A stretch of 64,000 nt of DNA from a virus, in IMG/VR virus record IMGVR_UViG_3300031414_000008, positions 1-64,000 of that record; one strand, written 5' to 3'. Position numbers and translations under genes: made by a program. The notes beneath the pieces are model-generated. The model was given only the letters and a program-made list of their open reading frames with translations. It did no database searches and had not been told where the DNA came from. Numbering within the stretch: the first letter of the stretch is position 1; every line of letters begins with the position of its first letter. Below are positions 1 through 64,000 of this stretch, in pieces.

Positions 1-3000
1 AACCGCCTGCATACGCTGACAGGATAGGCAGAGTTGATGCCAGAGCCGAACTTGCAGTGAAGCCCTGCTGGGCACCGGCCAGAGTCGTGTACGACAGAAG
101 ATTCTGAGCTGCATCAACCACGAAGCCTGCACGCGGGGTTACGTTGAACGTTGTTACACCCTGGTTAATCGTCACCGGAACAGCGTAAATGCCGTTCGCT
201 GCGTCGATCACCTTGAAGGCTGCATCCGCTACACAACCTACCGTGCCATGAGCCTGTTTGTACACTGCGTTCGTCACCGGGTTGCCGGACGTCTGGTAGG
301 TCAGTTTGAACTTGATGTCGTACTTCTGGCCAGACAAGTACTGGGTACCGTCGTTCACTAGCGTCCAGATGACTGTATCGAACGCGATTGCCTTCACCGT
401 CAGATCTGGGTAGATTACACCGTTAGGAGAAGTATAGTCGAACTTGAACAGGATGTTTGCGAAATCCACTTTCTTAGTCGGCACGTAGAAACGACTGTAG
501 TTAGTGCTGTTCGGTGCTGCAGCAGGTGCTCCGTTCAGAACGTCCACGTCTGCAGTGACTCGCAGGTTCGATACGACCGAGCCGGATGCCCCGTTCAGCG
601 GCAGGCTTAAGTACTGATCCGTCACTGAATCCGCAAGTTGCTGATTGTACGAGTAAATCGTCGCACTGGCCACTTCGTTAGGGAAGACCGCGGTGTTATT
701 CGCTTTGACCTTCAGGCTGTACTTGGCCGGCAGCAGCGTCAGAGAGCCGAGACGGTAAGTGACACCACCTGATACGATCGTACCCACGATTGCCACACCC
801 TTAGTTTCTACCGAAGGGTTCACGTTCATCGTGTAGGTTCCATTTCCATTCGCTACGATAGCGCCGACAATCGGGAATGGCGGAGTCGTAAACGTTGGAA
901 TTGCAGTCGGATCCAGAGTCACACCGGCAGGCGGGGTGATACGGAAGGTGAGCGGGCTCTGCACGCTAACGCGAAGGTCTGGCGGACTGATGTACTCAAT
1001 CATTCCGGCATCGAGTACGTCTGACACGAACTTGGCATTGTAGGTCACCCCGTTGTAGGTCACAGGCATGTGCAGGGTCAGGGCGTTTCCTGCCACTTTA
1101 GGGATGACGTTGGCCATCATACGGTAGGTAGCCGTCGGTGAATCCAGGTAACCGGTTTGAAGAGTTACTTTCATATCAGCATTTTCACCCGTCCACGCGG
1201 TGTAACCAGCAGTTCCGCGGTAAATGGTTGAGCCGATCTTCAAGTTCCAGTTCATACGAGACTGTTGGCCCTTCACGAGCGTGAACAGATCCCATGATTC
1301 GCTGTAAAGGAACAGTTCCGGTTCTGCAGGAGGATCGATTGGGTAATCGACTTCCAGCACCATACCTACTCCTGCAACAGTGATGTTGAAGACGATATGC
1401 GGGGTCGCACCGTCCAGAGACACCATGGTTGGCCAGCGGTAAGTCGTTCCGGAAACCGTAGTCACGGCACCGAGGGATTGAATCGCACCGTCGAAGGTCA
1501 CGGAGTTAACCGTTACGCCTGACAGCGGGATACCGCCCTGTGTGAACTGCATGTCCAGGTTCTGAGACTCAAGCTGGCGTTTCAGCGTCAGCATTGGCAC
1601 AGCAGCGTACGCACCAGGCGTCACTGGCAGGGTTTTCACTGTCAACGTGCTCGTCAGGTTGTTGATCGCCTGCTTCACTTTCAGCGTCACGTTCATCGAA
1701 GTTGCGTTACCGGAAGGCTGAACGTCAATAGCGTACAGACCGGTCGCAGCGTCAACAACGTAAGGCGCCTTCTTGATGGTCGCATTCGTTACCGTCGTGC
1801 CAGCATCCACAGCATCCGTGATCGGCATAGAGCCCGACTTCAGGTAGAACTGTACGGTATCCTGACGGCCACCTTCGAGGTCTTTCTGCACCCAAGTCGC
1901 CACGATAGGCTTCTGGACACGGAATTTACCCTTGATGACGTAGTTACGGCCTAGCGGAGACGTCCAGAAGAACTGGAAGGTCAGGTCAGCCAGGTCAACC
2001 GGCAGGGTTGAGACCAGGAATGTCCCGCGGTACGGCGTTGCAGACATGATTGAGAAGGTTGAGAACCCAACGAGATCCTCTTCGTTCGGAGCATCAACGT
2101 CCAGAGAGTTCAGCTGAACTCCTGTGTACACCGGCTTCACGGTCGCCTGGTTGGTTTCGTACACATCGAACTGCACCTGGTTAGAGACTTGCGTTGAATC
2201 CAGCAGAGCGGTACCAGAGAAGCGAGCTTCCATGTTGAACCAAACGGAGTACTTGATGATGTGCTTCGTTACGGCGGTGCCGTTGGTCGCAGTCACGATG
2301 ATGTTCGTATCCAGCAGTTCACCAGCATACGTCAGGTTCATCGAGTACGTACCGTCAGCTTCTTTGACCAGCGTGGTCGCCGTGAACGGTCCAGTCGCTG
2401 CAGAGAACGTGGTCGTGCCTGGGTAGGCAGAACCGTCTTCCTGCACGAGCGGGAAGTTCACCTTGTTTGCCACGTACGCTTTCAGCTTCGGATCGCCGAT
2501 CGGAGTCACGAAGATGGAGTTCGCTGGGTTGATGTCAACGGAACCGGTGTACTCGGCACCCTTCCACGAGAACGTGATGTTCAGCGTAGATTGACCTTTC
2601 TGCGTCGGGATACCGTTCAGCGTTGTGCCGTTCACAGTCCACTGGTCGAGAGGGCCTTCGACTTTCGTTACGGTTACGCCAGAGATTGCCGTCGTGCCTT
2701 GCTTGAATGCCAGAATGCCCGAGGACATCAGGTTGTAGATGAACGAATCGGCCGACAGTTCAACCGTTGGCAGCACACCTTGGGCGACTGGCACGTCAAA
2801 CTTCAGGACAACGTCATCACCACGCACGGTCGCGTTAATCGTCACGTGAGCGATGTCAGAGTACGCAGAGGTGTTCACCTGCATGCGGTACTTACCGGTC
2901 GCAACGTCAACGTTCAGGACGGTCTGAGGCCAGGAGATCACTGACTTACCGGAGATCGTCACGCTTTTCACGATGAAGGCATCTGCACACGGTACGGTAC

Positions 3001-6000
3001 CACGCATCAGCTGGAAGTCCAGGTTGGTTGCGATAGCGTTCGTCTCCAGTGTGTTCAGGCTGCGAGCGGAAACAGGTGGTTCCTGCACAGCGTTCACAGT
3101 CAGGGTCAGATGGTTGGTCTGTCCAGCGATGGTTACGTCGAAGGCCAAGTCTACCGGGCCGCCCAGAGAGTTAGTCTGTACGGAAACCTTGTACACGCCG
3201 CCGCCGACAGGAACAACAGTCGGGGTGAAACCTGCTACAGCTTGACCTTGAACGACCAGGTTGCTCACAGCAGAAGACGTGAAGATAGACGGGTTGGCAT
3301 CACCACGGTTTACCTTGAACTGCCAGTCAGAGGTCTGACGGAACGGAAGCTCAGAGGTCACGCCCACGATTTGCATCGCCGGGAGCGGAGTGATGGTCAG
3401 CTGCAGCACGGTCGAAACCTGCTGGTCATATACGGTACCGGAGATTTCCAGTGTGATCGGGCCGCCGTCGTTGTTCACGAGGACATTCGGCACACGGTAG
3501 ATCTGGTTAACACCGTCTTGATAGATTGGCGTCAGTTCAGCCGTTGGAGAGACCACTGAGTCACCCACGACAGTCACTTTCACCTCGGTCATCGCTACCG
3601 GAGCGCCACCGTACATAGACTGGAAGTCGATGTTTGTTGCGATCTCAGGCTTAACGGTCGCCGTCTTCAGGACCGCAGTCCATGGACGCACGATGTCGGC
3701 CTGTGCGATGAGGTTGTAGCTGTACGTCACGCCGTCGTCAATAACATCGAAGGACACGTGAATGTCGCCACCTTGGTCGTTGGTCTTCACGGTTGTGCCG
3801 TAAGTACCGTTGTTGTTCAACTTCACCCAGTCCAGAGTTGCCACGTCAACCGGTGCACCGGAGATGGTCAGGTTGGCGAACGTTGGGGCGAACAGAGGCG
3901 CACCGTTACGCTGGATGCGGAAGGTGAGCGTTGAAGTTGCCAGGGCAGGGATCATCGGACCGACAGTGACGATTGGCTTAGAAGCTTCTGCAAGCATCCA
4001 GGTCTTCTCGACGGCGTGCCAGTTGATGTTGTTCGTTGAACCTTCGATCGAGAGCTTAACGTCGCCCGCTGGAGAACCGACTTTGATACCGCCAGTGCGG
4101 TACGTGTAGTATGGCGAGTTGCCCAGTCCCTGCAGGTTTTTAGCCGCAGCACGAACTACCGAGCCCGTTACGTCCAGAGCACGCAGGTACGGAGAACCGA
4201 TAGGGCTGCCGTCGTTGGTGATAGAGAACAGGATCTCCTGACCGTCAGTCGCAGACGCCAGGCTTGAAGAGGAGGTCAGACCCCATTTCTTCGCCTTCTT
4301 GGCATACGAACGGTAGACGAGCGGGTACACATCCCCGTCGATCAGTGCGTCAACGTGAATCTCCACGTATTCACCCTGGCCGTTCGTCATTACGTTGAAA
4401 CGGTACGTTCCGGTCGCTGCGTTATGCAGGGCGAAGCCGTCGTAAGATTCAATCGCAACGCCGGTCACCACGCCGTTAGACAGGATCGCATCCCCAATCG
4501 GGGCGTTCTTGGTTGCCAGCTGGAAGTACACCGTCTGGTAGAGCTCAGGCTCTAACCCGTCGACAGGGCCGAGGTACGGCAGGTTGTCGTTCGGACCAGG
4601 TGTGCCGCCAGGGCCGGAGCCAGGAGGGGTCACACCAGGCGGTACGCTTGGGTTGGTGACCACTGGACCCGTGTCCTTAGAACGGATCGTGACGTTCAGC
4701 GGGTAGGTAATCCCGTCGATCTTCACAGTACCGGTGAACGAAATGTTGCCACGGTCTGGACCAGGCAGTAAGCCTTTAACCGCCCACACGCCGTGAGACA
4801 CTTGCTCAAGCTTAGGAGAATCCATAGACACGAACGCCGGGCCGGAGCCTACGATGTTGCTGTCTTCGAGATCCGCGTCAACGCCATCAACCTGGAAGTA
4901 CAGGTTGTAGTCAGCCTTCACGGAACCTTCAGGGATTACGCCCTTGGTGTCCACGGTCAGCTTCGGCATTGCTTCGGTGTACGAGTTGAACACCAGGGTG
5001 TACGAGTAACCCTTGAGCTTGTACGGAGCGGAGATACCGATCGGTGCCTGAGAGACAGGTGCCGAGGCCACTACGTTCTTGATCTGGTACTCACCGGTGT
5101 TTGCGTTGATGGTTTCAACCACGCCGTCATAAGACGCTACGCCGCCGCCCGACAGGGTTGCGTTCGAGAACGTCAGAGCCAGTGCTGCACCGTTACGCAG
5201 AGCAGTGAACTTCAGCGGACCTTGAGTGGTCGGACGGTAGTGCGTGATGTTCGTCGCAACGACAGCCGCTACCGGGTTAACCGCTACGGTCGTGCCCAGA
5301 GTCTGGTTGAAGCCCTGCACCTTACCGGTCACAGAGATGCTCAGAATGCCACCCTTACCATTCACGTTGACGTTCTGGATCTCATATTTACCCACACCGG
5401 TACGACGAAGCGTGCCGAAGGAAATCAGAGAAGGTCCGGTAACTACAACGTTTGGCGTGCCGAGATCGTACAGGTTACCCTCGAAGAGAACTTCGATCGG
5501 TACTGCCTGGCTCATTTCACCCGTCAGTGCTGGACCGGTAGAGATCACCATTGCCTGGCTCAGAGCTGCTGCAGAGGTGTAGAACAGTACGTTGTGATCT
5601 TCTCCATCGACTGTCAGTATCGCCGTAACGTTAACCTGACCCCCGCGATCGTTGGTCACGACCTTGAGACGATAAACGCCCTGGCCAACCGCTTCGACCG
5701 CACCTTGCACCCCATTAATAGGAGCACCATTAACGGAGAATTGCTTAGCGACTACGCCTACCAGTGGCGTCAGACCGCCTAAACGCTCCTGCTCAACGCG
5801 GAATTCTAACCATTCGGTCGCCGCTGCAGGCAGAGTGTTCAGGGCAACGGCAGTCACCGGAGTCGACTTCGATGTCAGGTCGAAGAAAACAGGGTATGGA
5901 GTACCGTTGGTAGTGATGTTGGTGCGAACAGCGATCGGTCCGCCCTTATGGTTGGTCGTGACGCGGTACGCGTACAGGCCAGCCGCTGGGTCCAGAGCAA

Positions 6001-7069
6001 CCAGTTCTTGCTCAACGCTTTCGATCCCCGGACCGCGAATGTCAGTCGTAGAGAATTGGGCGTTGGTGATCGGCAGGTTACCTTCCACCCACTTCGCGTA
6101 GAAACGAATAAGTTGGGTCTGGTTGGCTTCCAGGATCTGGGTGTCCGGAGTGATGAATACCGCTGGGGCAACAGCAATGTGTACGTCTACTTCTTTCGTA
6201 GCGATGTAGCCGCGACCGAAGTCGTACGTGCCCACAACCGGTGATGTACCCGGGGTGTCGCCTGCAGTTGCACGCATTTCGTAGATCGCCTGGGCGGAAT
6301 CAACGAGGGTGAACGACAGGACTTTACGGATCAGAGAGTCAGGTTGTGCCTGAACAGGGGTAGCTACCGGCGCCGGAACGCCTTCCATCAGCAACTGCCA
6401 ACGGACGCCCTTGGTCTGCTTCTGGTTCATCTGCACGTCGATCGGAACGACTGTCAGGACTGGTTCACGCACAGTGATGCGTACCGGTGCTTCATAGACG
6501 TTGTTACCGAGGGATGTACCGGTGATTTCGATGCTGATCTGCTCGTCACTCGGTGCCATGGCGGTGTAGACCTTCAGCTCATAAATCCCGGCAGTCGCGT
6601 CCACTGGGACCAGCTGCATGGATGAGAACTTGCTCGTGAGCTTGGCGTCAACAACCGGGTTACCACCGAAGGTAAACTGCATGCGAATGCTTTCCTGAAC
6701 ACCTGGTTCAAGAACACGGTAGGTTTGCAGAGAGGCAAAGACTGCTCGGGACAGTACGAATACGCCCGTTGCATCAAGTCCGAAGTGGATAGGGGAGTCA
6801 TCGCCTTCCTCATCGAGACGTACACGGAAATAGTCGCCCTTACGCATTTTCACGTTAGCGGCATCCAGTGTGATGTCTTTGATGATCTTCCAGGTATCAC
6901 GAGAGACTTTCTCCACGGCATCGGATTCGATGAAGTTGAAGAGGGCTTTCTCACGGGCACGGTGTGTACCGAAGACCTGGTCAATAGGAATATCGAGGAA
7001 TTCCTCGATGGCGAAAACGTTATTCCCGACGGCTTGTGTACTCAAAAAGCTTAATTTAGTAATCTGCAT
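1..7069 (-). CDS. Giant (>2350 aa) virion fibre/adhesin-like protein with tandem beta-sandwich repeats; partial, runs off window start
   Basis: Not in the ORF track because no stop lies in the window. ATG at 7069 with GAGG RBS; hand translation MQITKLSFLSTQAVGNNVFAIEEFLDIPIDQVFGTHRAREKALF...; the same frame is open where spot-checked (near 4600 and at bases 2-61); not every codon was checked. Thr/Val/Gly-rich; many long antisense shadow ORFs on the + strand. Confidence 0.8.
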   Translation of the reverse strand, partial: MQITKLSFLSTQAVGNNVFAIEEFLDIPIDQVFGTHRAREKALFNFIESDAVEKVSRDTWKIIKDITLDAANVKMRKGDYFRVRLDEEGDDSPIHFGLDATGVFVLSRAVFASLQTYRVLEPGVQESIRMQFTFGGNPVVDAKLTSKFSSMQLVPVDATAGIYELKVYTAMAPSDEQISIEITGTSLGNNVYEAPVRITVREPVLTVVPIDVQMNQKQTKGVRWQLLMEGVPAPVATPVQAQPDSLIRKVLSFTLVDSAQAIYEMRATAGDTPGTSPVVGTYDFGRGYIATKEVDVHIAVAPAVFITPDTQILEANQTQLIRFYAKWVEGNLPITNAQFSTTDIRGPGIESVEQELVALDPAAGLYAYRVTTNHKGGPIAVRTNITTNGTPYPVFFDLTSKSTPVTAVALNTLPAAATEWLEFRVEQERLGGLTPLVGVVAKQFSVNGAPINGVQGAVEAVGQGVYRLKVVTNDRGGQVNVTAILTVDGEDHNVLFYTSAAALSQAMVISTGPALTGEMSQAVPIEVLFEGNLYDLGTPNVVVTGPSLISFGTLRRTGVGKYEIQNVNVNGKGGILSISVTGKVQGFNQTLGTTVAVNPVAAVVATNITHYRPTTQGPLKFTALRNGAALALTFSNATLSGGGVASYDGVVETINANTGEYQIKNVVASAPVSQAPIGISAPYKLKGYSYTLVFNSYTEAMPKLTVDTKGVIPEGSVKADYNLYFQVDGVDADLEDSNIVGSGPAFVSMDSPKLEQVSHGVWAVKGLLPGPDRGNISFTGTVKIDGITYPLNVTIRSKDTGPVVTNPSVPPGVTPPGSGPGGTPGPNDNLPYLGPVDGLEPELYQTVYFQLATKNAPIGDAILSNGVVTGVAIESYDGFALHNAATGTYRFNVMTNGQGEYVEIHVDALIDGDVYPLVYRSYAKKAKKWGLTSSSSLASATDGQEILFSITNDGSPIGSPYLRALDVTGSVVRAAAKNLQGLGNSPYYTYRTGGIKVGSPAGDVKLSIEGSTNNINWHAVEKTWMLAEASKPIVTVGPMIPALATSTLTFRIQRNGAPLFAPTFANLTISGAPVDVATLDWVKLNNNGTYGTTVKTNDQGGDIHVSFDVIDDGVTYSYNLIAQADIVRPWTAVLKTATVKPEIATNIDFQSMYGGAPVAMTEVKVTVVGDSVVSPTAELTPIYQDGVNQIYRVPNVLVNNDGGPITLEISGTVYDQQVSTVLQLTITPLPAMQIVGVTSELPFRQTSDWQFKVNRGDANPSIFTSSAVSNLVVQGQAVAGFTPTVVPVGGGVYKVSVQTNSLGGPVDLAFDVTIAGQTNHLTLTVNAVQEPPVSARSLNTLETNAIATNLDFQLMRGTVPCADAFIVKSVTISGKSVISWPQTVLNVDVATGKYRMQVNTSAYSDIAHVTINATVRGDDVVLKFDVPVAQGVLPTVELSADSFIYNLMSSGILAFKQGTTAISGVTVTKVEGPLDQWTVNGTTLNGIPTQKGQSTLNITFSWKGAEYTGSVDINPANSIFVTPIGDPKLKAYVANKVNFPLVQEDGSAYPGTTTFSAATGPFTATTLVKEADGTYSMNLTYAGELLDTNIIVTATNGTAVTKHIIKYSVWFNMEARFSGTALLDSTQVSNQVQFDVYETNQATVKPVYTGVQLNSLDVDAPNEEDLVGFSTFSIMSATPYRGTFLVSTLPVDLADLTFQFFWTSPLGRNYVIKGKFRVQKPIVATWVQKDLEGGRQDTVQFYLKSGSMPITDAVDAGTTVTNATIKKAPYVVDAATGLYAIDVQPSGNATSMNVTLKVKQAINNLTSTLTVKTLPVTPGAYAAVPMLTLKRQLESQNLDMQFTQGGIPLSGVTVNSVTFDGAIQSLGAVTTVSGTTYRWPTMVSLDGATPHIVFNITVAGVGMVLEVDYPIDPPAEPELFLYSESWDLFTLVKGQQSRMNWNLKIGSTIYRGTAGYTAWTGENADMKVTLQTGYLDSPTATYRMMANVIPKVAGNALTLHMPVTYNGVTYNAKFVSDVLDAGMIEYISPPDLRVSVQSPLTFRITPPAGVTLDPTAIPTFTTPPFPIVGAIVANGNGTYTMNVNPSVETKGVAIVGTIVSGGVTYRLGSLTLLPAKYSLKVKANNTAVFPNEVASATIYSYNQQLADSVTDQYLSLPLNGASGSVVSNLRVTADVDVLNGAPAAAPNSTNYSRFYVPTKKVDFANILFKFDYTSPNGVIYPDLTVKAIAFDTVIWTLVNDGTQYLSGQKYDIKFKLTYQTSGNPVTNAVYKQAHGTVGCVADAAFKVIDAANGIYAVPVTINQGVTTFNVTPRAGFVVDAAQNLLSYTTLAGAQQGFTASSALASTLPILSAYAGG

Positions 7070-7099
7070 GGATTGACCTCGGGTTGAAAAGTTCTCTGA

Positions 7100-7106
7100 T
7101 AGTTTA
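7100..7106 (-). promoter_or_regulatory. TAAACTA late-type motif
   Basis: 30 nt upstream of ATG 7069. Confidence 0.6.
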
Positions 7107-7145
7107 ACAGAATCCCCGCTGGCGTCCAGAGGGGAACTGTTAAGT

Positions 7146-8300
7146 TTACGCTCGAACGGTCAGCGGGAAGCGTGGAAGTGCTAAATCAACACCGTCGATC
7201 GTCACAACGATATCGGCATACATGGTGCCGGCGACGTTGTTCGTGTAGATCGAGAACTGGTAAAGGCCATCTTCTACCTTCACGAGTTGCTTGGCGTACG
7301 TGTGATAGGACGGCGATCCGGAGAGCTCCAGGCTCTTCGTCTTCAATGTCTTCACGGGCTGGCCTTCGGAGATCACACGGATCTTGACGACCTGCGTCAG
7401 GTTCATCACGAGGGCGTCTCCAGAGATGACCTCCGAGGTGGCGTCTTTCTGGGTGACCGTGACGTACGTATTCCATGGAACAGTCCACCCGTCGATGCTC
7501 AGGACCAACCGCACGAACATCGTGAAGACGACGTCCTTCGGCGTCACTTCGAGCCCGTACACATTGTCGTGCAGGTGGTGAAGTTCGCCCGGCGTACCGC
7601 CATCGATAGACGCTGAGATCAGGGAGACCTTCGGGACGGTAAGAAGATCACGCTCGATGGTGAACGTAAGCATGCCTAGATCGCCCGCTTTCAGCGACGC
7701 CGTAGTGTTCGTGATCGTCAGGCCTGGAGGTGTGACGGAGAACGTAACGGGGTATTCGTACTGAATCCCTTCGTAGCCGAACTTCAGGTTGTACTGCCAG
7801 GAACCCGGGCGGGCCGGTGGCGTCACGTAGAATTCATAGTGTCCACCCGGAAGTGGAGTAAGTCCCGTGACCGCAACTTTCTGGCCCTTGAAGAAGAACT
7901 CGGCAGAGACCGTGTTGGTGATGCCGGGTTTGACCACGTTGTCCTGAATCAGCACGGACAAATCCGATTGCAGCAGCGTGAAGGAGCCGTTCTGATTGAC
8001 GATCACCGTCAGCCAGCCGAACGCCGGTGCCGAAGGGAGCTCGTAGTAGAACAAATCGGACTGACGGATGGTCCGCGGCCCAATAGTGATCTCCATGTTG
8101 TACGCCAGGCGATAGAACCCGTCGTCGAGATCCCGAACCAGCTCTAAGCCAGAATCGAAGAGGTCAAACGGTGCTTTCTGGCGTCGAGCATGGGACCCAA
8201 AGACCTGATCTGCCGGGATCGTCAAGATGTAGCCTTCCGGATACACTTCGTCGCCCACGGGGATGGCTTCGTTAAAGGTGATTTGGATGAGTTGAGACAT
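7146..8300 (-). CDS. Virion protein: shared N-terminal module plus Ig-like beta-sandwich domains
   Basis: 384 aa; N-terminus ...IPADQVFGSHARRQKAPFDLF shared with neighbours; beta-rich C-terminal part resembling the repeats of the giant gene. Confidence 0.75.
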   Translation of the reverse strand: MSQLIQITFNEAIPVGDEVYPEGYILTIPADQVFGSHARRQKAPFDLFDSGLELVRDLDDGFYRLAYNMEITIGPRTIRQSDLFYYELPSAPAFGWLTVIVNQNGSFTLLQSDLSVLIQDNVVKPGITNTVSAEFFFKGQKVAVTGLTPLPGGHYEFYVTPPARPGSWQYNLKFGYEGIQYEYPVTFSVTPPGLTITNTTASLKAGDLGMLTFTIERDLLTVPKVSLISASIDGGTPGELHHLHDNVYGLEVTPKDVVFTMFVRLVLSIDGWTVPWNTYVTVTQKDATSEVISGDALVMNLTQVVKIRVISEGQPVKTLKTKSLELSGSPSYHTYAKQLVKVEDGLYQFSIYTNNVAGTMYADIVVTIDGVDLALPRFPLTVRA

Positions 8301-8303
8301 AGT

Positions 8304-8330
8304 TAACCTCGCTAGTATGAGGTTAGTTTA
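8304..8330 (-). promoter_or_regulatory. TAAACTA motif plus RBS-occluding hairpin
   Basis: Minus strand TAAAC-TAACCTC-ATACTAGC-GAGGTTA-ACT-ATG; the SD GAGG is in the 3' arm. Confidence 0.65.
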
Positions 8331-8354
8331 AAAGAAAAGGCCCCGAAGGGCCTT
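8331..8354 (-). terminator. Rho-independent terminator
   Basis: AAGGCCC-TTCG-GGGCCTT-TTCTTTT. Confidence 0.85.
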
Positions 8355-8357
8355 AGC

Positions 8358-11300
8358 TTAGTTGTATCCACCGACGACGTGCCAGTGGGTGCCATCGTAG
8401 AGGAACTCTGCCGATTGGCCCGGCGCTGTCAGGGTCACGAGATCGATATCCCCGGCGTCGTTAGACTCTCGGATCACCATCCCGCCGCTTGCGAGCGTTG
8501 CGGTCTTCGCCCAGTAGAGCTTACAGAACGTGCCCGCTGGAACCGGAACGGTTGAATCCTCGTGGGTCAGACGATGAACACCGGTGTCGCCCCATGGCAG
8601 CGGTTGCGTGAAGGTGAAGTACGCACGTTTCATGCCGACCGGTGGCGTCAGGTTCTTGTACTGCTCAGTGCCGCAGTCGCCGTAGAAGACGTCCTTATCG
8701 GTCGTGTACCCTTCCATCTCCCAGCCGCTCTCCTTCTTGATGAAAGTGATGGTGGAGTTGGTCTGGTTAATCGCGATCGTTTGAACGTTCTCATACTCTT
8801 CGTTCTGCACGAGCAAGTAGAACGGACCGGTTTGGGCAGGCCCACGGGTGATACGCAGACGGCAGCCTGGCGGATCGTACGTGTGAACAGCCGAGTAAAC
8901 GTCCTCAGTGTTCGTCTTGTTCCAGATACTCACGGTTTCGACCACACCCTTTGGCATCAGGTTGTAGTAGCCATCACCTTCCGCTTCGATGTAGAGGTAT
9001 GGAGCCGGGATGTCCGCTGCCGGAGCGTGGTTCACGACGATCCACTCACCCTTGGTCACGTACTTGCCGCCAACCAGAACGTCCTTCTCGTCGTAGATCG
9101 CTGTGATGATCTCACCAGGGCCGATGTTGTAGTTGAACGTCAGGTTCTCGTTCTCATCACGGACTTCAAGCCACAGCGCCTTGTTGGCCTTGGTTTCACC
9201 TTCAGCGAGCGTATCCTTCGTACGGACAATCGTGGCTCTCTGGCCTTTCTTGTACACACGCTTGGTCACGCCATCCCACGAGAGCGAACCGGTCACGCCC
9301 AGCGCCACGTACACGTCAGCTTCGAACGGACGGTCGTAGATCGTGATGGAGTCCTGCACGCCTTCAACGGCAGCGTTTACCGCTTTGTTGGACGCACGGA
9401 TGATCTCCACACTCTTGTCGATCTCCCAGCCGCCGGTACCGAAGTACTGCTTCTCTGGACGACCGTAGAAGTCGTTACCCAGATCGATCGGTTCCGCAAG
9501 CGGGCGACCGGCACGGATGTGCAGACGGTAGTTCGTGTTCTCCATCCCGCGGACCGGCAGAACGTTACGCTTACGGACTTTCAGGTCAGCAGTCGTGTCG
9601 ATCGGCATCGGGTTTGGTTTCCACTTACGACCGAAGCACGTGGTACCGTAGTCATCAGCACCGGTACGGGACATCATCGGGAGGTCGACGTATTCGGTGT
9701 ACTGGTAAGGATTACGGCCGCGGTACAGACGCAGTGTCCCAGTGTCTGGCGTCTCGTTTTCGCCGTAGAAGACCGGAATCGGACGATACCAAGTCATGTA
9801 CGGATCGTTGGAGCCGACAGTGATCATCTCTGGGTTCTTCAGGAAGACGTGAGCCTCGAAGCGTTCCGTGGTCGGATTCCCTTGAGCGTCCAGGACGAAA
9901 CGTTCACGCTGGTTTTTACCCAGTGGAATGAAGTCCGGTGCTACCGTGTCGTCGCCGACGTCAGCGAGATACTGGCAGTAGTAGTACAGATCGATGCCTG
10001 TCTCAAGGTCCCAGCACAGCGGTGACGCCACTTTTGTGCAGTACACGTCCTGGACACCTTCGAGACCGTTCCATGACACGATACGCTCCTGAGGAACGAG
10101 CTTGCCACGGACAATCTTGGCGTCATCAGAAAGGTATGCAGACCAACGTTCCCAGCCTGGAAGCGGAGAGATTGGATCGCCTTCGTTACCCTCAGCGTAG
10201 CCAACGGTCAGGCCGACCGGGTTGTTCGTAGACGCTGTGTTCCAGCCCTGGTAGGAGTTACGGATGGTCACGGTGTAGTTGTTGTTGGTCACCAGGTCAT
10301 AGTAACCGTCTTCAACCGGCATGTGAGCCCCGTCGAAGCCGCGGTGGAACTGGCAGGAGTCGAGCGTCAGCTGTGCCCCGAAGCCGCCGTACGGTCCGGT
10401 GAAGCAGTTGATGCTGTTGTAACGGGCACCGGTGATCTTCGAGAAGTACGAGTTGGTGATCGTTGCCGAACCGGAGTACAGGTTAACCTGACCGAATTCA
10501 AAGTGGCATGCATCGATGGACACCTGGTCGTAACCGTAGATGGCGATCGCACCGTTGATGACACGGGAGATTTGCATCCCGGCACCGACGTAGGAAACGT
10601 CCTCGTTGGAACCACCTTGGCCCGGAGGCTGAATGTTCCAAGACGCCCAGTTGTGCAAACGGATACCCTTAACAACACCGTTGAGGTACTCACCGTCAGG
10701 CCATGGCTCTGACTTGTCCTTCGGCGGATGGTTCACTGGGAACTGGATCTGCTCGACACGGATAACGTCACCCGAACCGTTGAAGTCCAGCTGATATTCT
10801 TCGTTCTCGAACGGTGTGTTCGCCTTGTAGTCGAAGATCTGCCAGCCATCGGTGTAGTAGTCCAGCCAGTCAACGCCCGGACGGTGATACATGATGGTCA
10901 TACGGTTACCGGAAGAACAATAGAAGATGCCGCCGCCGAAGACCATAGCACCCTTAATCCCTTTCAGGTAGTTCGGGGCGTACCAGTCGATGGAGCCGTC
11001 AGGCTTCTTGCCGTAATCCGTTTCGTAGTTGTTCAGGTTGATACCGGACCAACCGCCCACGTAGGCTGCGATGTAGATTGTCTCTGCCGGTGTAGAGCCA
11101 GGAGGGATATCGGCAGGCAGGCTTGCCAGGTTGCGGTTCCCGTTGAAAATGAACATGTAACCACGGATGAAGCCGCCCAGATTCCCGCCCAGGTGTGGCT
11201 TCAGAGGGATGAAATCAACGTCACGGCCGCCGTTACCCCACGTTTCACCGCCGCACAGGTAGACGTTCGCAGGAACCCAGCACGTCTTGGTCAGAACGTA

Positions 11301-12320
11301 GCTACCTTTTTCGACGTGCAGTGTGATGTTGCGACGCACACCGATCCCGCCTTCACCCTTAGAGGATTTGTCGGTGGACAGCTGCTTCTTCGCGTAGTCG
11401 ACGGCCTTCTGGAGACCGAAATCGTGCTCCACGAGGTTCGCAACCCACTCGTCTTCGTTCTCGACCGGATCTTCCAGGCCAAGCTTGCCCGCCCACAGCA
11501 TGTCGTAACGCAGGATCGCGACCAACCCGTTCTTCAGAGCGTGATCACCCCCGGCGTAGTGAGCCTTGCCGCGGACCGTCTTGGTCTCACCGTCTGGAAG
11601 CCAGTTCGGGTTACCGATAGCGGTACGGTAATCCGCCAGGTCCCAGATGATGTACTCGGCGCCACCGATGCCGGTACGACGATGATAACCCTTGGTCACT
11701 GCCAGTGTGCCCGCAGTCAGCGTCGTTGAGGCCATCATGTCAGCGACGGTGTCGAAGGTCAGCGTTGATGGGCGTGCCACGGCGCTTTGAACGCCGAGGT
11801 AATCGACGATGGCTTGAGGTGTGGTCTTGGTCAGAAGCGTACGGCCTGTCGGGGTGATCGTGGTCACGCCAGCAGTCTGTGGCCCTGTGAAGTACGGGAA
11901 GGTGTCGGCCTTCGGAACAACCTGAGAGAGTGCCGTCAGGGTTGACGACCACGGTTGTGCCCCGGCGCTTGGCAGGTCGGTCACGATTCCAGAGATACGA
12001 ACGGTATAGTCCAGAGAAGGGTTAAGGATCCATGCAATCGTCGAAACAGTCAGAGAGGTGCGAGGATCAGCGTAGAAGCGATCACTCTGTTGTAAACGGC
12101 CGCCGTCGAACTCAATGGTGATATCCGCGGTGATCAAGTAGTAATAGATCGCGATCTCTTCAACGAGGTTGACCCCGAAGAGATCGAAAGGTGCTTGCTT
12201 TCGTTGTTCTACAGAACCAAAAAAGTAGACATCCGGAAGCGACAGGGTCTGCCCCGCCCGATAAGTCGTCTGGCCAATCTTCTGGTCTGAGTTAAACGTT
12301 AATTTGATAGTGCTGACCAC
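8358..12320 (-). CDS. Tailspike/depolymerase-like fibre protein
   Basis: 1320 aa; shared N-terminal module; FDTVADM...TKGY...GIGGAEY tailspike-like segment; GLQKAVDYA...KGSYVLTKTCWVPANVYLCG resembles the start of a pectate-lyase-like beta-helix; three C-terminal beta-sandwich-like modules. Confidence 0.7.
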   Translation of the reverse strand: MVSTIKLTFNSDQKIGQTTYRAGQTLSLPDVYFFGSVEQRKQAPFDLFGVNLVEEIAIYYYLITADITIEFDGGRLQQSDRFYADPRTSLTVSTIAWILNPSLDYTVRISGIVTDLPSAGAQPWSSTLTALSQVVPKADTFPYFTGPQTAGVTTITPTGRTLLTKTTPQAIVDYLGVQSAVARPSTLTFDTVADMMASTTLTAGTLAVTKGYHRRTGIGGAEYIIWDLADYRTAIGNPNWLPDGETKTVRGKAHYAGGDHALKNGLVAILRYDMLWAGKLGLEDPVENEDEWVANLVEHDFGLQKAVDYAKKQLSTDKSSKGEGGIGVRRNITLHVEKGSYVLTKTCWVPANVYLCGGETWGNGGRDVDFIPLKPHLGGNLGGFIRGYMFIFNGNRNLASLPADIPPGSTPAETIYIAAYVGGWSGINLNNYETDYGKKPDGSIDWYAPNYLKGIKGAMVFGGGIFYCSSGNRMTIMYHRPGVDWLDYYTDGWQIFDYKANTPFENEEYQLDFNGSGDVIRVEQIQFPVNHPPKDKSEPWPDGEYLNGVVKGIRLHNWASWNIQPPGQGGSNEDVSYVGAGMQISRVINGAIAIYGYDQVSIDACHFEFGQVNLYSGSATITNSYFSKITGARYNSINCFTGPYGGFGAQLTLDSCQFHRGFDGAHMPVEDGYYDLVTNNNYTVTIRNSYQGWNTASTNNPVGLTVGYAEGNEGDPISPLPGWERWSAYLSDDAKIVRGKLVPQERIVSWNGLEGVQDVYCTKVASPLCWDLETGIDLYYYCQYLADVGDDTVAPDFIPLGKNQRERFVLDAQGNPTTERFEAHVFLKNPEMITVGSNDPYMTWYRPIPVFYGENETPDTGTLRLYRGRNPYQYTEYVDLPMMSRTGADDYGTTCFGRKWKPNPMPIDTTADLKVRKRNVLPVRGMENTNYRLHIRAGRPLAEPIDLGNDFYGRPEKQYFGTGGWEIDKSVEIIRASNKAVNAAVEGVQDSITIYDRPFEADVYVALGVTGSLSWDGVTKRVYKKGQRATIVRTKDTLAEGETKANKALWLEVRDENENLTFNYNIGPGEIITAIYDEKDVLVGGKYVTKGEWIVVNHAPAADIPAPYLYIEAEGDGYYNLMPKGVVETVSIWNKTNTEDVYSAVHTYDPPGCRLRITRGPAQTGPFYLLVQNEEYENVQTIAINQTNSTITFIKKESGWEMEGYTTDKDVFYGDCGTEQYKNLTPPVGMKRAYFTFTQPLPWGDTGVHRLTHEDSTVPVPAGTFCKLYWAKTATLASGGMVIRESNDAGDIDLVTLTAPGQSAEFLYDGTHWHVVGGYN

Positions 12321-12341
12321 GTGGATCTCCTATACATTAAC

Positions 12342-12364
12342 AAAAAAGGCCCCCGAAGGGGCCT
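12342..12364 (-). terminator. Rho-independent terminator
   Basis: AGGCCC(C)-TTCG-GGGCCT then T run. Confidence 0.85.
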
Positions 12365-12368
12365 CGGA

Positions 12369-13226
12369 TTAGGCTGCAGTGACGGTGACTGTTCGGTTGG
12401 CAGATTTACCACCAGAGTTGGTAGTAAAGGTGACGACTGAAGTACCTTCAGATACGCCTGTGACGGTACCGTCCTGTGCAACGGTCGCTACTGCAGGGGT
12501 GGCGGAAGCCCACACGCCGGTCTTGTCAGTAGAGTTCGCTGGGGTGATGGCAGCCGTCAGTTTAACGGTCGCACCTACCACACAGGTCGGGGATGCTGGG
12601 GATACAGATACGGAAGTCGGAACGATTACGGCCACCGCGATTACCGCAGCAGTCGTGCCAACTTTACCACCGTCGGTAGTGGTGAAGGTGATGTTTGCGT
12701 TACCCTCAGCAACACCAACCACTTTGCCCGTCTGATCAACGGTCGCGACAGCAGTGTTAGAAGACGCCCACACGCCAGTCTTGTCAGCCGCTTCGGCTGG
12801 AAGAATGGTCGCGGTCAGGGTCTTGTTGGCACCGACATCGATGTTCACGGTCGCATCACTCATGGTAACGCCGGTCACGTGAATAATGCCGTCATCCAGA
12901 GACCACAGACCGTTGGTTACGCCTGAAGCGATCCAACCTGGGAAGTCCACTTCGTCAACGTAGTCGTAAACCTTACGAGCCACGAACTCAGCGTCTTTCT
13001 TGTATTCCAGACCCAGAACGTTAACGACGATATCGCCCTTAACCTTATAGGTGTCGTCCTTTCCGGAAACTGCTTCGATCTGATCAGCGTCCAGCAGGAC
13101 CTGAATACCGGTGGAAACCTTCTTCACTTCATGGTGAATCAGCGTCTTGTGCACCTCAACGGTGTCACCGGCTTGATAATCCATCCCGACAATCGAGACA
13201 GGCTTAAGGATATTGAGTTTTAACAT
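12369..13226 (-). CDS. Ig-like (Big_2) domain virion protein
   Basis: Two tandem repeats VTGVT...LTATILP..A.DKTGVWAS....VATV...G.V.GV.EG...(I/V)TFTT..GGK typical of bacterial Ig-like group 2. Confidence 0.85.
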   Translation of the reverse strand: MLKLNILKPVSIVGMDYQAGDTVEVHKTLIHHEVKKVSTGIQVLLDADQIEAVSGKDDTYKVKGDIVVNVLGLEYKKDAEFVARKVYDYVDEVDFPGWIASGVTNGLWSLDDGIIHVTGVTMSDATVNIDVGANKTLTATILPAEAADKTGVWASSNTAVATVDQTGKVVGVAEGNANITFTTTDGGKVGTTAAVIAVAVIVPTSVSVSPASPTCVVGATVKLTAAITPANSTDKTGVWASATPAVATVAQDGTVTGVSEGTSVVTFTTNSGGKSANRTVTVTAA

Positions 13227-13240
13227 TCTGATTCCTCTAA

Positions 13241-13264
13241 TAAAAAACCCCCTTTCGGGGGTTT
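13241..13264 (-). terminator. Rho-independent terminator after the MCP gene
   Basis: AAACCCCC-GAAA-GGGGGTTT-TTT. Confidence 0.85.
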
Positions 13265-13293
13265 CTGAAAGGTTCCCTTAAGAACCGGCTGGA

Positions 13294-14217
13294 TTAGACC
13301 AGGTCGACCTTGCCCAGTACGAAGCCCTTAGCGTTACCGATACCGATACCGATGCTTTCGTAGATCTGGAACTCGATCATGTCAGCTTTCGCTTCCAGGA
13401 ACACAGTTGGCTCCTGCAGGCTGTAGAACTGACCCAGGTATTCTTCCGGAGCGAACACCGCCACTACGTCACCCAGGTTCTGGCCTGCTACTGAAGACAG
13501 GATGTCACCCTTGATGGTAGTGATGATTTCGAAGCCGTAGAAGCTGTCCATTGAGCCGGTGTTGAAGTGCTTGGAAGCAACTGCATCACCCAGCTGGGTT
13601 GCTGGCTCACGAAGCATCTGCAGGTACAGAGCGTGAGACATCAGGATCTTACCTGGCTTCTGGTGGTCCTTAACCAGAGTCTGGATCAGGCTCATCACGC
13701 GGTCGGTGATGCGATCACCAGTTGCGGTAATGAATTCTGAACCACGTACGTTCTTCTGGATCTCCTTCAGGCCAGCGAAGAAGTTTTCGTCTTCTTGCTT
13801 CTGAACGTCCTTAACGGAGTTCTCCTGCAGGATGTTACGGATGTCCGTACGGTAAGTTGCCAGTTCGAACTTCGACTTAACGAAACGCTCTGACTGGATC
13901 TTATAGAACGGAACTTCGTAACGCTTACCGGTGAAGTAACGCACGGTAGGCTGACCAGACAGACTCATGGTCGCAGCCGTTGAGTCTGGTTCCTTCTCGA
14001 TGATCACACGTGGTTGATCATCCAGACCACGGTCCAGGTCGGACGCAGTGATCATCTGAGGAGTCAGAATCTTACGGGTGAAGCCGGTTTCACGCAGCTT
14101 CTGGCGAACGAACGCAGACATTGCTGCACCCGCTTCTTTAACCATACCCTGATCGATCTTGTCGATGAAGGATTGGTTGATGAACTGAACGTTTACTGTT
14201 TCTACTGGGATTGTCAT
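13294..14217 (-). CDS. Probable major capsid protein (HK97-like fold)
   Basis: 307 aa, strong AAGGAG RBS, highly biased codons, followed by a terminator; K.KFEL....DI.......KDVQKQED.NFF resembles the HK97 spine helix region; lies after decoration/scaffold/protease-like genes. Confidence 0.7.
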   Translation of the reverse strand: MTIPVETVNVQFINQSFIDKIDQGMVKEAGAAMSAFVRQKLRETGFTRKILTPQMITASDLDRGLDDQPRVIIEKEPDSTAATMSLSGQPTVRYFTGKRYEVPFYKIQSERFVKSKFELATYRTDIRNILQENSVKDVQKQEDENFFAGLKEIQKNVRGSEFITATGDRITDRVMSLIQTLVKDHQKPGKILMSHALYLQMLREPATQLGDAVASKHFNTGSMDSFYGFEIITTIKGDILSSVAGQNLGDVVAVFAPEEYLGQFYSLQEPTVFLEAKADMIEFQIYESIGIGIGNAKGFVLGKVDLV

Positions 14218-14230
14218 CGTGTTCTCCTTA

Positions 14231-14710
14231 TTACGCTACGTGGATCACGAGGGCTTTCTTGCCATCGGCCAGAGTTTCAACTTCCAGAACGGTACCCAGC
14301 ACCGGATCGGAAGCGCCAGCTTTGCCGAACACGCCAGTAGCAGCGGTGTTAACGGTGTCGCCTTCGACGTAAGTTACAGCGTCGTCGAACGCAGTGGTGC
14401 GAACGATATAGCCACTGAACAGTACGATACAGGTGTTTCCGCCACCTACTACTGCAGTGCCTTCGCCGGAAGCGATGCCGCCTGCAACACGCACGGATTT
14501 GTCATCGGCTGGGCCGCGGACAACGATACCCACACCATGGGCTTTACCAGCAGCGTTGACTTTCGCAACCTTGCCGCCAGCAACCGGAAGAACCAGGTCA
14601 CCGTTAGTCAGGGTAGCGTCGTCGCTGCGGTAGTTCATGTGAAGCCCATTAGGACGTGGCCATCCTTTCAGGAACTCCGCACGGTATTCTAATTGAGGCA
14701 GTCTGCTCAT
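14231..14710 (-). CDS. Probable capsid decoration/cement protein
   Basis: 159 aa Gly/Val-rich beta protein immediately upstream of the MCP candidate. Confidence 0.55.
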   Translation of the reverse strand: MSRLPQLEYRAEFLKGWPRPNGLHMNYRSDDATLTNGDLVLPVAGGKVAKVNAAGKAHGVGIVVRGPADDKSVRVAGGIASGEGTAVVGGGNTCIVLFSGYIVRTTAFDDAVTYVEGDTVNTAATGVFGKAGASDPVLGTVLEVETLADGKKALVIHVA

Positions 14711-14730
14711 TAAATCTTCTCCTGGTTAAC

Positions 14731-15249
14731 TTATTGGGTCAAGAATGCTAGCAGCGGATCGGCTGCGGATGCACTCTGACGGGTTGCTTGCCCAAGATCC
14801 CATGGATCCTGATTGGCGCTAGCGATCTTGCTCAGTGTGTCTTCTGGTAAGGATTTTAATGCCTCCAGGTCTGATTCACTGAACTGGCCCTTAGATTTTA
14901 ATACATCGATCTGCGGGCTTACGGAAGCGGCTTTCACGAACTCAGCAACTTTGTCTTCACTACTTTGTAGTTTAGCACCGAGTTCTTCGATTACAGTGGC
15001 AACTTTTTCAAGAATACCGGCCTGCTTTTCGAATTCCGCAGCGTGATCAAGCATTTCAGCCGCGTGAGCTGGAGTGTGTTGCACTTCCAGGTCATTCAGC
15101 ACGGAACCGATCTGCTCTTCGCTCACGCCCTTATCTGCCAGTGATTTTAACGCAGCTTCTTTAACTAGCGAAAAATCATAGGCAGAGCGGAGAGTATTTG
15201 CCTTCTCACGAAGATCACCAGCTCGGTTACGAAACAGTTCTGTATTCAT
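14731..15249 (-). CDS. Head-cluster coiled-coil protein with K-x-A motifs (scaffold/inner head candidate)
   Basis: Start moved to ATG 15249 (AGAGG RBS); motifs LVKEAA, FEKQAG, LEKVAT, FVKAAS, LSKIAS. Confidence 0.75.
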   Translation of the reverse strand: MNTELFRNRAGDLREKANTLRSAYDFSLVKEAALKSLADKGVSEEQIGSVLNDLEVQHTPAHAAEMLDHAAEFEKQAGILEKVATVIEELGAKLQSSEDKVAEFVKAASVSPQIDVLKSKGQFSESDLEALKSLPEDTLSKIASANQDPWDLGQATRQSASAADPLLAFLTQ

Positions 15250-15262
15250 AGGTCCTCTCTGG

Positions 15263-15892
15263 TTAAATGCTACCGTTCTGCTTACGGTAATTATACACTG
15301 CAGCACGCCCTGCGGCGCCATCCAAGTGTTCATCGGCGACGTGAGTCACTCCGAGACCTACACCTGCAGCAGTTGTTCCTGCAACGATTTTAGTCGCAAC
15401 CGGGTTGGTTCGTCCCTTAAGACGAGCGAAGGCCAGTGCACGACTGTATAAACCGGATGACTTTTGCATTCCACCAATCGAGGCACCGGTTGCTACCCCA
15501 GCAGCGCCGGCCGTAGCCATTGCCGTTCGAGGATTAGCCTTGATGGCTCCACCGACACGTTTCGCCAAGGCCGAGGAACGGGCAGTGTTACCTGTTCGGG
15601 TAACAAAGCCGCGAGCCCCGGAGATTCCTGAGCGAATGAAATCGGCAACTCCCGCTTGCTTCTTCAGCTGGTCGGTACGGCCAAGGTGGTACATGTCGAC
15701 TTGAGCTGCAGCGGAACCGCTATAGCCACCTGCGACGTGTCCGGCAGCGAGGCCACCGCCGATTGCGAGAGGGGAAATGCTTTTAATTGGGCGATATGCT
15801 TTCTGAATAGCTTTACCTGCACGGGCTTTTTGCGTCTTGGCAAAAGCGAGAGCAGACTTAGCGGCATCCAGAGCGGATGATTCTTTTTGCAT
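15263..15892 (-). CDS. Basic Gly/Ala-rich head-cluster protein with hydrophobic segments
   Basis: Start ATG 15892 (GAGG RBS); three Gly/Ala-rich hydrophobic stretches separated by K-x-A/S motifs (LKKQAG, MQKSSG). Confidence 0.7.
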   Translation of the reverse strand: MQKESSALDAAKSALAFAKTQKARAGKAIQKAYRPIKSISPLAIGGGLAAGHVAGGYSGSAAAQVDMYHLGRTDQLKKQAGVADFIRSGISGARGFVTRTGNTARSSALAKRVGGAIKANPRTAMATAGAAGVATGASIGGMQKSSGLYSRALAFARLKGRTNPVATKIVAGTTAAGVGLGVTHVADEHLDGAAGRAAVYNYRKQNGSI

Positions 15893-15934
15893 ACACACCT
15901 CAGGGAAAGAGCCCTCCGAAGAGGGCATCAGGGA

Positions 15935-16702
15935 TTACTCGCCAGCGATTGCTGCGTTAACAGCGGCAACAGCGTCTTCCAGGTTATAGCCTTCGGCTAC
16001 CAGGTCGTTCACAGCAGCAGCTTTTTCCAGATCGGTGTATTCACCTTCTGGCAGTTCCTGAACGCAAGCCTGCTTAACCAGCTCGACGGCGTCAGCGAAG
16101 TCGATACCGTTGTCGATCAGGTGGTTTACCGCAGCAGCTTTTTCCAGGTCAGCTTGCATCATTACGGATGCTTCTTTAACCAGTTCAACTGCTTCTTCGA
16201 ACGGTACGCCGTCAGAGATCAGAGCTGACAGGGTTTCAGACGCCTGCTTGTCCAGGTTTGAATCGATCGGAGCACGACCTTCGGTCTGGGCGCCACCTTC
16301 AGCAGCAACAACCTGTGCAGGATGTTCTGGAACGTGAGTCCCGCCGTTTGCACCAGCACGAGCCAGCAGGTCTTTCGCTACTTCGCTAACGGTTTTGCCC
16401 GCTACCGGAGTTGGTACGATCTTAGCGTCGTCCTGAGCCTTCATGGTTGCAGTTTCAGCGATGACGTTGTTTTCAGCTTGCTTCTGCAGGCCGTTCAGGC
16501 TAGCCAGGATGGAATCGGCGATTGCCAGGCCAGCCTGTTCGTGTGCACTCTTAGTCATGGTATTGTCTTCTCCAGCGTTGTTTGAGAGAGCCTGTTCCAG
16601 CTCGGTTGCTGCATCCACAGCGGATGCTTGTTTGGTCATCTGATCGGCTTCATCCTGTACGGTGATCTTCTCAATCAGGTTATCCAGTGATAATACACTC
16701 AT
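15935..16702 (-). CDS. Putative scaffold/inner-head protein
   Basis: Acidic, helical, internal repeat LEKAAAVN.L...G....DAV; eight K-x-A motifs; start ATG 16702 (GGAG RBS). Confidence 0.7.
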   Translation of the reverse strand: MSVLSLDNLIEKITVQDEADQMTKQASAVDAATELEQALSNNAGEDNTMTKSAHEQAGLAIADSILASLNGLQKQAENNVIAETATMKAQDDAKIVPTPVAGKTVSEVAKDLLARAGANGGTHVPEHPAQVVAAEGGAQTEGRAPIDSNLDKQASETLSALISDGVPFEEAVELVKEASVMMQADLEKAAAVNHLIDNGIDFADAVELVKQACVQELPEGEYTDLEKAAAVNDLVAEGYNLEDAVAAVNAAIAGE

Positions 16703-18177
16703 TTTAATCTCCTGCAATGGCGTTTAATGGAATCTTCCATTAGTTTAACAGTAACACCCGCGGATTTCACGATTGCGGTGGACACTGGCATTTTAAGCCA
16801 CGTGCTTTCTTTTTTGAGTTTACGCTCTACGAGGCCAGAAATCATCATTTTGGCGACTAAAGCGGACCCAGCAATCGTTAGCAAGGTGTTCAAGAGAGTC
16901 GAACTCTCGCCTGTTTCCTGAGGGATTTCCATCTTGGATGGTGGCAGTCTGCCAAGCTCCCAGTTGGTGTAACCTGAAGGAGCTCCAGGTGTACCGACGA
17001 CGTACCGTGATGCACGCTTCTCTACCATGTCAGTACGATAGGACGAACCTTCGATGTATCTGACTAGTAGTTTAAGCAGCATTGGGGACGCGTCTTTCTC
17101 TTCGATCTCCGGAATATTCTCCAGGTCGATCGGGAGGCCTGCGGGACCGACGTGATCCGCAACCGCCATTGCCAGGTCACCCAGATGTGCCTTGCCCAGG
17201 TACTTCTTCGCGAAGAACTTGGACCAGAAGGCCATCGACGGGTTGATACCCAGTTCGGCAAAGGCGTTCAGAACCTCGACGAACGGATAGTCATGAATAA
17301 CCTCAATGATCCCGTCATCCGGGTCCACGACGCTATCCAGAATTGCGTCTAACCGATCGTTTGCACCCACCACGTCACCGTCCACGTGCTTAATCAGGTC
17401 GGCCAGTTTCTCAACGGCTTCCTTCTTAATGCCAGCTTCAACGAGTTCCGGACGTTCCTGATACTCAACGCCGTCGGCCAAAGCGGCTTCGGCAGATGAG
17501 ATCACACCCTGGTGGTTGGCGACTTTCTCCAGAACGGAAGACGTGATGTCTGCCGGACGGATAACGATCGAGATGTCAAAGAACTTCAGCGGACCGAGGT
17601 TCAGAGCCATCACTTTGCGGCCGTCAGGGAACAGTGTGTTGAGCTGCGTGGTTAAGTGCGTGCAGTACTCTTGACGAGTATGGGCTTTGTTACCACAGAT
17701 GGAGCACACGTCAAACGGTGTATTACACGCCATGGAGGTCGCCGGGTATTGGCCTAGCTCTGTGATCTTATAGTACTCGTCTGCCGCGAGCGTCTTGCTA
17801 GCTTCAACGATGAGCTCAACACGATGCATGCGATGGTTGTAGTACGAGAAGATAACCTTGCCGATGGCCTTGGCCGGGTCCTTGTTAACGTGGTGGCGGA
17901 ATAGGTGGGCAGGTGACGTCTCGAATGTCTTGTGCCATCGGATCAGCTGAGCCTCTGGGAAGTAGTCACCGTTTCTGTTCGAGCCGTAGTATTCGCCGGC
18001 ACCCATAGCATTGATGTGCAGATAGAAAAACCCGTCACGGACTTTGATGTCCTTAACGAAGTCGTCAATCTCTGCAGCAGCAGCCTGTTTGGTTAGGCCG
18101 CCTGTTTCTTCAAACAGCAGTGTCACAGCACCGAGTTCAACGTGACCCGGGTGACGGCTGTCGAGTAGCTTATCCAT
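16699..18177 (-). CDS. Putative prohead maturation protease with Cys/His zinc-ribbon-like segment
   Basis: Position upstream of scaffold/MCP; SNRNGDYFP, FRHHVN and SMAC motifs suggest a His/Ser prohead-protease-type set; CNTPFDVCSICG...YCTHL. Confidence 0.55.
   Translation of the reverse strand: MDKLLDSRHPGHVELGAVTLLFEETGGLTKQAAAAEIDDFVKDIKVRDGFFYLHINAMGAGEYYGSNRNGDYFPEAQLIRWHKTFETSPAHLFRHHVNKDPAKAIGKVIFSYYNHRMHRVELIVEASKTLAADEYYKITELGQYPATSMACNTPFDVCSICGNKAHTRQEYCTHLTTQLNTLFPDGRKVMALNLGPLKFFDISIVIRPADITSSVLEKVANHQGVISSAEAALADGVEYQERPELVEAGIKKEAVEKLADLIKHVDGDVVGANDRLDAILDSVVDPDDGIIEVIHDYPFVEVLNAFAELGINPSMAFWSKFFAKKYLGKAHLGDLAMAVADHVGPAGLPIDLENIPEIEEKDASPMLLKLLVRYIEGSSYRTDMVEKRASRYVVGTPGAPSGYTNWELGRLPPSKMEIPQETGESSTLLNTLLTIAGSALVAKMMISGLVERKLKKESTWLKMPVSTAIVKSAGVTVKLMEDSIKRHCRRLK
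16741..16747 (-). promoter_or_regulatory. TAAACTA late-type motif (inside the 3' end of the protease gene)
   Basis: 38 nt upstream of ATG 16702. Confidence 0.5.
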
Positions 18178-18216
18178 ATGGGTTCCTCTGTGGGCCCCTT
18201 TCGAGGCCCTGTTATA

Positions 18217-18771
18217 TTACAGTGAGAAGTTACGTGCAGTCAAGGGAGTTCCAGTACTGCGGCGAGATTCCAGCTCAGCCAGCATCTTCACGGTCTGGAT
18301 GTCGATGTTACCTTCCTGGCGGATGGCGTTCGACAGTACCTGGCCCAGGATGTTCGGGTCGGTAGACACGTTCGGTGCGGTCGAGTAGATTGAGTCAGCC
18401 AGTGACTTCACTCGTTCCTGGTCGGCGTGTTGCAGGACGGCGTTACGGGAAATCGCCATACGCAGAGCGGCTTCGAACTTCGAACGGTTCATCCCGCCAG
18501 CAATCATACGCACGGCGCCCAGACCCGCAGCGACGCCCAGGCCGCCCAGCAGAGGGATAGCTGTAGACGCGATCGCCTTCGGTGCTTCTTTGGCCAGAGA
18601 CTGCATGAAAGACAGCTGTGGTTGTTCAGCAGCTGACTTCTCAAAGTTTTCCATCGTCAGATCGACGAAACGGTTCTGCTCTTCGCTCAGTTCGGTAACG
18701 CCAGCCTGCTTGCACAGACCTTCGACCAGGCCTTCACGCAGGCCTTTCAGTAATTCTTCATTCTGGTTCAT
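18217..18771 (-). CDS. Head-cluster protein with K-x-A motifs and a Gly-rich hydrophobic helix
   Basis: 184 aa; LCKQAG, FEKSAA, LAKEAP, then AIPLLGGLGVAAGLGAVRMIAGG. Confidence 0.75.
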   Translation of the reverse strand: MNQNEELLKGLREGLVEGLCKQAGVTELSEEQNRFVDLTMENFEKSAAEQPQLSFMQSLAKEAPKAIASTAIPLLGGLGVAAGLGAVRMIAGGMNRSKFEAALRMAISRNAVLQHADQERVKSLADSIYSTAPNVSTDPNILGQVLSNAIRQEGNIDIQTVKMLAELESRRSTGTPLTARNFSL

Positions 18772-18780
18772 GGTAACCTC

Positions 18781-19707
18781 TTAGTTATGTAAACTGCTCC
18801 AAACGTCGTTCTTCGGAGCGGAGGAACGTGAAATCTGAGCGACTTCAGGTCCTGCCATAGCGACTGTACCACCTAGTTTAACGCCCTTACCGACGCCAGC
18901 CATTCCAGGTTTAGCGCCACGCAGCACAGTTCCAGCAGCACGGATCACGGAGCCGATGAAGGCTTCTTTGTCCATCCCCGCCGGGCAGATCTCTTCGGCA
19001 ATCTTCATCAGACGGGCCTCGAGGCTCTTGTGGTCAGCGGACGCTTGCTTAGCGAAGCCAAGCTGAGAAACCAGGGATTGCACGTTCAGGAGGTCTTCCG
19101 GACGATGCGGGACGGTGGCCGAAGCTTCCTTCACGTGACCGAACACTAAGTTGCAGAGCTCACCGTACTTCTGTGAGTCACCGGCGGTCAAGGCAGCGAT
19201 CTTGCTCAGTGCGTCAGGGTCTTTCCCAACGGCAGCTGCTGTCTTCAACAGGCCTTCCACGATGTTCTGCTCTTCGATGTCCATTGCCTTCAGGCGGTCA
19301 CGGCCGGAATAGAACTCACGCTCCAGGTGGATGCGGGCTTCTTCCGGTGACGGTTGCCACTCTACGGCGGACGCCACTTTCTCCATAGGCTCGGCTAAAA
19401 GAGAGAGCGGACTTGGCTTGCGGGCAGATGCAGTCTTCTCGATAGACGGTGGGGTCATGATCGCAGTGATCACGTCCTCGTAGCTCGCCAGCGGGAATTC
19501 TGCGGTCTTGTCCATTGAGGTGTGTGGCCCTGACAGGTATGCCAGTTGGTTCACGGTCTCAACGAGACGAGCCGTTTGTTCGGCATTGAGCTGATTCTCG
19601 CTCGCTACCTTAACGATCCCGTCGGTCAGGGGTACACCCCCGGTGCGGAAGGCTGCAACAACCCCCGCTCCGACGTTCTTAAGAAAATCTACTGACATAT
19701 CCATCAC
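18781..19707 (-). CDS. Head-cluster protein with nine K-x-A motifs
   Basis: 308 aa; KVAS, KTAE, KTAS, KVAS, KTAA, KEAS, KQAS, KIAE, KEAF. Confidence 0.75.
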   Translation of the reverse strand: MMDMSVDFLKNVGAGVVAAFRTGGVPLTDGIVKVASENQLNAEQTARLVETVNQLAYLSGPHTSMDKTAEFPLASYEDVITAIMTPPSIEKTASARKPSPLSLLAEPMEKVASAVEWQPSPEEARIHLEREFYSGRDRLKAMDIEEQNIVEGLLKTAAAVGKDPDALSKIAALTAGDSQKYGELCNLVFGHVKEASATVPHRPEDLLNVQSLVSQLGFAKQASADHKSLEARLMKIAEEICPAGMDKEAFIGSVIRAAGTVLRGAKPGMAGVGKGVKLGGTVAMAGPEVAQISRSSAPKNDVWSSLHN

Positions 19708-20348
19708 TGTTTCTCCAGGTCGTCGATTGTAGGGAACTTGATGTCATCCCCCATGAATTGCTCCAGCGCGATGTTGATATCTGCCATAGCGGCATCGGAG
19801 TCGGTAACCCACGACTTGAGCAGGCGGGCGACTTCGACCGTTTGTTTGGTCCACTTCGCCGCTTCCTTCGACGCCTCCGAAGAGTTCCCGTTGAAGAATG
19901 CCTCTTTGCTCTTGTAGTAGCAGTCCGCGAAGATCGCCGTCAGTCCTTCGACCGGGGAGATTCTCACGTCATTACCGAAACGCCACTCGAGGAAACGAAC
20001 GCCCTGGGTCAAAGCCCAGGACTTCATGTTTCGCTCAGAGCCGTCTTTCACGCTATCCAGATACGCAATGCGCTGCAACTTCGTAAAGTGTGCCACGTCA
20101 AAGTACAGAGACCGGTACATGTCCAGTAAGGCAACGTCCAGCTCCAAGAAGCGGGACACTACCTCGAGATCGTTCGTGGCCAGTAGGCTAGACTCCACGT
20201 ACATTTTCTGGGTGCGGTCCTTGTAGAGAGCCGTGGCGGCAGCCACTAGCTCGGGGAATGCACCGTCGAGAAGCTGATCCACGAGCGGATCCTTCCCGTC
20301 AGTACCCCTTGCCAGGAGCTTGCCACGGTAATCTACGCTGTTAGACAT
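19704..20348 (-). CDS. Hypothetical protein, head cluster
   Basis: 214 aa ORF overlapping both neighbours by a few bases. Confidence 0.75.
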   Translation of the reverse strand: MSNSVDYRGKLLARGTDGKDPLVDQLLDGAFPELVAAATALYKDRTQKMYVESSLLATNDLEVVSRFLELDVALLDMYRSLYFDVAHFTKLQRIAYLDSVKDGSERNMKSWALTQGVRFLEWRFGNDVRISPVEGLTAIFADCYYKSKEAFFNGNSSEASKEAAKWTKQTVEVARLLKSWVTDSDAAMADINIALEQFMGDDIKFPTIDDLEKQ

Positions 20349-22188
20349 TGGCAGCGATCTGTTCTAACTTCACGTAGGACTCACCCAGGTTGGAGTAAGC
20401 ACTACGTAAGTTTGTCAGCATGTTACTCAGTGCCTCTGGGTCCAGTGATTCGGACAGTTTGTTTGAGTTAACACGGGCCAGGAACAGGGTACGGCCTAAG
20501 CGGTCGACAGCCTGTCCAATATCCGGGAGGTATTCGCTCACGGTACCGAACATATCAGGGTCGTTCAGCAGTTCAGAGATGATTGACGCTTCGATCACAG
20601 ACTTGTCTTTGGTCTTAGCGGCCGCACGGACACGATCTTCCATTCCGAGGCTACGTTCACGGTTGTTACCGGAGATTTGACGCTCTGGTGCCAACTTCTG
20701 ACCGTATTCCACGATCGGCGTAACCTGCGAAGCTTCAGCTGCTTCCTTCGACATGTGCATCTCAACTTTACGGTTCTCCTGTGCAGACTTCAGCAGTCGC
20801 TCAGAATCACCCGGCTGCAGTTTCAGTGTTTCCACCAGTACCTTCGCCGCTGGACCACGTCCGCCCACCGCACGACCATCGATCGCGAACTCACCGTTGT
20901 GGTAAGTCATCGTGTGGTACTCTGGCAGGACCATCATCGTACGGTGTTCGTGACGCACCATCGCAGAGGACAGTGAACGCTCGAATGAACCGCCGAATGC
21001 CGGAGAGAACCCGGTGTACACTTTGCACGAGGAGTTCAGGTAGATGTTCTTCGTGCCGTCTTCCAGTTGCTGAACGTGCATCAGACCATGCATGCCAGGG
21101 GTCACGACGATGTTCACACGGCCACCGTTCAGAAGGTTACCCTTCATGGTGATGGTGTCGCCGTCCATGATCGCCGGTCCACCGTTAGCACGGAACACGA
21201 AGTATCCGCAACCGTCGAAGAACACGAGGTGATCGTTCTGACCCTGCTCAACGAGAGCAAAGGCTTCGCCCGCATGGTATTCGTTCACGGCCAGCGTCTT
21301 GATGAAGTCATCGTACGGACGCTCTTGTTGGTGAATCACGATGCCCGGGTCGGTGAACGAGAACACGCCGGCTTCACCCAGAATCAGGATGCGTTTACCC
21401 TGGATATCCAGAGAAGACTGCGGCAGGACAGCGATCGGCACTTCATGCCCACCGATACCTTCAGCAGTGTACGCGTGACCCGGTTCGGCCGCTTGCAGAG
21501 TGGTGAAGTGGGAAGAACCATTGGACTCAACCACGACACGGGTCTGCTCGTGCTCACCGCGGATGTGATAGCCTTTCTCGAGGATGTCCTGGATGGCTTC
21601 GTTTGGCAGGCCGTCGCCGTCAAACAGCACGCGGGCAACCTTTTCCATGCTCTGGAAGCTCAGCTTCTCGTCAGACAGCAGGGATTCTTTCAGGGCCTGC
21701 ACGTCCAGAAGGTCGTACAGCTCTGCCGTCTTCTCGATCACGTCAGCCAGGTCCTTACGGATTTCCGGATGAGCCATCGCAATCAGTTCACCCATACGGC
21801 CATCAGAGGCGTACATGAACTTACCGGTACGTGGCGGAACCACGAGGTCTTTCATGTCCGGGTTCTTCACGGCGCCCTGAGGGATACGTGCAGCCATACC
21901 CACGTTCGCGTTCTGAGAGGACTGGATCTGCTCCAGGGTCTTCTTGGTTAACGGGAAGAACGCCTTACGATCAGCCAAATAGATGGAATCGATCGGGAAC
22001 GTCACGCCACCGCGTGAGATAACTGGGACGTAAAACAGGTTTCCACCGTTACGCATGATGAAGACGCCGACTTCAACCCCGTCTGAATCTTGCAGTTCAG
22101 AGGACATGTCCTTGAATGCGATTACGTACTTGCTCAGGCCGGGAGAGGCTGCGTTCAGCTTTTCCAGAGCCATTTGACTAAAATTCAT
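20341..22188 (-). CDS. Large hypothetical head-cluster protein
   Basis: 615 aa; GGAG RBS; upstream TAAAATA motif; MEKVAR, LLKSAQ, MSKEAA motifs. Confidence 0.8.
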   Translation of the reverse strand: MNFSQMALEKLNAASPGLSKYVIAFKDMSSELQDSDGVEVGVFIMRNGGNLFYVPVISRGGVTFPIDSIYLADRKAFFPLTKKTLEQIQSSQNANVGMAARIPQGAVKNPDMKDLVVPPRTGKFMYASDGRMGELIAMAHPEIRKDLADVIEKTAELYDLLDVQALKESLLSDEKLSFQSMEKVARVLFDGDGLPNEAIQDILEKGYHIRGEHEQTRVVVESNGSSHFTTLQAAEPGHAYTAEGIGGHEVPIAVLPQSSLDIQGKRILILGEAGVFSFTDPGIVIHQQERPYDDFIKTLAVNEYHAGEAFALVEQGQNDHLVFFDGCGYFVFRANGGPAIMDGDTITMKGNLLNGGRVNIVVTPGMHGLMHVQQLEDGTKNIYLNSSCKVYTGFSPAFGGSFERSLSSAMVRHEHRTMMVLPEYHTMTYHNGEFAIDGRAVGGRGPAAKVLVETLKLQPGDSERLLKSAQENRKVEMHMSKEAAEASQVTPIVEYGQKLAPERQISGNNRERSLGMEDRVRAAAKTKDKSVIEASIISELLNDPDMFGTVSEYLPDIGQAVDRLGRTLFLARVNSNKLSESLDPEALSNMLTNLRSAYSNLGESYVKLEQIAANV

Positions 22189-22214
22189 AGTTCGGTTCTC
22201 CGTTAAATAAACAG

Positions 22215-22221
22215 TATTTTA
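22215..22221 (-). promoter_or_regulatory. TAAAATA late-type motif
   Basis: 26 nt upstream of ATG 22188, at the head of the head-gene block. Confidence 0.6.
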
Positions 22222-23634
22222 ACCATTCGTCATGGCGTCGAGCAATTCCTTAGTCAGGGAATCCTTCGTGTCCGCCGTGTGCTTCAGGTAGTCGTCGATC
22301 CCTTGACCGCGATCAAAGTGTCCGAGGAACTTCGGTTTGGTCGCTGCGTAACGCATCACACGGACCTTACGTTCATTCTCCGGCAGGTGAGCGTGAGACT
22401 TGTAGCGGATGCCTCGGCCGATTACCTGGTTGATCTTCTCGTTGTTGAAGTGCGGCTCCATACCTTGGAATGATCGGGTGCCCTGGAGGTCAAGCCCTTC
22501 TGAGCCCGCCGAGGAGAGGAGAATCGCCTTCACTTTACCACTATTGTAATCCTCAACCGCTTGCTTACGCTCCGCGTCGGTCGTCTCACCGGTGAACAGG
22601 ACCGTCGGAATACCTTTCTCTTTCAGCTGGCGGTGTGTTTCTTCGAGGCCAGAACCCAGGTAGTTCGAGTAGATGATCCCCTTGTGATGTGGATTATCTC
22701 TCATCATGCCTTCAAAGTCACTGACGATTCGATCAATTTTTGTCGAGGACGGCTTTTTGGTCGTGAACCCGGCGTTCGTGTTACTGATCTGGCGGATCGC
22801 AGAGGAGAACGCGTTCAGGTTCTGGGCCTCTTTCTTATCCAGCGGCAGGTTCATACGGATCTTAAGTCGAAGCGGCAGCGGGATGGTCCCTTCAGCGTAC
22901 TGGTACGCACGGAGCTGGTCCTTGGACATGTCCACGTGGATGAGCTCGTCGGTCCGGTCCGGGAAGTCTTCCTTCATCTCTTTGATCGCGTCGAAGCGGT
23001 CCATGTAGTCCTTACCGATACGGCGAAGCATGGCTTTGTTCTTCACCGAGAGCTTCTCACCCGGGGTCACCCCGAGGATTCGCATCAGCATACCCGGCTT
23101 GACGACCTTCTTGTCGATGAACGCGTCGTCGAACTTGCCCGGGTCTTCCGGCATGACGTTCCGTCCGGCGGTCGTGTTGATCACCTTCGAGATGTCCGAG
23201 CGGTGGTTATAGATCGGCGTACCGGTCAGTAACAGTCGCTGCTTGGCGGACTGGGCAATCTCACGGACGGCGGCGGAGCGGAGCCCCGGGTTACGCAGAC
23301 GGTGAGCCTCATCCATGACCATGAAGTCGTACCCTTGGTCACGGTACTTCTCTTTACGCTTCGTGGCACCCTCATAGGTGTCCACGTCGATACGCTTACG
23401 GAGCTCTGGATCGATGCCGTGCTTGTCCATCTCCTTAGCCAGGTTGTTACGCAGTGGCGCAGGGACGACGAACAGGGCACGGCCCTCCTTTGACTTCGAG
23501 AGGGCCTGCTTAGCGGCATCCAGACTGGTTAGCGTTTTCCCCGAACCCATGGAGTGTGCAGCGAGGACCGATTGGCCCCCGCCGACTTTGTTACTCACAC
23601 GGGACTGATGATCACGTAACTTGGATTCAGCCAT
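22219..23634 (-). CDS. SNF2-family (SF2) helicase/ATPase
   Basis: Motifs HSMGSGKT (I), MDEAH (II), LLTGTP (III), SSAGSEGLDL (V), QVIGRGIR (VI); TAATG overlap with the upstream RNAP gene. Confidence 0.9.
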   Translation of the reverse strand: MAESKLRDHQSRVSNKVGGGQSVLAAHSMGSGKTLTSLDAAKQALSKSKEGRALFVVPAPLRNNLAKEMDKHGIDPELRKRIDVDTYEGATKRKEKYRDQGYDFMVMDEAHRLRNPGLRSAAVREIAQSAKQRLLLTGTPIYNHRSDISKVINTTAGRNVMPEDPGKFDDAFIDKKVVKPGMLMRILGVTPGEKLSVKNKAMLRRIGKDYMDRFDAIKEMKEDFPDRTDELIHVDMSKDQLRAYQYAEGTIPLPLRLKIRMNLPLDKKEAQNLNAFSSAIRQISNTNAGFTTKKPSSTKIDRIVSDFEGMMRDNPHHKGIIYSNYLGSGLEETHRQLKEKGIPTVLFTGETTDAERKQAVEDYNSGKVKAILLSSAGSEGLDLQGTRSFQGMEPHFNNEKINQVIGRGIRYKSHAHLPENERKVRVMRYAATKPKFLGHFDRGQGIDDYLKHTADTKDSLTKELLDAMTNG

Positions 23635-25454
23635 TAGTATTTCCCGTCTTTACCGTTACCGAAGTCACCGCCCAGGATGTAAGGGGTGATCGGGTCAGTG
23701 CTGGTTGCGGCAGATTCCATGCCGGTCGCCGCCGCTTCACGCAGGGTTTGGCCGATGCGTTTGAAGGCTAAGCGAGAAATCCAGTTCTGGTCGTTCAGTT
23801 TCACCGTCTTGATACCCGGAACGATCGGATCAACGATCAGACCTGAGTTCGACGTGTGGACTTCCGAGATGCCGTGCTTGTTCAGGTACTGAATGTGCTG
23901 GTGATCCAGGATTTGGCCAGGCATCAGCTCGAGGACTGGGCGAGCCAGCTTCTTACCGGCAGCACGCTCAAGCGGCAGCACTTCAGTATCCTTCTGCAGT
24001 TCGTGCTGGATGTGATTGATATCCAGAACCTGCCCTGGGAGATACCCGGTGTCGCCAGAGTCCTTCACCTTCACGTACTTGATCATGTTCTTCGCCACGA
24101 GGTCGAAGTGACGTGGGTCCATGCCACCGCCGTAGATTTCCGACAGCTTGTTCGACATGTAACGACGTCCAGCACCGATACCGCGGAGGTTCACCAGCTC
24201 ACGTGGATTAACCATACCGGTAGACAGTGGCTGACCGATCTTGACCTTGTGGCCCTCACCGACGATCACGTCCTGAGAGTTCGGAATGAAGAATTCCTTC
24301 CCAGAGATGTGCACCTTGGTATCACCCAGTGTCGTTGTCTCAACGTGAGAGACGGTACCGTTCACGTCAGAGATGATCGCCTTGTCAGGGAACTTCTCCT
24401 GGTTCGTCAGTAAGTTAGACGTCTGGTCGAACGGGTTCACAGACTTACCGGCCTTCGCATCGTGCTTGGTACCGAGGATCATCTGGGTCAGAACTTCGGA
24501 CGCAGACTGTGCGGCGATGACACCCACGTTCTCTCCGATTTCCGGCAGCTTACCGCGGGAATCCAGACCGTAACACTTCTGGCATACGCCTTCTTTGGCC
24601 TGGCACGTCAGGGTGTTGCGGACCTTGACCTGCTTCACACCGTCATGTTTAAGGTCTGCGAAGTAACGCTCATCGATGAGACGATCAGTACCCGCCTCGT
24701 AGTGGAAGATGATACGTTTCTTCTCGGACATCGGCTCTACGACACCGTTGTGGGTATGGCAGTCCGGAACCGTCACGACCTCGTGATAGAGGTTTGGCGT
24801 GATGGATTTGAACATGTCACCTGGCTTCGAAGTCGAGAGCTGGGCGGATACCGTGTTACCACGACCCCAGTAGGACATCGCTAAGTGCTCCGCTGGCGTC
24901 AGGCCTTCTGCGAACGAGTGAGTGATCGCTAAAGGAATTGGTGTACCGTCGATTCGCTTAGACTGCAGCGGGGATGACGTCGCCTGTTGGAGCTGGTTCG
25001 GGTTACCACGGGCACCGGTCTGAGCCATCAGAGCCGCGGTAGACTTTTGGCCCACCATGTAGTTCAGGTTCTGCTTGGTCAGGATCTTCCCGTAACGGTC
25101 TGCGAGGCCGGCCAGTTGCTCACGGCGTTCACGTTCTGACAGGTCAGGATGATCGTTGACGTGGTTCACCGCCGTCTCGTACTCGCCCAGGAGTGCTTGA
25201 CGTTCTTCAGAATCGTTGTAGTAGTCAGACAGTGGCGTTGAGTAGCCGTGTTCAGTCGCTGTGTTGAAGAAGAGATGGGATAGATCTGAGATCGTATCCG
25301 CGGCTTTCTCACCACCGTGCGTGATCACACTCGACATCAAGTCCTTGACACCATTTTTGTCTAGCAGCTTCGACGCATCGAAGTGCTTTTGTACTTCTTC
25401 AGGAAGCTTGCTCTTAATGAGTAGCGCTCCGGGAGTGATAATTTGAGTCATCAT
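23634..25454 (-). CDS. RNA polymerase beta-prime C-terminal half (RpoC2-like)
   Basis: Bridge helix SFAEGLTPAEH...GRGNTV, Zn site C...VRNTLTCQAKEGVCQKCYG, trigger loop GVIAAQSASEVLTQMILGTKH, C-terminal NWISRLAFKRIGQTLREAA; start at ATG 25454/25451 (AGGTG RBS). Confidence 0.92.
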   Translation of the reverse strand: MMTQIITPGALLIKSKLPEEVQKHFDASKLLDKNGVKDLMSSVITHGGEKAADTISDLSHLFFNTATEHGYSTPLSDYYNDSEERQALLGEYETAVNHVNDHPDLSERERREQLAGLADRYGKILTKQNLNYMVGQKSTAALMAQTGARGNPNQLQQATSSPLQSKRIDGTPIPLAITHSFAEGLTPAEHLAMSYWGRGNTVSAQLSTSKPGDMFKSITPNLYHEVVTVPDCHTHNGVVEPMSEKKRIIFHYEAGTDRLIDERYFADLKHDGVKQVKVRNTLTCQAKEGVCQKCYGLDSRGKLPEIGENVGVIAAQSASEVLTQMILGTKHDAKAGKSVNPFDQTSNLLTNQEKFPDKAIISDVNGTVSHVETTTLGDTKVHISGKEFFIPNSQDVIVGEGHKVKIGQPLSTGMVNPRELVNLRGIGAGRRYMSNKLSEIYGGGMDPRHFDLVAKNMIKYVKVKDSGDTGYLPGQVLDINHIQHELQKDTEVLPLERAAGKKLARPVLELMPGQILDHQHIQYLNKHGISEVHTSNSGLIVDPIVPGIKTVKLNDQNWISRLAFKRIGQTLREAAATGMESAATSTDPITPYILGGDFGNGKDGKY

Positions 25455-25481
25455 GTCACCTTTTCGTTGATCAACTAGTCG

Positions 25482-25497
25482 TATTTTAGGGTATAAG
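25482..25497. promoter_or_regulatory. Back-to-back promoter element TATTTTA-G-GGTATAAG
   Basis: At a divergent junction; same spacing at 27307 and 54558. Confidence 0.7.
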
Positions 25498-25522
25498 GAT
25501 AGTGTAAACAACAGGAGCAATT

Positions 25523-25789
25523 ATGAAAGGCATTACGCATCGTTACACCTTCCGTGTCTGGGAGTTCAATCATCCCGAACCTGGATACATCGATCCGGCA
25601 CACGTGCGGATGCAAGCGTTCTACCAAGATACTTACCTCTGGGGCGTCCGGATAAAACGTCGAGTGCTGTTCAAAGAGCAGGTTCCTAACTTCGCCTGGA
25701 TTCAACAGGGGTGCTGTGGTTGGTGTGACTGGAAGTCTGCGTGTCCGCCGGACATCTGGCTCCTCTGCACCGGTAAAGTCAAGGCGTGA
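25523..25789 (+). CDS. Hypothetical Cys/Trp-rich protein
   Basis: 88 aa, AGGAG RBS, downstream of GGTATAAG. Confidence 0.75.
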   Translation: MKGITHRYTFRVWEFNHPEPGYIDPAHVRMQAFYQDTYLWGVRIKRRVLFKEQVPNFAWIQQGCCGWCDWKSACPPDIWLLCTGKVKA

Positions 25790-25794
25790 AATCT

Positions 25795-25802
25795 GGTATA
25801 AG
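25795..25802 (+). promoter_or_regulatory. GGTATAAG phage promoter motif
   Basis: Recurrent motif upstream of + strand genes. Confidence 0.65.
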
Positions 25803-25849
25803 TAAAGTATAGAAACGAAGGGGTTTGCCCTCGTAAACGGAGAAATATT

Positions 25850-26212
25850 ATGGCTGCAACAATCGCTACGTCGTTAAAGGTGATTAAGCTTCAGGACCAC
25901 CCTATCAAGCTGGCTCAGTTTGACGGGACCACGTGGGTAGCTCTTAAATCGCTGACCAGCTTCTTGAATCTCGACTATGAGAAACAAGTCCGGACCCTGG
26001 CCGGTAACACGTCACTGTCTGCCCTTGGCAGTCCGACGATTGCCCCGCAGGCGAAGATGTTGGTTGACCCTGACGGGGTGCACGACATGTGGGTACCTAT
26101 GGGGGACGTTTCCCTGTGGGCATCGAAGTTGATCATGGAGGATATGACGAAGCTTGACCGTCAGAACCTCTGCACGCAACTTCTGCCTGGCCTGATGGCT
26201 AAGGCTTTCTAA
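25850..26212 (+). CDS. Antirepressor-N (P22_AR_N/BRO-N-like) DNA-binding domain protein
   Basis: IKLAQFDGTTWVALKSLTSFLNLDYEKQVRTL resembles the P22 Ant N-terminal pattern (V.l..i...lGl.w..Q..kl). Confidence 0.55.
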   Translation: MAATIATSLKVIKLQDHPIKLAQFDGTTWVALKSLTSFLNLDYEKQVRTLAGNTSLSALGSPTIAPQAKMLVDPDGVHDMWVPMGDVSLWASKLIMEDMTKLDRQNLCTQLLPGLMAKAF

Positions 26213-26231
26213 GAGGGGTAACCCTCTTTTT
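26211..26231 (+). terminator. Rho-independent terminator
   Basis: AAGAGGG-GTAA-CCCTCTT then T run. Confidence 0.7.
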
Positions 26232-26233
26232 CG

Positions 26234-26449
26234 CCTCCCGTTACATCAAAAGTTACACAGAAACCCAGTCGTGGTGCGGGTTTCAGAGGATTCAAACGTT
26301 GTAACCTTTCAAACGTCACCCTAAGACATCTATAGGTAGAGTCCTACTATATATATTACGAATGTCTTTTTTAAAAAATAAATAATATATGGACTCCCTA
26401 TATCTCTATAGGGGTGTGTTCAGGCCGGTTTGAACGGTTACAACGTTTG
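26234..26449. repeat. Origin-like element, copy 1
   Basis: Non-coding; 14-bp perfect inverted repeat CAAACGTTGTAACC (26293-26306)/GGTTACAACGTTTG (26436-26449) around an AT-rich core; about 100 bp near-identical to 63479-63581. Confidence 0.9.
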
Positions 26450-26472
26450 TCCCAGCCTGAACACCTGTCATA

Positions 26473-27141
26473 TCAAGCGTTCTGCTCGTACGACTGTTCT
26501 CGACGATCGGCGTAGTAACCTGCCATGTTCCCTGCAGCGTTACCGATACGTGACATTAAGTAGGCCGAACCCAGTGCCCCGCCGACGGCGAGTAACGGGT
26601 TGGTTTCACCCTTCATGATGATCCGGGTGGCGAGTGGGACAACGGACGCGATCCCCAGGGCGGACCCGAGGTTCGAGTACTGCGACTGCCGTTTACTCAT
26701 GATGTTCACGTGCGTCAAGGCTTCCGGAAGTACACCCGCTCGGTCGGCGACATCAATCCCGCCGTCGATGGCAGCGTCACCGGCTCGACCCGCGGCATAA
26801 CCCCCTGCTATGCTTCCCAGGAGCGCCCCTACGAGGCGTGCGTAAGGGTTCCCTTGGGCTACTAGCGCCCCGACCCGAGAACCCGCCACAGCGCCTCCTG
26901 CGGCTCCTGCGGTACGCACGGCGTCCTTAGCGACGTATGCGATATCATCCACCGGTCGTGTCCAGAGGGCTTGTTTGTACATCGGATCCTTACGCAGGAT
27001 CTGACGGACGCGGGCCTTCAGGTACGACAGGGCGAGCTTGTGCGGGCGAGGGTCTGTCATCGCCTTGAGCACGACTTTCGATTCCGGCGCCCGATAGGTT
27101 TCAACGGCTACGGGAACCGGGGTTGCGATGTCATTTGGCAT
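26473..27141 (-). CDS. Glycine-zipper-like membrane/virion protein
   Basis: 222 aa; AGAAGGAVAGSRVG...LLGSIAGGYAAGRAG and a second Gly-rich hairpin. Confidence 0.7.
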   Translation of the reverse strand: MPNDIATPVPVAVETYRAPESKVVLKAMTDPRPHKLALSYLKARVRQILRKDPMYKQALWTRPVDDIAYVAKDAVRTAGAAGGAVAGSRVGALVAQGNPYARLVGALLGSIAGGYAAGRAGDAAIDGGIDVADRAGVLPEALTHVNIMSKRQSQYSNLGSALGIASVVPLATRIIMKGETNPLLAVGGALGSAYLMSRIGNAAGNMAGYYADRREQSYEQNA

Positions 27142-27286
27142 TCTTACCTCTCAATTTCAGAGCACGACGGTACATGCCCTTTCCTGCCAGTCGGGTACCT
27201 TTGAAGAGACTACGCAGTGCGATGAACCCACCGATCGTAGCCCCGAGCTTGATCCCCTTGTCTAGATAGTCTAAATGATCGTTCAT
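27131..27286 (-). CDS. Small basic amphipathic protein (51 aa)
   Basis: Below the ORF-track cutoff; GGAGG RBS; MNDHLDYLDKGIKLGATIGGFIALRSLFKGTRLAGKGMYRRALKLRGKNAK; TAAAATA upstream. Confidence 0.65.
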   Translation of the reverse strand: MNDHLDYLDKGIKLGATIGGFIALRSLFKGTRLAGKGMYRRALKLRGKNAK

Positions 27287-27306
27287 AGTGTCCTCCATTC
27301 AGTGTT

Positions 27307-27322
27307 TATTTTAGGGTATAAG
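27307..27322. promoter_or_regulatory. Back-to-back promoter element TATTTTA-G-GGTATAAG
   Basis: Divergent junction; identical to 25482-25497. Confidence 0.7.
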
Positions 27323-27359
27323 AAAAGAGTACACAACACAGTTACTTTTGGAGATAAAC

Positions 27360-28229
27360 ATGCAGACAGGATCCGTACTGACTCTGAACTTTTACTCAAA
27401 CCCGATTGACGTGATGATCGGTGATGACCAAACGATCTACCTCAACTGGAAGCACTACTGCGACATGATCAGTAATGACCCTGAGATCGCCCCGCACAAC
27501 ATCACCCGCGGTGAATTCGATGTGGATTACGTTGCGTTTTCCTACGTCGTGCTCCACGCGGACAATCTCGTCTACGGTCACCCGGATCCGCTCTTCGCCA
27601 ATCTTGTCCGCGATGAGTTCCCGGGCTACATCATTAAGGAATTAGGCCTGATTCGGGAGATGATTCCGATGATTGACCTGCCTTACCACATGTACGACGC
27701 TGGCATCTTCCAGCACAACGGCAAACTGTTCGTCCTGGTCGATAAACTCAAACGCTTCACCAACCAGATCGAACCTCATATCCCGCTCGACGTCCCGCGG
27801 TTCCCGATCATGATCAAGGTGCAAATGCCTCGCACGGGGTTTGTCGCCTTCGGTGAACGCCCTAAGAAGGACGAGATGGCCTACCCGACGTGGATGGTTG
27901 AAGCTAACTCTCTGGCGTATATCGTGGAGTCATCTTACCGCAACCATCCGCCCTTTCAGGTCATGACGAATTGTATGGAGCATGCGATAAAAGTTAACAA
28001 GGGCTTTGACATCGAATCCCTTGGCCCTGCCCAGCGCTTCGACTCTCCGGGCATCGTCGGCACGCATCGCTGTGAGCTCGATCCGGAACAGGTCCAGGCA
28101 GTTCAAGCCCGGGATGCTATGATGAAGTCTAGTCGTTGGGAAGAGCCTAAGAACCTCTCTGGGTTGCTGTTTAACGAAGAGCCGATGACCTGGGCGGGCT
28201 CCGGGCTGACGCTCAAGTCCGAGTTGTAA
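27360..28229 (+). CDS. Hypothetical protein, possibly two BRO-N/Ant-N-like domains
   Basis: Start ATG 27360 (GGAG RBS); PIDVMIGDDQTIYLNWKHYCDMI and AGIFQHNGKLFVLVDKLKRF. Confidence 0.65.
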   Translation: MQTGSVLTLNFYSNPIDVMIGDDQTIYLNWKHYCDMISNDPEIAPHNITRGEFDVDYVAFSYVVLHADNLVYGHPDPLFANLVRDEFPGYIIKELGLIREMIPMIDLPYHMYDAGIFQHNGKLFVLVDKLKRFTNQIEPHIPLDVPRFPIMIKVQMPRTGFVAFGERPKKDEMAYPTWMVEANSLAYIVESSYRNHPPFQVMTNCMEHAIKVNKGFDIESLGPAQRFDSPGIVGTHRCELDPEQVQAVQARDAMMKSSRWEEPKNLSGLLFNEEPMTWAGSGLTLKSEL

Positions 28230-28251
28230 AATCAGGGCGGAGGTATCGCCC

Positions 28252-28581
28252 ATGCTAGTCACACTGTACATCAATGGACTCGCCGTTGATACGCTGAGAG
28301 ACAACAGGATTATCTACGTCGATATCGTGAAACTCTGGAAAACGCTGAAGATTCGGGAATACCGTCAACCTCTTCCGGCTAACCTGGAGCTCATCACGAA
28401 CGATTCGGATAAAGCCTACACCATCGGGAACTACTGTACGGTTGACGAGACGATGACAGCACTGAACGCTGTCCCGCCGGAAGCCTACGAGCAGCCAGCC
28501 CTGGGTGAAGTCATGAAGCGGGGACTCGTAGAAGTCCTGGACCGTTACTGGTCCGCTCAACCCGAGTTCTCACCTGTTTAA
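28252..28581 (+). CDS. Hypothetical protein, BRO-N/Ant-N-like
   Basis: GGAGG RBS; AVDTLRDNRIIYVDIVKLWKTLKI. Confidence 0.65.
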   Translation: MLVTLYINGLAVDTLRDNRIIYVDIVKLWKTLKIREYRQPLPANLELITNDSDKAYTIGNYCTVDETMTALNAVPPEAYEQPALGEVMKRGLVEVLDRYWSAQPEFSPV

Positions 28582-28600
28582 GGCCCTGCGGGGCCTTTTC
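28580..28600 (+). terminator. Rho-independent terminator
   Basis: AAGGCCC-TGCG-GGGCCTT-TT. Confidence 0.6.
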
Positions 28601-28613
28601 TATTGGAGTTGGC

Positions 28614-28931
28614 ATGAGAGCTGTGAAAGAAGGTAAGCAAGGCCAGAACGTGATGTCATATCATGGACTGGAATTCGTTAAGGACATTGGCCGTCCGTAC
28701 ATCGTTATCTCTTCAATTCGGAATACTGCCGCAGTCTCAGGCCCTGAGATCAAGGCTGCAGTAAAAACCCTAAGAGTCAGGCAGCATCGGCTGCTAGTTC
28801 AAAGGGGAACTCGGGAATTCCATGCAAATTGTATTCGACTGAAAGATCTCGCTGCCGTGGATCAACAACTCGGTGGGAAAATTACGGGAATAGTCGAAGA
28901 TCTCCTCAATGAGTATAGGAACTATCTATGA
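28614..28931 (+). CDS. Hypothetical protein, BRO-N/Ant-N-like
   Basis: GGAG RBS; GLEFVKDIGRPYIVISSIRNTAAV. Confidence 0.6.
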   Translation: MRAVKEGKQGQNVMSYHGLEFVKDIGRPYIVISSIRNTAAVSGPEIKAAVKTLRVRQHRLLVQRGTREFHANCIRLKDLAAVDQQLGGKITGIVEDLLNEYRNYL

Positions 28932-29530
28932 ACTTCTTTGGTAAAAACATTGATGTGACAAACATTGACGGACACTTCTATGTGAAACTCAATGGCGTAC
29001 TTCCCACGGACGTGATCACTGAGCATTCGTACTCAGTTGGCTTTCCGTTAGACAATGTCCTCCCGCTCCTCGGCTTACTTAAGGATACCGGTTGGGATGG
29101 GCTCTACAAGAGAGAATTGGTTAAGCACGTCGTCTACGACCGCGTGATGCTCCATCAGGACATGACCATTCCGACGATCGTTGATGTCGATCTCGGTAAA
29201 CGCATGCGAGTGTCCGCGTACGAAGAGGATGATGAGATCTGGGTGTGTGCCGTTCAAATCGAGCAACTCTCGGTGGGGATCCACTACGACCTCCGGGTTG
29301 CCGAGAACTTAAGACCTTCGCAGATCAATTATATCCACGTTCCGTTCCGGCCACGTCTTGTCTGGCAGAACGATCGGGAGATGGTGGTGTATTTCATCCC
29401 GCTGTCCCATGTGGATCAGTACTTCAAGAACCTGAGGACCGACTTCAACGCGAATTACGTTGACCCGCACATCGGGCGGCTTCAGGACAAAATCGAATCG
29501 ACTATCAAGGGGATGTCAAAGTGGATGTAA
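28928..29530 (+). CDS. Hypothetical protein, possibly two BRO-N/Ant-N-like domains
   Basis: ATGA overlap; NIDVTNIDGHFYVKLNGVL and RVSAYEEDDEIWVCAVQIEQL. Confidence 0.65.
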   Translation: MNFFGKNIDVTNIDGHFYVKLNGVLPTDVITEHSYSVGFPLDNVLPLLGLLKDTGWDGLYKRELVKHVVYDRVMLHQDMTIPTIVDVDLGKRMRVSAYEEDDEIWVCAVQIEQLSVGIHYDLRVAENLRPSQINYIHVPFRPRLVWQNDREMVVYFIPLSHVDQYFKNLRTDFNANYVDPHIGRLQDKIESTIKGMSKWM

Positions 29531-29730
29531 CACTGTTTGAAGAAGATGACAAGGGCAACCTCGTTGCTACTGCGGGTGATGTAACGGTCACGGTCGGTGT
29601 TCACAAGGACACCGTAATGATTGAGCAGGAAGGGGACAATGATGAACCTGACTTGATCATGATGTCTAATCCCGAACAGGTACAGGCAGTGATCGACAGA
29701 CTTCAGGATTTCCTGAACCTGCCGCAGTAA
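29521..29730 (+). CDS. Small acidic hypothetical protein
   Basis: 69 aa, GTG start, ends at a bidirectional terminator. Confidence 0.65.
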   Translation: MDVTLFEEDDKGNLVATAGDVTVTVGVHKDTVMIEQEGDNDEPDLIMMSNPEQVQAVIDRLQDFLNLPQ

Positions 29731-29764
29731 GAAAAACCCCAGGTCTCCCTGGGGTTTCTTTTTA
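29729..29764. terminator. Bidirectional terminator
   Basis: A run-CCCCAGG-TCTC-CCTGGGG-T run between convergent genes (GAGA tetraloop on the - strand). Confidence 0.85.
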
Positions 29765-32700
29765 GCCGATCTTAATCGGAGTGTTCGCGTCGATCTCGCC
29801 GGCATGCAGGGCTGCGAGTGCCTCCGCTTCCGTCTTGAACTCATGAACCTTCTTCTCCATGTCCGGCTTGGTCAGGTGCACAGAGCCGAGGATGGCTTCG
29901 TGGCCTGGGGCGAACATCGGCGTACCGTAACCGCGACGGGCGTCGTGCAGGTGGTTGCTCGGCATTAACTTCTCACGAGCTTCCTTCACGGCTTCCGGAG
30001 TCATCGGCAGATACATCGACAAGGCGTCACCGTCGTAGTCCGCAGCGTAGCCTGGCAGGTGCAGGATGTTCAGACCGATGGTCTTCCCGTCCGTCGGGAT
30101 TGGCTTCATCGCCATGACGTTGGTACGCATCAGCGTAGGAGCACGGTTCAGCAGTACTGGTACGGTGTCAACCATGTGGTTGAACGAAGCCATGGCTGCG
30201 TCGTTACGCTCTTCGTACGCCTTTTTAGCGTCGGCGAGGTCGTAGCCCTTCTGGGACAGGTCGCGGATGATGTGCATCTTGTACATCTCCCACAGCTGAT
30301 CCTTCGGAATCTTCGCCTCGTTGAAGCCTACGTCCGGCGCCGCGTAGATGGTACCACGACCGGAGAAGTCCTGTTTCTTCGACAGCAACTTACTCTGGAA
30401 GTAACCGTTCTTCGGCCCTTCGTTACCTTCGATCTGCTCCATCAGACCCTTGATACCTTTCTGCTTCGCTTGGAAGTCGATCGGTTCACCAGAGGCCATG
30501 ATCGCCTTCGCACCGTTGTACAGGTCACGACGCAGATCGACCATCCCTTCCATGTCCGGAGACAGCATGTCCATGCCGATCTCTTCGTCCAGACGCTTCA
30601 GACGGCCGTTCACCAGCATGTGGTGTTTGTACAGCTCGTTCACGTCAGCGTAAGACAGACGGCTACCCGAGATGGAGTACGGACGCATCACCGGTGGGAT
30701 AACCGGCATGTGGTTCAGGATGTACGCCTTCGATGGATCGCTGAAGCCTTGCTTGTCTAGACCCGCCAGGTACTTCATACGCTTCACCATCTTGTCACGC
30801 TTGGCGACAGACTTCTCGGTACCCACGGCTTCACGCAGATGAGCCAGCTCTTCCTGGACGTTGATGCTGCCCAGCATCTCCTTCATCGCGTGCCCGCCGA
30901 CCAGTGTCTCACCCGCCTCGGAAGCTTCCTTACCGAGCACACCAGAGGTGTTGATGCGTTTGATGATCTTGTCGTTGTCGTGCGTGTCGACCAGGTTGAA
31001 GTGACCGGCACCGACCTTCTGCACGCCGTACTTACCGCTGACCACGTGGTTGAACTCGTCTTTGTTCAGCCCAAGCAGGTGTTTCACCGGGTCTTCCATT
31101 ACTGGGTTGACGATCGGTTCCATCAGCTTGTAGTGAGACCAGTTCTTCCCTTCCGGACCGCCGGTGATGTTCATATCGAACAGACCACCTTTAACCGGTG
31201 CCACGTTACGGGCCAGGATCATGTCGGGCTTCTGGATTTCCCCAGCAGACTGAGACAGTACCTCGCGGTCGGTCATCGGGCCGGCAACCAGATTACCGTT
31301 ACGCTCAGAGACGGAAATCCCTGAACCCTTCAGGTAATCGAAGAACTTACGGGTCGCGAACGTCGTCTTCGGCTGCGGCAGTGGCAGGCCACGCATGAAC
31401 TTGTCCCAGTAGTCGTGAGTGTCAGCGTGGTCGCCGCCCTCAGACTTCACGGTACCGATCTCTTTCAGGTTCGCACGGGCGTTCGAGCCGAGCAGGCCCA
31501 GGAACTCCATGTAACCCACAGACTTCGCACCATCGTCACCACCCTTGGTAGGCTGGGCGTTGTTGTCGTAGCCGCCGACTGAACGGGCTGAGTAGTTCGC
31601 ATCCGTCGTCTTGTTCAGCTTCAGGATGTACTGCGGACCGGTCATGACCTTCTCGCCGTACACGTGGCCGGTCTTCGGATCGTACACCTTATCGGTGTCA
31701 GACAGACCATGCTCGTGCAGCTCGTCCTGCAGGTGCTTAACGATCGCCTTGCCGTCGCCGTGTTCGTAGACCTTGGTCTTGTACGGCTTGCCCGTCTTCT
31801 GAGCAATCTTACCGGCCGCGGCTTCGAAGACCTGACCCAGGTTGATACGGGAGGTTACGGACGCCGGGTTCAGAATCATGTCGAGCGGCTTACCGTTCGC
31901 ATGCGGCATCTCGTCGTCTTCCAGAATCAGGGAGACAACACCCTTGTTACCGTGCAGACCTGTTACCTTGTCACCGGTCTCGAGCTTACGCTCAGAGCGG
32001 ATCATGATGCGGACTTTCTTACCGTCGGTAGAACAGTCGGTTACCACACCTGGCTCTTCGTGATCCCAGATCTCAGCGGCTGAACGATATGGGTTAACCA
32101 GGGTCTTGTGCAGACGGCCCAGAACCATGTCGGTTTCAGTCAGCTGGCGTTGCTCGAGGACCGCGTAGACCGGGTCACCGTAGTGCAGCGTTACGCCTGG
32201 CTTAGCGAAGCCGCGAGAGTCGAGCTTATTCAGCTGCTCTGCAGTGAACTTGCCACCGAAGGACGCCTTGTACTTCGACAGGTCAGAGACCGTCTCTTTA
32301 CTGACGTTGTACTCTACCTTATAGGCGTGGTTCGAAGTCAGCTTCTCGGTCGCTGAACGAGATACAACGATACCATCTTCATGGTTGAAGCCTTTGAACG
32401 GCATGTAGGCCGTCTCGAGGTTCTTACCGATGGCGAAGTCGCCGTGCTTCGTGTAGTTGTTGTCAGACAGAACCTGACCGGCAACGACGTTGTCCCCTGC
32501 ATGCAGGTTGTGCGGTTCGTCGTCGTGGAAGCCCTTCATGTTGAACGGGAGGTTCTTCACGAAGTCTACACGGTGTTCTTTACCGTCTTCACCCTTGATG
32601 TGCACCGAAGTGGCATCGGCTTTGGTGACGGTACCTGTGACCGGGGCGACCGTCGAAACGATCTGGCCGATCTGCTTCACGAAGGTGTGACCGGCGTCAG

Positions 32701-34342
32701 TCACAGTCTGCACGAGTGGTGCTTCACGGTGAACGAGCGACAGTGCCTGAGGAATCGCCTTACCGGCCATGGTCAGACGACCTGGGTGGTTGGTGTTCAG
32801 GAACGGCACGAGGTTAGTCGTGATCGTGTACATGTCGGTACCGGACGGAATCCAGTACTCCACCTCTGAGCGAGGGATAGATTTGAACTCACCGTTGACC
32901 TGAGCCTGGACCTGCGGCTTGCCGTTCTTGCGGCCATCCGGGAAACCAATCTTCTTGGTCATCAGTTCGTTCGCTGACAGATAAACCGTCTTGCCGGTCT
33001 TGGCGTCGATCGCACGGGCGTACATTCCGCCTTCCTTGTCACGGCGGGCAGAAATGGTGAAACGCTGGTCCAGACCGGCAGAGGATGACTCTGGCGTACG
33101 GGACGGGTCGATGATCCCCAGGTTCGATGGGTGCACGTTACGTGACTCCATGGTCGCCTGACGTTCAGAGGACATCCCGCCTTCACCTTGAGCGATCAAC
33201 GTTACCTTACCGACGTTCTCGATGGACTCGATCGGGTTAGTTTCGTCCGGGGTTGATGACAGCTGAGAGCCGATCACGAAATCCGTGTAGATCTTGTTGA
33301 AAGGCTTGGCCGGCAGAACGTCACGCAGCGACGGAGCGTCGTCCTTCAGTTTGCTCAAGTTGAACTTGATGCGGTCGAAGGCTTTGCCTACGGTCTGGTG
33401 CTGCTTGTTCTCTTCGAAGCGACGGCCGATGAAGTCCGGCAGGTTCTGAACACGCTTGAACTGCAGGGAGTCACGGTTGTCTTCAGGACGCTTCTTCGAG
33501 TACACGGCAACGATGTTCTTCATCGCACGCAGCAGGGTTTCCGGCTCGATACCGCCGAAGGATTTACCCAGAGTGACTTCCGTCGTCTGCTTGTCCAGAG
33601 TCATTTCACCCAGACGGTGCTTCAGGGCAGCCCCCATCTCTTCCGGAGAAACAGACTTGGTCTGCTCACGACGGTCAACGAGACGACGGTACAGCTGGCT
33701 CAGCGCCAGGTCTTCTTTCCCTTGAGCAAGCTTCTTGTTCGCCTGCCATACTTCGGCCGGCACGAATTGCTGCACGTCGGCGTCAGACAGGCCAAAGCCC
33801 TTGGTCATCAACGGAGCGATAGGGATGTGCAGGTTCTTCCCGTTGATCTTCGAGAAGTAGATCTCCATCGATTTGGAGTCCAGGCCGAGAGAGAACGTCG
33901 CACCCTTACCGGTGTTGATGTTGGTCTCGAGCTCACCGTTCCCGGTCTTACGGGTATACACGCCCGGACGCAGCTGCATCAGGTTGGCTACGGAGTAGTT
34001 GTTCCCTTTGTACAGCAGCGTGTGCTTGTTGGTTACGTGGAAGGTATCCGCCAGGGCGAAGTTCTGGACACGGTCAAGCAGTTTCCCCGTCGCACGGTCG
34101 TGCAGGAGTAACGTACCCCGGATAGGGTACGTCAGGGAGCGAGACTGCAGGATAGCGTCCTTCTCATCGGCCGTGGTGTATTCCTTCTTGTCGACGTGCG
34201 GGTCCACCACGGTAAGGGTGTACTTGCCCGTCTCAATCGGGAATTGCTTAGTGATCCCTTCCATCATCGCACGATCAGTGGCATCGTTGATGTCACGAGG
34301 CGACGAGAAGATAGGGGTCAGTTCACTGGCTGACTTAGGCAT
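29762..34342 (-). CDS. RNA polymerase beta / beta-prime N-terminal half fusion
   Basis: beta motifs SQLS...NP, RNVHPSNLG..DP..TPE, FNHEDGIVVS, GDKVTGLHGNKGVV, DMILNP...SRINLGQ, YILKLN; then beta-prime motifs GEIQKP...GGLFD, LLSKKQDFSGRG, VLLNRAPTL and catalytic DYDGD (30026-30040). Confidence 0.95.
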   Translation of the reverse strand: MPKSASELTPIFSSPRDINDATDRAMMEGITKQFPIETGKYTLTVVDPHVDKKEYTTADEKDAILQSRSLTYPIRGTLLLHDRATGKLLDRVQNFALADTFHVTNKHTLLYKGNNYSVANLMQLRPGVYTRKTGNGELETNINTGKGATFSLGLDSKSMEIYFSKINGKNLHIPIAPLMTKGFGLSDADVQQFVPAEVWQANKKLAQGKEDLALSQLYRRLVDRREQTKSVSPEEMGAALKHRLGEMTLDKQTTEVTLGKSFGGIEPETLLRAMKNIVAVYSKKRPEDNRDSLQFKRVQNLPDFIGRRFEENKQHQTVGKAFDRIKFNLSKLKDDAPSLRDVLPAKPFNKIYTDFVIGSQLSSTPDETNPIESIENVGKVTLIAQGEGGMSSERQATMESRNVHPSNLGIIDPSRTPESSSAGLDQRFTISARRDKEGGMYARAIDAKTGKTVYLSANELMTKKIGFPDGRKNGKPQVQAQVNGEFKSIPRSEVEYWIPSGTDMYTITTNLVPFLNTNHPGRLTMAGKAIPQALSLVHREAPLVQTVTDAGHTFVKQIGQIVSTVAPVTGTVTKADATSVHIKGEDGKEHRVDFVKNLPFNMKGFHDDEPHNLHAGDNVVAGQVLSDNNYTKHGDFAIGKNLETAYMPFKGFNHEDGIVVSRSATEKLTSNHAYKVEYNVSKETVSDLSKYKASFGGKFTAEQLNKLDSRGFAKPGVTLHYGDPVYAVLEQRQLTETDMVLGRLHKTLVNPYRSAAEIWDHEEPGVVTDCSTDGKKVRIMIRSERKLETGDKVTGLHGNKGVVSLILEDDEMPHANGKPLDMILNPASVTSRINLGQVFEAAAGKIAQKTGKPYKTKVYEHGDGKAIVKHLQDELHEHGLSDTDKVYDPKTGHVYGEKVMTGPQYILKLNKTTDANYSARSVGGYDNNAQPTKGGDDGAKSVGYMEFLGLLGSNARANLKEIGTVKSEGGDHADTHDYWDKFMRGLPLPQPKTTFATRKFFDYLKGSGISVSERNGNLVAGPMTDREVLSQSAGEIQKPDMILARNVAPVKGGLFDMNITGGPEGKNWSHYKLMEPIVNPVMEDPVKHLLGLNKDEFNHVVSGKYGVQKVGAGHFNLVDTHDNDKIIKRINTSGVLGKEASEAGETLVGGHAMKEMLGSINVQEELAHLREAVGTEKSVAKRDKMVKRMKYLAGLDKQGFSDPSKAYILNHMPVIPPVMRPYSISGSRLSYADVNELYKHHMLVNGRLKRLDEEIGMDMLSPDMEGMVDLRRDLYNGAKAIMASGEPIDFQAKQKGIKGLMEQIEGNEGPKNGYFQSKLLSKKQDFSGRGTIYAAPDVGFNEAKIPKDQLWEMYKMHIIRDLSQKGYDLADAKKAYEERNDAAMASFNHMVDTVPVLLNRAPTLMRTNVMAMKPIPTDGKTIGLNILHLPGYAADYDGDALSMYLPMTPEAVKEAREKLMPSNHLHDARRGYGTPMFAPGHEAILGSVHLTKPDMEKKVHEFKTEAEALAALHAGEIDANTPIKIG

Positions 34343-34625
34343 TCAAACGTCTCTCCATATAAATTACCACGCAGGTGTAAACGCCGGTTACGTTCGAGAT
34401 GGTGTCCTTGCGGTCCATCACGATGATTTCCCCTGTATTGCTGCGGGTTAACAGCGATTCCAATGCCAGTGTGTCATCATCACCTTCGGCAGAGGGTGCA
34501 CCGATGGTGAAGTGCCCCACACGGTACACAAACAGTGCGGGGTCGAACTGGACGTCTTCTAACGCCGGGGACATCCCCGGCATTGAATTACCCTTGTTGC
34601 TGGGCTCCAGCGGATTCTGAGCCAT
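34335..34625 (-). CDS. Small hypothetical protein between portal and RNAP genes
   Basis: 96 aa, AGGAGG RBS, overlaps both neighbours. Confidence 0.7.
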   Translation of the reverse strand: MAQNPLEPSNKGNSMPGMSPALEDVQFDPALFVYRVGHFTIGAPSAEGDDDTLALESLLTRSNTGEIIVMDRKDTISNVTGVYTCVVIYMERRLNA

Positions 34626-36330
34626 TTGCTCCTCCTGGTTGTTCTTGTTCGTTGCTACCCGGGTTCGGCATATCGTTCAGCATACGCATCACTGTCTGAT
34701 ACATCGTCGGGTCGTCGTTCTGAAGTTTGAACAGGATATCACGTTGCTGTTCTGGTGTCTGTGCAGCCAGAACTTTTTTCGCGATATTGTACGCTTCTTT
34801 ACGGGAATCTTCGTATCCGGAAGAGTCCTTCTCGGACTGCAGGCCTTTCGACTTAGCGTGCATTGCACGTTCAAGCTTGAAGTCGATGTCGATTTGCTTC
34901 TCAGCCATGGAGATCTGATCGTCGCCCATCTTATCGAGCTCTTCGTCGTAGTCCATACCGTACGCTTCGAGCAGTGTAGACGCAGAGATGACTTTCTCTT
35001 TCCACATGTCGAGCATTGCGGCTTTCAGGGCTTCGTTATCCGTAAGTTTAAACGGCACGAGGTCCACTTCGGTGATCTCGATCGACAGATACTGTGCGAT
35101 CTTTTCCATGACCCAGTTGATCAATTCACGCAGCTGACCAACATAGTTGTTCATGGTGTTCTCGAGCAGACGCAGGCCCACGGTTGATGACGTCCAGTTC
35201 GTGGTACCGGACAGCAGCTCGCGGGATACGCCCATCGACATCAGCTGTTGCTCTTCCGCGTACTGCAGCTCCTGGTTCACGAGCAGTGAACGGCCCTGGC
35301 CTCCGATCTGCTGGTACCCGATTGGGGTCGGAGCGATCAGGATGTGGTTCGGATCGTTCTTCATGTGACGCATCGTCTTCTTCATGTGCTTCGCGAAGCC
35401 ACGCAGAGACATCTGGGCAATAGGGTCACCGCTTGCAGAGTTCTGCTGAGGGAACAGGACACGCAGTGGCACCATGTGCTCGGCCGCCACGGCTTCGTTC
35501 GCCTTACGTAGCATCTGCTGGTAGAACACCAGACCGTAGTGGGAAATCAGCGGAGGAATGCCCAGACCGTCAACCATGTTACCCATGGAGATAGACTTCA
35601 TGTGGTAGATGTTTGAGGAGTCGAACATGTAGTCCTTGCCGTAACGCACCGCGTCTACCATAGACCACGGCACAGTGGCCAGGAACAGTGGGTCGCCGTC
35701 CATGATCTTCCGCTTCACTTCACCAGGGATCGTGTAGTAGAACTCAGACTCACCGGTCACCGGGTTGTGGTTCATTGAAACGTGCTCAGGCTTCCACTTG
35801 ATCAGGTTGATACGGCTGATGTCACGGGACTTGGTGTCCACAACTTTGTACTGCACAGAGTTCATGCATGCTGGGCACTCGCCCTGGAAGACCCACTTCT
35901 TGAAGACGGCCGCATTCGTACGCATCGCTGAACGCACTTCGAAAGAAGACTTACAGTTCGGGCAGTGCAGGTGACGGTCAATCGGGAAGTAGATTGACGT
36001 GTACACGTTCCCGAGCGTGTAGTAATCGAAGCCGGTATCGGACATACGCTCTTTCAGGCGGATGCTCTTGAAGATACGCTTGTACGTCTCGATGGTTTGC
36101 TCGTTGTTCGACTCGATCGTGAACTCAGTGATCGGGTAAGATGACAGTTTGCGGATCACCTCAGTCGTTGTCGGCGCCTGAGTCGTGATGTAGCGAGACC
36201 ACTTGATGATATCGTGGAAGCTTCGCGGGACAAACTGGTTGGCCTGCGTGAAGAATGGGCTTGGCAGCTGACCGACTTCGTAGCTGTCCGCCATTCCGCT
36301 CGGCGTCGGGTTTAATCCAAACATTGACAT
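34588..36330 (-). CDS. Probable portal protein with inserted CxxC...CxxC zinc ribbon
   Basis: 580 aa; portal-like pattern (D..TLGNVYTSI; YHMKS....DGLGIPPL; GVSRELLSG; acidic coiled-coil tail); CPNC...CPAC insertion. Family call by eye only. Confidence 0.55.
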   Translation of the reverse strand: MSMFGLNPTPSGMADSYEVGQLPSPFFTQANQFVPRSFHDIIKWSRYITTQAPTTTEVIRKLSSYPITEFTIESNNEQTIETYKRIFKSIRLKERMSDTGFDYYTLGNVYTSIYFPIDRHLHCPNCKSSFEVRSAMRTNAAVFKKWVFQGECPACMNSVQYKVVDTKSRDISRINLIKWKPEHVSMNHNPVTGESEFYYTIPGEVKRKIMDGDPLFLATVPWSMVDAVRYGKDYMFDSSNIYHMKSISMGNMVDGLGIPPLISHYGLVFYQQMLRKANEAVAAEHMVPLRVLFPQQNSASGDPIAQMSLRGFAKHMKKTMRHMKNDPNHILIAPTPIGYQQIGGQGRSLLVNQELQYAEEQQLMSMGVSRELLSGTTNWTSSTVGLRLLENTMNNYVGQLRELINWVMEKIAQYLSIEITEVDLVPFKLTDNEALKAAMLDMWKEKVISASTLLEAYGMDYDEELDKMGDDQISMAEKQIDIDFKLERAMHAKSKGLQSEKDSSGYEDSRKEAYNIAKKVLAAQTPEQQRDILFKLQNDDPTMYQTVMRMLNDMPNPGSNEQEQPGGANGSESAGAQQQG

Positions 36331-36359
36331 GTGGTTTTCCTCATTAATTAGACTACCCG

Positions 36360-36366
36360 GATTTTA
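36360..36366 (-). promoter_or_regulatory. TAAAAT(C) late-type motif variant
   Basis: 30 nt upstream of the portal ATG. Confidence 0.5.
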
Positions 36367-36393
36367 GCGGATTCAACGATGGAAAGCCAGGAT

Positions 36394-36401
36394 GGTATAA
36401 G
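36394..36401 (+). promoter_or_regulatory. GGTATAAG phage promoter motif
   Basis: GGTATAAG-GAAG-GTGTA, 27 nt before ATG. Confidence 0.65.
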
Positions 36402-36428
36402 GAAGGTGTAACCAAACAGGAGAATTTT

Positions 36429-36608
36429 ATGAAATTACTTAATGGCCTGCAGCAGAGTTCCGTATCGATGACCACCATCCTGGCCGCCGGCGCTACCGTC
36501 ATGGTCGTTGCCTTGGCTATCACCGTCCGTGACCATCAGGACCGCATCGAAGATCTGGAGAAACGCTTGGCACTCGCAGGCGCTCCTGAAGTGGAGAAAG
36601 AAGAATGA
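36429..36608 (+). CDS. Small single-TM protein (LLxxLKQ family)
   Basis: 59 aa, AGGAG RBS; MKLLNGLQQ...ILAAGATVMVVALAITV...QDRIEDLEKRL. Confidence 0.75.
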   Translation: MKLLNGLQQSSVSMTTILAAGATVMVVALAITVRDHQDRIEDLEKRLALAGAPEVEKEE

Positions 36609-36841
36609 GCATCCTGAACGCCCTGAAACAGAATGAAACCCGAACGCTGGCCACTGTTGCGATCACCGTCGCGGCGGCCGCGGCTGTCGGCTGTACGGTC
36701 ATGGCTGTGCGTCAAGACCGCCTGAACCGTCGCATGAATGATCTCGAGAAGTTGGCGAACCTGAATGCAGACGTAACCCTGAACCTGACGCACGTCGTGG
36801 GAAAGCTCTCAAGCACCACCGCTGAGAATCCAATAACGTAA
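36605..36841 (+). CDS. Small single-TM protein (LLxxLKQ family)
   Basis: 78 aa, ATGA overlap; MSILNALKQ...VAITVAAAAAVGCTVMAV RQDR...NDLEKL. Confidence 0.75.
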   Translation: MSILNALKQNETRTLATVAITVAAAAAVGCTVMAVRQDRLNRRMNDLEKLANLNADVTLNLTHVVGKLSSTTAENPIT

Positions 36842-36850
36842 CGGCAGACT

Positions 36851-36858
36851 GGTATAAG
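36851..36858 (+). promoter_or_regulatory. GGTATAAG phage promoter motif
   Basis: GGTATAAG-AGTT-GTGTA. Confidence 0.65.
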
Positions 36859-36887
36859 AGTTGTGTACACAGAATAAGGAATCGATT

Positions 36888-37019
36888 ATGAATACCTCGA
36901 AGTTCATCCGCTTTGCCCGCACTGCAGCCGCAGTTGCACTGACCGCAGCAGCTATCAACCAGATTGCTCTGGAAGTCAAACGTCGCAGTAAAGAGAAGGT
37001 TGTAACGGAAGTCCAATAA
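36888..37019 (+). CDS. Small Ala-rich hydrophobic protein (43 aa)
   Basis: AAGGA RBS; MNTSKFIRFARTAAAVALTAAAINQIALEVKRRSKEKVVTEVQ. Confidence 0.65.
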   Translation: MNTSKFIRFARTAAAVALTAAAINQIALEVKRRSKEKVVTEVQ

Positions 37020-37033
37020 CAGAAAGGGATTCC

Positions 37034-37041
37034 GGTATAAG
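37034..37041 (+). promoter_or_regulatory. GGTATAAG phage promoter motif
   Basis: GGTATAAG-CTAT-GTGTA. Confidence 0.65.
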
Positions 37042-37088
37042 CTATGTGTAGTAAGAACAATCAATCCATTCTATCCAAGGATCTAATC

Positions 37089-37544
37089 ATGACCACTAAA
37101 AACGAAACCGCAAAAACCACCATCACTCTGGAAACTCTGGCAGAAATGATGGAGACCATGAAAGCCAACTTCGATCACTCACACGCTGAGATCGTGGCCG
37201 GTCAGGAAAAGACTGCACTGAACCTGCAGAACATCGATGGCCGTATCACTAAGCTGGAAGGCGTACAGCCGAAGTTGGATACCGAAGCGAAACTGGAAGC
37301 CGCTGTTGAAGCTGTTAAACCGGGTCTGCTGGGTGGCCTGAAACAAGCGTCTACCACTAAGAAAGTGGTTGTTGCAACCGTTACTACTGCAGCCGTAGCT
37401 GGCGTCGCATACGGTGGCTACAAAGGTTACCAGTACATGCAAGAGCGTAAAGCTCAGGATCTGCCACTGCTGGCAGTAGAAGCTGTACCGTCGGTATCCC
37501 CGGCCAAGCAAGACGCAATCCGCCAGAGCATCGGCAGCAAGTAA
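37089..37544 (+). CDS. Coiled-coil + single-TM protein (LLxxLKQ family)
   Basis: Start ATG 37089 (AAGGA RBS); GLLGGLKQAS..KKVVVATVTTAAVAGVAYGGY; highly biased codons. Confidence 0.8.
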   Translation: MTTKNETAKTTITLETLAEMMETMKANFDHSHAEIVAGQEKTALNLQNIDGRITKLEGVQPKLDTEAKLEAAVEAVKPGLLGGLKQASTTKKVVVATVTTAAVAGVAYGGYKGYQYMQERKAQDLPLLAVEAVPSVSPAKQDAIRQSIGSK

Positions 37545-37607
37545 TTAACCTGAGGGGTCAATAGCTAAGGCCCCTTAACCTTAAAACGAATTGGTAAGGA
37601 TCGAATC

Positions 37608-37853
37608 ATGGAAAAGCAAGAAGAGAAGAAAGTGAACCTGCTGGGCAAACTGAAGCAGTCTGACCAGGGCGTAAAATTGGCTGTAGCAGTTGGTGTTGGC
37701 GTTGCAGCTGGCGTAACCGCTACTCTGGCTGTACAGGCGTACGGCAAAAAGCGTGAGAACGACGCTCTGCGTCTGCAAGCTCCAACTCCTGTGGAATCCC
37801 AGCCACAACGTAACGTTACTATACTGCGACTGCCAGCAATGGGTCAGCAGTAA
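37608..37853 (+). CDS. Small single-TM protein (LLxxLKQ family)
   Basis: 81 aa; NLLGKLKQS..GVKLAVAVGVGVAAGVTATLAV. Confidence 0.8.
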   Translation: MEKQEEKKVNLLGKLKQSDQGVKLAVAVGVGVAAGVTATLAVQAYGKKRENDALRLQAPTPVESQPQRNVTILRLPAMGQQ

Positions 37854-37855
37854 GT

Positions 37856-37898
37856 GAGTCCCCTTCGGGGGACTATCCCAAAGGCTTCGGCCTTTTTT
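37856..37898 (+). terminator. Tandem UUCG hairpins / terminator
   Basis: GTCCCC-TTCG-GGGGAC then AAGGC-TTCG-GCCTT-TTTT. Confidence 0.75.
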
Positions 37899-37913
37899 AC
37901 ATTAGGGTTAAGC

Positions 37914-38195
37914 ATGGATATCAAGACAATCATCAAAGACGCACGCGATCCGAACTCGAAGGACAATACCTTCCGTCTACTCTGGGCGAAGTATCAGCAT
38001 ACGGCGGCTCACATCCGGGACAGAAACATCCTGTGTGTACCGATGAAAACGCTGGAAGCGAACATGAATCTCTTAGCTGCGGGGTTGAAGACACTGCGGG
38101 AATGCTCTCCGACGGAGAGAGAAAGAGCCGCACTCGAAGTGATGGATCTCGTCCAACGCTCCGAGGCGACTATGGATCAGCTACTTAAACTGTGA
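37914..38195 (+). CDS. Hypothetical protein
   Basis: 93 aa from ATG 37914. Confidence 0.6.
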   Translation: MDIKTIIKDARDPNSKDNTFRLLWAKYQHTAAHIRDRNILCVPMKTLEANMNLLAAGLKTLRECSPTERERAALEVMDLVQRSEATMDQLLKL

Positions 38196-39117
38196 TGTTT
38201 CCGTAGGTGAAGACGCGAGTCTGCACAACGGTTACCTCTGAGTCGTAGTCCAGCTCCCCACCCAGGATAACTTGATGTAGAGCGGCATCGATCGAGAAGT
38301 TCGTCTGGTGCACACCGGTCACGTACACGTCCAGTGAGTCCTTACCGTAGGACAGGTCGATGTCCGGGAAGCCCGTCAGGTTCACGATCTTCGAGCCCTT
38401 CGGCACGGTCTGTGACGCACGGTACTTACGGAAGCGGGCGTTTTCCAGCTTGGTCTTAGACTGACCGGTAACGAGGTCTGAGATGTTCGACTGGTCAATC
38501 CAGTGGATCGCCGTGATGTCGTTCTTCGTCAGGGACGTCTGTCCGAACTTGATGATGAAGCTGAAGCACGCGGTGTTCCCGGTGTCAGGATACATGATCG
38601 GTTCGGCGTTGGTGCTGGTGTACTCACCGCTCGACTTGATGGAGAAACGAGCCACCTTCGTCAGAGAATCCACGCCCGGGACGATAGACTGAGCCGTCGC
38701 CTCTTCCATGTAAGCCTGAACCAGGTACTTGATGCTCTTCCCTGCAGTGCCCGGCGCCGCCAGGTTGACCAGGTTAGTCGGAGCATCGTGAACCGCCATT
38801 GTCGGCACGCGGAAGTACGGGTTGTCGATGTCAAACGGGATTGTCTGAACGAGGTATCCGAACAGGATATTCAGGTTCAGCCCGCCTGGGAAGTACAGGT
38901 TGCCTACGAAGGCCTGATCGGTAGAGAACTGAATCCCGATTGAAGCCGCCGCCAGCGAACCACGGTTGAATGCACCCTTGGTAATATCTAGCTGATCTGC
39001 TAGAATAGCGATGTTGTCGCTAATGTCCTTTAATGGACGGTTATCGACGTCAACGTAGTAAGGGTCGAGGTTCGTGTAGTAACGGACCTGCTTTAATTTC
39101 GATTGAGTTGTGGCCAT
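38185..39117 (-). CDS. Putative virion structural (baseplate/fibre-associated) protein
   Basis: N-terminal RYY...DPYYVDVDNRPL.D...N pattern seen in large-phage structural proteins; TAAACTA upstream. Confidence 0.6.
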   Translation of the reverse strand: MATTQSKLKQVRYYTNLDPYYVDVDNRPLKDISDNIAILADQLDITKGAFNRGSLAAASIGIQFSTDQAFVGNLYFPGGLNLNILFGYLVQTIPFDIDNPYFRVPTMAVHDAPTNLVNLAAPGTAGKSIKYLVQAYMEEATAQSIVPGVDSLTKVARFSIKSSGEYTSTNAEPIMYPDTGNTACFSFIIKFGQTSLTKNDITAIHWIDQSNISDLVTGQSKTKLENARFRKYRASQTVPKGSKIVNLTGFPDIDLSYGKDSLDVYVTGVHQTNFSIDAALHQVILGGELDYDSEVTVVQTRVFTYGNITV

Positions 39118-39142
39118 GTTGTCCTCTCATAGGTGATACACA

Positions 39143-39149
39143 TAGTTTA
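39143..39149 (-). promoter_or_regulatory. TAAACTA late-type motif
   Basis: 25 nt upstream of ATG 39117. Confidence 0.6.
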
Positions 39150-39160
39150 ATAGGTGGAGC

Positions 39161-41074
39161 ATGCAACTAGCTTTTACTCCGGACAGGAGGAACGTTCTGT
39201 TCGTCCCCGAGACGACGGCTGAGGATACCATCCTTACAGCCTTCCCCGCACTGTATAAGGTACGCGGCGAGCGCTTTGCCCCGGCGTTCCCTAGTATTTT
39301 ACAGAACATCGTCACGCGTTTGAAGAAGAAGATCAAGACGATCACGACCAAAGAGAAGGACATCGTTGATCTCCTGAAGCGGGAGCCGACGCTTCTCCCT
39401 ATCCCGTCAGCCTTTAAGTATTTCACCACTCCGCTCGAGCATCAAGAGCTCGCCCTCCGATTTCTCTATACGCGAGGCGGCGGCGGTCTACTGCTGGACC
39501 CAGGCCTGGGGAAAACGAAGGTCGTCCTCGATTACATCGCACTAATGGGCTTTGAGAAGTCACTGATCGTGTGTCCAGTGGCCCTGCGTGACGTGTGGAT
39601 CGATGAGGTTCAGACGCACCGTCCGGACAAGACGATTCACGTCATGGAGTCCACTAACTGGGACTCGCTCATGGTCTCTGCCAAGCAGCGTGCGAAGAAA
39701 TGGGAAGAGGCTCTTGAGCGTGCAGCCGAGGGTTCTGACGGGTGGAAGAAAGCCCGCTCGAACTTGATGACTGCTGAACGTGAGATCAAGAAGATCCCGG
39801 CGTTGAAGCAGAAAGACTTGGACGCAGCCGCAGCGGCGGACATCATCGTGATTAACTATAACAAGGCCACGATCAATAAGGACCTGGCGTCTCACCAGAT
39901 TGCCACCGGTGTCGACTTCCTGACGAAGCACTTCAAGATCGACTTCGTGGCCCTGGATGAAGCCCTGATCAAGGCTCACGACACGGCCCGTACCCGTGAC
40001 CTCCTGAAGCTTGCGTCGGTGGTGCCGTACCGTGTTATCATGTCCGGAACGCTCATCAACAACACCGCCCTCGATGCCTTCGCCCCGATTCGCTTCCTCC
40101 AGCCGGCGCTGACCGGAATGGCGTACGGGAAGTTCGACCAGCACTACGGCATCAAGATCAAGCCGCGGGGCAAGACCTTCTCGGTGACGATCGGCGTGTC
40201 CAAGGCGAACATGCAGGAGATCCGTGAGATTCTCGAGGCGTGTTCGATCGTCATGCGTAAGGAAGACTGGCTGAAGCTTCCGGATAAGCACTTCCACGAG
40301 GTCCGCTTCGAACTCTCCGAGATTCAGAAAGCCATGTACTCCGGGCTCGTCTCAAACTACGCCTACGCTCTGCCTTCCGGTGAAGTGGTGCAGGTCGACA
40401 ACGGTCTGGGGCTGCTCTCGAAGGTCCAGCAGATCGCCAACGGCTTCCTTTACTATAAGGAACAGTCGCAGGATCCGCTGGATATCCTGTTCGGGGCCGA
40501 AAAAGAGGACTCGCCCCGCCAGACCTTCTTCTTCGAGGAACAACCGAAGCTGAATGCTCTGGGCGACCTGATGGACGGACCGATTAAAGGCCGCAAGTTC
40601 ATCCTCTGGTATAACTGCCAGGCTGAACACGAACTCGTCACCAAGTTCCTTGATAGCCGTAGAATCAAGCACGTCTCTGTCCGCGGCGGTACCAAGAACA
40701 CCGGTGCCATCGTCCGACAGTTCAACACCGACCCGTCGATCTCTGTGATGATCTGCCAAGCCAAGGCGGTGAACTATGGTATCACGGTGCTCGGCCGCGA
40801 CCCGGAGCAGCTTGAAAGCATCGATGAGGTGCTGCCGGAATTCTCCACCCGCGTCTACACACACGTCTTCTACTCACTGAACTACTCGCTCGAGGTCTTC
40901 CTTCAGCAGCAGGACCGTTCTCACCGTATCGGTCAGACCCATGACGTCGACTACTTCATCCTCTTGGGTGAATGTGCGGCCGAAACCCAGGTCTACGAAG
41001 CGATGCAGGCGAAGATGGTCATTCGTGAGTCCGTACTCGTGGACTTTTCGAAAAGGCTCAAACCACTGGTATAA
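39161..41074 (+). CDS. SNF2-family helicase
   Basis: LLLDPGLGKT, LDEA, IMSGTLINN, QQQDRSHRIGQ. Confidence 0.9.
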   Translation: MQLAFTPDRRNVLFVPETTAEDTILTAFPALYKVRGERFAPAFPSILQNIVTRLKKKIKTITTKEKDIVDLLKREPTLLPIPSAFKYFTTPLEHQELALRFLYTRGGGGLLLDPGLGKTKVVLDYIALMGFEKSLIVCPVALRDVWIDEVQTHRPDKTIHVMESTNWDSLMVSAKQRAKKWEEALERAAEGSDGWKKARSNLMTAEREIKKIPALKQKDLDAAAAADIIVINYNKATINKDLASHQIATGVDFLTKHFKIDFVALDEALIKAHDTARTRDLLKLASVVPYRVIMSGTLINNTALDAFAPIRFLQPALTGMAYGKFDQHYGIKIKPRGKTFSVTIGVSKANMQEIREILEACSIVMRKEDWLKLPDKHFHEVRFELSEIQKAMYSGLVSNYAYALPSGEVVQVDNGLGLLSKVQQIANGFLYYKEQSQDPLDILFGAEKEDSPRQTFFFEEQPKLNALGDLMDGPIKGRKFILWYNCQAEHELVTKFLDSRRIKHVSVRGGTKNTGAIVRQFNTDPSISVMICQAKAVNYGITVLGRDPEQLESIDEVLPEFSTRVYTHVFYSLNYSLEVFLQQQDRSHRIGQTHDVDYFILLGECAAETQVYEAMQAKMVIRESVLVDFSKRLKPLV

Positions 41075-41075
41075 G
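41068..41075 (+). promoter_or_regulatory. GGTATAAG phage promoter motif (contains the stop codon of the upstream gene)
   Basis: CTG GTA TAA G; precedes the DinG-like gene. Confidence 0.6.
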
Positions 41076-41107
41076 AAAAACGTGTGGATACACAATAGAG
41101 GTTGGTA

Positions 41108-42691
41108 ATGCTTAAGGATTTCTTCCCGTTCCCGACCATCAGAGAAACACAAGACCGAGTCCTGACGGCGATGGATCCTATCATCGCTCGTCATCGGCAC
41201 GTGATCGTGGAGATGCCCGTAGGCTCGGGGAAATCAGGTACAGGATTGGCGTTCGCCCGTCACGGCGGTTCGTCCTTTCTGCTGACTCCCCGGAAAGCTT
41301 TACAGGATCAATACTTTGATGACTTCTCGGAACACGTAGTAACACTCAAAGGCCGCTCGGCCTACCCCTGCGTCGACCCCAGTCGCTGGCATAACGCATT
41401 ACCAGTGCGTCAAATCCATGATGAAGTCCTCGAAGGTAACATATCACCCCGTTTCCTGACCGGAGCGCTGTGTTCTAACGGCCGTTGCACCAACTCAACG
41501 GAAGAAGATGGACGCCGCAACTATCGGGAAATGTGTGAACGCCTCGCTGGCATTCCGTGTCCGTACCAAACGGCGGTGGAAACTGCTCTCGAGGCGGATC
41601 ATGTGGTGTGTAACTTGCACTCCTTCATCTTCCAGACGACGTACGCCGGACGTTTCGAACCGCGTGCCCGTATGGTTGTCGATGAATGTCACGACATGGC
41701 AGGTATCATCCGTGATACGCTCGCCAAGACCGTGTTCTTCAAAGGCATCCAACTGGAAGAGTTACCTGAGATGCGTCGATGGGATATACCAGCGTGGCAG
41801 CGTTACTTCCGCCACCCTGCGAACCAACCCGTTGGCCGGTTTACCCGTGAGTTCAGAGACTATCTGAATGATCTGGAAGACCTAATCGAAGGTTTACCGG
41901 AGGCAATTTACGGAGCGTTTGCAGTCGATATCGAGAACAAAGACACTGGGACTTCCTTCAAGTTCCGTCAACTCGATATCTCCCGACAGGCACGGTCTAT
42001 GATCTTTGATCATGGTGACCGTGTGCTACTTATGTCGGGCACGATCTTCAGTAAGAATCTCTTTTGCTATGAAAATGGTCTGGACCCTGCGGAGACAGCC
42101 TTCCTTCGTGTCAATTCGACATTCCCTGTAGAGAACCGTTTGGTCATCCTCGACCAGCGGCCCGTGAACCTCAGTGCTGCAAACTGGGATAGCAACTTCG
42201 GACACCTGATTGATCGAATCCGGCGTGTCCTTAACCAGCACGACAGTGAAAAGGGGTTAATCCACGCACCGTCCTACGTGAAGGCAGCACAGATTGCCGA
42301 AGCGATTGGTGGGCGTGCGGTAACGCACTCCTCGGAAGATTTCTTGCCTACGCTTAATGGCTTCTTCCGCACCCGTGACAACTCGGTGTTCGTCTCTCCG
42401 ATTTGCCAGCAGGGCACTGACTTCAAGAACGACCGTGCACGTTTCCAGATCGTCACTACCGTCCCGTACTTAAACGTCGGCGACAACGTGGTAGCGAAGA
42501 TGATGGAGAGGAGTCCGGCATGGTACGACTTGAAAACCTTAGTGATATTCGCCCAGATGTTGGGGCGACCAGTTAGATCCGAAACGGACCACGGGGTGAC
42601 TTATCTGATGGATAATCGCTTCCCTGGATTCTTAAACCGTACACGCCAATGGATACCACATTGGTTAATGGACTCCTTTAGGGGATTTTGA
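41108..42691 (+). CDS. DinG/XPD-family helicase with candidate Fe-S cysteines
   Basis: MPVGSGKS, LKGRSAYPC...C...C...CPY, VVDECH, LLMSGTI, QGTDF, QMLGRPVRS. Confidence 0.9.
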   Translation: MLKDFFPFPTIRETQDRVLTAMDPIIARHRHVIVEMPVGSGKSGTGLAFARHGGSSFLLTPRKALQDQYFDDFSEHVVTLKGRSAYPCVDPSRWHNALPVRQIHDEVLEGNISPRFLTGALCSNGRCTNSTEEDGRRNYREMCERLAGIPCPYQTAVETALEADHVVCNLHSFIFQTTYAGRFEPRARMVVDECHDMAGIIRDTLAKTVFFKGIQLEELPEMRRWDIPAWQRYFRHPANQPVGRFTREFRDYLNDLEDLIEGLPEAIYGAFAVDIENKDTGTSFKFRQLDISRQARSMIFDHGDRVLLMSGTIFSKNLFCYENGLDPAETAFLRVNSTFPVENRLVILDQRPVNLSAANWDSNFGHLIDRIRRVLNQHDSEKGLIHAPSYVKAAQIAEAIGGRAVTHSSEDFLPTLNGFFRTRDNSVFVSPICQQGTDFKNDRARFQIVTTVPYLNVGDNVVAKMMERSPAWYDLKTLVIFAQMLGRPVRSETDHGVTYLMDNRFPGFLNRTRQWIPHWLMDSFRGF

Positions 42692-42727
42692 TGAATATTT
42701 GGAATTGGGGTTATTTCCCGAACGGAG

Positions 42728-43006
42728 ATGAAGATGAAGATTCACGTGAGAGAGTGTCAGCTGGAAATCGTTCCGGAGAGCGGGGCCGAGAGAAAGGATA
42801 TCGAGAAGAAAGCGAACCTTGCTATGCGTAAGTTCGACGTTTCTTCCCGTGTAGCCCGCATCCTGGCAGCTGCTGCAATCTGTACTGAGCTTCGCGACGA
42901 CATCTCAGTGGACTTGAAGCACGTCCATTACCAGGATAGGTCGTTCTCGATATACCCCAAAGGGTTGGATGGCGCCTCGTACCCAGAAGTAACCGTCTGC
43001 CCGTAA
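42728..43006 (+). CDS. Hypothetical protein
   Basis: 92 aa, GGAG RBS; 3' end overlaps the sigma gene in antisense. Confidence 0.55.
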   Translation: MKMKIHVRECQLEIVPESGAERKDIEKKANLAMRKFDVSSRVARILAAAAICTELRDDISVDLKHVHYQDRSFSIYPKGLDGASYPEVTVCP

Positions 43007-43788
43007 CCGTCTTCCATCGTATCACGCAGTAATTCTAAGCTCTTACTCAGGGAGCGCTTAACGTACGCCTGATTGTACTTAGGATCGGCCAGTGACTTAA
43101 CGATCTCCGCCGGCTTCATTTCGACCCCGTCGATGATGCCGTAGGCGAGCTTAACGATTTGGTTGTCCGGGTAGGGCAATGCGTCAATAGCCGTAAGAAG
43201 GCTATTATTTTCCAGTTCGTCCACCAACTGATCAATCGGGTGGACAATCGGCATGTCGGTATCCTTCATGTTGTCCAGATAGAAGGTGATGTACTGGGTC
43301 TTACTCAGTTCCCGCAGATCCTTGACGGACGCATTGGGGAACTCTTCACGGAGTTCAGCCAGCGTTGGCACCGAGTCTCGCTCCTCTACGAAGCGTTTGA
43401 TCTTGGTCGCTAATTGTTGTTTCTGAGCCGGCAGCGCCACTAAACGCCAGCGGGACATCTCTTTGAGTTGACGCTGCATTACCCACCATCCGGCGTATGT
43501 CAGTAAGCGTACGCCCGACTGGGGATCGAATTTGTCCAGACCAGCTAGAAGACCCTCGTTGCCAGCAGCGATCAGGTCTTCGAACTGTTCGACGTTGCCG
43601 CGGGAGTATTTCTTGGCACGCTTGAACACATACCGCAGGTTTGAGCAGATGAGAATATCACGAGCCCGTGCTTTAGCCGCCTTCGTTGATGTAGCAGAGA
43701 AGTAGACCTGCAGGTGTGCGTCTTCCTGTTCCTTCGTCAGAATCGGATAGCGCTCGCAGATTTCCTCGTAGTATTTTGTCAATCCCAT
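42928..43788 (-). CDS. Phage sigma70-family sigma factor
   Basis: Region 1.2-like YYEEICERYPILT.EQE; region 2 SNLRYVFKRAKKY...EDLIAAGNEGL..GLDKFDP.SGVRLLTYAGWW; diverged region 4; start ATG 43788 (AGGAG RBS). Confidence 0.92.
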   Translation of the reverse strand: MGLTKYYEEICERYPILTKEQEDAHLQVYFSATSTKAAKARARDILICSNLRYVFKRAKKYSRGNVEQFEDLIAAGNEGLLAGLDKFDPQSGVRLLTYAGWWVMQRQLKEMSRWRLVALPAQKQQLATKIKRFVEERDSVPTLAELREEFPNASVKDLRELSKTQYITFYLDNMKDTDMPIVHPIDQLVDELENNSLLTAIDALPYPDNQIVKLAYGIIDGVEMKPAEIVKSLADPKYNQAYVKRSLSKSLELLRDTMEDGYGQTVTSGYEAPSNPLGYIENDLSW

Positions 43789-43812
43789 TGTGTTCTCCTG
43801 GTTAGTCGAGGT

Positions 43813-43841
43813 ATAGTACCGTCCGTAGCCCGATAAGTCAA
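43813..43841 (-). promoter_or_regulatory. Host sigma70-type promoter for the phage sigma gene
   Basis: TTGACT (43841-43836)-N17-TACTAT (43818-43813). Confidence 0.75.
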
Positions 43842-43852
43842 TTGAGGACACC

Positions 43853-44044
43853 ATGATCAAGATCGACGTACTGAAGAAATCCAACGGACTGGTCACCCTC
43901 GTGATCCAGACCAACAACCCCACTCAGGACAAAGACAAACTGGACCTGATCGGGGCTGCCATCATGTCTACCGGCCAGAAACGCGGTGGGTTCAAATCCG
44001 AATCTCAGCTCGAAGTATCCGTGCTGGATTCCACAATCGCCTAA
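43853..44044 (+). CDS. Small hypothetical protein
   Basis: 63 aa, GAGG RBS. Confidence 0.65.
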   Translation: MIKIDVLKKSNGLVTLVIQTNNPTQDKDKLDLIGAAIMSTGQKRGGFKSESQLEVSVLDSTIA

Positions 44045-44049
44045 CGGAG

Positions 44050-44057
44050 GGTATAAC
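44050..44057 (+). promoter_or_regulatory. GGTATAAC promoter motif variant
   Basis: Upstream of the SSB gene. Confidence 0.55.
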
Positions 44058-44058
44058 T

Positions 44059-44220
44059 ATGATGGAGAAATCATCCCACATTTATTTATCCCCAAAGGAC
44101 CTTGCTGAGTACAAAGAAGGTCGAGTGTCTCAACGAATTCAGGACACTTGGGGCTTGACTTACGGTGAGCTTTCAGCGATAATTGAAGCTCACGAATACA
44201 CTTCTACAGAGGAAATCTAA
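44059..44220 (+). CDS. Small hypothetical protein (53 aa)
   Basis: GGAGG RBS, ATG 44059, stop abuts the SSB start. Confidence 0.45.
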   Translation: MMEKSSHIYLSPKDLAEYKEGRVSQRIQDTWGLTYGELSAIIEAHEYTSTEEI

Positions 44221-44907
44221 ATGTCAGCACTCGAACAACTCGCAGCTCTTGAACAACGCGTTATTATCGGCCCAGCACGTGGCGAATGGTTCCACCTGGC
44301 AGAGCCAGACACCAAATTCAAAGCAGAAGGTGAGTACAAAGTTACTCTGCGTCCAACCGCTGAGTACATGGCTCCGTTCTTCGACCAGATGAAACGTATT
44401 GCCGAGGCTGCCCTGCCTCTGTATCAGGAAATCGAAGACGAAGAAGCTAAGAAGAAAGGTAAGAAAGCCAAGCAGGTTAAGCTTTCTGACACCCAGCCGT
44501 GGCTGGACTGCGAAATGGAAGACGGTACTGTTACCGTTAAGCTGAAGACCGCAGCGACCTTCCTGAGCAAGAAAACCGGTGCCGTTGAAGAGAAAAACGT
44601 CCCAGTCGTTGACTCCTTCGGTAAGTACCTGGCCAAAGAGCAGATCGTTGCCCTGAAGATCGGTAACGGTACTGAACTGCGTGCGGTAGTGACCATCCGT
44701 CCTTACCACATGGTGACCAGCGGTGTTGGCATCAGCCTGCGTCTGGAGAAAGTCCAGATCGTTAAGCTGGTACAGTACGGCGGTAACGGCATGGACAACG
44801 AGTTCGGTGAGTTTGCAGGCGGCGAGTTCGCTGCTCCTGAAGCTCCAACCGAACAGCGTGACGGTGAGTTCACCGGTCAGTCCGAAGAAACAAACTACAC
44901 CGTATAA
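44221..44907 (+). CDS. Single-stranded DNA-binding protein, T7 gp2.5-like
   Basis: HLAEPDTKF...GEYKVTL, IGNGTEL, GVGISLRLEKVQIVKLVQYGG, acidic C-terminal tail. Confidence 0.8.
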   Translation: MSALEQLAALEQRVIIGPARGEWFHLAEPDTKFKAEGEYKVTLRPTAEYMAPFFDQMKRIAEAALPLYQEIEDEEAKKKGKKAKQVKLSDTQPWLDCEMEDGTVTVKLKTAATFLSKKTGAVEEKNVPVVDSFGKYLAKEQIVALKIGNGTELRAVVTIRPYHMVTSGVGISLRLEKVQIVKLVQYGGNGMDNEFGEFAGGEFAAPEAPTEQRDGEFTGQSEETNYTV

Positions 44908-44919
44908 GGTGTAGCACGA

Positions 44920-44944
44920 GGGCCCTTCGGGGCCCTTTTCTTTT
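44920..44944 (+). terminator. Rho-independent terminator
   Basis: GGGCCC-TTCG-GGGCCC-TTTTCTTTT. Confidence 0.85.
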
Positions 44945-44985
44945 AGGCCTGGAAAGGCTACAATGAGGCCTACCCAGGAGAAACC

Positions 44986-45882
44986 ATGACCCAGCAAGAA
45001 GAACTCGAAGCAGCACTCGAACGCGTACCGCTAGTGACCGATCTGTCGACGACAGGTTTCGGCGCTTGGTCAGTCTCGAAGTTGAAGACGCTCGAGAAGT
45101 GCCCGCTCCAATTTTTCCTTCAGTACTGCGTTAAGCTCGGGATCGTCGGGGATGAGAATCCAGACGACGTCCTGAACCGTAACGCCGGTACCGCTCTGCA
45201 CCGAATCCTTGAGCTGATGTTCGAAGGGCACACCTTCGCCGAAGCCGAAGAGATCGGGCGTGCAGAGAACATCGACGCGGTGACCCCTGAGCGTTGGGCC
45301 TTCGTGGAGAAACACTATGACAACGTCAAGGCCTTCCGCCGTCGTATGGGCGTATTTGAAGAGAACCATCCGATCGATTACATCGAGCCGGAGCTTAAGC
45401 TCGCCATCACGCGTGACTACAAGCCCACCGGATTCTTCGCTGACGATGCGTACTTCCGAGGTGTTATTGACCTTCCGATCCAACTTCTCAATGGTGACGC
45501 CGTGGTTATTGACCACAAGCGTGGGGGATCTCCGGCCTACGGCCTGAAGTATCACCAGGCTCAACTCTCAACATATCACCTTCTGTATCACTTCGGACAC
45601 AAACAGGTTCGAGGCATGCAGTCAGGTATTCACTTCATGGAAGCCGGTGCGGTCGTCATGGGGAAATACACCAAGGGTGAGCACATTGAGCGGTTAATGC
45701 CAGCATGGCTTGACGAGAAGATCGAAACTGCGGTGAAAACCGTGACGGACGCTGAAGCGTTCTTCCCAGTGAAGGGCACGGCGTGCACGTACTGTAACTT
45801 CAAACCTCTTTGCCGAGCCGGCAAACGGAACACGTGTGGTGACCTGGAGCCAATCCGCCAGGCAGCCATTAAGCTGTTCTAA
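44986..45882 (+). CDS. PD-(D/E)xK nuclease, AddB/Cas4-like with four Cys
   Basis: WSVSKLKTLEKCP, GTALH, GVIDL...VIDHK, CTYCNFKPLC. Confidence 0.88.
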   Translation: MTQQEELEAALERVPLVTDLSTTGFGAWSVSKLKTLEKCPLQFFLQYCVKLGIVGDENPDDVLNRNAGTALHRILELMFEGHTFAEAEEIGRAENIDAVTPERWAFVEKHYDNVKAFRRRMGVFEENHPIDYIEPELKLAITRDYKPTGFFADDAYFRGVIDLPIQLLNGDAVVIDHKRGGSPAYGLKYHQAQLSTYHLLYHFGHKQVRGMQSGIHFMEAGAVVMGKYTKGEHIERLMPAWLDEKIETAVKTVTDAEAFFPVKGTACTYCNFKPLCRAGKRNTCGDLEPIRQAAIKLF

Positions 45883-45915
45883 AAGAAAAACCCCGGTCTC
45901 CCGGGGTTCTTTTTT
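45881..45915. terminator. Bidirectional terminator
   Basis: A run-CCCCGG-TCTC-CCGGGG-T run between convergent genes. Confidence 0.85.
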
Positions 45916-46090
45916 AGCTGGAAGGCGCCTCAAAGGCCGTCTTCGAATTGTACTTCCATCCGATCCACGCTCCGGAATCGCCCAGAGGTTGGAGGGTTTG
46001 GCCCTCCGGTAGATGGAGCTCTGCAGCCCCATCGTAAAGGATCACGTTAATGACCGTACCGTTCTCGATTACTGCATAGTTCTCAACCAT
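45914..46090 (-). CDS. Small tail-fibre-associated protein
   Basis: MVENYAVIENGTVINVILYDG...AWIGWKY; TAATG-coupled to the Gly-rich fibre gene. Confidence 0.7.
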   Translation of the reverse strand: MVENYAVIENGTVINVILYDGAAELHLPEGQTLQPLGDSGAWIGWKYNSKTAFEAPSS

Positions 46091-49000
46091 TATGCGTACT
46101 CCCAAATGATGATCACACCTGCACTACCGTTACCTCCTGAGAAGGTCGTGGTGTTACCGTTCTGACCCATCGCCCCGCCACCGCCGGCACCGTACGAGTT
46201 GGTTGAGGCGTTAGTACCACCTCCGGAGTTCGTCGTAGTACCCTTACCGCCTGCACCGAACGGAGACCATGCCCCCATTCCGCCACGAGCGTAAGCCCCG
46301 TACAGAACCCCGTTATTACCGTGTTCGCCATCCAAGCGGGTGAGCATCGTCATGGTTGTCGGAGGTGAAGCGCCCGGTACGACCAGACCACCGTTGATAC
46401 CCGGAGGGGTTTCTGAATAGGCCGTCGTTGTGTTTCCAATGGTAACACTCTGCCCTGCACTACCACCCTGAGCAGTTACGTAACCTGTGATTGCACTGGC
46501 CCCACCTGCACTACCACCAGAGCCTGCCGCTCCGACCACGCAAGTAAGACCTAGCGTTCCCGGTACGTCAATCATGACACGGGCATATGCACCGGCTCCA
46601 CCACCCTGACCTGCCGATACCCCTGAAGCGGAACCGGAAGCAATACCACCTGCACCACCGCCACCGACGACTTCAGCGATGACCTTTTTGGTTAGAGCTA
46701 AGGTAGTTAACGTCGTAGATGCTGTCAGCACTGTCACTCTCAGCAGACCTGATGCCGCCGCTGCCGGAGGTGGGAAGTGCTCTGAGTACAGCTTGTAGTC
46801 AGTTCCGCCAATCTCGACGTACGGATCTTCTGAAGAGTACAGGAACAGACGAGCTGAACCAGAACCCACTTCCATGGCACCGGTTGGCGTCATGTTCAGG
46901 ATATCCTTCCAGCCACCGCCCGGGGTCACTTCCCCACGGATTGCCACGTTGTTCGCCATGACGATAGGGGAATCAACCAGACCCGTTGAGTTCTTCTTGA
47001 TGTAATCCGCCAGATCTGCAGAAACGATCAGCTTGGTCCACGCACCGGTGTTACGACGGTAGTACAGACCACCTTCGGTCGGCATCGCGATCATCGAAGA
47101 GGTGTAGACCGGGTTGTCTGGATCGGTAGCATCAACCTTCGAGATAACGAACACGTCACCCGAGGTCGAGCCCGCCGGAGCATCTGTCACGGCCGTCGCA
47201 GCGCCCTGCTCATCGGTACCCGGTTGGTAACGGAAGAAGCCAGAGCCTACCGCACCTTCAGCCAGAGTTCCCGCATCCACGATCTGAGGGTTCTTCGCGA
47301 TACCGGAAATGTTGTCCACTTCCAGGAACGCAGTCAGCATCTGGTCGATCTCAGCCTTCGAGTAACCGCTGCCGCCAGTGGCGATAGTGATTTCCGTACC
47401 GGTCATTGGCGTGCCGTTGATCTTGAACGTACGCGGAACCAGCGAGGACACATCGATGTCACCCACGCCCAGCGTGATGTTGTTGCTCAGAGGCTTACCG
47501 TTCACGGTACGGGTTACTGGCACACGGTCAGCTACCGCTGCGTCGATCGCCGATTGGTCCAGGGCACCGACGTCCGCTGCCGTCAGAGCGATGTTGTTGT
47601 TCAACGCCTTGCCGTTCACGGTACGGGTTTGCGGAACGAGTCCGGCCACCGCGGTATCGATCGCTGACTGGTCCACTGCACCGACGTCCGCTGCGGAGAT
47701 CGTGATGTTTGAAGACAGTGCCTTACCGTTTACGGTACGGGTGTTCGGCACACGGGCATTCACGAGGTTATCGATCTGGCCAGACGTGTACGTTCCGAGG
47801 TCACCCGGAGACAGGATGATGTCCTTGTCCAGCAGGTATCCGTTGACACGCACAGGGTTGTAACCGCCGGCCACGATCGCAGCAATCTTCGCGTCAATCT
47901 CGGTACGAGAGTACGTGTTCAGATCTGCCGGGGTGAACGTTAAGTCCTTATCCAGCGGTTTGTTGTTGATCGTACGACCTTCCGGAACACGCGTCTCGAG
48001 AAGCTCAGCGGTATCATCAGCGGTATCTTTCGCTGTGTTCGCTGTCTGCTCGACGGCCGTCAGGTCTTCTTTCAGGGTCACGTCCGGGCGGATTACGCCA
48101 CCGGAACCGACTTGCGTTAAGTTGCTCAATGTTCTCTCCAAAATGTCCATTTCTTCGCCTGGGACACCGCGGCGATACATCAGGTAAACCCCGAGACCAC
48201 GCAGGATTTCCCCGGACCAGAAGCCAAAGAACATACTGTTGTTCTTCGTGTTGTTCTCGTTGCCAGTACGAATCGCTGGAGACCAGGAACCGTTCATGAC
48301 GCCGACGTCACCGATGTAGTAGTTGTCGTTCAGCTCTTTGACAGCCTTCTCGATGATCCAATCGAGCTTCGCGATCGGTGAACCACAGAGTGCGGCAAAG
48401 GACAGACCTGCTAACCACAGACCGGTCATGTGTCCGGTGAAGTCATCCGGAACCGGTGTCGGGAGCTCTTCGCTCGGGAAGTCAGTCGGGAACTGACCGT
48501 ACTGCTGTACGTAGCCAATCAGCCACGTTACCCAGTTCTCCACGTACAGAATGAGTTTAGTCGGAACGGTTTTCCCGATCAGGACCATCTCATGCCAAGC
48601 ACGGGCAGCGGACGCGAACGCACGCGGCTGGTAGCCGGCCCACGGGTGACCATCACCCCAGTGGTAGAACGTGAAGGTGTCAGCGGTACCGTACTTAATG
48701 TTGTCCCAACGGTTCCACACGTACGCTGCGGCGCCTGGGCCGAGCACACCGAACTTCTGGAAGTACGCTTGCTGCGAATCATACATGAAGTTAATCATGT
48801 TGTTAAGACGCTCGTCTTCCTTCTCGTGGACGTAGATGAACGGGTGCTGGTAGCCAGGGTACGGCAGACCACGCCATCCGTCGAACTCCACGATCCCTTC
48901 CGTTGCGTTGTTCGAGAACGGGATAACACCCGGGGTGTACGCTAACGGGTTGTAGTTCGGGTTGATCATGTCGCAATCGCCCAGACGCATGGTGAACTCA

Positions 49001-50931
49001 GCCTCACCCTTTACGGTGATGTTGAAAGTGTTCGTCCACGCGTGGTGACCGGCGAAGGTCGGCGGAATGTCGTTCACGCAGTACCAAGAGAAGTCTGCGG
49101 TCGCGTCACCCAGCATGTCCACGACTTCGATGTTCATCTGATCAACGGCAACCAGTTTCGGGTTCAGAGGGCGTTCACGGCCGTTCTCATCCGCTTGGTA
49201 GTCGTTCAGACGCAAGTCCTTCGGATCCAGTACCGCGTGGTCCCAGATACGTGAAGGGGGTAGCGTCCAGTGCCAACGCCAGTTATCGGCATCGGTAACC
49301 ACGATGATCCATTCGTGCTTGTCATCGGTACGGTAGACGATCTCGGAAGGGATCACCGCTTCGGCTTCAGTCAGCCAGAACCCGATGATTACGCCGTCGT
49401 CGTCGGACGTCACGGTCGACGTACACGTCTGAGCCGAGCGGGTGTCGTACACGTTGTCTTCGAACTGGAACTTATGTGTTACATTGCCCCAATCTGACAT
49501 CACGCGATTATCGGCGATAATGAAGTCGCCCTGCGGATTATTCGCCAGGGACATCGACGTCATCGGTATCGTATACGATGCGATAGAGCCGTCTGCCGGG
49601 GTGTCCGGGAGGTTGATCTTCCATCCGGTCGTTTCCGTACCGGTCTTCGAATCCGCCAGTTCCATCATGACGGTGACCGTCAGTGGCTTACCGTTGATGT
49701 CGACACCGCCCACGTTGATGTGGATTTCGGCCGCGTCATCGATCTCATAGGCAACAGACTGCTGTTCCATCGTGTGCTGTGCGGCACGGTCGATGTGAGC
49801 AACGATGTAACCCTGAGCGTCACGGGAGTACGTCACCACACGGGTTGACGGGTAGCCGTAGTCGTAAGAAATACCGTCGGTCCACGGCGTCTGGTCGTAC
49901 GTACTCTGACGGAAGAACTTGTCGTAGGCATCGATGTTCGAGTAATCGAGGCACATCTTCCAGGACGCACGCCAGGCGTTGTAGTAACGCTTCTCTTTGG
50001 TGATGTCCCACAGCTGATACGCTGCGTCACAGAACCACAGTTCGGCGTCGGCGGCGTTACCCAGGTTACCCAACTTCGTGACCGGTACGCGGAGCGGACG
50101 GTTGTGCCACGCTTCGTTACGCCCAATCAGGTACCCGCCGTGCTCTACCGGTTGGCAGTTCGCATAGCAAAGCTTGTGCACGCCGTTAACGGTCGTGTCT
50201 TTCAGCTGAACGGTACCCTTCGGCAGTGTTGCCACCGCTTCGAGGATGTTCCCGTCCCAGTCGACCTTACGGCCCAGGTAGTCAACCACCCAGTCCACGT
50301 CCCACTTGGTTCCCTTAGTGTTCCAATCAGTGGAACCGTCAGGCAGAACCGCACGGACGTCCGCAACGATCGTGTTCCATGCTAAAGCCCCGTCGAAGGC
50401 GAAGGTGGCTTTATCCAGGTATTCACCCCAGTTAGGGGCGCCGGTTGGAATCCGTGTACGACCGTTGGTCCACGTCATCGGTGAGCCCAGGAAGCCGGAG
50501 TGCGTCGGGGAATCGAAGTCGATTGGCCAGTTGGCCAGCATCGGCTCCTTACCGTTGATGATCCAGTTACACAGCCAACGGGAATTCTCAGGGTCGTCCG
50601 GGATCGGTTGGCCCTGATAGAAGTGTGTCACGTAGGCGTCGAACATGGCGATCGCACGGTCTAACCAGTACTGCTCCTTCGTCCCGCGGTACATATAGAG
50701 GTAGCCGAGGATCTGAAGGGACTGGCCTTCCGTGGTGGCGTCACCGTTAGGCTGACCTTCCATCTGGGAGATAGACTTCAGGTGACGGTTGTTCGCCAGG
50801 ACGTTCTGCGGGTTGAAGACGTAGTGGTCTTGCGACGCATCGTTGGTTTGACCGGTGTTCTTTAAAAGGAACCGCTCATGGCCAATCGCCAGGTTTACTA
50901 CGTCCTGTACAGTCGGTAGCAAATTAGGCAT
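46090..50931 (-). CDS. Tail fibre with N-terminal GH8-like (alpha/alpha)6 glycoside hydrolase region, fibre repeats and Gly-rich C-terminal domain
   Basis: TTEGQSLQILGY and NAADAELWFCDAAYQLW resemble GH8 catalytic motifs; six RT(V/I)NG..L..(D/N)I repeats; C-terminal VVGGGGAGG...GGGAGAY Gly-rich domain; start ATG 50931. Confidence 0.75.
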   Translation of the reverse strand: MPNLLPTVQDVVNLAIGHERFLLKNTGQTNDASQDHYVFNPQNVLANNRHLKSISQMEGQPNGDATTEGQSLQILGYLYMYRGTKEQYWLDRAIAMFDAYVTHFYQGQPIPDDPENSRWLCNWIINGKEPMLANWPIDFDSPTHSGFLGSPMTWTNGRTRIPTGAPNWGEYLDKATFAFDGALAWNTIVADVRAVLPDGSTDWNTKGTKWDVDWVVDYLGRKVDWDGNILEAVATLPKGTVQLKDTTVNGVHKLCYANCQPVEHGGYLIGRNEAWHNRPLRVPVTKLGNLGNAADAELWFCDAAYQLWDITKEKRYYNAWRASWKMCLDYSNIDAYDKFFRQSTYDQTPWTDGISYDYGYPSTRVVTYSRDAQGYIVAHIDRAAQHTMEQQSVAYEIDDAAEIHINVGGVDINGKPLTVTVMMELADSKTGTETTGWKINLPDTPADGSIASYTIPMTSMSLANNPQGDFIIADNRVMSDWGNVTHKFQFEDNVYDTRSAQTCTSTVTSDDDGVIIGFWLTEAEAVIPSEIVYRTDDKHEWIIVVTDADNWRWHWTLPPSRIWDHAVLDPKDLRLNDYQADENGRERPLNPKLVAVDQMNIEVVDMLGDATADFSWYCVNDIPPTFAGHHAWTNTFNITVKGEAEFTMRLGDCDMINPNYNPLAYTPGVIPFSNNATEGIVEFDGWRGLPYPGYQHPFIYVHEKEDERLNNMINFMYDSQQAYFQKFGVLGPGAAAYVWNRWDNIKYGTADTFTFYHWGDGHPWAGYQPRAFASAARAWHEMVLIGKTVPTKLILYVENWVTWLIGYVQQYGQFPTDFPSEELPTPVPDDFTGHMTGLWLAGLSFAALCGSPIAKLDWIIEKAVKELNDNYYIGDVGVMNGSWSPAIRTGNENNTKNNSMFFGFWSGEILRGLGVYLMYRRGVPGEEMDILERTLSNLTQVGSGGVIRPDVTLKEDLTAVEQTANTAKDTADDTAELLETRVPEGRTINNKPLDKDLTFTPADLNTYSRTEIDAKIAAIVAGGYNPVRVNGYLLDKDIILSPGDLGTYTSGQIDNLVNARVPNTRTVNGKALSSNITISAADVGAVDQSAIDTAVAGLVPQTRTVNGKALNNNIALTAADVGALDQSAIDAAVADRVPVTRTVNGKPLSNNITLGVGDIDVSSLVPRTFKINGTPMTGTEITIATGGSGYSKAEIDQMLTAFLEVDNISGIAKNPQIVDAGTLAEGAVGSGFFRYQPGTDEQGAATAVTDAPAGSTSGDVFVISKVDATDPDNPVYTSSMIAMPTEGGLYYRRNTGAWTKLIVSADLADYIKKNSTGLVDSPIVMANNVAIRGEVTPGGGWKDILNMTPTGAMEVGSGSARLFLYSSEDPYVEIGGTDYKLYSEHFPPPAAAASGLLRVTVLTASTTLTTLALTKKVIAEVVGGGGAGGIASGSASGVSAGQGGGAGAYARVMIDVPGTLGLTCVVGAAGSGGSAGGASAITGYVTAQGGSAGQSVTIGNTTTAYSETPPGINGGLVVPGASPPTTMTMLTRLDGEHGNNGVLYGAYARGGMGAWSPFGAGGKGTTTNSGGGTNASTNSYGAGGGGAMGQNGNTTTFSGGNGSAGVIIIWEYA

Positions 50932-51247
50932 TGAACCACCCCGCTCCGTAAGAGGCAATCCACTTCACGCCATCGAGGGTGAAGAGAGTGATCTCATCGG
51001 CATATCCCACGTCGTAAGCAAGCTTCGGTGTACGGAAGAACGCGAACTGAATGTTCGTCGCCCATTGAACCTTACGACCTTGTGCAGTTTGCTTAAGGAT
51101 CAGGGAGATCTTCGTCCCCGGATCGGAGTTAGCGACAGCGATGGTGGTCAGTGGCTCTGAAAGGGGTAGCACGAAAACATCACCCTGCAGAGGATTCACA
51201 GTGTAGTTGTTTCCGACGCTTGCTTCAGTCTTAATCGTTAATTTCAT
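50924..51247 (-). CDS. Small beta-sandwich fibre-associated protein
   Basis: Start ATG 51247 (GGAG RBS); LKQTAQGRKVQW...TP.L...DEITLFTLDGVKW, a module common at fibre C-termini. Confidence 0.7.
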   Translation of the reverse strand: MKLTIKTEASVGNNYTVNPLQGDVFVLPLSEPLTTIAVANSDPGTKISLILKQTAQGRKVQWATNIQFAFFRTPKLAYDVGYADEITLFTLDGVKWIASYGAGWFNA

Positions 51248-51288
51248 AGAGCTCCACCGATAGTTGAAGCCCGCCGAAGCGGGCAGTA

Positions 51289-52671
51289 TTACGCGATCCC
51301 GATATCTCTCCAGGCTCCGTTCTGGAAGACCTGGATCGGTCGAGAGTACATCCAACGGAATTCGTCGTTGTTACCTGACTTAGACCAGATGTAGAAGCCG
51401 GTCACCACGTTCACGCCCGGGGCACGGTACACGAAGGTTTCGTGGCCGAGAGCTGAACGCTCGATTGACACTTCTGGGCCGAGACGTAACGAGATCGTCT
51501 GGGCTTGAATTTTAGCATCAATTTCAGCTGCCGTATAGGTCCCGACGGAGTGAGCATCGATGTTGATGTCACCGGTCAAGGTCATCCCGTTCACGCGACG
51601 AGAGGTCGGTACACGGGTGTTGATCAGTGAGTCCACCTGGGCCGTCGTATAGGCACCAACCAGGGCTGCCGTGATGCTGATGTTCGAAGACAGGGCCAGG
51701 CCGTTAACCGTACGGGTTGAAGGCACACGGGTGTTGGCGTTGTCGTTCGCAGACTTCACGGAGTTCGGCGTCGCCGCCGTCGTGGTTGACGTAGAGGACA
51801 CGCTGTCCGTTAACTGCACGATACCCTGCTGAGACGTTGACGCAATCGGCAGGTCGCCCAGTTCGATCTTCTTACGCCATCCCGTGAAGGAACCTGCAGA
51901 AATTGCTGCAGTGTACATACGCCCTTCAGCGGTCACCATGGTCAGCCCACGGTAGTTCGTCGCTTCGTGAGAGGTACAGATGATCTCTGCCCAGGAGAAC
52001 GGTACGTCAGTCGGGATGCCGGTATAGCCGTAACCCGTTGACCCGTCCAGGTGGTAGAAGCCGCACGACTTGTTGTTGAAGTACGACGCCAGGTTCGAGT
52101 TGTTCGGAATACGAATAGAGATCGAGCCGATACCGTACGTATCCAGAAGGTTCTGAGTACGCAGTGAGGTCATCGCTCGGGTGTTCTCCGTCTTCGTGAT
52201 CGCTTCGGCTGCCGTTGCAATTTCAATGAAACCCTTCTGGATCTCTGTCGCGTACGGGTGGTTAATGCTGGCCTCGTGAGCTTCGATCGCCGTATCAATC
52301 CAGTTGTGAACGTCGTCCGGACGGGCAAAGGTGATCCAACCACGGAACACGTCACCGTACACTTCAGCGATCCACAGGTTGTTACCGTGAGAAGATGCAA
52401 CGATCGCACGGTTGCCCGGGATGCCGCCGTTGATCACGGTGTAGTAAACCATGTCCTTGATCGGACCACCGGTTGTGCCGGACAGGGCGGCGTTATCGTA
52501 ATACCACCCACCGGTGCAACGACCGAGGAATTTCTGCAGGTTGACCCCGTTAGGGACCTTTACGGCCTGACCGCCGACACCGTACTGATCGAGAAGGTTC
52601 TGAGCTTCATCGATCGTCAGGATCTCGGGATGTTTCACCCCGCCGCGGTCGACCACTGTTAATTGGTTCAT
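51289..52671 (-). CDS. Tail fibre protein
   Basis: AST.Q.GIVQL.DSVSSTSTT.AATPNSVK fibre repeat; RTVNG..L..NI repeats; C-terminal RLG...SRPIQ...NGAW. Confidence 0.85.
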   Translation of the reverse strand: MNQLTVVDRGGVKHPEILTIDEAQNLLDQYGVGGQAVKVPNGVNLQKFLGRCTGGWYYDNAALSGTTGGPIKDMVYYTVINGGIPGNRAIVASSHGNNLWIAEVYGDVFRGWITFARPDDVHNWIDTAIEAHEASINHPYATEIQKGFIEIATAAEAITKTENTRAMTSLRTQNLLDTYGIGSISIRIPNNSNLASYFNNKSCGFYHLDGSTGYGYTGIPTDVPFSWAEIICTSHEATNYRGLTMVTAEGRMYTAAISAGSFTGWRKKIELGDLPIASTSQQGIVQLTDSVSSTSTTTAATPNSVKSANDNANTRVPSTRTVNGLALSSNISITAALVGAYTTAQVDSLINTRVPTSRRVNGMTLTGDINIDAHSVGTYTAAEIDAKIQAQTISLRLGPEVSIERSALGHETFVYRAPGVNVVTGFYIWSKSGNNDEFRWMYSRPIQVFQNGAWRDIGIA

Positions 52672-52693
52672 GAGTTTCTCCTGTAATAGCCGT

Positions 52694-52700
52694 TATTTTA
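52694..52700 (-). promoter_or_regulatory. TAAAATA late-type motif
   Basis: 22 nt upstream of ATG 52671; overlaps the upstream stop codon. Confidence 0.6.
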
Positions 52701-53297
52701 CGAGAACGCGACGGTTTGTGCGGTGCCATCTTGAAGGATAGCTTGCAGCGGGGCGAACACACCGAGCCAACCGAGAGTGGCATCGTAGCGGACGTCAACG
52801 AGGACGTTCCCCGAGCCGATTTCTGTGGTACCCATCGGTTTCTCGACAGCCGTGCCTAGCCGCATTGCCACAGTCGGCGTGGCCGGTGTGGAGAACTTAG
52901 CACGGATGGTCGCTGCATCGTAAATGTTAAAGTCCGCCGGGGTGAACGTGATGTTCGCCGTCAGCGGTTTGTTGTTGATCTTCCAGGAAGGGTTCGCTTT
53001 CGTCTGGGCCAAGAGTTTCTTGATGATCCAGATCGACGGTGCACCTTGCTGGGAGCGGGAGTCGGCAAAGGACTCGACGTTAGAGATGCCTGAGATGCCG
53101 GCTGCGGCGTCTACTTGCACGACGTCATCGACGTTCTCCCAGGGCACCTTCTCATCGATACCCATTTTGTTGGCCAGCTGGGCCATGAGCTCGTCCACCT
53201 TCGCGTCCTTAACCGGAATGTCGTAACGCATTTGCTGTACGTCATCAGCGGTCAGGAACTTCGGATCGACGGCACCTTCAGTAACGATAGTAATCAT
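52698..53297 (-). CDS. Short tail-fibre paralogue
   Basis: KINNKPLTANITFTPAD repeat; C-terminal MRLG...APLQ. Confidence 0.75.
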   Translation of the reverse strand: MITIVTEGAVDPKFLTADDVQQMRYDIPVKDAKVDELMAQLANKMGIDEKVPWENVDDVVQVDAAAGISGISNVESFADSRSQQGAPSIWIIKKLLAQTKANPSWKINNKPLTANITFTPADFNIYDAATIRAKFSTPATPTVAMRLGTAVEKPMGTTEIGSGNVLVDVRYDATLGWLGVFAPLQAILQDGTAQTVAFS

Positions 53298-53893
53298 GCT
53301 GTTCTCCGGATGTCAGTCCACACCAGTGTACCATCCTCTTGGCGAATCTGGAACTGCAGCGGACGAGACCAGACTGGCTGGCCTGGGCCACCGAAGGACG
53401 TGATGTAGTTTGAGGACGGTACGGCGTTCAGAGCGGACTGGACCGGCGGGCCGAAACGTACCGCTTTCACCTTCGCACCCTTTGCCGCCATGGCATCCAC
53501 TTCAGCCTTCGTGAAGGTCCACAGATCGTCAGCGACCATCGTGATATCACCCTTCAGGGCAATCCCGTTGATGCAACGTTCCTGCGGCACAAAGCCCCAG
53601 CCATCAGAGTTCGCCGTACGCAGGGACGCGAGCGTCGCACCGCGGGTCTTGTCCGTTGACGGCGTGTTCGAAAGGGTCACGACCCCGGCCTGGGTCAAGG
53701 AGGCAGCGGGTTTACCGATGATGTTACCCCACTTGATGTGACCGCCTTTATCCGAGAGCAGTGGGACGCCAAGCTCCACACCGTTGATCGCCACCTGAAC
53801 GGCATCCAGTCGGGTGTAATACCCACCGATGTCCGCCTTCAGGGCTAGCGGACGTGGGTTCTTCATCCCACCTAAGTCTACGAGAGTTTTCAT
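53294..53893 (-). CDS. Short tail-fibre paralogue
   Basis: ASLTQAGVVTLSN...ATLASLR, RCINGIALKGDIT, C-terminal RFG...SRPLQ. Confidence 0.75.
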   Translation of the reverse strand: MKTLVDLGGMKNPRPLALKADIGGYYTRLDAVQVAINGVELGVPLLSDKGGHIKWGNIIGKPAASLTQAGVVTLSNTPSTDKTRGATLASLRTANSDGWGFVPQERCINGIALKGDITMVADDLWTFTKAEVDAMAAKGAKVKAVRFGPPVQSALNAVPSSNYITSFGGPGQPVWSRPLQFQIRQEDGTLVWTDIRRTA

Positions 53894-54531
53894 TGTAATT
53901 TCCACACTCCATCCACGAGGACCTTGAACTGTTTGTACTCAGCCGTGATCGAGGTCTGAGTCAGAGCAGTAATGCGTCCGATTGGTTTAGTCCGCCCGCC
54001 GGCACCGTTAGCGGAGGTCTTGGTCGTCTGAACGTAGGCGTAGTCCGTTCCGGGGAGCTCCTTAGGCAGGCGATGGGCTTCCATCAGAGCGAGAATCTGT
54101 TCGCCGGTCAGCGAGCCTACTTCTTCACCATTGATCCAGATGTCCTTACGGAGATCTTTCCCCTGAATCGTACGCTGGGCCGGGAGCGCTCCGGTGAAAT
54201 ACGCTGCAACCTGACGGACCGCATCCGGCGTCGCCGCAAGAAGGTGATCTGCATCGGTCGCCGCACCGGTCGGCTCTCCGTACTTCAACAGGCCAGGGAT
54301 CGGTTTGGCGCCCCAAGGTTGACCCTTAGCGGGGTTTTGAGCGTAGGGAACGGTCACACCGGCCCACGGCCAAGACGTTTGTTCGTACAGTTTGTTGTTG
54401 TAAGTTTGAAGTAAAAGGCTTACCTTATGCTCCAGATCGGAAATATCAGCATCCATCACCGGAAGTTCGCCCGTCTTGACGAGGCCAGGTGAGATGAACA
54501 TATTCCCGGAGATAACAGTCAAATCACTCAT
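53890..54531 (-). CDS. Short tail-fibre paralogue
   Basis: LAATPDAVRQ, RTIQGKDLRKDI; ends VDGVWKLQ. Confidence 0.7.
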   Translation of the reverse strand: MSDLTVISGNMFISPGLVKTGELPVMDADISDLEHKVSLLLQTYNNKLYEQTSWPWAGVTVPYAQNPAKGQPWGAKPIPGLLKYGEPTGAATDADHLLAATPDAVRQVAAYFTGALPAQRTIQGKDLRKDIWINGEEVGSLTGEQILALMEAHRLPKELPGTDYAYVQTTKTSANGAGGRTKPIGRITALTQTSITAEYKQFKVLVDGVWKLQ

Positions 54532-54557
54532 TTTGATCTCCTAAATCCACATATCGG

Positions 54558-54573
54558 TATTTTAAGGTATAAG
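54558..54573. promoter_or_regulatory. Back-to-back promoter element TATTTTA-A-GGTATAAG
   Basis: Divergent junction of the fibre cluster and RNase H. Confidence 0.7.
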
Positions 54574-54606
54574 ATTTTTGAGAACCCGACAACATTTCGA
54601 GGTTAT

Positions 54607-55098
54607 ATGATTAACATTACCGAGCAGCTTAAGTATTTGTCCACCCTCGCTCCGAAGCACTTGGAGCTCTACGCAGACGGCGCCTGTAAGGGCAATCCCG
54701 GCCCCGGTGGCTGGGGCGTTCACTTCCACGAATTTGACTACCCCGGGCTGTGTGCCGGTGAGTTAATGACGACCAACAACATCCAGGAGATGCTGGCCAT
54801 GCTGGCGGCCCTGAAAGTCGTTGAGCACTTGGGGTGTACCGCGAACATCTACACTGACTCCAACCTCGTGTACAAAGGCTTAGGCGAATGGCTGCCCGGC
54901 TGGAAGGCTACGAATTTCAAGACTGTAAAGAAAAACCGCGAACTGTGGCAGCAATTGATCCCGCTTTATGATAAACTGGCTTCTCGAATCAGTATCCATA
55001 AAGTCAAGGGCCACTCGGGCAATCCGGGTAATGAAGCTGCAGACGCATTAGCAAACAAGGGCGTAAAAGAATGTTTAATGAAATCAAAGAACGCGTAA
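54607..55098 (+). CDS. rnhA: Ribonuclease HI
   Basis: YADGACKGNPGPGGWG, TNNIQE, YTDS, KNRELW, KVKGHSG..GNEAADALA. Confidence 0.95.
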   Translation: MINITEQLKYLSTLAPKHLELYADGACKGNPGPGGWGVHFHEFDYPGLCAGELMTTNNIQEMLAMLAALKVVEHLGCTANIYTDSNLVYKGLGEWLPGWKATNFKTVKKNRELWQQLIPLYDKLASRISIHKVKGHSGNPGNEAADALANKGVKECLMKSKNA

Positions 55099-57974
55099 GC
55101 ATTACCGACGCGTACGAAAAGTATTGCCCGGAGGTACCTCTCCGGGAACGCAGTGCCACCGATTTCGTCCCGGACGATGACCAGTGCCCCTGGCACGGTG
55201 GCAGCGGTTCCTTCCACATTGTTTTTGATGAGAAAAACCCCGCGGCCGGTTTCGCTAAGTGTTTCTCTTCTGCGTGTATCCACGAAGAGAGCCCTGCGGA
55301 CGTCATTGAGTTCGTACGCCGTACGCTGAACTTAGAGTCTGCCAAAGAGGCGGCCCTGCGGATTAACGCAGACTTCAAACTCGGTCTGGCCTTCGAGGTG
55401 AGCGTTCTCCAGAAGATTTACTGGGAAGCCCTTGAGTATTACGTCAACGGGATGCTGACGACCAAGCTCTATGAGATTCTCGGGCGTAAGACACCGCTCG
55501 ATTACCAGAAGCAAGACCGCGGTCACCGTGAAGATGCTCTGATGCACTTCCGCGTGGGTTGGTCTGACGGTAAGCTCCACGAGCACCTGAAGATGAAGGA
55601 CTTCGAGTACGATGACATGATCGCCTCCGGGTTGGTCGTTCAGCGTAACGGGAAGTACTACGATAAACTGCCGGGCGAATCCTTCATTTACCCTGCGTTC
55701 GTCAATGGACGACCTTCTCGTTTTACCTTCAAGACGCTGCATACCGGTAAACCGAAGCCGGGCAAAGAGCCTGAGAAGCTGACGTGGCAGATTAAGAAAG
55801 AGTACTGGCTCAATGACGTCGTCATGATGGGTCAGGATTCCCTTAAGGACGCCGAGGATGTTGCGATCGTCGAGGGCGAGAACGACATGATCTCTCTGTA
55901 CGAGATGGGCTGGGAAGGCGCTATCCTGTGCCTGAACGGACAACCGTCGAAGCTGCAGTACGAGTTCATTGCAGAAGCACTCAAGCATAAACGTGTCCAC
56001 ACGTTCTATGACGCGGATGAAGCCGGGGATAAATACCGTCGGAACACGTGGACATGGGCCAAGGGCGAAATCCACCAGTACAAAGTTCCCGAGCAAGACA
56101 ATGACATTGATCTCTACATTCAGCGACGCCGTAACGATGAGCTTAATCCTATTGAGCGTCTGCTTGATGTCGGTGAGGTTCCTCGTCCTGCACGCGATGA
56201 AGCTACTAATGCGGAGCTTAAAGTTACTGGTTCTGGCGAGGTTATCGAAAAAGACGGATGCTACTTTGGCTTCAAGTCTTTCACGTCTGCTACCGGTGAT
56301 ACGAAAGAGACACTGACCCAGCTGACGAACTTCACGTTGAAGATGCGAATCATCTATCTGCACCGTGGAGAGCGTATCCGTGAGATCGAATTCATCCGTA
56401 ACGACGGGTATCGCTCTGGTCCGGTCTTCCTGAACTCGGCTGCCCGCTCCTCCCTGCGTCAGTTCCGTGAGTTCTGCTCGCGTTCCTGTGACGGTATCTT
56501 CCAAGGTTCCGACACTGACCTGAACAACCTGTGGCTGCACATCGCGGCAACTCAGCGTGAGCGTACGGTGATCATCCCTGAATACTGCGGCTACGTCAGC
56601 GAAGTGAACATGTGGATCTTCCGTAACATCATGATTAACAACGCGACCGGTGCAATCTACGAGCCGGACTCCCGGGGTATCTTCTGGATTCAGCCGAACC
56701 AGGGGATTATGCCGCAGTCCATCTCCTCCGATATCTTGAACGATGGGATCAATCAGGACGACGCTATCAACATCCCGATGCTGCTCGATGACATGAAGTC
56801 TCACGACGAATTCATGGAGTATCAAGGCGATGTGTTGCACCGTCTGGCTCAGATTGTCGGGATTCAGGAAGCGTGCACCCTGTTTGCGTGGGCTCAGGCG
56901 AACGCGTTCTCGAACGTCATCTTCCAGTCCCAGAACTTCTTCCCGATGCTCCAGCTCTGGGGCCGTCACGGGAAAGGCAAGACGACGATCCTCCAGTGGC
57001 TCTTGGCGACGTTCGATATGTACGAACACAACAAGGGTTACATGACCGTCTCTGCTCTGGAGAAGTCCACCGTCGGTTTCCAGCGTAAGGTCGAGTACTA
57101 CTCGTCCCTGCCGGTCATCGTCGATGAGCTTCGTGCTGACTTCAAGACCCGTGAGCATTACCCGATGTGGCGTGGCATGTTCAACCGTGCACCGCGTACG
57201 CTCGGGACACCGCGTCAAGGCGTGGTCAAGGTGCAGAAGGTGCGTGGCAACATCGGCTTCGGCGGCCAGGACTCCTTTGCGGATGCGGCAATGCAATCCC
57301 GCTGTGCGTCCCTGAAGACCTCTTCAATGAAGTCTACCGATGCGTCTCAGCGTGCCTACAACTGGTTGTCCGAAGAAGTGGAATATTTCCCACGCTTTGG
57401 CTATCATTGGGTACTGGAGTCCACCCGGACTAACCGTGCTGAGCTCGAGGCAAACTGGGAAGAAATGAAGGCGGTCATCAACGCCAACCTGCCTAAGGGT
57501 TCCGACGTCGGCTCTCGTACGAAAGAAATCTGGAAGGTGCTGGGGTGGTTCGCGATGCGCTTCATGGAGACGTACTTCCCGGGCGAAGAGTACCTGCCGT
57601 GGATGATGAACCAGATCTCCCAGGACGTGGCGATGCAGGAAGAAGTCGATATCGTTAACGAACTGTGGAACAAGATTGCGACCTGTCAGGTTGACCGTCG
57701 TGAGACGATTACGACCGAGCACGTTTGCACTGACGGCACTCACCTCTTCCTGTGGTGGCCTGGCGTGATGGAATCGATCTTCCGCGATATGACCCACTTG
57801 GGCCACGCGAAGTCAACTATCCGTACCGCCGTCACGGACGAAAAGTATTACGTCAAAGAGACGACACACCGTATGGGGCCGGCGAACCACGTCCGTAAGG
57901 TCTTGGCCTTCGACCTCGCTACCGCACCGGAGATCGTTAAGCAGATCGCTCAGGTAGCCAACGAAAACCTTTAA
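55071..57974 (+). CDS. Primase-helicase (Zn finger + TOPRIM + P-loop ATPase)
   Basis: CPWH...CFSSAC Zn finger; IVEGEND and YDADEAG TOPRIM motifs; Walker A GRHGKGKT, IVDE. Confidence 0.88.
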   Translation: MFNEIKERVSITDAYEKYCPEVPLRERSATDFVPDDDQCPWHGGSGSFHIVFDEKNPAAGFAKCFSSACIHEESPADVIEFVRRTLNLESAKEAALRINADFKLGLAFEVSVLQKIYWEALEYYVNGMLTTKLYEILGRKTPLDYQKQDRGHREDALMHFRVGWSDGKLHEHLKMKDFEYDDMIASGLVVQRNGKYYDKLPGESFIYPAFVNGRPSRFTFKTLHTGKPKPGKEPEKLTWQIKKEYWLNDVVMMGQDSLKDAEDVAIVEGENDMISLYEMGWEGAILCLNGQPSKLQYEFIAEALKHKRVHTFYDADEAGDKYRRNTWTWAKGEIHQYKVPEQDNDIDLYIQRRRNDELNPIERLLDVGEVPRPARDEATNAELKVTGSGEVIEKDGCYFGFKSFTSATGDTKETLTQLTNFTLKMRIIYLHRGERIREIEFIRNDGYRSGPVFLNSAARSSLRQFREFCSRSCDGIFQGSDTDLNNLWLHIAATQRERTVIIPEYCGYVSEVNMWIFRNIMINNATGAIYEPDSRGIFWIQPNQGIMPQSISSDILNDGINQDDAINIPMLLDDMKSHDEFMEYQGDVLHRLAQIVGIQEACTLFAWAQANAFSNVIFQSQNFFPMLQLWGRHGKGKTTILQWLLATFDMYEHNKGYMTVSALEKSTVGFQRKVEYYSSLPVIVDELRADFKTREHYPMWRGMFNRAPRTLGTPRQGVVKVQKVRGNIGFGGQDSFADAAMQSRCASLKTSSMKSTDASQRAYNWLSEEVEYFPRFGYHWVLESTRTNRAELEANWEEMKAVINANLPKGSDVGSRTKEIWKVLGWFAMRFMETYFPGEEYLPWMMNQISQDVAMQEEVDIVNELWNKIATCQVDRRETITTEHVCTDGTHLFLWWPGVMESIFRDMTHLGHAKSTIRTAVTDEKYYVKETTHRMGPANHVRKVLAFDLATAPEIVKQIAQVANENL

Positions 57975-58005
57975 CTAACCGGGCCCTTCGGGGCCCTACG
58001 AGGAC

Positions 58006-58626
58006 TTGATGAAATACACACCGTACATCCCGAAGAAAGCTGTAATGATCGACGCTGAAACGCTCGACAAAATCCCCTCCTCTGTAGTGCTGTCCTTTGC
58101 GGGACTTATTTTTGAGCCGCTAGGATGTAAGCAGCAGCTGGTCGATGCGAACGACCGCGTGATTGCCCCGAACATCAACATCGTGTTCGAATACAGTCAG
58201 GGCCAGGCTCACCGCTCTAAGTCGCCAAGCACGATCAAGTGGTGGTCTGAACAGTCGGCAGAAGCGAAGGCGGGCGTCTTCAGTGATAAGCTGTTGCGTG
58301 TTGACTACGAGACCGCCGTACGTCGTTTCTACGACTGGCTGGCGTGGGCGAAGTCTGAAGGTGCCGAGGCGATTTACGCGTGCTCCCCTCGCTTTGACGT
58401 CGGTATCCTCGAAGATATGGTCCAGGACGTGTACGGTAAGGACGAGAAAGGTGAGTACTACACGCTGCCGATCCCGTTCTACACCGAGCACGACGTGCGG
58501 TCGATCCGCAACTTCGTTTTCGGTAAGAAAAAGATCGACTGGGGCGTGAAGCACGAAGCGCTGGGTGACTGTGTCCGTCAGTCCCTGGAAATGCAGGAGG
58601 CCTATGCATGGCGGAACTCACTGTAA
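58006..58626 (+). CDS. DEDDh 3'-5' exonuclease
   Basis: MIDAETL, FDVGILE, HDVRS, HEALGDC. Confidence 0.85.
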   Translation: MMKYTPYIPKKAVMIDAETLDKIPSSVVLSFAGLIFEPLGCKQQLVDANDRVIAPNINIVFEYSQGQAHRSKSPSTIKWWSEQSAEAKAGVFSDKLLRVDYETAVRRFYDWLAWAKSEGAEAIYACSPRFDVGILEDMVQDVYGKDEKGEYYTLPIPFYTEHDVRSIRNFVFGKKKIDWGVKHEALGDCVRQSLEMQEAYAWRNSL

Positions 58627-59030
58627 TTCCTGAGAGAATGCCGGTGCGTTTCGACGATGTCGATACCGACAACTGGGCCGCTGAGGCCCTTTGCATGTTG
58701 CAGAACGCGGATTGGGCAGTCCGTCCGCATTTCTTAGTGGGCCTCGATGAGCACGACATGTGGCGAAGCGTTCTTGCGTTCAACCACGTGATGAAGGTTC
58801 AGGGTGTCCCGATGTTCCTGCCTGCACGGAACACGATCCGCCAGCGTATGTCCCGCTCCGGATTGCTCGCGGAAGGCCTGTCCATCATGGGCGGCAACCA
58901 TCCGGAATCCTTCTTCGATCTCATGGAAGGTTCCTTCGCCATCCCGATGGGTGCAACCATCGATGCAGTGTCCGATGCGTATGATGAAGGTCATGCCATC
59001 TACGTGGTCCAACTGAAATTCAAGGGTTAA
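58608..59030 (+). CDS. Hypothetical protein
   Basis: 140 aa, GGAGG RBS, operon-coupled. Confidence 0.75.
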   Translation: MAELTVIPERMPVRFDDVDTDNWAAEALCMLQNADWAVRPHFLVGLDEHDMWRSVLAFNHVMKVQGVPMFLPARNTIRQRMSRSGLLAEGLSIMGGNHPESFFDLMEGSFAIPMGATIDAVSDAYDEGHAIYVVQLKFKG

Positions 59031-59031
59031 T

Positions 59032-59937
59032 ATGTATCAGTATCAAAGCCTTATCCAAGACATCCTCTGTGACGGTATCCGTAAGGAAGATCGTACCGGC
59101 ACAGGGACTGTCAGCATCATCGGCGAGTTGCGTCGCTACCCGTTGCGTCAGAACGAAGCTCCGGTGATGCCGATCGTCACCGTCAAGAAGACGAACATCC
59201 GTTCGATCATCCACGAACTCCTCTGGTTCATCCGCGGGGAGACGAATATCAACACACTCGGTTGCGGAATCTGGAACGAGTGGGCGGACGCTAACGGCGA
59301 GCTGGGCCCGATCTACGGTAAACAGTGGCGCCGTTGGACTGACACCAAGATTTGTGACGCTGAAGGTGAACGTCGTCTCGAACTGGAAGACCGTGGCTAC
59401 GAAGTTGAAGGCATGCTGGATGGCGGACCGGTCCCTCGCGTCGTGATGACCCGAGACATCGACCAGCTGACTCAGGCGATCGAGATGCTTCGTACTAACC
59501 CTGACTCCCGTCGCATCATCGTGTCGGCATGGAACCCTGGTGACATCGACGACATGGCTTTACCGCCGTGCCACTCCTTCTTCCAGTTCTTCTCGGAAGA
59601 GGTCGATGGTCAGCGCTTCCTGACGTGCCTGCTGTACCAGCGTTCAGCTGACGTCTTCCTGGGCGTACCGTTCAACATTGCGTCCTACGCTCTGCTGACA
59701 CACATGGTAGCCTCTGTAACGAACCACACGGCCCTGGAGCTCGTCCACGTCACAGGTGACACTCACCTATACTCGAACCATTTGGACCTCGCAGAGCCGC
59801 TCGTAGAGGCCTCTACGTACCCTCTGGCAGGCATCCGTCTGGCAGACCGGATGGACATCGATGAGTTCACCTTCGATGACATTCAGATCCTGAACTACCA
59901 ATCAGGCCCATTCATTAAAGCACCGGTGGCGATATGA
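59032..59937 (+). CDS. thyA: Thymidylate synthase
   Basis: DRTGTGT, ELLWF, LGPIYGKQWR, MALPPCH, YQRSAD..LGVPFNIASY, GDTHLY.NH. Confidence 0.97.
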   Translation: MYQYQSLIQDILCDGIRKEDRTGTGTVSIIGELRRYPLRQNEAPVMPIVTVKKTNIRSIIHELLWFIRGETNINTLGCGIWNEWADANGELGPIYGKQWRRWTDTKICDAEGERRLELEDRGYEVEGMLDGGPVPRVVMTRDIDQLTQAIEMLRTNPDSRRIIVSAWNPGDIDDMALPPCHSFFQFFSEEVDGQRFLTCLLYQRSADVFLGVPFNIASYALLTHMVASVTNHTALELVHVTGDTHLYSNHLDLAEPLVEASTYPLAGIRLADRMDIDEFTFDDIQILNYQSGPFIKAPVAI

Positions 59938-60116
59938 AATCAGTAATCTCAGCATGTTTATGGTTCTGGGGCGTCCTGTTCGCTTTTGGCAGTGACCTGG
60001 CACGTTATGTACACTGGGAGAAAACCGGTATCGGCCTGGGTGCCGCCTCGGTGGTTATCTTCGGGATCCTGGTTTGGTTCCACTTCTGGGGATGCAAGCG
60101 TGTCAAAGGCGCGTAA
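59934..60116 (+). CDS. Small two-TM membrane protein
   Basis: 60 aa, two hydrophobic stretches, ATGA overlap with thyA. Confidence 0.65.
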   Translation: MKSVISACLWFWGVLFAFGSDLARYVHWEKTGIGLGAASVVIFGILVWFHFWGCKRVKGA

Positions 60117-60276
60117 TGTCCTCTGGAACGTCGTAAAGTGGGGCGTCATGATCGGAAGCTACGTGGCGATCATCTCGTCCTACTGGATGGTTGACAGCTG
60201 GGGTAAGGAAATCCTGGCGTCGCTGGCGGCGATCGGCTTTGCGGCTACTATCGCGTTTTGGTGGAAAGACAGATAA
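60100..60276 (+). CDS. Small two-TM membrane protein
   Basis: Probable GTG start 60100 (GGGGA RBS); 58 aa with two hydrophobic stretches. Confidence 0.6.
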   Translation: MSKARNVLWNVVKWGVMIGSYVAIISSYWMVDSWGKEILASLAAIGFAATIAFWWKDR

Positions 60277-60366
60277 AAAGGACCCCGGTGGCAAGGAGGT
60301 AATCCATCCGGGGTCAAGAGGGGTGTCTGAACACAACAGAGATGGGATGATAGTAGCTCAGTTTCT

Positions 60367-60374
60367 GGTATAAG
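60367..60374 (+). promoter_or_regulatory. GGTATAAG phage promoter motif
   Basis: Upstream of the ligase gene. Confidence 0.65.
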
Positions 60375-60394
60375 TAAAGCATGGAGGAGAATTT

Positions 60395-61477
60395 ATGAAG
60401 CAATATCTATCAACCCTCTTGAAGACTGATTCCAAAGGGATCACTCAGGAGTGGAAGGTCTGGTATCGTGGCAAAGTCGACGGTACTGCAGAGATCGGCA
60501 CTGAGTACGGTCGACAGGGCGGGAAAATGCAGGAACACTCGGTGATCATCCGTGAAGGGAAGAACATCGGGCGTAAGAACGAGACGACTCCTCTGACGCA
60601 AGCAGCAGCTGAGGCTCAGTCTCAGTGGAACGAGAAGGTCCGTAAGGGCTACTCAGCGGACGGCGTGCAAGACGCGACTCGCGGTGTGATGCTGGCGGTG
60701 GACTATCACGACCTGGCCAAACGCCGGATCGGGGTCAACCTGCCGGACGTCGTCATTGTGGATCCGAAGCTTGATGGGATCCGTGCGAAGTGGCTGGAGC
60801 GTGACTTCCTGTCCCGTGGGCACAAGGCCTTCCGAGCAATCCCTGAGCGTATTCACCATTATATGCGTGGACGAGGTCCGGTGGATGGCGAAATGTACAT
60901 CCATGGTGTGTCGCTGCGTACGCTGAACGGACTGGTGAACAAACCTCACGAAATCCTGACGCCGCGTCTGCAGTACCACCTCTTCGACTTACCGATTCCC
61001 CGTATCCCCGTGGAAGAACGTAAGGCGATGCTCGTGGAGATGTACGACAACGAGGAAGCCCGTGCGAACGGTATCTTCGTCGTCCCGCATTTCCGGATTG
61101 CGTCGGATCGTGTCCGTGAGTACATGGATCGGTTCATCGCTGGCGGCTACGAAGGCATCATGATTCGTCTTCTCGGTTCGCCGTACCTGTTCCAGAACAA
61201 GCGTTCCTACGACCTGATCAAGTGGAAAGATTTCCTTGAGATGGAGTTCCGGGTGAAGGACATTATCCCGGATCGTGAAGGGTATGCTCTGGCGGTCTGT
61301 GAGCACGAGGGTGTGGAGTTCGAGGTCACCTTGAAGGCAACGGACTGGATGAAGGATGACATCATGAAGCACCCGGAGAAACTGGTCGGCTTCCCACTCA
61401 CGACTCGCTTCCAGGGGTGGCTCGACTCGGGTAAACCACAGTTTGCGAGAGGTATCGTTGAGCGTATCTACGAATAA
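60395..61477 (+). CDS. ATP-dependent DNA ligase with N-terminal WGR-like extension
   Basis: PKLDGIR, VDGEMY, YHLFDL, EGIMIR, LIKWK. Confidence 0.93.
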   Translation: MKQYLSTLLKTDSKGITQEWKVWYRGKVDGTAEIGTEYGRQGGKMQEHSVIIREGKNIGRKNETTPLTQAAAEAQSQWNEKVRKGYSADGVQDATRGVMLAVDYHDLAKRRIGVNLPDVVIVDPKLDGIRAKWLERDFLSRGHKAFRAIPERIHHYMRGRGPVDGEMYIHGVSLRTLNGLVNKPHEILTPRLQYHLFDLPIPRIPVEERKAMLVEMYDNEEARANGIFVVPHFRIASDRVREYMDRFIAGGYEGIMIRLLGSPYLFQNKRSYDLIKWKDFLEMEFRVKDIIPDREGYALAVCEHEGVEFEVTLKATDWMKDDIMKHPEKLVGFPLTTRFQGWLDSGKPQFARGIVERIYE

Positions 61478-61658
61478 GGTCGAACAGGCCGCTAAGCTCT
61501 GTGAGGAAGTCCTTGCAGAGCTGGACAAGACGACGGACGTCGCAGAGCGCTGTATTCTGCTGAACGTCCTTTCTGATCAACTAACGAAATGGAACCTCGA
61601 CATGAAGCTCGAGTTAATCCGGAGAAAGAGCCGTGAGTCTGTTAACACTAATCCGTGA
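61443..61658 (+). CDS. Small helical hypothetical protein (start uncertain)
   Basis: 71 aa ORF filling the gap between ligase and the next gene. Confidence 0.45.
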   Translation: MREVSLSVSTNKVEQAAKLCEEVLAELDKTTDVAERCILLNVLSDQLTKWNLDMKLELIRRKSRESVNTNP

Positions 61659-61896
61659 ACAATCGATCGCCGCTAACGTTGCCGTTGCCGGGGAAGCTTA
61701 TAAGTACGTCACTGAGCAAATGCTGCTGGATGCCAAGTCTGGTGCCCATAATGCAAAATACTCGGTTGAAGATTACCCGATGATCGAGCGTACTAACACC
61801 GTCTTGGCGCTGCAGATGCAGGGGTTCAACTGTGACTTCCAGGATGAGTCTCGTCGTATCATCTCCATCTACTGGAAGCCGCGTCACCCGCGTTAA
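61633..61896 (+). CDS. Hypothetical protein
   Basis: 87 aa, GTG start, GGAG RBS; ends ISIYW, loosely like 62145-62420 (MRICW). Confidence 0.65.
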   Translation: MSLLTLIREQSIAANVAVAGEAYKYVTEQMLLDAKSGAHNAKYSVEDYPMIERTNTVLALQMQGFNCDFQDESRRIISIYWKPRHPR

Positions 61897-61914
61897 ATAA
61901 CGGCTGATCCACGT

Positions 61915-61922
61915 GGTATAAG
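61915..61922 (+). promoter_or_regulatory. GGTATAAG phage promoter motif
   Basis: GGTATAAG-AGAA-GTGTA. Confidence 0.65.
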
Positions 61923-61952
61923 AGAAGTGTAAACCTAATAGGGGAAAATCTT

Positions 61953-62060
61953 ATGTCACGTGGAAAAGCAATTCTGTTCGCAATCTTCATCTCTACCGCA
62001 TTCATCGTCACTGGCACGATGGACTACAATTCGCAGATAGCAGTACTTTCGAACCGCTAG
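61953..62060 (+). CDS. 35-aa single-TM peptide
   Basis: AGGGG RBS; MSRGKAILFAIFISTAFIVTGTMDYNSQIAVLSNR; own promoter and terminator. Confidence 0.65.
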   Translation: MSRGKAILFAIFISTAFIVTGTMDYNSQIAVLSNR

Positions 62061-62067
62061 TCGGTTC

Positions 62068-62099
62068 ACGGGGCCTCACTTCCTTGGACCCCGTTTTTT
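62068..62099 (+). terminator. Rho-independent terminator
   Basis: ACGGGG...CCCCGT-TTTTT. Confidence 0.6.
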
Positions 62100-62110
62100 A
62101 GCCCGGTTCT

Positions 62111-62118
62111 GGTATAAG
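62111..62118 (+). promoter_or_regulatory. GGTATAAG phage promoter motif
   Basis: 26 nt before ATG 62145. Confidence 0.65.
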
Positions 62119-62144
62119 AGAAGTATCAACCAAAGGAGAATTCA

Positions 62145-62420
62145 ATGACCGCCAATGAAGCCCGTGAAGCCAGTCTCGCCGTTGCCAAATCTCTCATGAC
62201 TATGATCTTCACCGACATCCAGAAAGCCTCGAGTGAAGGACGACTCTATATCGACTATGACATGCAGGATGATCTGCACGACCTGTATGATTACTTCGTC
62301 GTCGCAGAGCTTGAGAAGATGGGGTACAGCGTGAACACCACCTCGAGAACGTCTTCGAGTTCCGAGACGGGTGACCGGGTAATCCGTTATATGCGTATCT
62401 GCTGGTATCCAAAGCCGTAA
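62145..62420 (+). CDS. Hypothetical protein
   Basis: 91 aa, AAGGAG RBS. Confidence 0.75.
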   Translation: MTANEAREASLAVAKSLMTMIFTDIQKASSEGRLYIDYDMQDDLHDLYDYFVVAELEKMGYSVNTTSRTSSSSETGDRVIRYMRICWYPKP

Positions 62421-62465
62421 GCCTAAACTAAGAGAACACACCGTTCTCTTTTAGTGAGGAAAACA

Positions 62466-63095
62466 ATGAACTGGACAGACATCGATAACTTAGACCTAGA
62501 CCAAGCGGCGCTGGCCGTGTGGGAGAGAAACCATACCCGTACCCGCCTCGAGACCGTTCGCCGCATGCTCGCCGGCCAGGGTGTCGTGGAGGATCACGCT
62601 GGGTACAAACCGGACGGTGACTTCAAGCACCAGATGGTGAACCTCGGGCCGTACGCCGAGAGAGTAGTTGCAAGACTCCTGACAAAAGGTGATAATATCG
62701 CAGTCCGGGCTCCGGATAATAATAACTCACGCGATATCTACATCATCAGCAACGGCCAGGTCCAGCCTCACGGCGCCCAGGTCAAGTTAGGAGATCCTAA
62801 TGAACACATTTTCTACTCGCTCCGTAAGAGATTGGCTAGTGGCAATCGCGATACGATTATCGTCGACGATAGCCTCCTTGAAGACGGAAAGCTGGGTTCA
62901 AACTTCACTCCGTACAAAAGATCTGTGCTCCAATCCGACCTGGACCGAACCGGTGTCCGAGTTGTCGGGGTACCGGGCTTGGTCTCGCGAGCAAGGACTG
63001 AAAGACAGATTCAGGGCGGCGGGCTTTCCGGTCTCTTTGCTCGAGCGAAGAGAATTGCCCAGAACGCAATACATCATAAAGAAATTGAACTCTAA
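62466..63095 (+). CDS. Putative restriction-endonuclease-fold nuclease
   Basis: G..AE..VA.LL...R......RDI......AQVK fits a PD-(D/E)xK layout with QxK; start ATG 62466. Confidence 0.55.
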   Translation: MNWTDIDNLDLDQAALAVWERNHTRTRLETVRRMLAGQGVVEDHAGYKPDGDFKHQMVNLGPYAERVVARLLTKGDNIAVRAPDNNNSRDIYIISNGQVQPHGAQVKLGDPNEHIFYSLRKRLASGNRDTIIVDDSLLEDGKLGSNFTPYKRSVLQSDLDRTGVRVVGVPGLVSRARTERQIQGGGLSGLFARAKRIAQNAIHHKEIEL

Positions 63096-63098
63096 CGC

Positions 63099-63127
63099 TT
63101 GACACCCCTGCTCGATATCGTTATAGT
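63099..63127 (+). promoter_or_regulatory. Host sigma70-type promoter
   Basis: TTGACA (63099-63104)-N17-TATAGT (63122-63127). Confidence 0.8.
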
Positions 63128-63159
63128 AGCAACATCTTCCACTACTTAGGTATCGAGCA

Positions 63160-63375
63160 ATGAAAAAGTCCTCAGGAATGCAGTACGAAGTTCGTCCAGT
63201 AATGCCGAAAGGCAAAGACGGTGTGGCCAAGAAAGGTCGTTACGGCAAGAAGCCGGAAAGCCAGATCTACCACGCTCACTCACCGGACGCTGCCCTGAAG
63301 CAGGCGGTGGTCAAGGGATTCATCCCGAGCAACACCGTAATGCAGTACTACGAGGCAGTACCGACTCGTAAGTAA
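63160..63375 (+). CDS. Small basic hypothetical protein
   Basis: 71 aa, Lys-rich, between a sigma70 promoter and a terminator. Confidence 0.7.
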   Translation: MKKSSGMQYEVRPVMPKGKDGVAKKGRYGKKPESQIYHAHSPDAALKQAVVKGFIPSNTVMQYYEAVPTRK

Positions 63376-63379
63376 TCCC

Positions 63380-63404
63380 AGAGCCCACTTCGGTGGGCTT
63401 TTTC
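63380..63404 (+). terminator. Rho-independent terminator
   Basis: AGCCCAC-TTCG-GTGGGCT-TTTT. Confidence 0.85.
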
Positions 63405-63420
63405 ATACCTGTTTTTCACC

Positions 63421-63634
63421 CCTCCGTTACACCAAAAGTTACACACAAACCCTTACGCCATGCGGCTTTCAGAGCATCCAAACGTTGTAACCTTTCAAAC
63501 GTCACCCTAAGACATCTATAGGTAGAGTCCTACTATATATATTACGAATGTCTTTTTTTAAAAAATAAATAATATATGGACCCTAGGGAGCTATGGGGCT
63601 GTGTTGAGGTGAGTTTGTATGGTTACAACGTTTG
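63421..63634. repeat. Origin-like element, copy 2
   Basis: Same architecture as 26234-26449; IR arms 63479-63492 and 63621-63634. Confidence 0.9.
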
Positions 63635-63703
63635 CGGTGACCGTTCTCAGCGTCGTGGTGGGCTTTCGCTCGTACGCCAAGGTCCCGAATCGGGGTAAAT
63701 GCT

Positions 63704-63711
63704 GGTATAAC
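63704..63711 (+). promoter_or_regulatory. GGTATAAC promoter motif variant
   Basis: Upstream of the last partial gene. Confidence 0.55.
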
Positions 63712-63761
63712 AATAGTAACGTACAGAGTCCCTTCTGGGACATTTTCATTTAGGTGATGAC

Positions 63762-64000
63762 ATGGATATACAAGAACTCCGCCACCGTGCGGCCCGCGGG
63801 GAGAATCTCACTTCCGGGGAATTGTTAGAGATTGCTGAACGTTGGGAAGACCTCGAGCGTCGTGAGAAGGGTCTTCTGGAACGGATCGAGAAACAGAACG
63901 CTAAGCTTGAAATCCTGAAGGGAATGACTCACCAGGCCTTCGAGGCCGCCTCTCAGTCTCGTACGATCGATCAGATGCGTGAGCAGAGCAAGCACGTGGC
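63762..64000 (+). CDS. Coiled-coil hypothetical protein, partial
   Basis: MDIQELRHRAARGENLTSGELLEIAERWEDLERRE..., open to the window end. Confidence 0.7.
   Translation, partial: MDIQELRHRAARGENLTSGELLEIAERWEDLERREKGLLERIEKQNAKLEILKGMTHQAFEAASQSRTIDQMREQSKHV

Follow-up and report, generated by a model that had tools for sequence, protein, structure and literature searches.

A predicted bacterial-type RNA polymerase of a Salmonella-phage-like virus, encoded as a beta::beta-prime fusion and a separate beta-prime C-terminal half

Can a bacterial-type RNA polymerase be encoded with its chain boundary inside beta-prime rather than between beta and beta-prime, and what would such an enzyme do for a phage? 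The question is raised by a locus in the window analysed here, a stretch of 64,000 nucleotides (positions 1 to 64,000 of IMG/VR record IMGVR_UViG_3300031414_000008) to which all coordinates refer. The complete genome is Salmonella-phage-like, measures 182,632 bp and encodes a bacterial-type RNA polymerase as just two proteins. One chain of 1526 aa contains complete beta and the N-terminal half of beta-prime; the other, of 606 aa, contains the remaining beta-prime. A profile search of the complete genome found a single set, with one beta module and one beta-prime C module.

The fused chain is encoded at 29762..34342 on the minus strand and matches Pfam families and PHROGs 24349 and 25354. The original prediction placed both double-psi barrels in this chain, and the domain order bears it out: Rpb2_3 (residues 366-432, E 3e-7) and Rpb2_6 (residues 628-934, E 1e-55), which both pass the curated Pfam cut-offs, are followed in the same frame by Rpb1_1 (residues 1176-1309) and by Rpb1_2 (residues 1363-1457, E 1e-15), the beta-prime catalytic barrel. 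The beta module spans residues 1 to about 1011 (31310..34342, minus strand), as judged from motif positions and from BLASTP to Salmonella RpoB, in which residues 263-723 align with 418-881 and residues 760-968 with 1040-1296. The beta barrel motif HGNKG lies at residues 797-801 and the motif FFDYLKGSGISV at residues 1000-1011 (window 31310-31345). The beta-prime N-half, with clamp helices and catalytic barrel, occupies residues from about 1014 to 1526 (29765..31303, minus strand); residues 1148-1514 align with beta-prime 180-546 at 31% identity (E 2e-48), and the motifs GEIQKP (1034-1039), SGRG (1327-1330), NRAPTL (1399-1404) and DYDGD (1435-1439) occur along it. The last is part of the catalytic magnesium loop AADYDGD (residues 1433-1439; 30026..30046, minus strand), a variant of NADFDGD whose three aspartates are all invariant among relatives (alignment A2). 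The fused chain has one cysteine only, and the zinc-ribbon segment after GGLFD is deleted; the N-terminal beta-prime zinc ribbon is therefore missing.

The beta-prime C-half gene (23634..25454, minus strand) contains the bridge helix, trigger loop and second zinc site, as indicated by a match to Pfam Rpb1_5 and by orthology to Gp216 of the cultured Salmonella phage Arash. Both open reading frames thus lie where they had been predicted. The C-half starts with an ATG at 25454, preceded by an AAGGTG Shine-Dalgarno sequence. BLASTP to Salmonella beta-prime (RpoC) aligned segments 724-936 and 1154-1298, the SI3 insert is absent, and a PDB search returned beta-prime matches down to E 2e-49. All cysteines of the C-half (C232, C284, C291 and C294; 24573..24761, minus strand) belong to the retained zinc site, in a segment that aligns with the RpoC region containing the E. 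coli zinc site. Together the two genes are predicted to encode the large-subunit core of a bacterial-type multisubunit RNA polymerase.

An artefact of assembly or frameshift, merging two separate genes into one long open reading frame, is so improbable that it can be set aside. The beta::beta-prime junction (residues 1000-1039; 31226..31345, minus strand), located by alignment and by a probe, has no added linker, and residues 1028-1061 of the fused chain align to beta-prime 30-63. Contigs from three independent studies span 29728-34700 and differ from the window by 77-104 substitutions with zero gaps or indels; 39 of 40 listed differences fall at the third codon position of the fused frame. 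The junction lies inside a single open reading frame in all 31 IMG/VR loci and in cultured phages, the same layout being present in those loci, in Arash (94% identical) and in the Vibrio phages D69, D181 and D148 (57%). Peptide coverage of Arash Gp206, the fused-chain ortholog, is 100% (PMC10585845). The two-gene layout is real, conserved and under purifying selection. A contig from an RNA library (run X7) was considered as evidence of transcription and rejected, since a contig cannot show transcription; it counts solely as an independent assembly. A structural model of the junction segment (residues 860-1126, alignment A3) was of low confidence (mean pLDDT 57, pTM 0.25).

Rather than being unique to this phage, the layout represents one of the states found in a large family. 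A probe of the junction (residues 880-1130) found 426 cluster representatives at E<=1e-30, and the junction is common to at least 400 protein clusters. In each of the 150 best of the 426 representatives, the match runs across it without a break. Among these 150, complete single chains account for 58; in 48 beta is followed by the beta-prime N-half, and in about 10 by the initial 100 residues of beta-prime. Of the complete members of the family, most are fused throughout into a single chain. Genes for single chains adjoin sigma and terminase genes. Single chains of uncultured phages such as P0162 (2026 aa) and P0216 (2056 aa) share the junction and domain order of the window, and are contiguous exactly where its first chain ends and its second begins.

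Trees were built with FastTree (120 rows) and with IQ-TREE under LG+C20 (40 rows), each rooted with three bacteria, joined by a long branch, as the outgroup. All split forms and one single-chain form constitute one clade with a support of 99 in both. The window polymerase, of two polypeptides, lies within this clade (support 99 in both trees), whereas the other single-chain forms, P0162 and P0216 types included, lie outside it. Since the rooted trees nest all split forms, the two-chain layout came from splitting a single-chain enzyme. Because P0187 is a single chain inside the split clade, the history must include either a second split or a re-fusion. Throughout this clade the C-termini next to the cut are homologous. 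On these trees the ancestor was a fully fused beta-beta-prime enzyme, split in the linker past the beta-prime barrel. Chain states in the family run from single to two and then three; inteins and homing endonucleases occur at the cuts or close to them. Two scans of 185,579 species genomes for the family, one empty and the other yielding one 4.3-kb MAG contig, were pattern-limited and are therefore weak evidence for its absence from bacterial chromosomes.

The original prediction put the split near the point that separates cyanobacterial RpoC1 from RpoC2. Alignments to gamma and RpoC2 show it to be near but not identical: the end of the fused chain corresponds to about gamma residue 558 of 624-626, and C-half residue 28 corresponds to RpoC2 residue 5-12. 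The cyanobacterial and plastid break between RpoC1 (gamma) and RpoC2 falls in the same inter-domain linker past the beta-prime barrel, but the phage break lies about 25-65 residues upstream, and cyanobacterial beta is a separate gene. The linker is also the split site in phiKZ-like phages.

Other known systems share some of these features. In the rpoB-rpoC fusion of Helicobacter and Wolbachia, and in the engineered E. coli beta::beta-prime tether, the C-terminus of beta is joined to the N-terminus of beta-prime. Those enzymes are cellular, have alpha and omega, and contain full-length beta-prime. The polymerase of the window differs in that its beta-prime is divided past the barrel and has lost the N-terminal zinc ribbon, and genes for alpha and omega are missing from the genome. 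The polymerases of phiKZ and AR9 resemble that of the window in being phage-encoded, in lacking alpha and omega, and in having beta-prime split past the barrel (PMC7598289). However, their beta is split too, into two or three pieces, and they come as two paralogous sets without a sigma70-family factor (PMC7598289), whereas the window beta is whole and fused, and the genome has one set and two sigma70-family genes. It had also been suggested that the phage may belong to the deeply branching RNAP-encoding lineage known from metagenomes, which like the window consists of tailed phages with recognisable bacterial-like beta and beta-prime (mReC; PMC7481178). Membership is not supported. The mReC contigs encode beta (920-1560 aa) and beta-prime (900-1370 aa) at full length in separate genes, along with gp23-type capsids (PF07068) (PMC7481178), whereas the chains here are of 1526 and 606 aa and the capsid open reading frame (13294-14217) has only a weak match to HK97 Phage_capsid. 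By score, each of the two chains is closer to bacterial beta and beta-prime than to the polymerases of three cultured phages in which the subunit genes are separate, and the sample identifiers of six related IMG/VR loci do not occur in the mReC tables (PMC7481178).

The nearest cultured relative is Arash, of which the window represents an uncultured relative with a genome of 182.6 kb. Gene for gene the layout is the same (OQ632216; PMC10585845): Gp206 and Gp216 are 94% and 92% identical to the window proteins, the neighbouring portal, small open reading frame, fused gene, variable insert, C-half and SNF2 helicase (Gp217) correspond, and the sigma factors Gp10 and gp196 match the two sigma genes. 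The architecture had thus been deposited, for Arash and for Vibrio phage D69, under the labels 'beta' and 'beta-prime', and neither the Arash paper nor its record mentions the fusion or the split (OQ632216; PMC10585845). A literature search conducted largely outside subscription journals found no published description of a phage beta::beta-prime fusion and no paper describing single-chain phage beta-beta-prime polymerases. The fusion is likewise absent from Weinheimer 2020, Sokolova 2020, Iyer 2021 and a 2026 review of jumbo phages.

The two polymerase genes are separated by a variable insert of 4.3 kb (25455..29733) whose open reading frames are mainly on the plus strand, a spacing that agrees with the prediction. 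It contains promoter-like GGTATAA sites at 25490, 25795 and 27315 and one minus-strand structural gene (26473-27141). In Vibrio D69 and L016 the two genes lie 0.6 kb apart, and in other relatives the distance is 1.5-4.8 kb; after the split the gap filled with variable gene cassettes. Contigs of relatives part from the window sequence at 29728. A GC-rich hairpin with a 10-bp stem (29734..29757), identified in a terminator scan just beyond the fused-gene stop, is predicted to terminate the converging plus-strand cassette and probably the fused-gene transcript as well. The proposal that the C-half has its own promoter did not hold, as the element at 25490 has the opposite orientation and serves a divergent plus-strand open reading frame. 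Across the genome GGTATAA occurs 41 times on the plus strand and once on the minus strand, each time followed by a Shine-Dalgarno sequence and then an ATG. A sigma70 consensus scan of 22000-37200 found 9 sites, as against 8.6 expected from shuffles, so a promoter was assigned to neither polymerase gene.

On the structural strand the portal gene is followed by a 96-aa gene and the fused gene; the C-half, the helicase and head genes lie elsewhere on it. The polymerase genes therefore appear to be members of late structural operons. The SNF2-family helicase gene (22219..23634, minus strand; Pfam SNF2-rel_dom, ResIII and Helicase_C) has a start that overlaps the stop of the C-half gene, and its product is a candidate accessory factor of the polymerase. 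The 96-aa gene (34335..34625, minus strand) overlaps the end of the portal gene and the start of the fused gene and is conserved in relatives, with homologs at the same position in the two-gene and three-gene clades. Its product was considered as an omega-like subunit and rejected: the model (pLDDT 74) has a beta-alpha-beta-beta rather than a helical fold, no Pfam family matches, and Foldseek against PDB gave nothing at E<=0.001 and just weak dodecin- or ACT-like rows. The Arash ortholog, Gp205, is missing from the virion list (PMC10585845).

How might such a core assemble and be directed to promoters? The predicted lack of alpha and omega and presence of a sigma70-family gene extend to the complete genome: searches for alpha (PF01000, PF01193) and omega (PF01192) gave zero matches at E<=10, with 14 of 14 control genomes positive, and there are two matches to sigma70 region 2. 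One sigma gene encodes 331 aa (42928..43923, minus strand; Pfam Sigma70_r2, E 6e-10; ortholog of Arash gp196); the second, of 234 aa, is the ortholog of Gp10 and lies within the structural cluster. No cellular RNA polymerase is known to dispense with an alpha-type assembly platform. Because the genome has no alpha or omega gene, the covalent link between beta and beta-prime may take the place of alpha-dimer assembly. Alternatively, host alpha and omega could join the phage chains in a hybrid enzyme, in which case the fusion would be a neutral relic and no substitute for the platform. In favour of this, the chains are plainly bacterial-type: they are 27-31% identical to Salmonella beta and beta-prime and reach 150-208 bits in phmmer comparisons with bacterial subunits. 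Yet the junction is kept across hundreds of divergent phages whose hosts are presumably varied, and phage polymerases of the phiKZ and AR9 types function with neither alpha nor omega; the hybrid is unlikely. The lack of both subunits in the phiKZ and AR9 types is documented in the Sokolova review (PMC7598289). We favour a tethered, phage-owned core, which would be directed by the two sigma70-family factors of the phage, possibly to extended -10-like promoters of the form TGGTATAA, although the pairing of sigma to promoter is a guess. A complex prediction for the 234-aa sigma and the beta-prime N-half (A2) gave a median score of 0.28 against a mark of 0.32.

Virion-packaged polymerases exist in phiKZ and AR9 jumbo phages, in addition to non-virion versions (PMC7598289). 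Purified Arash virions are rich in the two chains, in one sigma factor and in the SNF2 helicase encoded next to the C-half, with 3516 spectra for Gp206, 1210 for Gp216, 1148 for Gp217 and 467 for sigma Gp10 (PMC10585845); gp196 is not in the virion list (PMC10585845). The structural-operon location and these abundant orthologs indicate that the holoenzyme is probably packaged; once injected, it would start transcription without the host polymerase. The rival account is that the polymerase is non-virion and made late or throughout infection, early transcription being left to the host enzyme and the presence in Arash particles being cytoplasmic carry-over. Of 252 proteins, 116 were identified in the preparation, among them metabolic enzymes such as ribonucleotide reductases and kinases, and its authors raise the possibility of carry-over of abundant cytoplasmic proteins (PMC10585845). 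Still, by our own arithmetic Gp206, Gp216, Gp217 and Gp10 each have about 2.0-2.4 spectra per residue, similar to one another and above the 1.5 of the portal, and all four genes lie on the structural strand in apparent structural operons. Carry-over is therefore unlikely, if somewhat less so than the hybrid enzyme. We consider it probable overall that the phage owns a two-polypeptide polymerase core, derived by the splitting of a single chain, served by its own sigma factors and probably packaged in the virion. A fuller version is more tentative and falls short of an even chance: that the whole sigma-dependent machine, comprising the two-chain core, a compact sigma70-family factor and the SNF2 helicase, travels in the capsid and is injected, making infection independent of the host polymerase, with the tether allowing the core to assemble without alpha. 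If this is true, the family is the minimal natural bacterial-type RNA polymerase.

Across hundreds of phage lineages, a bacterial-type core of one or two polypeptides functions, or is at the least maintained by strong selection; it retains sigma70-family factors but lacks genes for alpha and omega. For evolution, the chain boundaries of an essential enzyme have been redrawn within one family; for structural and synthetic biology, the family offers a natural minimal system for large-subunit assembly and sigma docking, and the cultured member Arash, which grows on a laboratory strain of Salmonella, opens experimental access. Two virion polymerase routes to host-independent early transcription are known, the N4 type and the phiKZ type. 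A packaged holoenzyme, if it exists, would be a third.

The polymerase of the window phage comprises two chains, the longer of which joins beta to the N-terminal half of beta-prime. As originally predicted, ORF 29762-34342(-) encodes a 1526-residue protein with beta and beta-prime domains in one frame, as recognized by Pfam, PHROGs and BLAST to RpoB and RpoC. Pfam identified the beta domains Rpb2_3 (residues 366-432) and Rpb2_6 (residues 628-934, E 1e-55), followed in the same frame by the beta-prime domains Rpb1_1 (residues 1176-1309) and Rpb1_2 (residues 1363-1457), and PHROGs assigned one beta-like and one beta-prime-like family to the single polypeptide. Residues 263-723 and 760-968 align with Salmonella RpoB 418-881 and 1040-1296, respectively, residues 1028-1061 align with Salmonella RpoC 30-63, and residues 1148-1514 align with RpoC 180-546 (31% identity, E 2e-48). 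Extrapolation of these alignments suggests that the beta C-terminus meets the beta-prime N-terminus near residue 1010 without an added linker, and that approximately 15 residues may have been trimmed at the meeting point. The predicted fold of the junction is of low confidence and carries no weight as evidence. The catalytic loop AADYDGD lies at residues 1433-1439. The fused chain contains a single cysteine, indicating loss of the N-terminal zinc ribbon of beta-prime.

The fused ORF is not an artefact. An assembly error had been raised as an alternative to the fusion, yet three Logan contigs from unrelated studies (9 kb, 37 kb from soil and 19 kb from a plant RNA library) span 29728-34700 with 77-104 substitutions and zero gaps. 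By our codon arithmetic, 39 of the 40 listed contig differences fall at the third codon position of the fused frame, flanking the junction on both sides. The record containing the window is a complete genome of 182,632 bp (54% GC) with 127-bp terminal repeats, and the window covers its first 64 kb. Among cultured phages, it is most closely related to Salmonella phage Arash (OQ632216, 180.8 kb), whose Gp206 shares 93.8% protein identity with the fused chain in a matching gene order. A single ORF spans the junction in Arash, in the Vibrio phages D69, D181 and D148 (57% identity) and in 31/31 related IMG/VR loci, and peptide coverage of Arash Gp206 was 100% (PMC10585845). The fused genes of D181 and D148 also contain a homing endonuclease.

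The remainder of beta-prime is encoded by a separate gene at 23634-25454(-), the ATG of which is preceded by an AAGGTG Shine-Dalgarno sequence. The 606-residue product (Pfam Rpb1_5) aligns with RpoC 724-936 and 1154-1298, lacks the proteobacterial SI3 insert, and has exactly four cysteines, all at the second zinc site. The solved structures that it matches best are without exception bacterial beta-prime. The fused chain ends at approximately residue 558 of the 624-626 residues of cyanobacterial gamma, and C-half residue 28 pairs with residue 5-12 of RpoC2. The phage break therefore falls within the linker that is also broken in cyanobacteria, but roughly 25-65 residues further upstream, in agreement with the proposal that the split is close to the RpoC1/RpoC2 point. 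Both the virion and non-virion phiKZ-type enzymes are likewise split after the beta-prime barrel (PMC7598289).

The fusion characterizes a family of polymerases. A junction probe of 251 residues (fused chain 880-1130) searched against 1.84 billion cluster representatives returned 426 matches at E<=1e-30, and all 150 of the best 150 cross the junction in one stretch. Among these best 150 are 58 complete single chains that include the C-half (about 1935-3370 residues), 48 window-like chains of beta plus the beta-prime N-half, and about 10 with beta plus only the first ~100 beta-prime residues. Many family members, including P0130, P0132, P0133 and P0161, carry LAGLIDADG-type inteins within the polymerase chain, which account for chain lengths of 1800-3300 residues. 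On phage-like contigs, sigma70-family and terminase genes adjoin the single-chain polymerase genes. On one such contig (ENA ERZ24794672, encoding P0162), IS605-type OrfB/TnpB and Y1 transposase genes adjoin this polymerase-sigma-terminase block about 3-4 kb upstream of the single-chain gene. In 185,579 species genomes, two pattern-limited scans gave a sole match, a 4.3-kb MAG contig (L048, CALMKR010000196.1). Since this contig is short and belongs to the bin of an uncultured bacterium, it probably represents phage DNA that was binned together with a host.

A third layout was found among the IMG/VR loci, in which beta plus about 110 beta-prime residues, the beta-prime middle and the C-half are separate pieces. 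The extra cut is occupied by inserted J-domain-like or RRXRR-type ORFs. Insertions exactly at the polymerase cut sites of relatives were located at L022:13327-15240, L024:4669-5337, L035:11752-12357, L038:13620-14681 and L021:11816-12445, and the J-domain-like ORFs carry an HPD motif. In one IMG/VR locus, an HNH homing endonuclease gene splits beta at residue 517/518.

The direction of change was assessed with two trees of the shared beta and beta-prime N-half region, rooted with only three outgroups (Salmonella, Acinetobacter and Enterococcus) on a long branch. FastTree (120 rows, 1428 columns) placed 49/49 two-chain forms, 9/9 three-chain forms and one single-chain form in one clade with support of 99, with the remaining 58 single-chain forms outside it. 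The three-chain forms make up a monophyletic group (99), whose sister is the subclade of the window phage, Arash and D69. IQ-TREE (LG+C20+F+G4, 40 rows) recovered the split clade, also with support of 99. Throughout this clade, the cut-site C-termini are homologous, and single-chain relatives are continuous, with nothing lost, exactly where the fused chain of the window ends and the C-half starts. The two polymerase genes are 0.6 kb apart in Vibrio D69 and IMG/VR locus L016 and up to 4.8 kb apart elsewhere. The most economical reading of these sequences is that a single-chain gene split once and that variable cassettes were then inserted at the break. The single-chain form inside the split clade, P0187, requires a second split or a re-fusion.

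The complete genome encodes a single copy each of the beta module and the beta-prime C module. Consistent with the reported absence of alpha and omega from the window, no match to alpha (PF01000, PF01193) or omega (PF01192) was found at E<=10 in the complete genome, while control genomes were positive in 14/14 cases. Two sigma70-family genes are present. One is the sigma gene already recognized in the window (42928-43923, 331 residues), where region 2 was identified. The other, at genome positions 149,800-150,504(-), encodes 234 residues with region 3 (E 6e-10) and weak matches to regions 2 and 4. It is the ortholog of Arash Gp10, of equal length and likewise placed next after the cell-wall hydrolase gene of the structural cluster.

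Both polymerase genes lie on the structural strand. The fused gene, a 96-residue ORF (34335-34625, -) and the portal gene (34588-36330) overlap one another, and the C-half is followed by a SNF2-family helicase gene (22219-23634, -) and then head genes. The start of the helicase gene overlaps the C-half stop, and the two genes are translationally coupled; the Arash helicase matches the polymerase in virion abundance. The helicase could act like RapA, but a helicase gene is missing after the C-half in Vibrio D69. The 96-residue gene is conserved, lying between the portal gene and the polymerase gene in two-gene and three-gene clades alike. Its product is predicted to have a disordered N-terminus followed by a beta-alpha-beta-beta domain, gave no family or significant fold match, and has an Arash ortholog that does not appear in the Arash virion list. 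A strong hairpin (29734-29757) separates the fused gene from a converging + strand cassette. This hairpin, located after the stop of the fused gene, coincides with the place (29728-29757) at which contigs of ~98% identity from other samples cease to match the window, and it marks the cassette boundary.

A promoter-like element, tGGTATAAg(t/a)a...GTGTAAAC (also written TGGTATAAG...GTGTAAAC), precedes a Shine-Dalgarno sequence and ATG. The GGTATAA element occurs 41 times on the + strand of the genome and once on the - strand. The window has 14 sites (25490, 25795, 27315, 36394, 36851, 37034, 40608, 41068, 44050, 54566, 60367, 61915, 62111 and 63704) versus 2.7 expected. Judged by sequence, it resembles an extended -10-like promoter class serving only + strand, non-structural genes. 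The copies at 25490 and 36394 point away from the polymerase and portal genes and would drive divergent small ORFs. The claim that the C-half has its own promoter was thus not borne out, as the 25490 copy faces away from the polymerase gene; sites in a sigma70 consensus scan were no more numerous than in shuffles.

Gradient-purified Arash particles have been analysed by mass spectrometry (PMC10585845). The fused chain ortholog Gp206 was the most detected protein (3516 spectra), and Gp216 (C-half, 1210 spectra), Gp217 (SNF2 helicase, 1148) and Gp10 (234-residue sigma, 467) were also present (PMC10585845). From these counts, we calculate about 2.0-2.4 spectra per residue for the four proteins versus 1.5 for the portal, which fits their being packaged together in roughly equimolar amounts. 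The preparation yielded 116/252 proteins, metabolic enzymes among them, and its authors allowed for carry-over (PMC10585845). They named Gp206 beta and Gp216 beta-prime, and the fusion was not mentioned (PMC10585845).

The suggested membership of the metagenomic mReC lineage is not supported, as mReC contigs encode each subunit separately at full length and carry capsids of the gp23 type (PMC7481178), whereas the window phage has neither trait. In phmmer comparisons of the two chains, bacterial subunits gave 190-208 bits (beta) and 104-158 bits (beta-prime). Cobetia phage Carin-5, Rhizobium phage RHph_Y65 and Vibrio phage Va2, which encode their subunits in separate genes, gave only 51-115 bits. 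Unlike the window phage, phiKZ-type phages have two enzyme sets, a split beta and no sigma (PMC7598289). No description of a phage beta::beta-prime fusion was found in the literature searched, including Weinheimer 2020, Sokolova 2020, Iyer 2021 and a 2026 jumbo-phage review; fusion genes are already deposited under ordinary subunit labels.

Finally, the results reveal a conserved two-chain catalytic core that is under selection and has intact catalytic elements, in a phage that encodes sigma factors and lacks alpha and omega. A structure prediction of sigma with the beta-prime N-half counts neither for nor against their pairing. We propose that the covalent beta-to-beta-prime tether would replace the alpha platform and that the core would use the phage sigma factors. 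The holoenzyme and SNF2 helicase would be packaged and then injected, and the virion sigma, with its region 3, may recognize the GGTATAA elements as extended -10-like promoters.

Follow-up and report, generated by a model that had tools for sequence, protein, structure and literature searches.

Abutting putative early-type and late-type promoter cores at three divergent gene junctions of an Arash-like phage genome

A 16-bp element was found at three divergent gene junctions, J1 to J3, in the window that was analysed, a stretch of 64,000 nucleotides of viral DNA (positions 1 to 64,000 of IMGVR_UViG_3300031414_000008). The element was probably composed of two promoter cores, an early/middle core GGTATAAG reading rightward against a late core TAAAATA reading leftward, with a spacing that reflected closest packing and not a mechanistic need. 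The putative labels "early", "late" and "promoter" were given from motif position and gene function only. J1 to J3 would be compact overlapping divergent promoters and not a new type of switch, because related phages do without the exact one-base spacing. The abutting arrangement is an ordinary outcome of fitting two short promoters into about 70 bp.

The exact pattern TATTTTARGGTATAAG matched three times, all on the plus strand, at 25482-25497 (J1), 27307-27322 (J2) and 54558-54573 (J3). At J1, the late core was located at 25482-25488 on the minus strand and the early core at 25490-25497 on the plus strand, with a G between them. The cores of J2 lay at 27307-27313 and 27315-27322, also around a G, and those of J3 at 54558-54564 and 54566-54573 around an A. 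The original prediction of a fixed element with one-base separation was exact at all three junctions. It had proposed a genome-wide search, and these sites were the sole copies of TATTTTA-R-GGTATAAG in the complete 182,632-bp genome (n = 3). A search for TATTTTARGGTATAAG that tolerated three mismatches gave no sites beyond J1 to J3. No match was found in 100 dinucleotide-preserving shuffles, which, set against three exact copies, ruled out chance co-occurrence of the two cores. Random placement of TATTTTA (10 copies on that strand) gave an expectation of about 0.002 at a fixed offset from the 32 GGTATAAG sites. By our own arithmetic, spacers uniform over 0-30 bp at divergent junctions would take one common value at three of them with p of about 1e-3. 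Recent duplication of a promoter cassette was ruled out, since the flanks of J1, J2 and J3 had nothing in common beyond the class consensus.

Each element was located in a gap of 68-75 bp that separated start codons on the minus and plus strands (25454/25523 at J1, 27286/27360 at J2 and 54531/54607 at J3), with a Shine-Dalgarno sequence on both sides. The flanking genes began 20-37 nt past their own core. Gene starts were judged by motif-centred tests and the annotation of Salmonella phage Arash. The leftward gene at J1 (23634..25454, minus strand) encoded the C-terminal part of RNA polymerase beta-prime (606 aa; Pfam RNA_pol_Rpb1_5, E 7e-16), and its product was 92% identical to Arash gp216, a protein detected in virions. 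The rightward gene (25523..25789, plus strand) encoded an 88-aa protein with no family match, and the relatives G002 and G003 carried a different gene at this position. At J2, a 51-aa leftward gene (27131..27286, minus strand) was followed by a 222-aa gene (26473-27141), the counterpart of Arash structural gp213, and the rightward gene (27360..28229, plus strand) encoded a 289-aa protein, Arash gp211c-like and with no family match. At J3, a 213-aa structural protein similar to Arash gp185 was encoded leftward (53890..54531, minus strand) and RNase H rightward (54607..55098, plus strand; PHROG Rnase H, E 4.5e-43). RNase H was followed by a gene with DNA primase matches (55071-57974).

The leftward core belonged to a TAAA[A/C]TA class located 19-31 nt ahead of genes for virion proteins, terminase and endolysin. 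When 7-mers in upstream windows were screened without bias, TAAAATA ranked second (1.5e-8) after GGTATAA/GTATAAG (p about 3e-15), and TAAACTA was enriched too. In a first listing, 11 of 13 TAAAATA copies were followed within about 8-31 nt by an ATG opening an ORF of at least 40 aa, and one additional copy, with its ATG at +70, was the palindromic partner at the terminase (TerL) junction. Nine of the 13 copies passed a stricter test that added a Shine-Dalgarno-like sequence. Stand-alone minus-strand cores were present at 22215..22221, 26 nt ahead of a 615-aa structural gene, and at 52694..52700, 22 nt ahead of a 460-aa structural gene. The variant TAAACTA stood at 39143..39149 (minus strand), 25 nt ahead of a 310-aa structural gene. 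Other TAAACTA copies were located at 7100-7106, 8324-8330 and 16741-16747 on the minus strand and at 62424-62430 on the plus strand, where the Arash counterpart was TAAAATA. In Arash, TAAAATA preceded endolysin gp39, TerL gp1 and structural gp185, gp188, gp218 and gp241, as well as early-strand genes of late type such as gp173c. The class was without a -35 element; over 83 unique TAAA[AC]TA sites followed by a gene start, upstream conservation was limited to a weakly preferred ttc at -6 to -4. The distant relatives G005 and G006 had TAAAATA-N5/6-ATG at five long ORFs, which placed the late start about 6 nt past the box. Host sigma-70 promoters for the leftward genes were ruled out, as the -35 candidates upstream of TAAAAT were wrongly spaced and sigma-70-type consensus sites were not enriched (12 found, 10.8 expected).

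These features resembled T4 late promoters, which consist of an 8-bp box without a -35 element, with the TATA box at -10 read by gp55, gp33 and the gp45 clamp (PMC2988020). The phage late class likewise had a single short AT-rich box at -10 and no conserved upstream element, preceded virion and lysis genes on either strand, and would start transcription half to one turn downstream. However, its box TAAA[A/C]TA differed from the T4 consensus, and it was probably read by the phage's own two-chain enzyme, whereas T4 uses the host core.

The rightward core was strongly strand-biased, with 32 of 33 genome copies on the replication/metabolism strand and a ratio of 29-31:1 in five relatives. The early class showed an extended -10-like tGG and, about 18 bp ahead of TATAAG, a weak box (tTCcAtAA). 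This -35-like box occupied -21 to -17 in G005. In the Arash-like genomes it spanned -22 to -15 and was weak, at 0.2-0.5 bits per position. Information content over 32 early sites revealed a conserved TGTA start region at +13 to +16. These features were best explained by a bipartite, sigma-70-family-like promoter. In its TG-n-TATAA layout and its box about 17-18 bp upstream, tGGTATAAG was similar to the sigma-70 extended -10 element (TGnTATAAT). In contrast, the last core position carried G in all 32 plus-strand copies instead of the T that host sigma-70 needs, and the TGTA start region was conserved. The strand bias of 30:1 and the conservation of the motif across phages of 40-54% G+C pointed to a phage-specific factor.

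The candidate -35-like boxes at the three junctions were all located in the late leader on the plus strand. TTGATCAA at J1 (25467..25474) was a poor match and was also the core of a conserved palindrome, GTTGATCAAC. TCCATTCA at J2 (27294..27301) had a PWM score of 2.3, the 97th percentile of background, and TCCTCCATT at this box did not vary among six genomes. TCCACATA at J3 (54546..54553) scored 5.5 with a 1-nt shift and was kept in five genomes. At J1, the TGTA start region (25503..25506, plus strand), 5 nt past the early core, marked the predicted transcription start. The window held a stand-alone early core at 25795..25802 (plus strand) and further GGTATAAG copies starting at 36851, 37034, 41068, 60367, 61915 and 62111.

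Comparison with relatives showed that the arrangement was inherited but not strictly required. Arash and four uncultured relatives kept the 16-mer at their counterparts of J1 to J3, and 17 of 18 orthologous copies in the six Arash-like genomes were unchanged, while flanks diverged and leaders gained indels. The J2 copy was identical in all six genomes. The J3 copy was also identical in all six, despite a 39-bp insertion in the late leader of G001. The J1 copy was identical in Arash and G002 to G004; the close relative G001 retained both J1 promoters and intact leaders with a spacer of 3 bp. The spacers in the studied genome were 1, 1, 1, 9 (TerL junction) and 27 bp (portal junction). The portal junction (36360..36401) had a late-type core TAAAATC on the minus strand (36360-36366), a 27-bp spacer with a -35-like box, and GGTATAAG at 36394-36401; AGATTTTAG at this junction showed no variation among six genomes. 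Both motifs were present in G005 and G006 with spacers of 30-57 bp. A strict spacing requirement was ruled out by these values, and the earlier idea that one base was a designed condition of a switch was not supported. Vibrio phage D181, whose beta-prime C protein was 53% identical, lacked both a divergent junction at the gene and an enrichment of GGTATAA, and no comparison was gained from it.

Two sigma-like genes and a single beta module of RNA polymerase were found in the genome. The beta module was fused to the N-terminal part of beta-prime (1526 aa; 29762..34342, minus strand). In one sigma-like protein (286 aa; 42928..43788, minus strand), region 2 alone was detected (Pfam Sigma70_r2, E 5e-10; PHROG sigma factor, E 2e-24), making it a candidate for the late-promoter specificity factor. 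The other, in which regions 2 and 3 and a weak region 4 were recognised, is packaged in Arash virions, which contain gp206, gp216 and sigma gp10 (PMC10585845). A single phage polymerase, made of the beta-beta-prime N fusion and beta-prime C and virion-borne in Arash, may pair with the two factors in turn. From domain content alone, we infer that the factor with regions 2, 3 and weak 4 would serve the early class and the factor with region 2 only the late class.

At J1 to J3, the predicted promoters lay on opposite strands and would drive transcription away from each other into the flanking genes. The original prediction of outward-facing promoters stood in part: the halves behaved as independent outward cores, each recurring many times on its own at a fixed distance upstream of co-oriented genes, but the reading of their fixed spacing as a switch was not supported. 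The late box fell inside the spacer of the early promoter, flush with its -10 core, since the early -35-like box 15-22 bp upstream was located beyond the late core. Taken as an 8-mer, N-TAAAATA, the late box would leave zero gap to the early core. The predicted divergent starts were about 28-30 bp apart, and each polymerase footprint would cover the opposite core, which would make simultaneous occupancy unlikely. The claim of mutual footprint coverage was plausible on these positions, as was the steric exclusion that it implies, and the predicted overlap went further than originally proposed. The constant one-base spacing would represent closest packing in divergent gaps of 68-75 bp, inherited at orthologous sites. 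It should be noted that three non-homologous junctions with the same offset were more regular than simple compaction predicts, and that the 16-mer stayed intact where adjacent leaders gained indels. Some selection on the abutting arrangement is conceivable.

This regularity bears on a different reading, to which we give little credence, in which the one-base spacing was kept by selection so that the early holoenzyme blocks the late promoter and the late holoenzyme later shuts the early operons, including RNase H and primase at J3. That such a toggle sharpens the early-to-late transition at J1 to J3 is similarly doubtful. The identical offset, the 17 unchanged copies amid diverging flanks and leader indels, and the interdigitation of the cores with the -35-like box, which made co-occupancy sterically unlikely, were consistent with it. 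In E. coli, polymerases also compete at close divergent starts if one of the two sides is driven strongly (PMC12825309). However, G001 has both J1 promoters at 3 bp, and the same motif pair is spaced at 9 bp at TerL, 27 bp at the portal and 30-57 bp in G005 and G006. Exclusion would be much alike at 1, 3 or 9 bp, so the spacing per se was uninformative, and sigma availability alone can give temporal separation. A sigma-competition toggle specific to the Arash-like subclade, with one core enzyme and two sigma-like factors allowing one orientation at a time at J1 to J3, also seems unlikely. If it were true, rising late sigma would shut down three early operons directly, RNase H/primase among them, and early occupancy would hold back production of the beta-prime C part of the polymerase itself, a self-timed feedback within 16 bp.

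The base composition of the 16-mer, with A+T at 11 of 16 positions (J1, J2) or 12 of 16 (J3) in a genome of 54% G+C, would suit positive coupling, in which negative supercoiling from one promoter helps to open the other through a shared, easily melted AT-rich stretch. Transcription-coupled supercoiling at divergent promoters is established (twin-domain model). Co-stimulation was nevertheless very improbable here, as the two sides differed in temporal gene class (replication and virion) and the distinct motifs implied distinct specificity factors. It is scarcely credible that the 16-mer is a single regulator binding site, or that TATTTTA only enhances the rightward promoter as an AT-rich upstream element, with the leftward genes transcribed from elsewhere. 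Such readings would agree with the invariance of the entire 16-mer in most orthologous copies and with a slight preference for T/A at -5 to -3 of early promoters. However, each half stood by itself before many genes, with the distance and orientation expected, and TATTTTA was absent from the other 29 early sites. The leftward genes were the first of their strand blocks with no other candidate promoter in the gaps, and the 16-mer was without dyad symmetry, TATTTTA and GGTATAAG lying on separate bases with a 1-bp gap. Abutting promoter cores in closest packing remained the preferred explanation.

Abutting cores of this kind were compared with known divergent promoters. The early A2c and late A3 promoters of phi29 are divergent and are switched by protein p4; they are roughly 100 bp apart, use the host sigma-A polymerase and need this DNA-binding regulator. 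As in phi29, putative early and late promoters of a lytic phage faced apart in a short region, and activity would pass from one to the other during infection, but the cores at J1 to J3 abutted and no regulator site was evident. Bidirectional promoters of E. coli and Salmonella described by the Grainger laboratory share a pseudo-symmetrical -10 region, with start distances of typically 18, 10 or 23 bp and one sigma-70 holoenzyme serving both directions (PMC12825309, PMC10268837). Polymerase competition at them is real, but only when one direction is strongly active (PMC12825309). J1 to J3 were similar in their compact divergent gaps and in predicted starts close enough that binding of one polymerase would prevent the other. 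In contrast, the phage cores shared no base by symmetry and differed in sequence, presumably reflecting different specificity factors, and their predicted starts were farther apart (about 28-30 bp).

A literature search for the motif returned primer matches only, and a search for a paper on promoters of the Arash clade found none. The only clade paper found, on Arash as an "orphan" myovirus of Salmonella, made no mention of promoters (PMC10585845). The present analysis provides the Arash clade with a testable promoter map that covers the putative early and late classes and the sites where they overlap. The phage appears to encode two sigma-like factors and a two-chain RNA polymerase of its own. 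Whether alternative sigma factors compete sterically for a single phage polymerase could conveniently be studied on J1 to J3 as natural substrates, of which J1 would control the beta-prime C gene of the polymerase itself.

A pattern search of the window found the 16-mer TATTTTA-R-GGTATAAG as an exact match three times, at positions 25482, 27307 and 54558 (divergent gene junctions J1, J2 and J3), and gave 0 matches in 100 dinucleotide-preserving shuffles. When up to three mismatches were allowed, the search of the window gave no extra sites. The genome-wide search returned the same three copies only in the 182,632 bp of this phage, of which the window covers bases 1-64000. The positions in the original prediction were correct, as was its picture of outward-facing boxes separated by one base. 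Each 16-mer had a minus-strand start codon on one side and a plus-strand start codon on the other, with Shine-Dalgarno sequences on both. The gaps were short, with 68 bp at J1 (starts 25454 (-) and 25523 (+)), 73 bp at J2 (27286 (-) and 27360 (+)) and 75 bp at J3 (54531 (-) and 54607 (+)).

The rightward half, GGTATAAG, was designated the early core. Of its 33 genomic copies, 32 lay on the plus strand, at distances of 20-45 nt ahead of a plus-strand gene. The plus strand of the window carried replication, nucleotide-metabolism and small genes, and the minus strand carried virion, polymerase and lysis genes. The strand bias was 30:1 in Salmonella phage Arash, an 'orphan' myovirus with about 83% identity to this region, and 29-31:1 in four uncultured relatives of 172-183 kb. 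It was 31:1 and 7:1 in two distant relatives (40-43% G+C), in which the beta-prime C protein was merely 47-49% identical. In aligned early sites, the base ahead of GG was preferentially T, and TGTA was conserved five bases downstream. A weak box, tTCcAtAA, lay at -22 to -15, and in G005, one of the distant relatives, this box stood out more clearly (TTaAt). Sigma-70-family promoters with an extended -10 have this layout. However, all copies ended the hexamer with G instead of the T that host sigma-70 needs, and promoters of the host consensus type showed no enrichment. The early core is therefore likely read by a phage-specific factor.

The leftward half, TAAAATA, had 13 copies. In 11 of them, an ORF of 40 aa or more began with an ATG about 8-31 nt downstream. 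A twelfth copy, which is the palindromic partner copy of the terminase junction, had such an ATG at +70. With a Shine-Dalgarno-like sequence also required, 9 of the 13 copies passed. In Arash, TAAAATA preceded the endolysin gene (lone and facing against an early block), the large terminase gene, several structural genes, and also late-type genes situated on the early strand. A second form, TAAACTA, preceded further structural genes. Since one orthologous site was TAAAATA in Arash and TAAACTA in the present genome, the late class was written as TAAA[A/C]TA. Pooled late sites showed no upstream conservation except a weak ttc, and because of this the class resembled T4 late promoters, which consist of a single 8-bp box and lack a -35 element (PMC2988020). 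In G005 (stretches L111-L119) and G006 (L120-L122), the distant relatives, five long genes, including beta-prime C, started 5-6 nt past TAAAATA, too close for a ribosome-binding site to fit between. This suggested that the late messages there are leaderless, with transcription starting ~6 nt downstream of the box. In an unbiased screen of every 7-mer in windows upstream of candidate starts, GGTATAA/GTATAAG ranked first (p about 3e-15) and TAAAATA next (1.5e-8).

Since both halves behaved as promoter cores in their own right, the 16-mer is a composite of two abutting cores, with zero gap when the late box is counted as eight bases in the T4 style. The early -35-like box lay 15-22 bp upstream, so that at J1-J3 the late core fell inside the early promoter's spacer, and the early box coincided with the very start of the predicted late transcript. 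The score of this box was within the class range at J2 and J3 and weak at J1. The predicted start sites were 28-30 bp apart, and by this geometry two polymerases could hardly occupy one junction together.

Arash and the four close relatives had the identical 16-mer at their orthologous J1-J3, apart from J1 of G001, which read TATTTTA-cag-GGTATAAG with both leaders apparently intact. At the terminase junction of all genomes, TATTTTA was followed by 9 bp and GGTATAAT. At the portal junction in the window, a conserved TAAAATC was 27 bp from GGTATAAG, which placed the late core immediately beyond the early box. In the distant relatives, the same two motifs were 30-57 bp apart at divergent junctions, with 45 bp ahead of the beta-prime C gene. 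Because spacers of 1, 3, 9, 27 and 30-57 bp occurred, the pair works at many spacings. The one-base spacing held at J1-J3 and nearly all close-relative orthologues, but it does not appear to be needed. About seven indel events were seen in alignments of the junction gaps, one inside the 16-mer, and selection on spacer length gave no clear signal. In the Arash-like subclade the pair has been compressed into abutment, a derived state. In the window, two more gaps between divergent genes (43 and 64 bp) had one motif only, or a variant. An early core was absent from the gaps at window 39117-39161 (43 bp) and Arash 30622-30659 (36 bp), which held a late core alone. For the early-strand genes past them (helicase; small genes by the endolysin gene) to be transcribed, transcripts must therefore run antisense through a late gene.

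Arash particles contain the RNA polymerase beta protein gp206, beta-prime protein gp216 and sigma factor gp10; promoters are not mentioned in that paper (PMC10585845). In the window, the minus strand encoded beta domains joined to the first beta-prime domains (29762-34342, 1526 aa) and a beta-prime C-terminal domain protein (23634-25454, 606 aa). The genome had one beta module only and two sigma-like genes. The product of one (42928-43788) showed region 2 only, and that of the other, the 234-aa counterpart of gp10 encoded near 150,000 in the genome, showed region 3 and weak regions 2 and 4. We consider it probable that J1-J3 show the closest packing of two independent, physically overlapping cores of different temporal classes. 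These would have been squeezed into minimal divergent gaps and would probably be read by a single phage polymerase with two alternative sigma-like factors. The mutually exclusive early/late switch first proposed for the 16-mer was reasonable in geometry, but the exact spacing brings no gain and timing can be set by sigma availability alone, which makes it unlikely. In E. coli, polymerase competition at bidirectional promoters has been shown by experiment, but its importance is limited to cases of strong drive in one direction (PMC12825309).

Positive coupling of the two directions through supercoiling was weakly supported and appeared very improbable. A single regulator site or an upstream enhancer, also weakly supported, seemed more improbable still. 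Examples are already known both of overlapping divergent promoters and of late promoters with a -10 box only. The novelty lies in the promoter vocabulary of a phage transcription system not described before and in three natural heterotypic overlaps, one of which would control the polymerase's own subunit gene.

Several further features were observed. The sole late-strand GGTATAAG (own genome 150801-150808, minus strand; L124:1801-1808) had a 99-aa ORF 4 nt downstream and the second sigma-like gene 304 nt downstream. A reverse copy of this kind was kept in 8/8 genomes examined, always exactly one per genome, and it may give early expression of that sigma-like gene. Ahead of the other sigma-like gene (start 43788, minus), TTGACT-17 bp-TACTAT at window 43810-43841 was the top host-type promoter match within 24-44 kb. 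Its TACTAT overlapped base for base with plus-strand GGTATAGT, which precedes a 63-aa gene at 43853; this arrangement is truly symmetric and bidirectional, unlike J1-J3. At the terminase junction (own genome 162405-162434, L125), the late core lay within TATTTTAAAATA, which is palindromic and has the inverted repeat GGTATT...AATACC on its two sides. Two early-like cores, GGTATAAT and GGTATAGA, followed in tandem. A 1320-aa minus-strand ORF (window 8358-12320), with the gp228-like gene on one side and the gene for the major tail protein on the other, had no counterpart at the corresponding position in Arash. The beta-prime C gene had in its late leader a 10-bp palindrome with GATC, GTTGATCAAC (window 25466-25477), which overlapped the weak early -35-like box of J1. 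It was invariant in 6/6 Arash-like genomes despite variable adjoining bases and may be an operator or RNA element. An 88-aa early-strand ORF (window 25523-25789), with GGTATAAG as its promoter and with a Shine-Dalgarno site, was conserved in the present genome, Arash and G004. The same position in Arash (139168-139329) is annotated as a 53-aa late-strand gene, gp215, probably on the wrong strand. In G002 and G003, another gene occupied the place of this ORF.

Follow-up and report, generated by a model that had tools for sequence, protein, structure and literature searches.

The gene for a sigma70-family factor in this phage is probably transcribed from a genuine sigma70-type promoter read by the host enzyme, and the motif facing it on the other strand is best understood as the promoter's −10 box read in mirror image, not as a promoter of the phage's own class. 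In the mechanism proposed here, transcription from TTGACT-17-TACTAT would begin the sigma mRNA near A43806. Most likely it would be the host sigma70 holoenzyme that reads this promoter, in which case the phage sigma would be made without any phage-specific transcription factor. The opposing GGTATAGT would give at most weak divergent sigma70-type initiation, the strong −35 element favouring the sigma direction. That a phage sigma gene has a host-type promoter in front of it is nothing new in kind, and this promoter is an ordinary, well-conserved one.

The window, meaning the whole stretch of 64,000 nucleotides analysed here, covers the first 64 kb of a virus record (IMGVR_UViG_3300031414_000008) that is 182,632 bp long and has direct terminal repeats. 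The virus DNA is 81.5% identical to that of Salmonella phage Arash, an 'orphan' myovirus for which there is no published promoter analysis. Among the phage's own genes are those for a two-chain RNA polymerase and for two sigma factors. A 1526-aa protein in the window fuses beta domains with the front half of beta' (Pfam); the second sigma gene, FliA-like, lies on the minus strand at genome positions 149800-150504. According to the Arash paper, RNA polymerase beta (Gp206), beta' (Gp216) and a sigma factor (Gp10) belong to the most abundant proteins in purified particles, and Gp196, the ortholog of the sigma studied here, is absent from that list of abundant particle proteins.

The true start of the sigma gene is ATG 43788, which is preceded by the Shine–Dalgarno sequence GGAG (43798-43795), and not the upstream GTG 43923. 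The resulting N-terminus, MGLTKYYE, aligns with the start of the ortholog in Vibrio phage D69. The longer, GTG-started frame, as in the Arash record, is very likely wrong, and it overlaps the conserved divergent gene. That record (L001, Arash 120,407-121,693) places the start of Gp196 59 codons too far upstream and lacks the divergent 63-aa gene as well as the convergent 92-aa gene. Arash Gp196 (OQ632216) is 93% identical to the sigma in the window, and the Arash intergenic region is the same except for two bases in the spacer and a single one immediately ahead of the divergent gene's ATG.

The protein is a complete sigma70-family factor, with a readily recognised region 2. Pfam Sigma70_r2 (PF04542) matches at 4.9e-10 (39.5 bits against a cut-off of 24), TIGR02937 scores 65 bits (cut-off 43) over residues 42-255, and SigA and RpoS chains match residues 40-232 at 1e-16 to 1e-14, the SigA alignment extending through region 4.1. 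The core-binding and −10-melting motif YAGWWV.Q is present, the canonical −10-reading residues are kept, and the segment (TYAGWWV.QRQ) is nearly unchanged in D69 at 42% overall identity. The helix of region 4.2, NQAYVKRSLSKS, differs in D69, and a Pfam region-4 search on this sigma gave no match even at E = 10. In addition, the positions presumed to correspond to the −35-contacting residues of the sigma70 region 4.2 helix are replaced (NQAYVKRSL). The contrast drawn in the initial annotation between a conserved region 2 and a diverged region 4.2 helix is therefore qualitatively borne out by Pfam, TIGR02937 and the D69 comparison.

Both hexamers of the sigma promoter, and the 17-nt spacer between them, can be read directly off the minus strand (Table 1). 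Their conservation was compared in 10 relatives, which have 75-96% sigma identity and represent about four independent lineages. All 12 hexamer columns are invariant, versus 4 of the 17 spacer columns (Fisher p = 6e-5). The −10 hexamer keeps the key bases T-12, A-11 and T-7 and sits within an invariant 9-mer, GTACTATAC (43819-43811); counted from the predicted start, the mRNA leader would be 18 nt long and contain the Shine–Dalgarno sequence. With a position-weighted sigma70 matrix built on base frequencies from the literature, the promoter ranks 11th among 365,210 genome positions. Near-consensus, as it had been described, here means nine of 12 consensus bases, which by a simple scan is not rarer than chance in the region, but all heavily weighted positions are kept. 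A mismatch count (at most 2 of 12) misses it, and the genome holds 21 such sites against 10 ± 3 expected. On footprint and matrix rank together the promoter looks real, and it exceeds chance because the hexamers are conserved in this way against a variable spacer. The footprint may have further contributions, as the −35 hexamer overlaps the leader of the divergent gene, a possible added constraint, and the invariant stretch that contains the −10 spans 9 bp and is symmetric, which exceeds the strict need of one promoter. An Rfam scan of 42600-44300 found no credible match. In the more distant D69, the sigma gene points the same way as the genes around it, and no clear sigma70-type promoter precedes it; the only candidate, an ambiguous TTGCAT-N19-TACAAT in an AT-rich gap, was rejected.

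Table 1. Features of the sigma locus and related promoter sites (window coordinates unless a genome is named).
Feature	Position	Strand	Remarks
Sigma-factor gene	42928..43788	minus	286 aa, sigma70-family regions 1.2 to 4; ortholog of Arash Gp196
−35 hexamer TTGACT	43836..43841	minus	5/6 consensus bases; 6/6 columns invariant in 10 relatives
Spacer, 17 nt	43819..43835	minus	4/17 columns invariant; length 17 in every relative
−10 hexamer TACTAT	43813..43818	minus	4/6 consensus bases; 6/6 columns invariant
Predicted +1 (A), 7 nt past −10	43806	minus	invariant in all relatives; position from standard spacing
GGTATAGT, mirror image of −10 box	43810..43817	plus	contains TATAGT 43812-43817; TTGTGT 18 nt upstream
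63-aa gene	43853..44044	plus	divergent from sigma gene; 63-70 aa in all relatives
92-aa gene	42728..43006	plus	last 79 nt overlap sigma 3' end on opposite strand
Phage-type promoter GGTATAAG	41068..41075	plus	before helicase gene; flank score +14 bits
Phage-type promoter GGTATAAC	44050..44057	plus	flank score +12.4 bits; predicted start = ATG 44062
First strong plus-strand terminator after 41068 promoter	44918..44937	plus	8-bp GC-rich stem and T tract
Lone opposite-strand GGTATAAG	genome 150801-150808; Arash 11588-11595; G001 53092; G002 96462; G003 161719	minus (genome)	

As had been stated, the window has two clear host-type promoters, of which this is one; the other, TTGACA-N17-TATAGT at 63099, shows a like footprint in four relatives. 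Within 63099-63160 that promoter is followed by an invariant leader, CATCTTCCAC, without an obvious ribosome-binding site, and by a small conserved gene near 63151. A further candidate on the plus strand, TTGACT-17-GATAAT (44155-44183), lies inside a 52-aa open reading frame, 38 nt before a T7-type SSB gene; its TTGAC and ATAAT are invariant in relatives, with promoter constraint inseparable from coding constraint. Elsewhere in the genome, sigma70-type members directly precede tRNA-Trp, tRNA(CUA) and tRNA-Val as well as a non-coding RNA, and the tRNA-Trp promoter (genome position 110288) has the same TACTAT hexamer. Judged by its sequence, the sigma promoter belongs to this small conserved −35/−10 class, which otherwise serves tRNAs, the non-coding RNA and a few small genes; in having such a promoter the sigma gene is unlike almost all other protein genes of the genome. 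Expression by the host RNA polymerase is therefore the simplest reading, and the claim that the host enzyme makes the phage sigma is plausible on the strength of this conserved promoter. As the phage encodes its own RNA polymerase, use of the host enzyme is nevertheless an assumption.

The class to which the opposing motif had been assigned is well defined. Its core, GGTATAA, occurs 14 times in the window against 2.7 expected, always on the plus strand; in the genome there are 41 plus-strand copies and one on the minus strand, and four relatives each have about 30 GGTATAAG on one strand versus 1 on the other. Aligned sites read tGGTATAAG with an A-rich stretch and T-G-T-A at positions 13-16; position 8 is G in 80% of sites and rarely C. 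Members sit 10-68 nt before their ATGs. The class had been called −10-only, which is not quite right, since a weak but significant tCAATAA-like element lies 15-21 nt upstream of the GGTATAAG core (2.6 bits versus a null of 0.57 ± 0.16). Examples of such an element (tCCAATAAC-like) are found at 36830-36838 and 37013-37021, and the phage-type promoters are thus not strictly −35-less. Sites with the exact core have a median flank score of +14 bits and a median downstream score near +10. The 201 one-mismatch sites in the genome average −17 bits, with none positive, and the class shows no sign of tolerating a core mismatch.

At the 44050 member of this class, transcription is predicted to start right at the conserved ATG (44062) of a 52-aa gene, and GGGTATAAC-N4-ATGGAGAAATC is invariant in relatives. 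Two phage-type promoters (44050-44064, and genome 150796-150808) carry an ATG at motif positions 12-14, where (G/A)TG is the consensus and the start is expected; at the 44050 promoter relatives keep only the second ATG (44062). This placement suggests leaderless mRNAs. The 52-aa protein matched nothing in PHROGs or Pfam.

Positions 43810-43817 of the plus strand do literally read GGTATAGT, 43 nt ahead of the 63-aa gene that starts at 43853, so that strand and position relative to the gene agree with the GGTATAAG class. As a meaningful variant of the phage motif, however, the site does not hold up. Its core is GGTATAG, with six of seven bases matching the exact GGTATAA; position 8 is T; the TAA..GTGTA downstream element is missing (downstream score −16.3 bits), as is an upstream element at the right distance (upstream score −9.0 bits). 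Its flank score of −25.3 bits places it 180th among the 201 one-mismatch sites. Four relatives (L014-L017) read AGTATAGT at this motif.

The likeness has a simpler source. TACTAT on the minus strand fixes ATAGTA on the plus strand, and the A at −6 adds one base to give TATAGT; three of the six matching core bases (ATA) are thus automatic from the opposite −10 hexamer, and the T comes from the A at −6. Most of the resemblance of GGTATAGT to the phage core is therefore automatic, and the site is the mirror of the −10 box, not a GGTATAAG-class promoter. The two boxes, TACTAT (43818-43813) and TATAGT (43812-43817), pair at positions 2 and 6, with A43813 and T43817 serving both. The divergent starts predicted from them, 43806 and 43824-43825, are 18 bp apart, and a plus-strand purine is conserved at 43825. 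TTGTGT-18-TATAGT ranks 103rd of 365,210 by the sigma70 matrix. Weak divergent sigma70-type initiation toward the 63-aa gene is possible.

Another plus-strand sequence over the spacer and −35, CCGATAAG at 43830..43837, was ruled out as a phage promoter in the window by three core mismatches and a flank score of −8.4 bits; two relatives (L012 and L013) read AGTATAAG there. In relative G001 (L011, G001 123225-123232) an exact GGTATAAG, within TTGACTTATACC, overlaps the sigma −35, 24 nt before the ATG of the small gene. Its flank score of −1.8 bits is borderline, against a background of −16 ± 7 and a true-site median of +14, and it may be a lineage-specific version of the overlapping promoter that the initial annotation had in mind.

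Besides the sigma70-type promoters and about 40 plus-strand GGTATAAG sites, the genome has a third class, about 10 minus-strand YTAAAATA before structural genes. TAAAATA occurs 10 times on the minus strand versus 3 on the plus strand. For YTAAAATA, late strand versus other, the counts are 8-11 versus 0-2 in four relatives and 17 versus 3 in D69. In the window, YTAAAATA occurs at 22221, 25488, 27313, 36367, 52700 and 54564, some 30 nt ahead of structural and polymerase operons on the minus strand. With its TAAAAT-type −10, this is apparently a T4-late-like, −10-only class. In the divergent gaps at 25490, 27315 and 54566, a plus-strand GGTATAAG abuts a minus-strand YTAAAATA back to back (CTTATACC-YTAAAATA), a fixed two-way module. 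Each of five Arash-like genomes also has a lone opposite-strand GGTATAAG, which is situated some 300 nt upstream of the FliA-like second sigma gene and directly precedes a gene of about 96 aa (Arash gp9).

On the question of which sigma reads which class there is the comparison with D69, where the early motif differs (GTTATAAGTAATATGTA, beginning GTTATAAG) and the second-sigma operon has CTAAAATA about 330 nt upstream, with no TATAAG motif in that upstream region. Both sigmas and both motif families exist in Arash-like phages and in D69, and any class assignment is thus only suggestive. On the D69, strand-bias and second-sigma comparisons plus the virion data, we lean slightly towards a scheme in which the sigma present in virions recognises the TATAAG class, leaving the late YTAAAATA class to the studied sigma. 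That the studied sigma reads the GGTATAA class is doubtful, because its region 2 is canonical and conserved to D69, as is YTAAAATA, and because the FliA-like sigma is the virion one. An SPO1-like order, with the studied sigma reading GGTATAAG, is possible. Under either scheme, occupancy feedback at 43810 lacks support.

The gap between the sigma gene and the 63-aa gene is 64 bp and contains the sigma promoter. Conservation in relatives and a pattern of substitutions relative to Arash that falls mostly at third codon positions (9/3/20 by codon position) indicate that the 63-aa gene is real; its product has no Pfam or PHROG match, and the gene has no promoter of the GGTATAAG class. On the other side, the 92-aa gene meets the sigma gene tail to tail. 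Both frames of this overlap (42928-43006) are kept in the relatives examined and no terminator lies between; a 90-92 aa frame with a like overlap is present in all five relatives examined, and the 92-aa protein matched nothing in PHROGs or Pfam. The nearest upstream source of plus-strand transcription is the GGTATAAG at 41068, from which transcription would cross the sigma gene antisense. No convincing terminator was found on either strand from 41100 to 44918, and a relaxed hairpin-plus-T-tract scan was also empty around the sigma gene. The sigma gene is thus embedded, in antisense orientation, in a plus-strand unit.

Several other readings of the locus can be weighed against these data. The initial annotation had proposed that GGTATAGT drives the 63-aa gene and that phage holoenzyme, when it occupies this site, makes the host-type −10 inaccessible and so turns off the sigma gene. 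The six matching core bases, the distance to the plus-strand ATG, within the class range, and the invariance of the 9-bp block that holds the motif speak for it. All one-mismatch sites have flank scores of 0 or below, though, this one among the lowest; the class G at position 8 and both flanking elements are missing, the first G is A in four relatives, and the match is mostly forced by the opposite-strand hexamer. As the site shares no class features apart from the six core bases and its position, the overlapping promoter with its occupancy feedback is unsupported and highly improbable. The same invariant block, longer than a −10 hexamer, might instead be an operator: GGTA-TAG-TACC (43810-43820) is partly palindromic and could bind, over the −10, a dimeric regulator from phage or host. 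The outer bases, 43820/43810, are G/C in the window; in L014-L017 they are A/T, which preserves the symmetry there, but L012 and L013 break it (A/C), two overlapping −10 boxes account for the same nine bases, and no similar block was noticed on inspection of some of the other class members. An operator is thus very unlikely.

A different question is who reads TTGACT-17-TACTAT. A phage holoenzyme, either phage beta/beta' or host core with a phage sigma, would be available in principle, as the phage encodes the polymerase and two sigmas and the studied one keeps canonical −10-reading residues. Against this, the presumed −35-contacting positions of region 4.2 are replaced (NQAYVKRSL), neither phage sigma has a Pfam region-4 match above threshold, and tRNA genes are served by members of this promoter class whose −35 boxes are a perfect TTGACA, a hallmark of host sigma70; we regard reading by a phage holoenzyme as improbable. 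More room is left for interference, in which, once phage-type promoters fire, polymerases from 41068 would run through the sigma gene and its promoter, switch that gene off and provide the transcript of the 63-aa gene by read-through. The conserved 79-nt convergent overlap leaves no room for a terminator, none that convinces exists on either strand up to 44918, the 63-aa gene has no phage-class promoter of its own, and one relative has an exact GGTATAAG over the −35. This support is purely architectural, however; Rho-dependent or other factor-dependent termination is invisible in sequence, and the arrangement is absent in D69. Interference of this kind, which is compatible with the host-read promoter preferred here, is a tentative suggestion with the weight of probability against it. 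A slightly less probable, stronger form would have the sigma gene wired for automatic shut-off by collision, as a lone minus-strand cistron lying antisense in an unterminated plus-strand unit that phage-type promoters drive, its place fixed by the conserved 79-nt convergent overlap. If true, once transcription passes from host-type to phage-type promoters, the sigma gene would be silenced or timed with no need of a repressor.

The wider interest of the host-read sigma promoter lies in the phage group to which this virus belongs, a group that carries a two-chain RNA polymerase of its own along with two sigma factors and for which no transcription map exists. Host-type promoters at the sigma gene, the tRNAs and one non-coding RNA, versus two phage classes elsewhere, give a testable outline of the infection programme, and this outline marks the step that would need the host enzyme.

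The layout of the locus resembles that of bidirectional sigma70 promoters. In E. coli, the 18-bp layout is the commonest of these, and a strong one-sided −35 suppresses the other direction (Warman et al., bioRxiv 10.1101/2020.01.31.928960; NAR 2026, PMC12825309). As in the E. coli and Salmonella examples, the sigma locus has overlapping opposite-strand −10 boxes that share bases, with positions 2 and 6 paired and predicted starts 18 bp apart; it likewise has genes on both sides, and the side with the strong −35 is expected to dominate. Unlike the published cases, the plus-strand −35 is poor here (TTGTGT, 18-nt spacer), the starts are only predicted, and the setting is a virulent phage with extra promoter classes.

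Two phage systems offer parallels for the sigma gene itself. In Bacillus phage SPO1, host sigmaA reads the early genes including gene 28, and gp28, then gp33/34, take over. Here, too, a phage sigma gene lies behind a host-type promoter. In outline, it is the host holoenzyme that sets the SPO1 sigma cascade, with its successive phage promoter classes, in motion (PMC13401047). Unlike SPO1, the phage studied here encodes a beta/beta' polymerase, which in Arash was detected in the particles with the other sigma. A second parallel is a phage-encoded sigma70-family factor that shifts transcription to −10-centred phage promoters, as with gp36 of Escherichia phage phiEco32. This gp36 is ECF-like, whereas the studied sigma is longer and group-2/3-like, with regions 1.2 to 4. 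In phiEco32, gp36 is the sigma70-family factor for middle and late promoters (PMC12276001).
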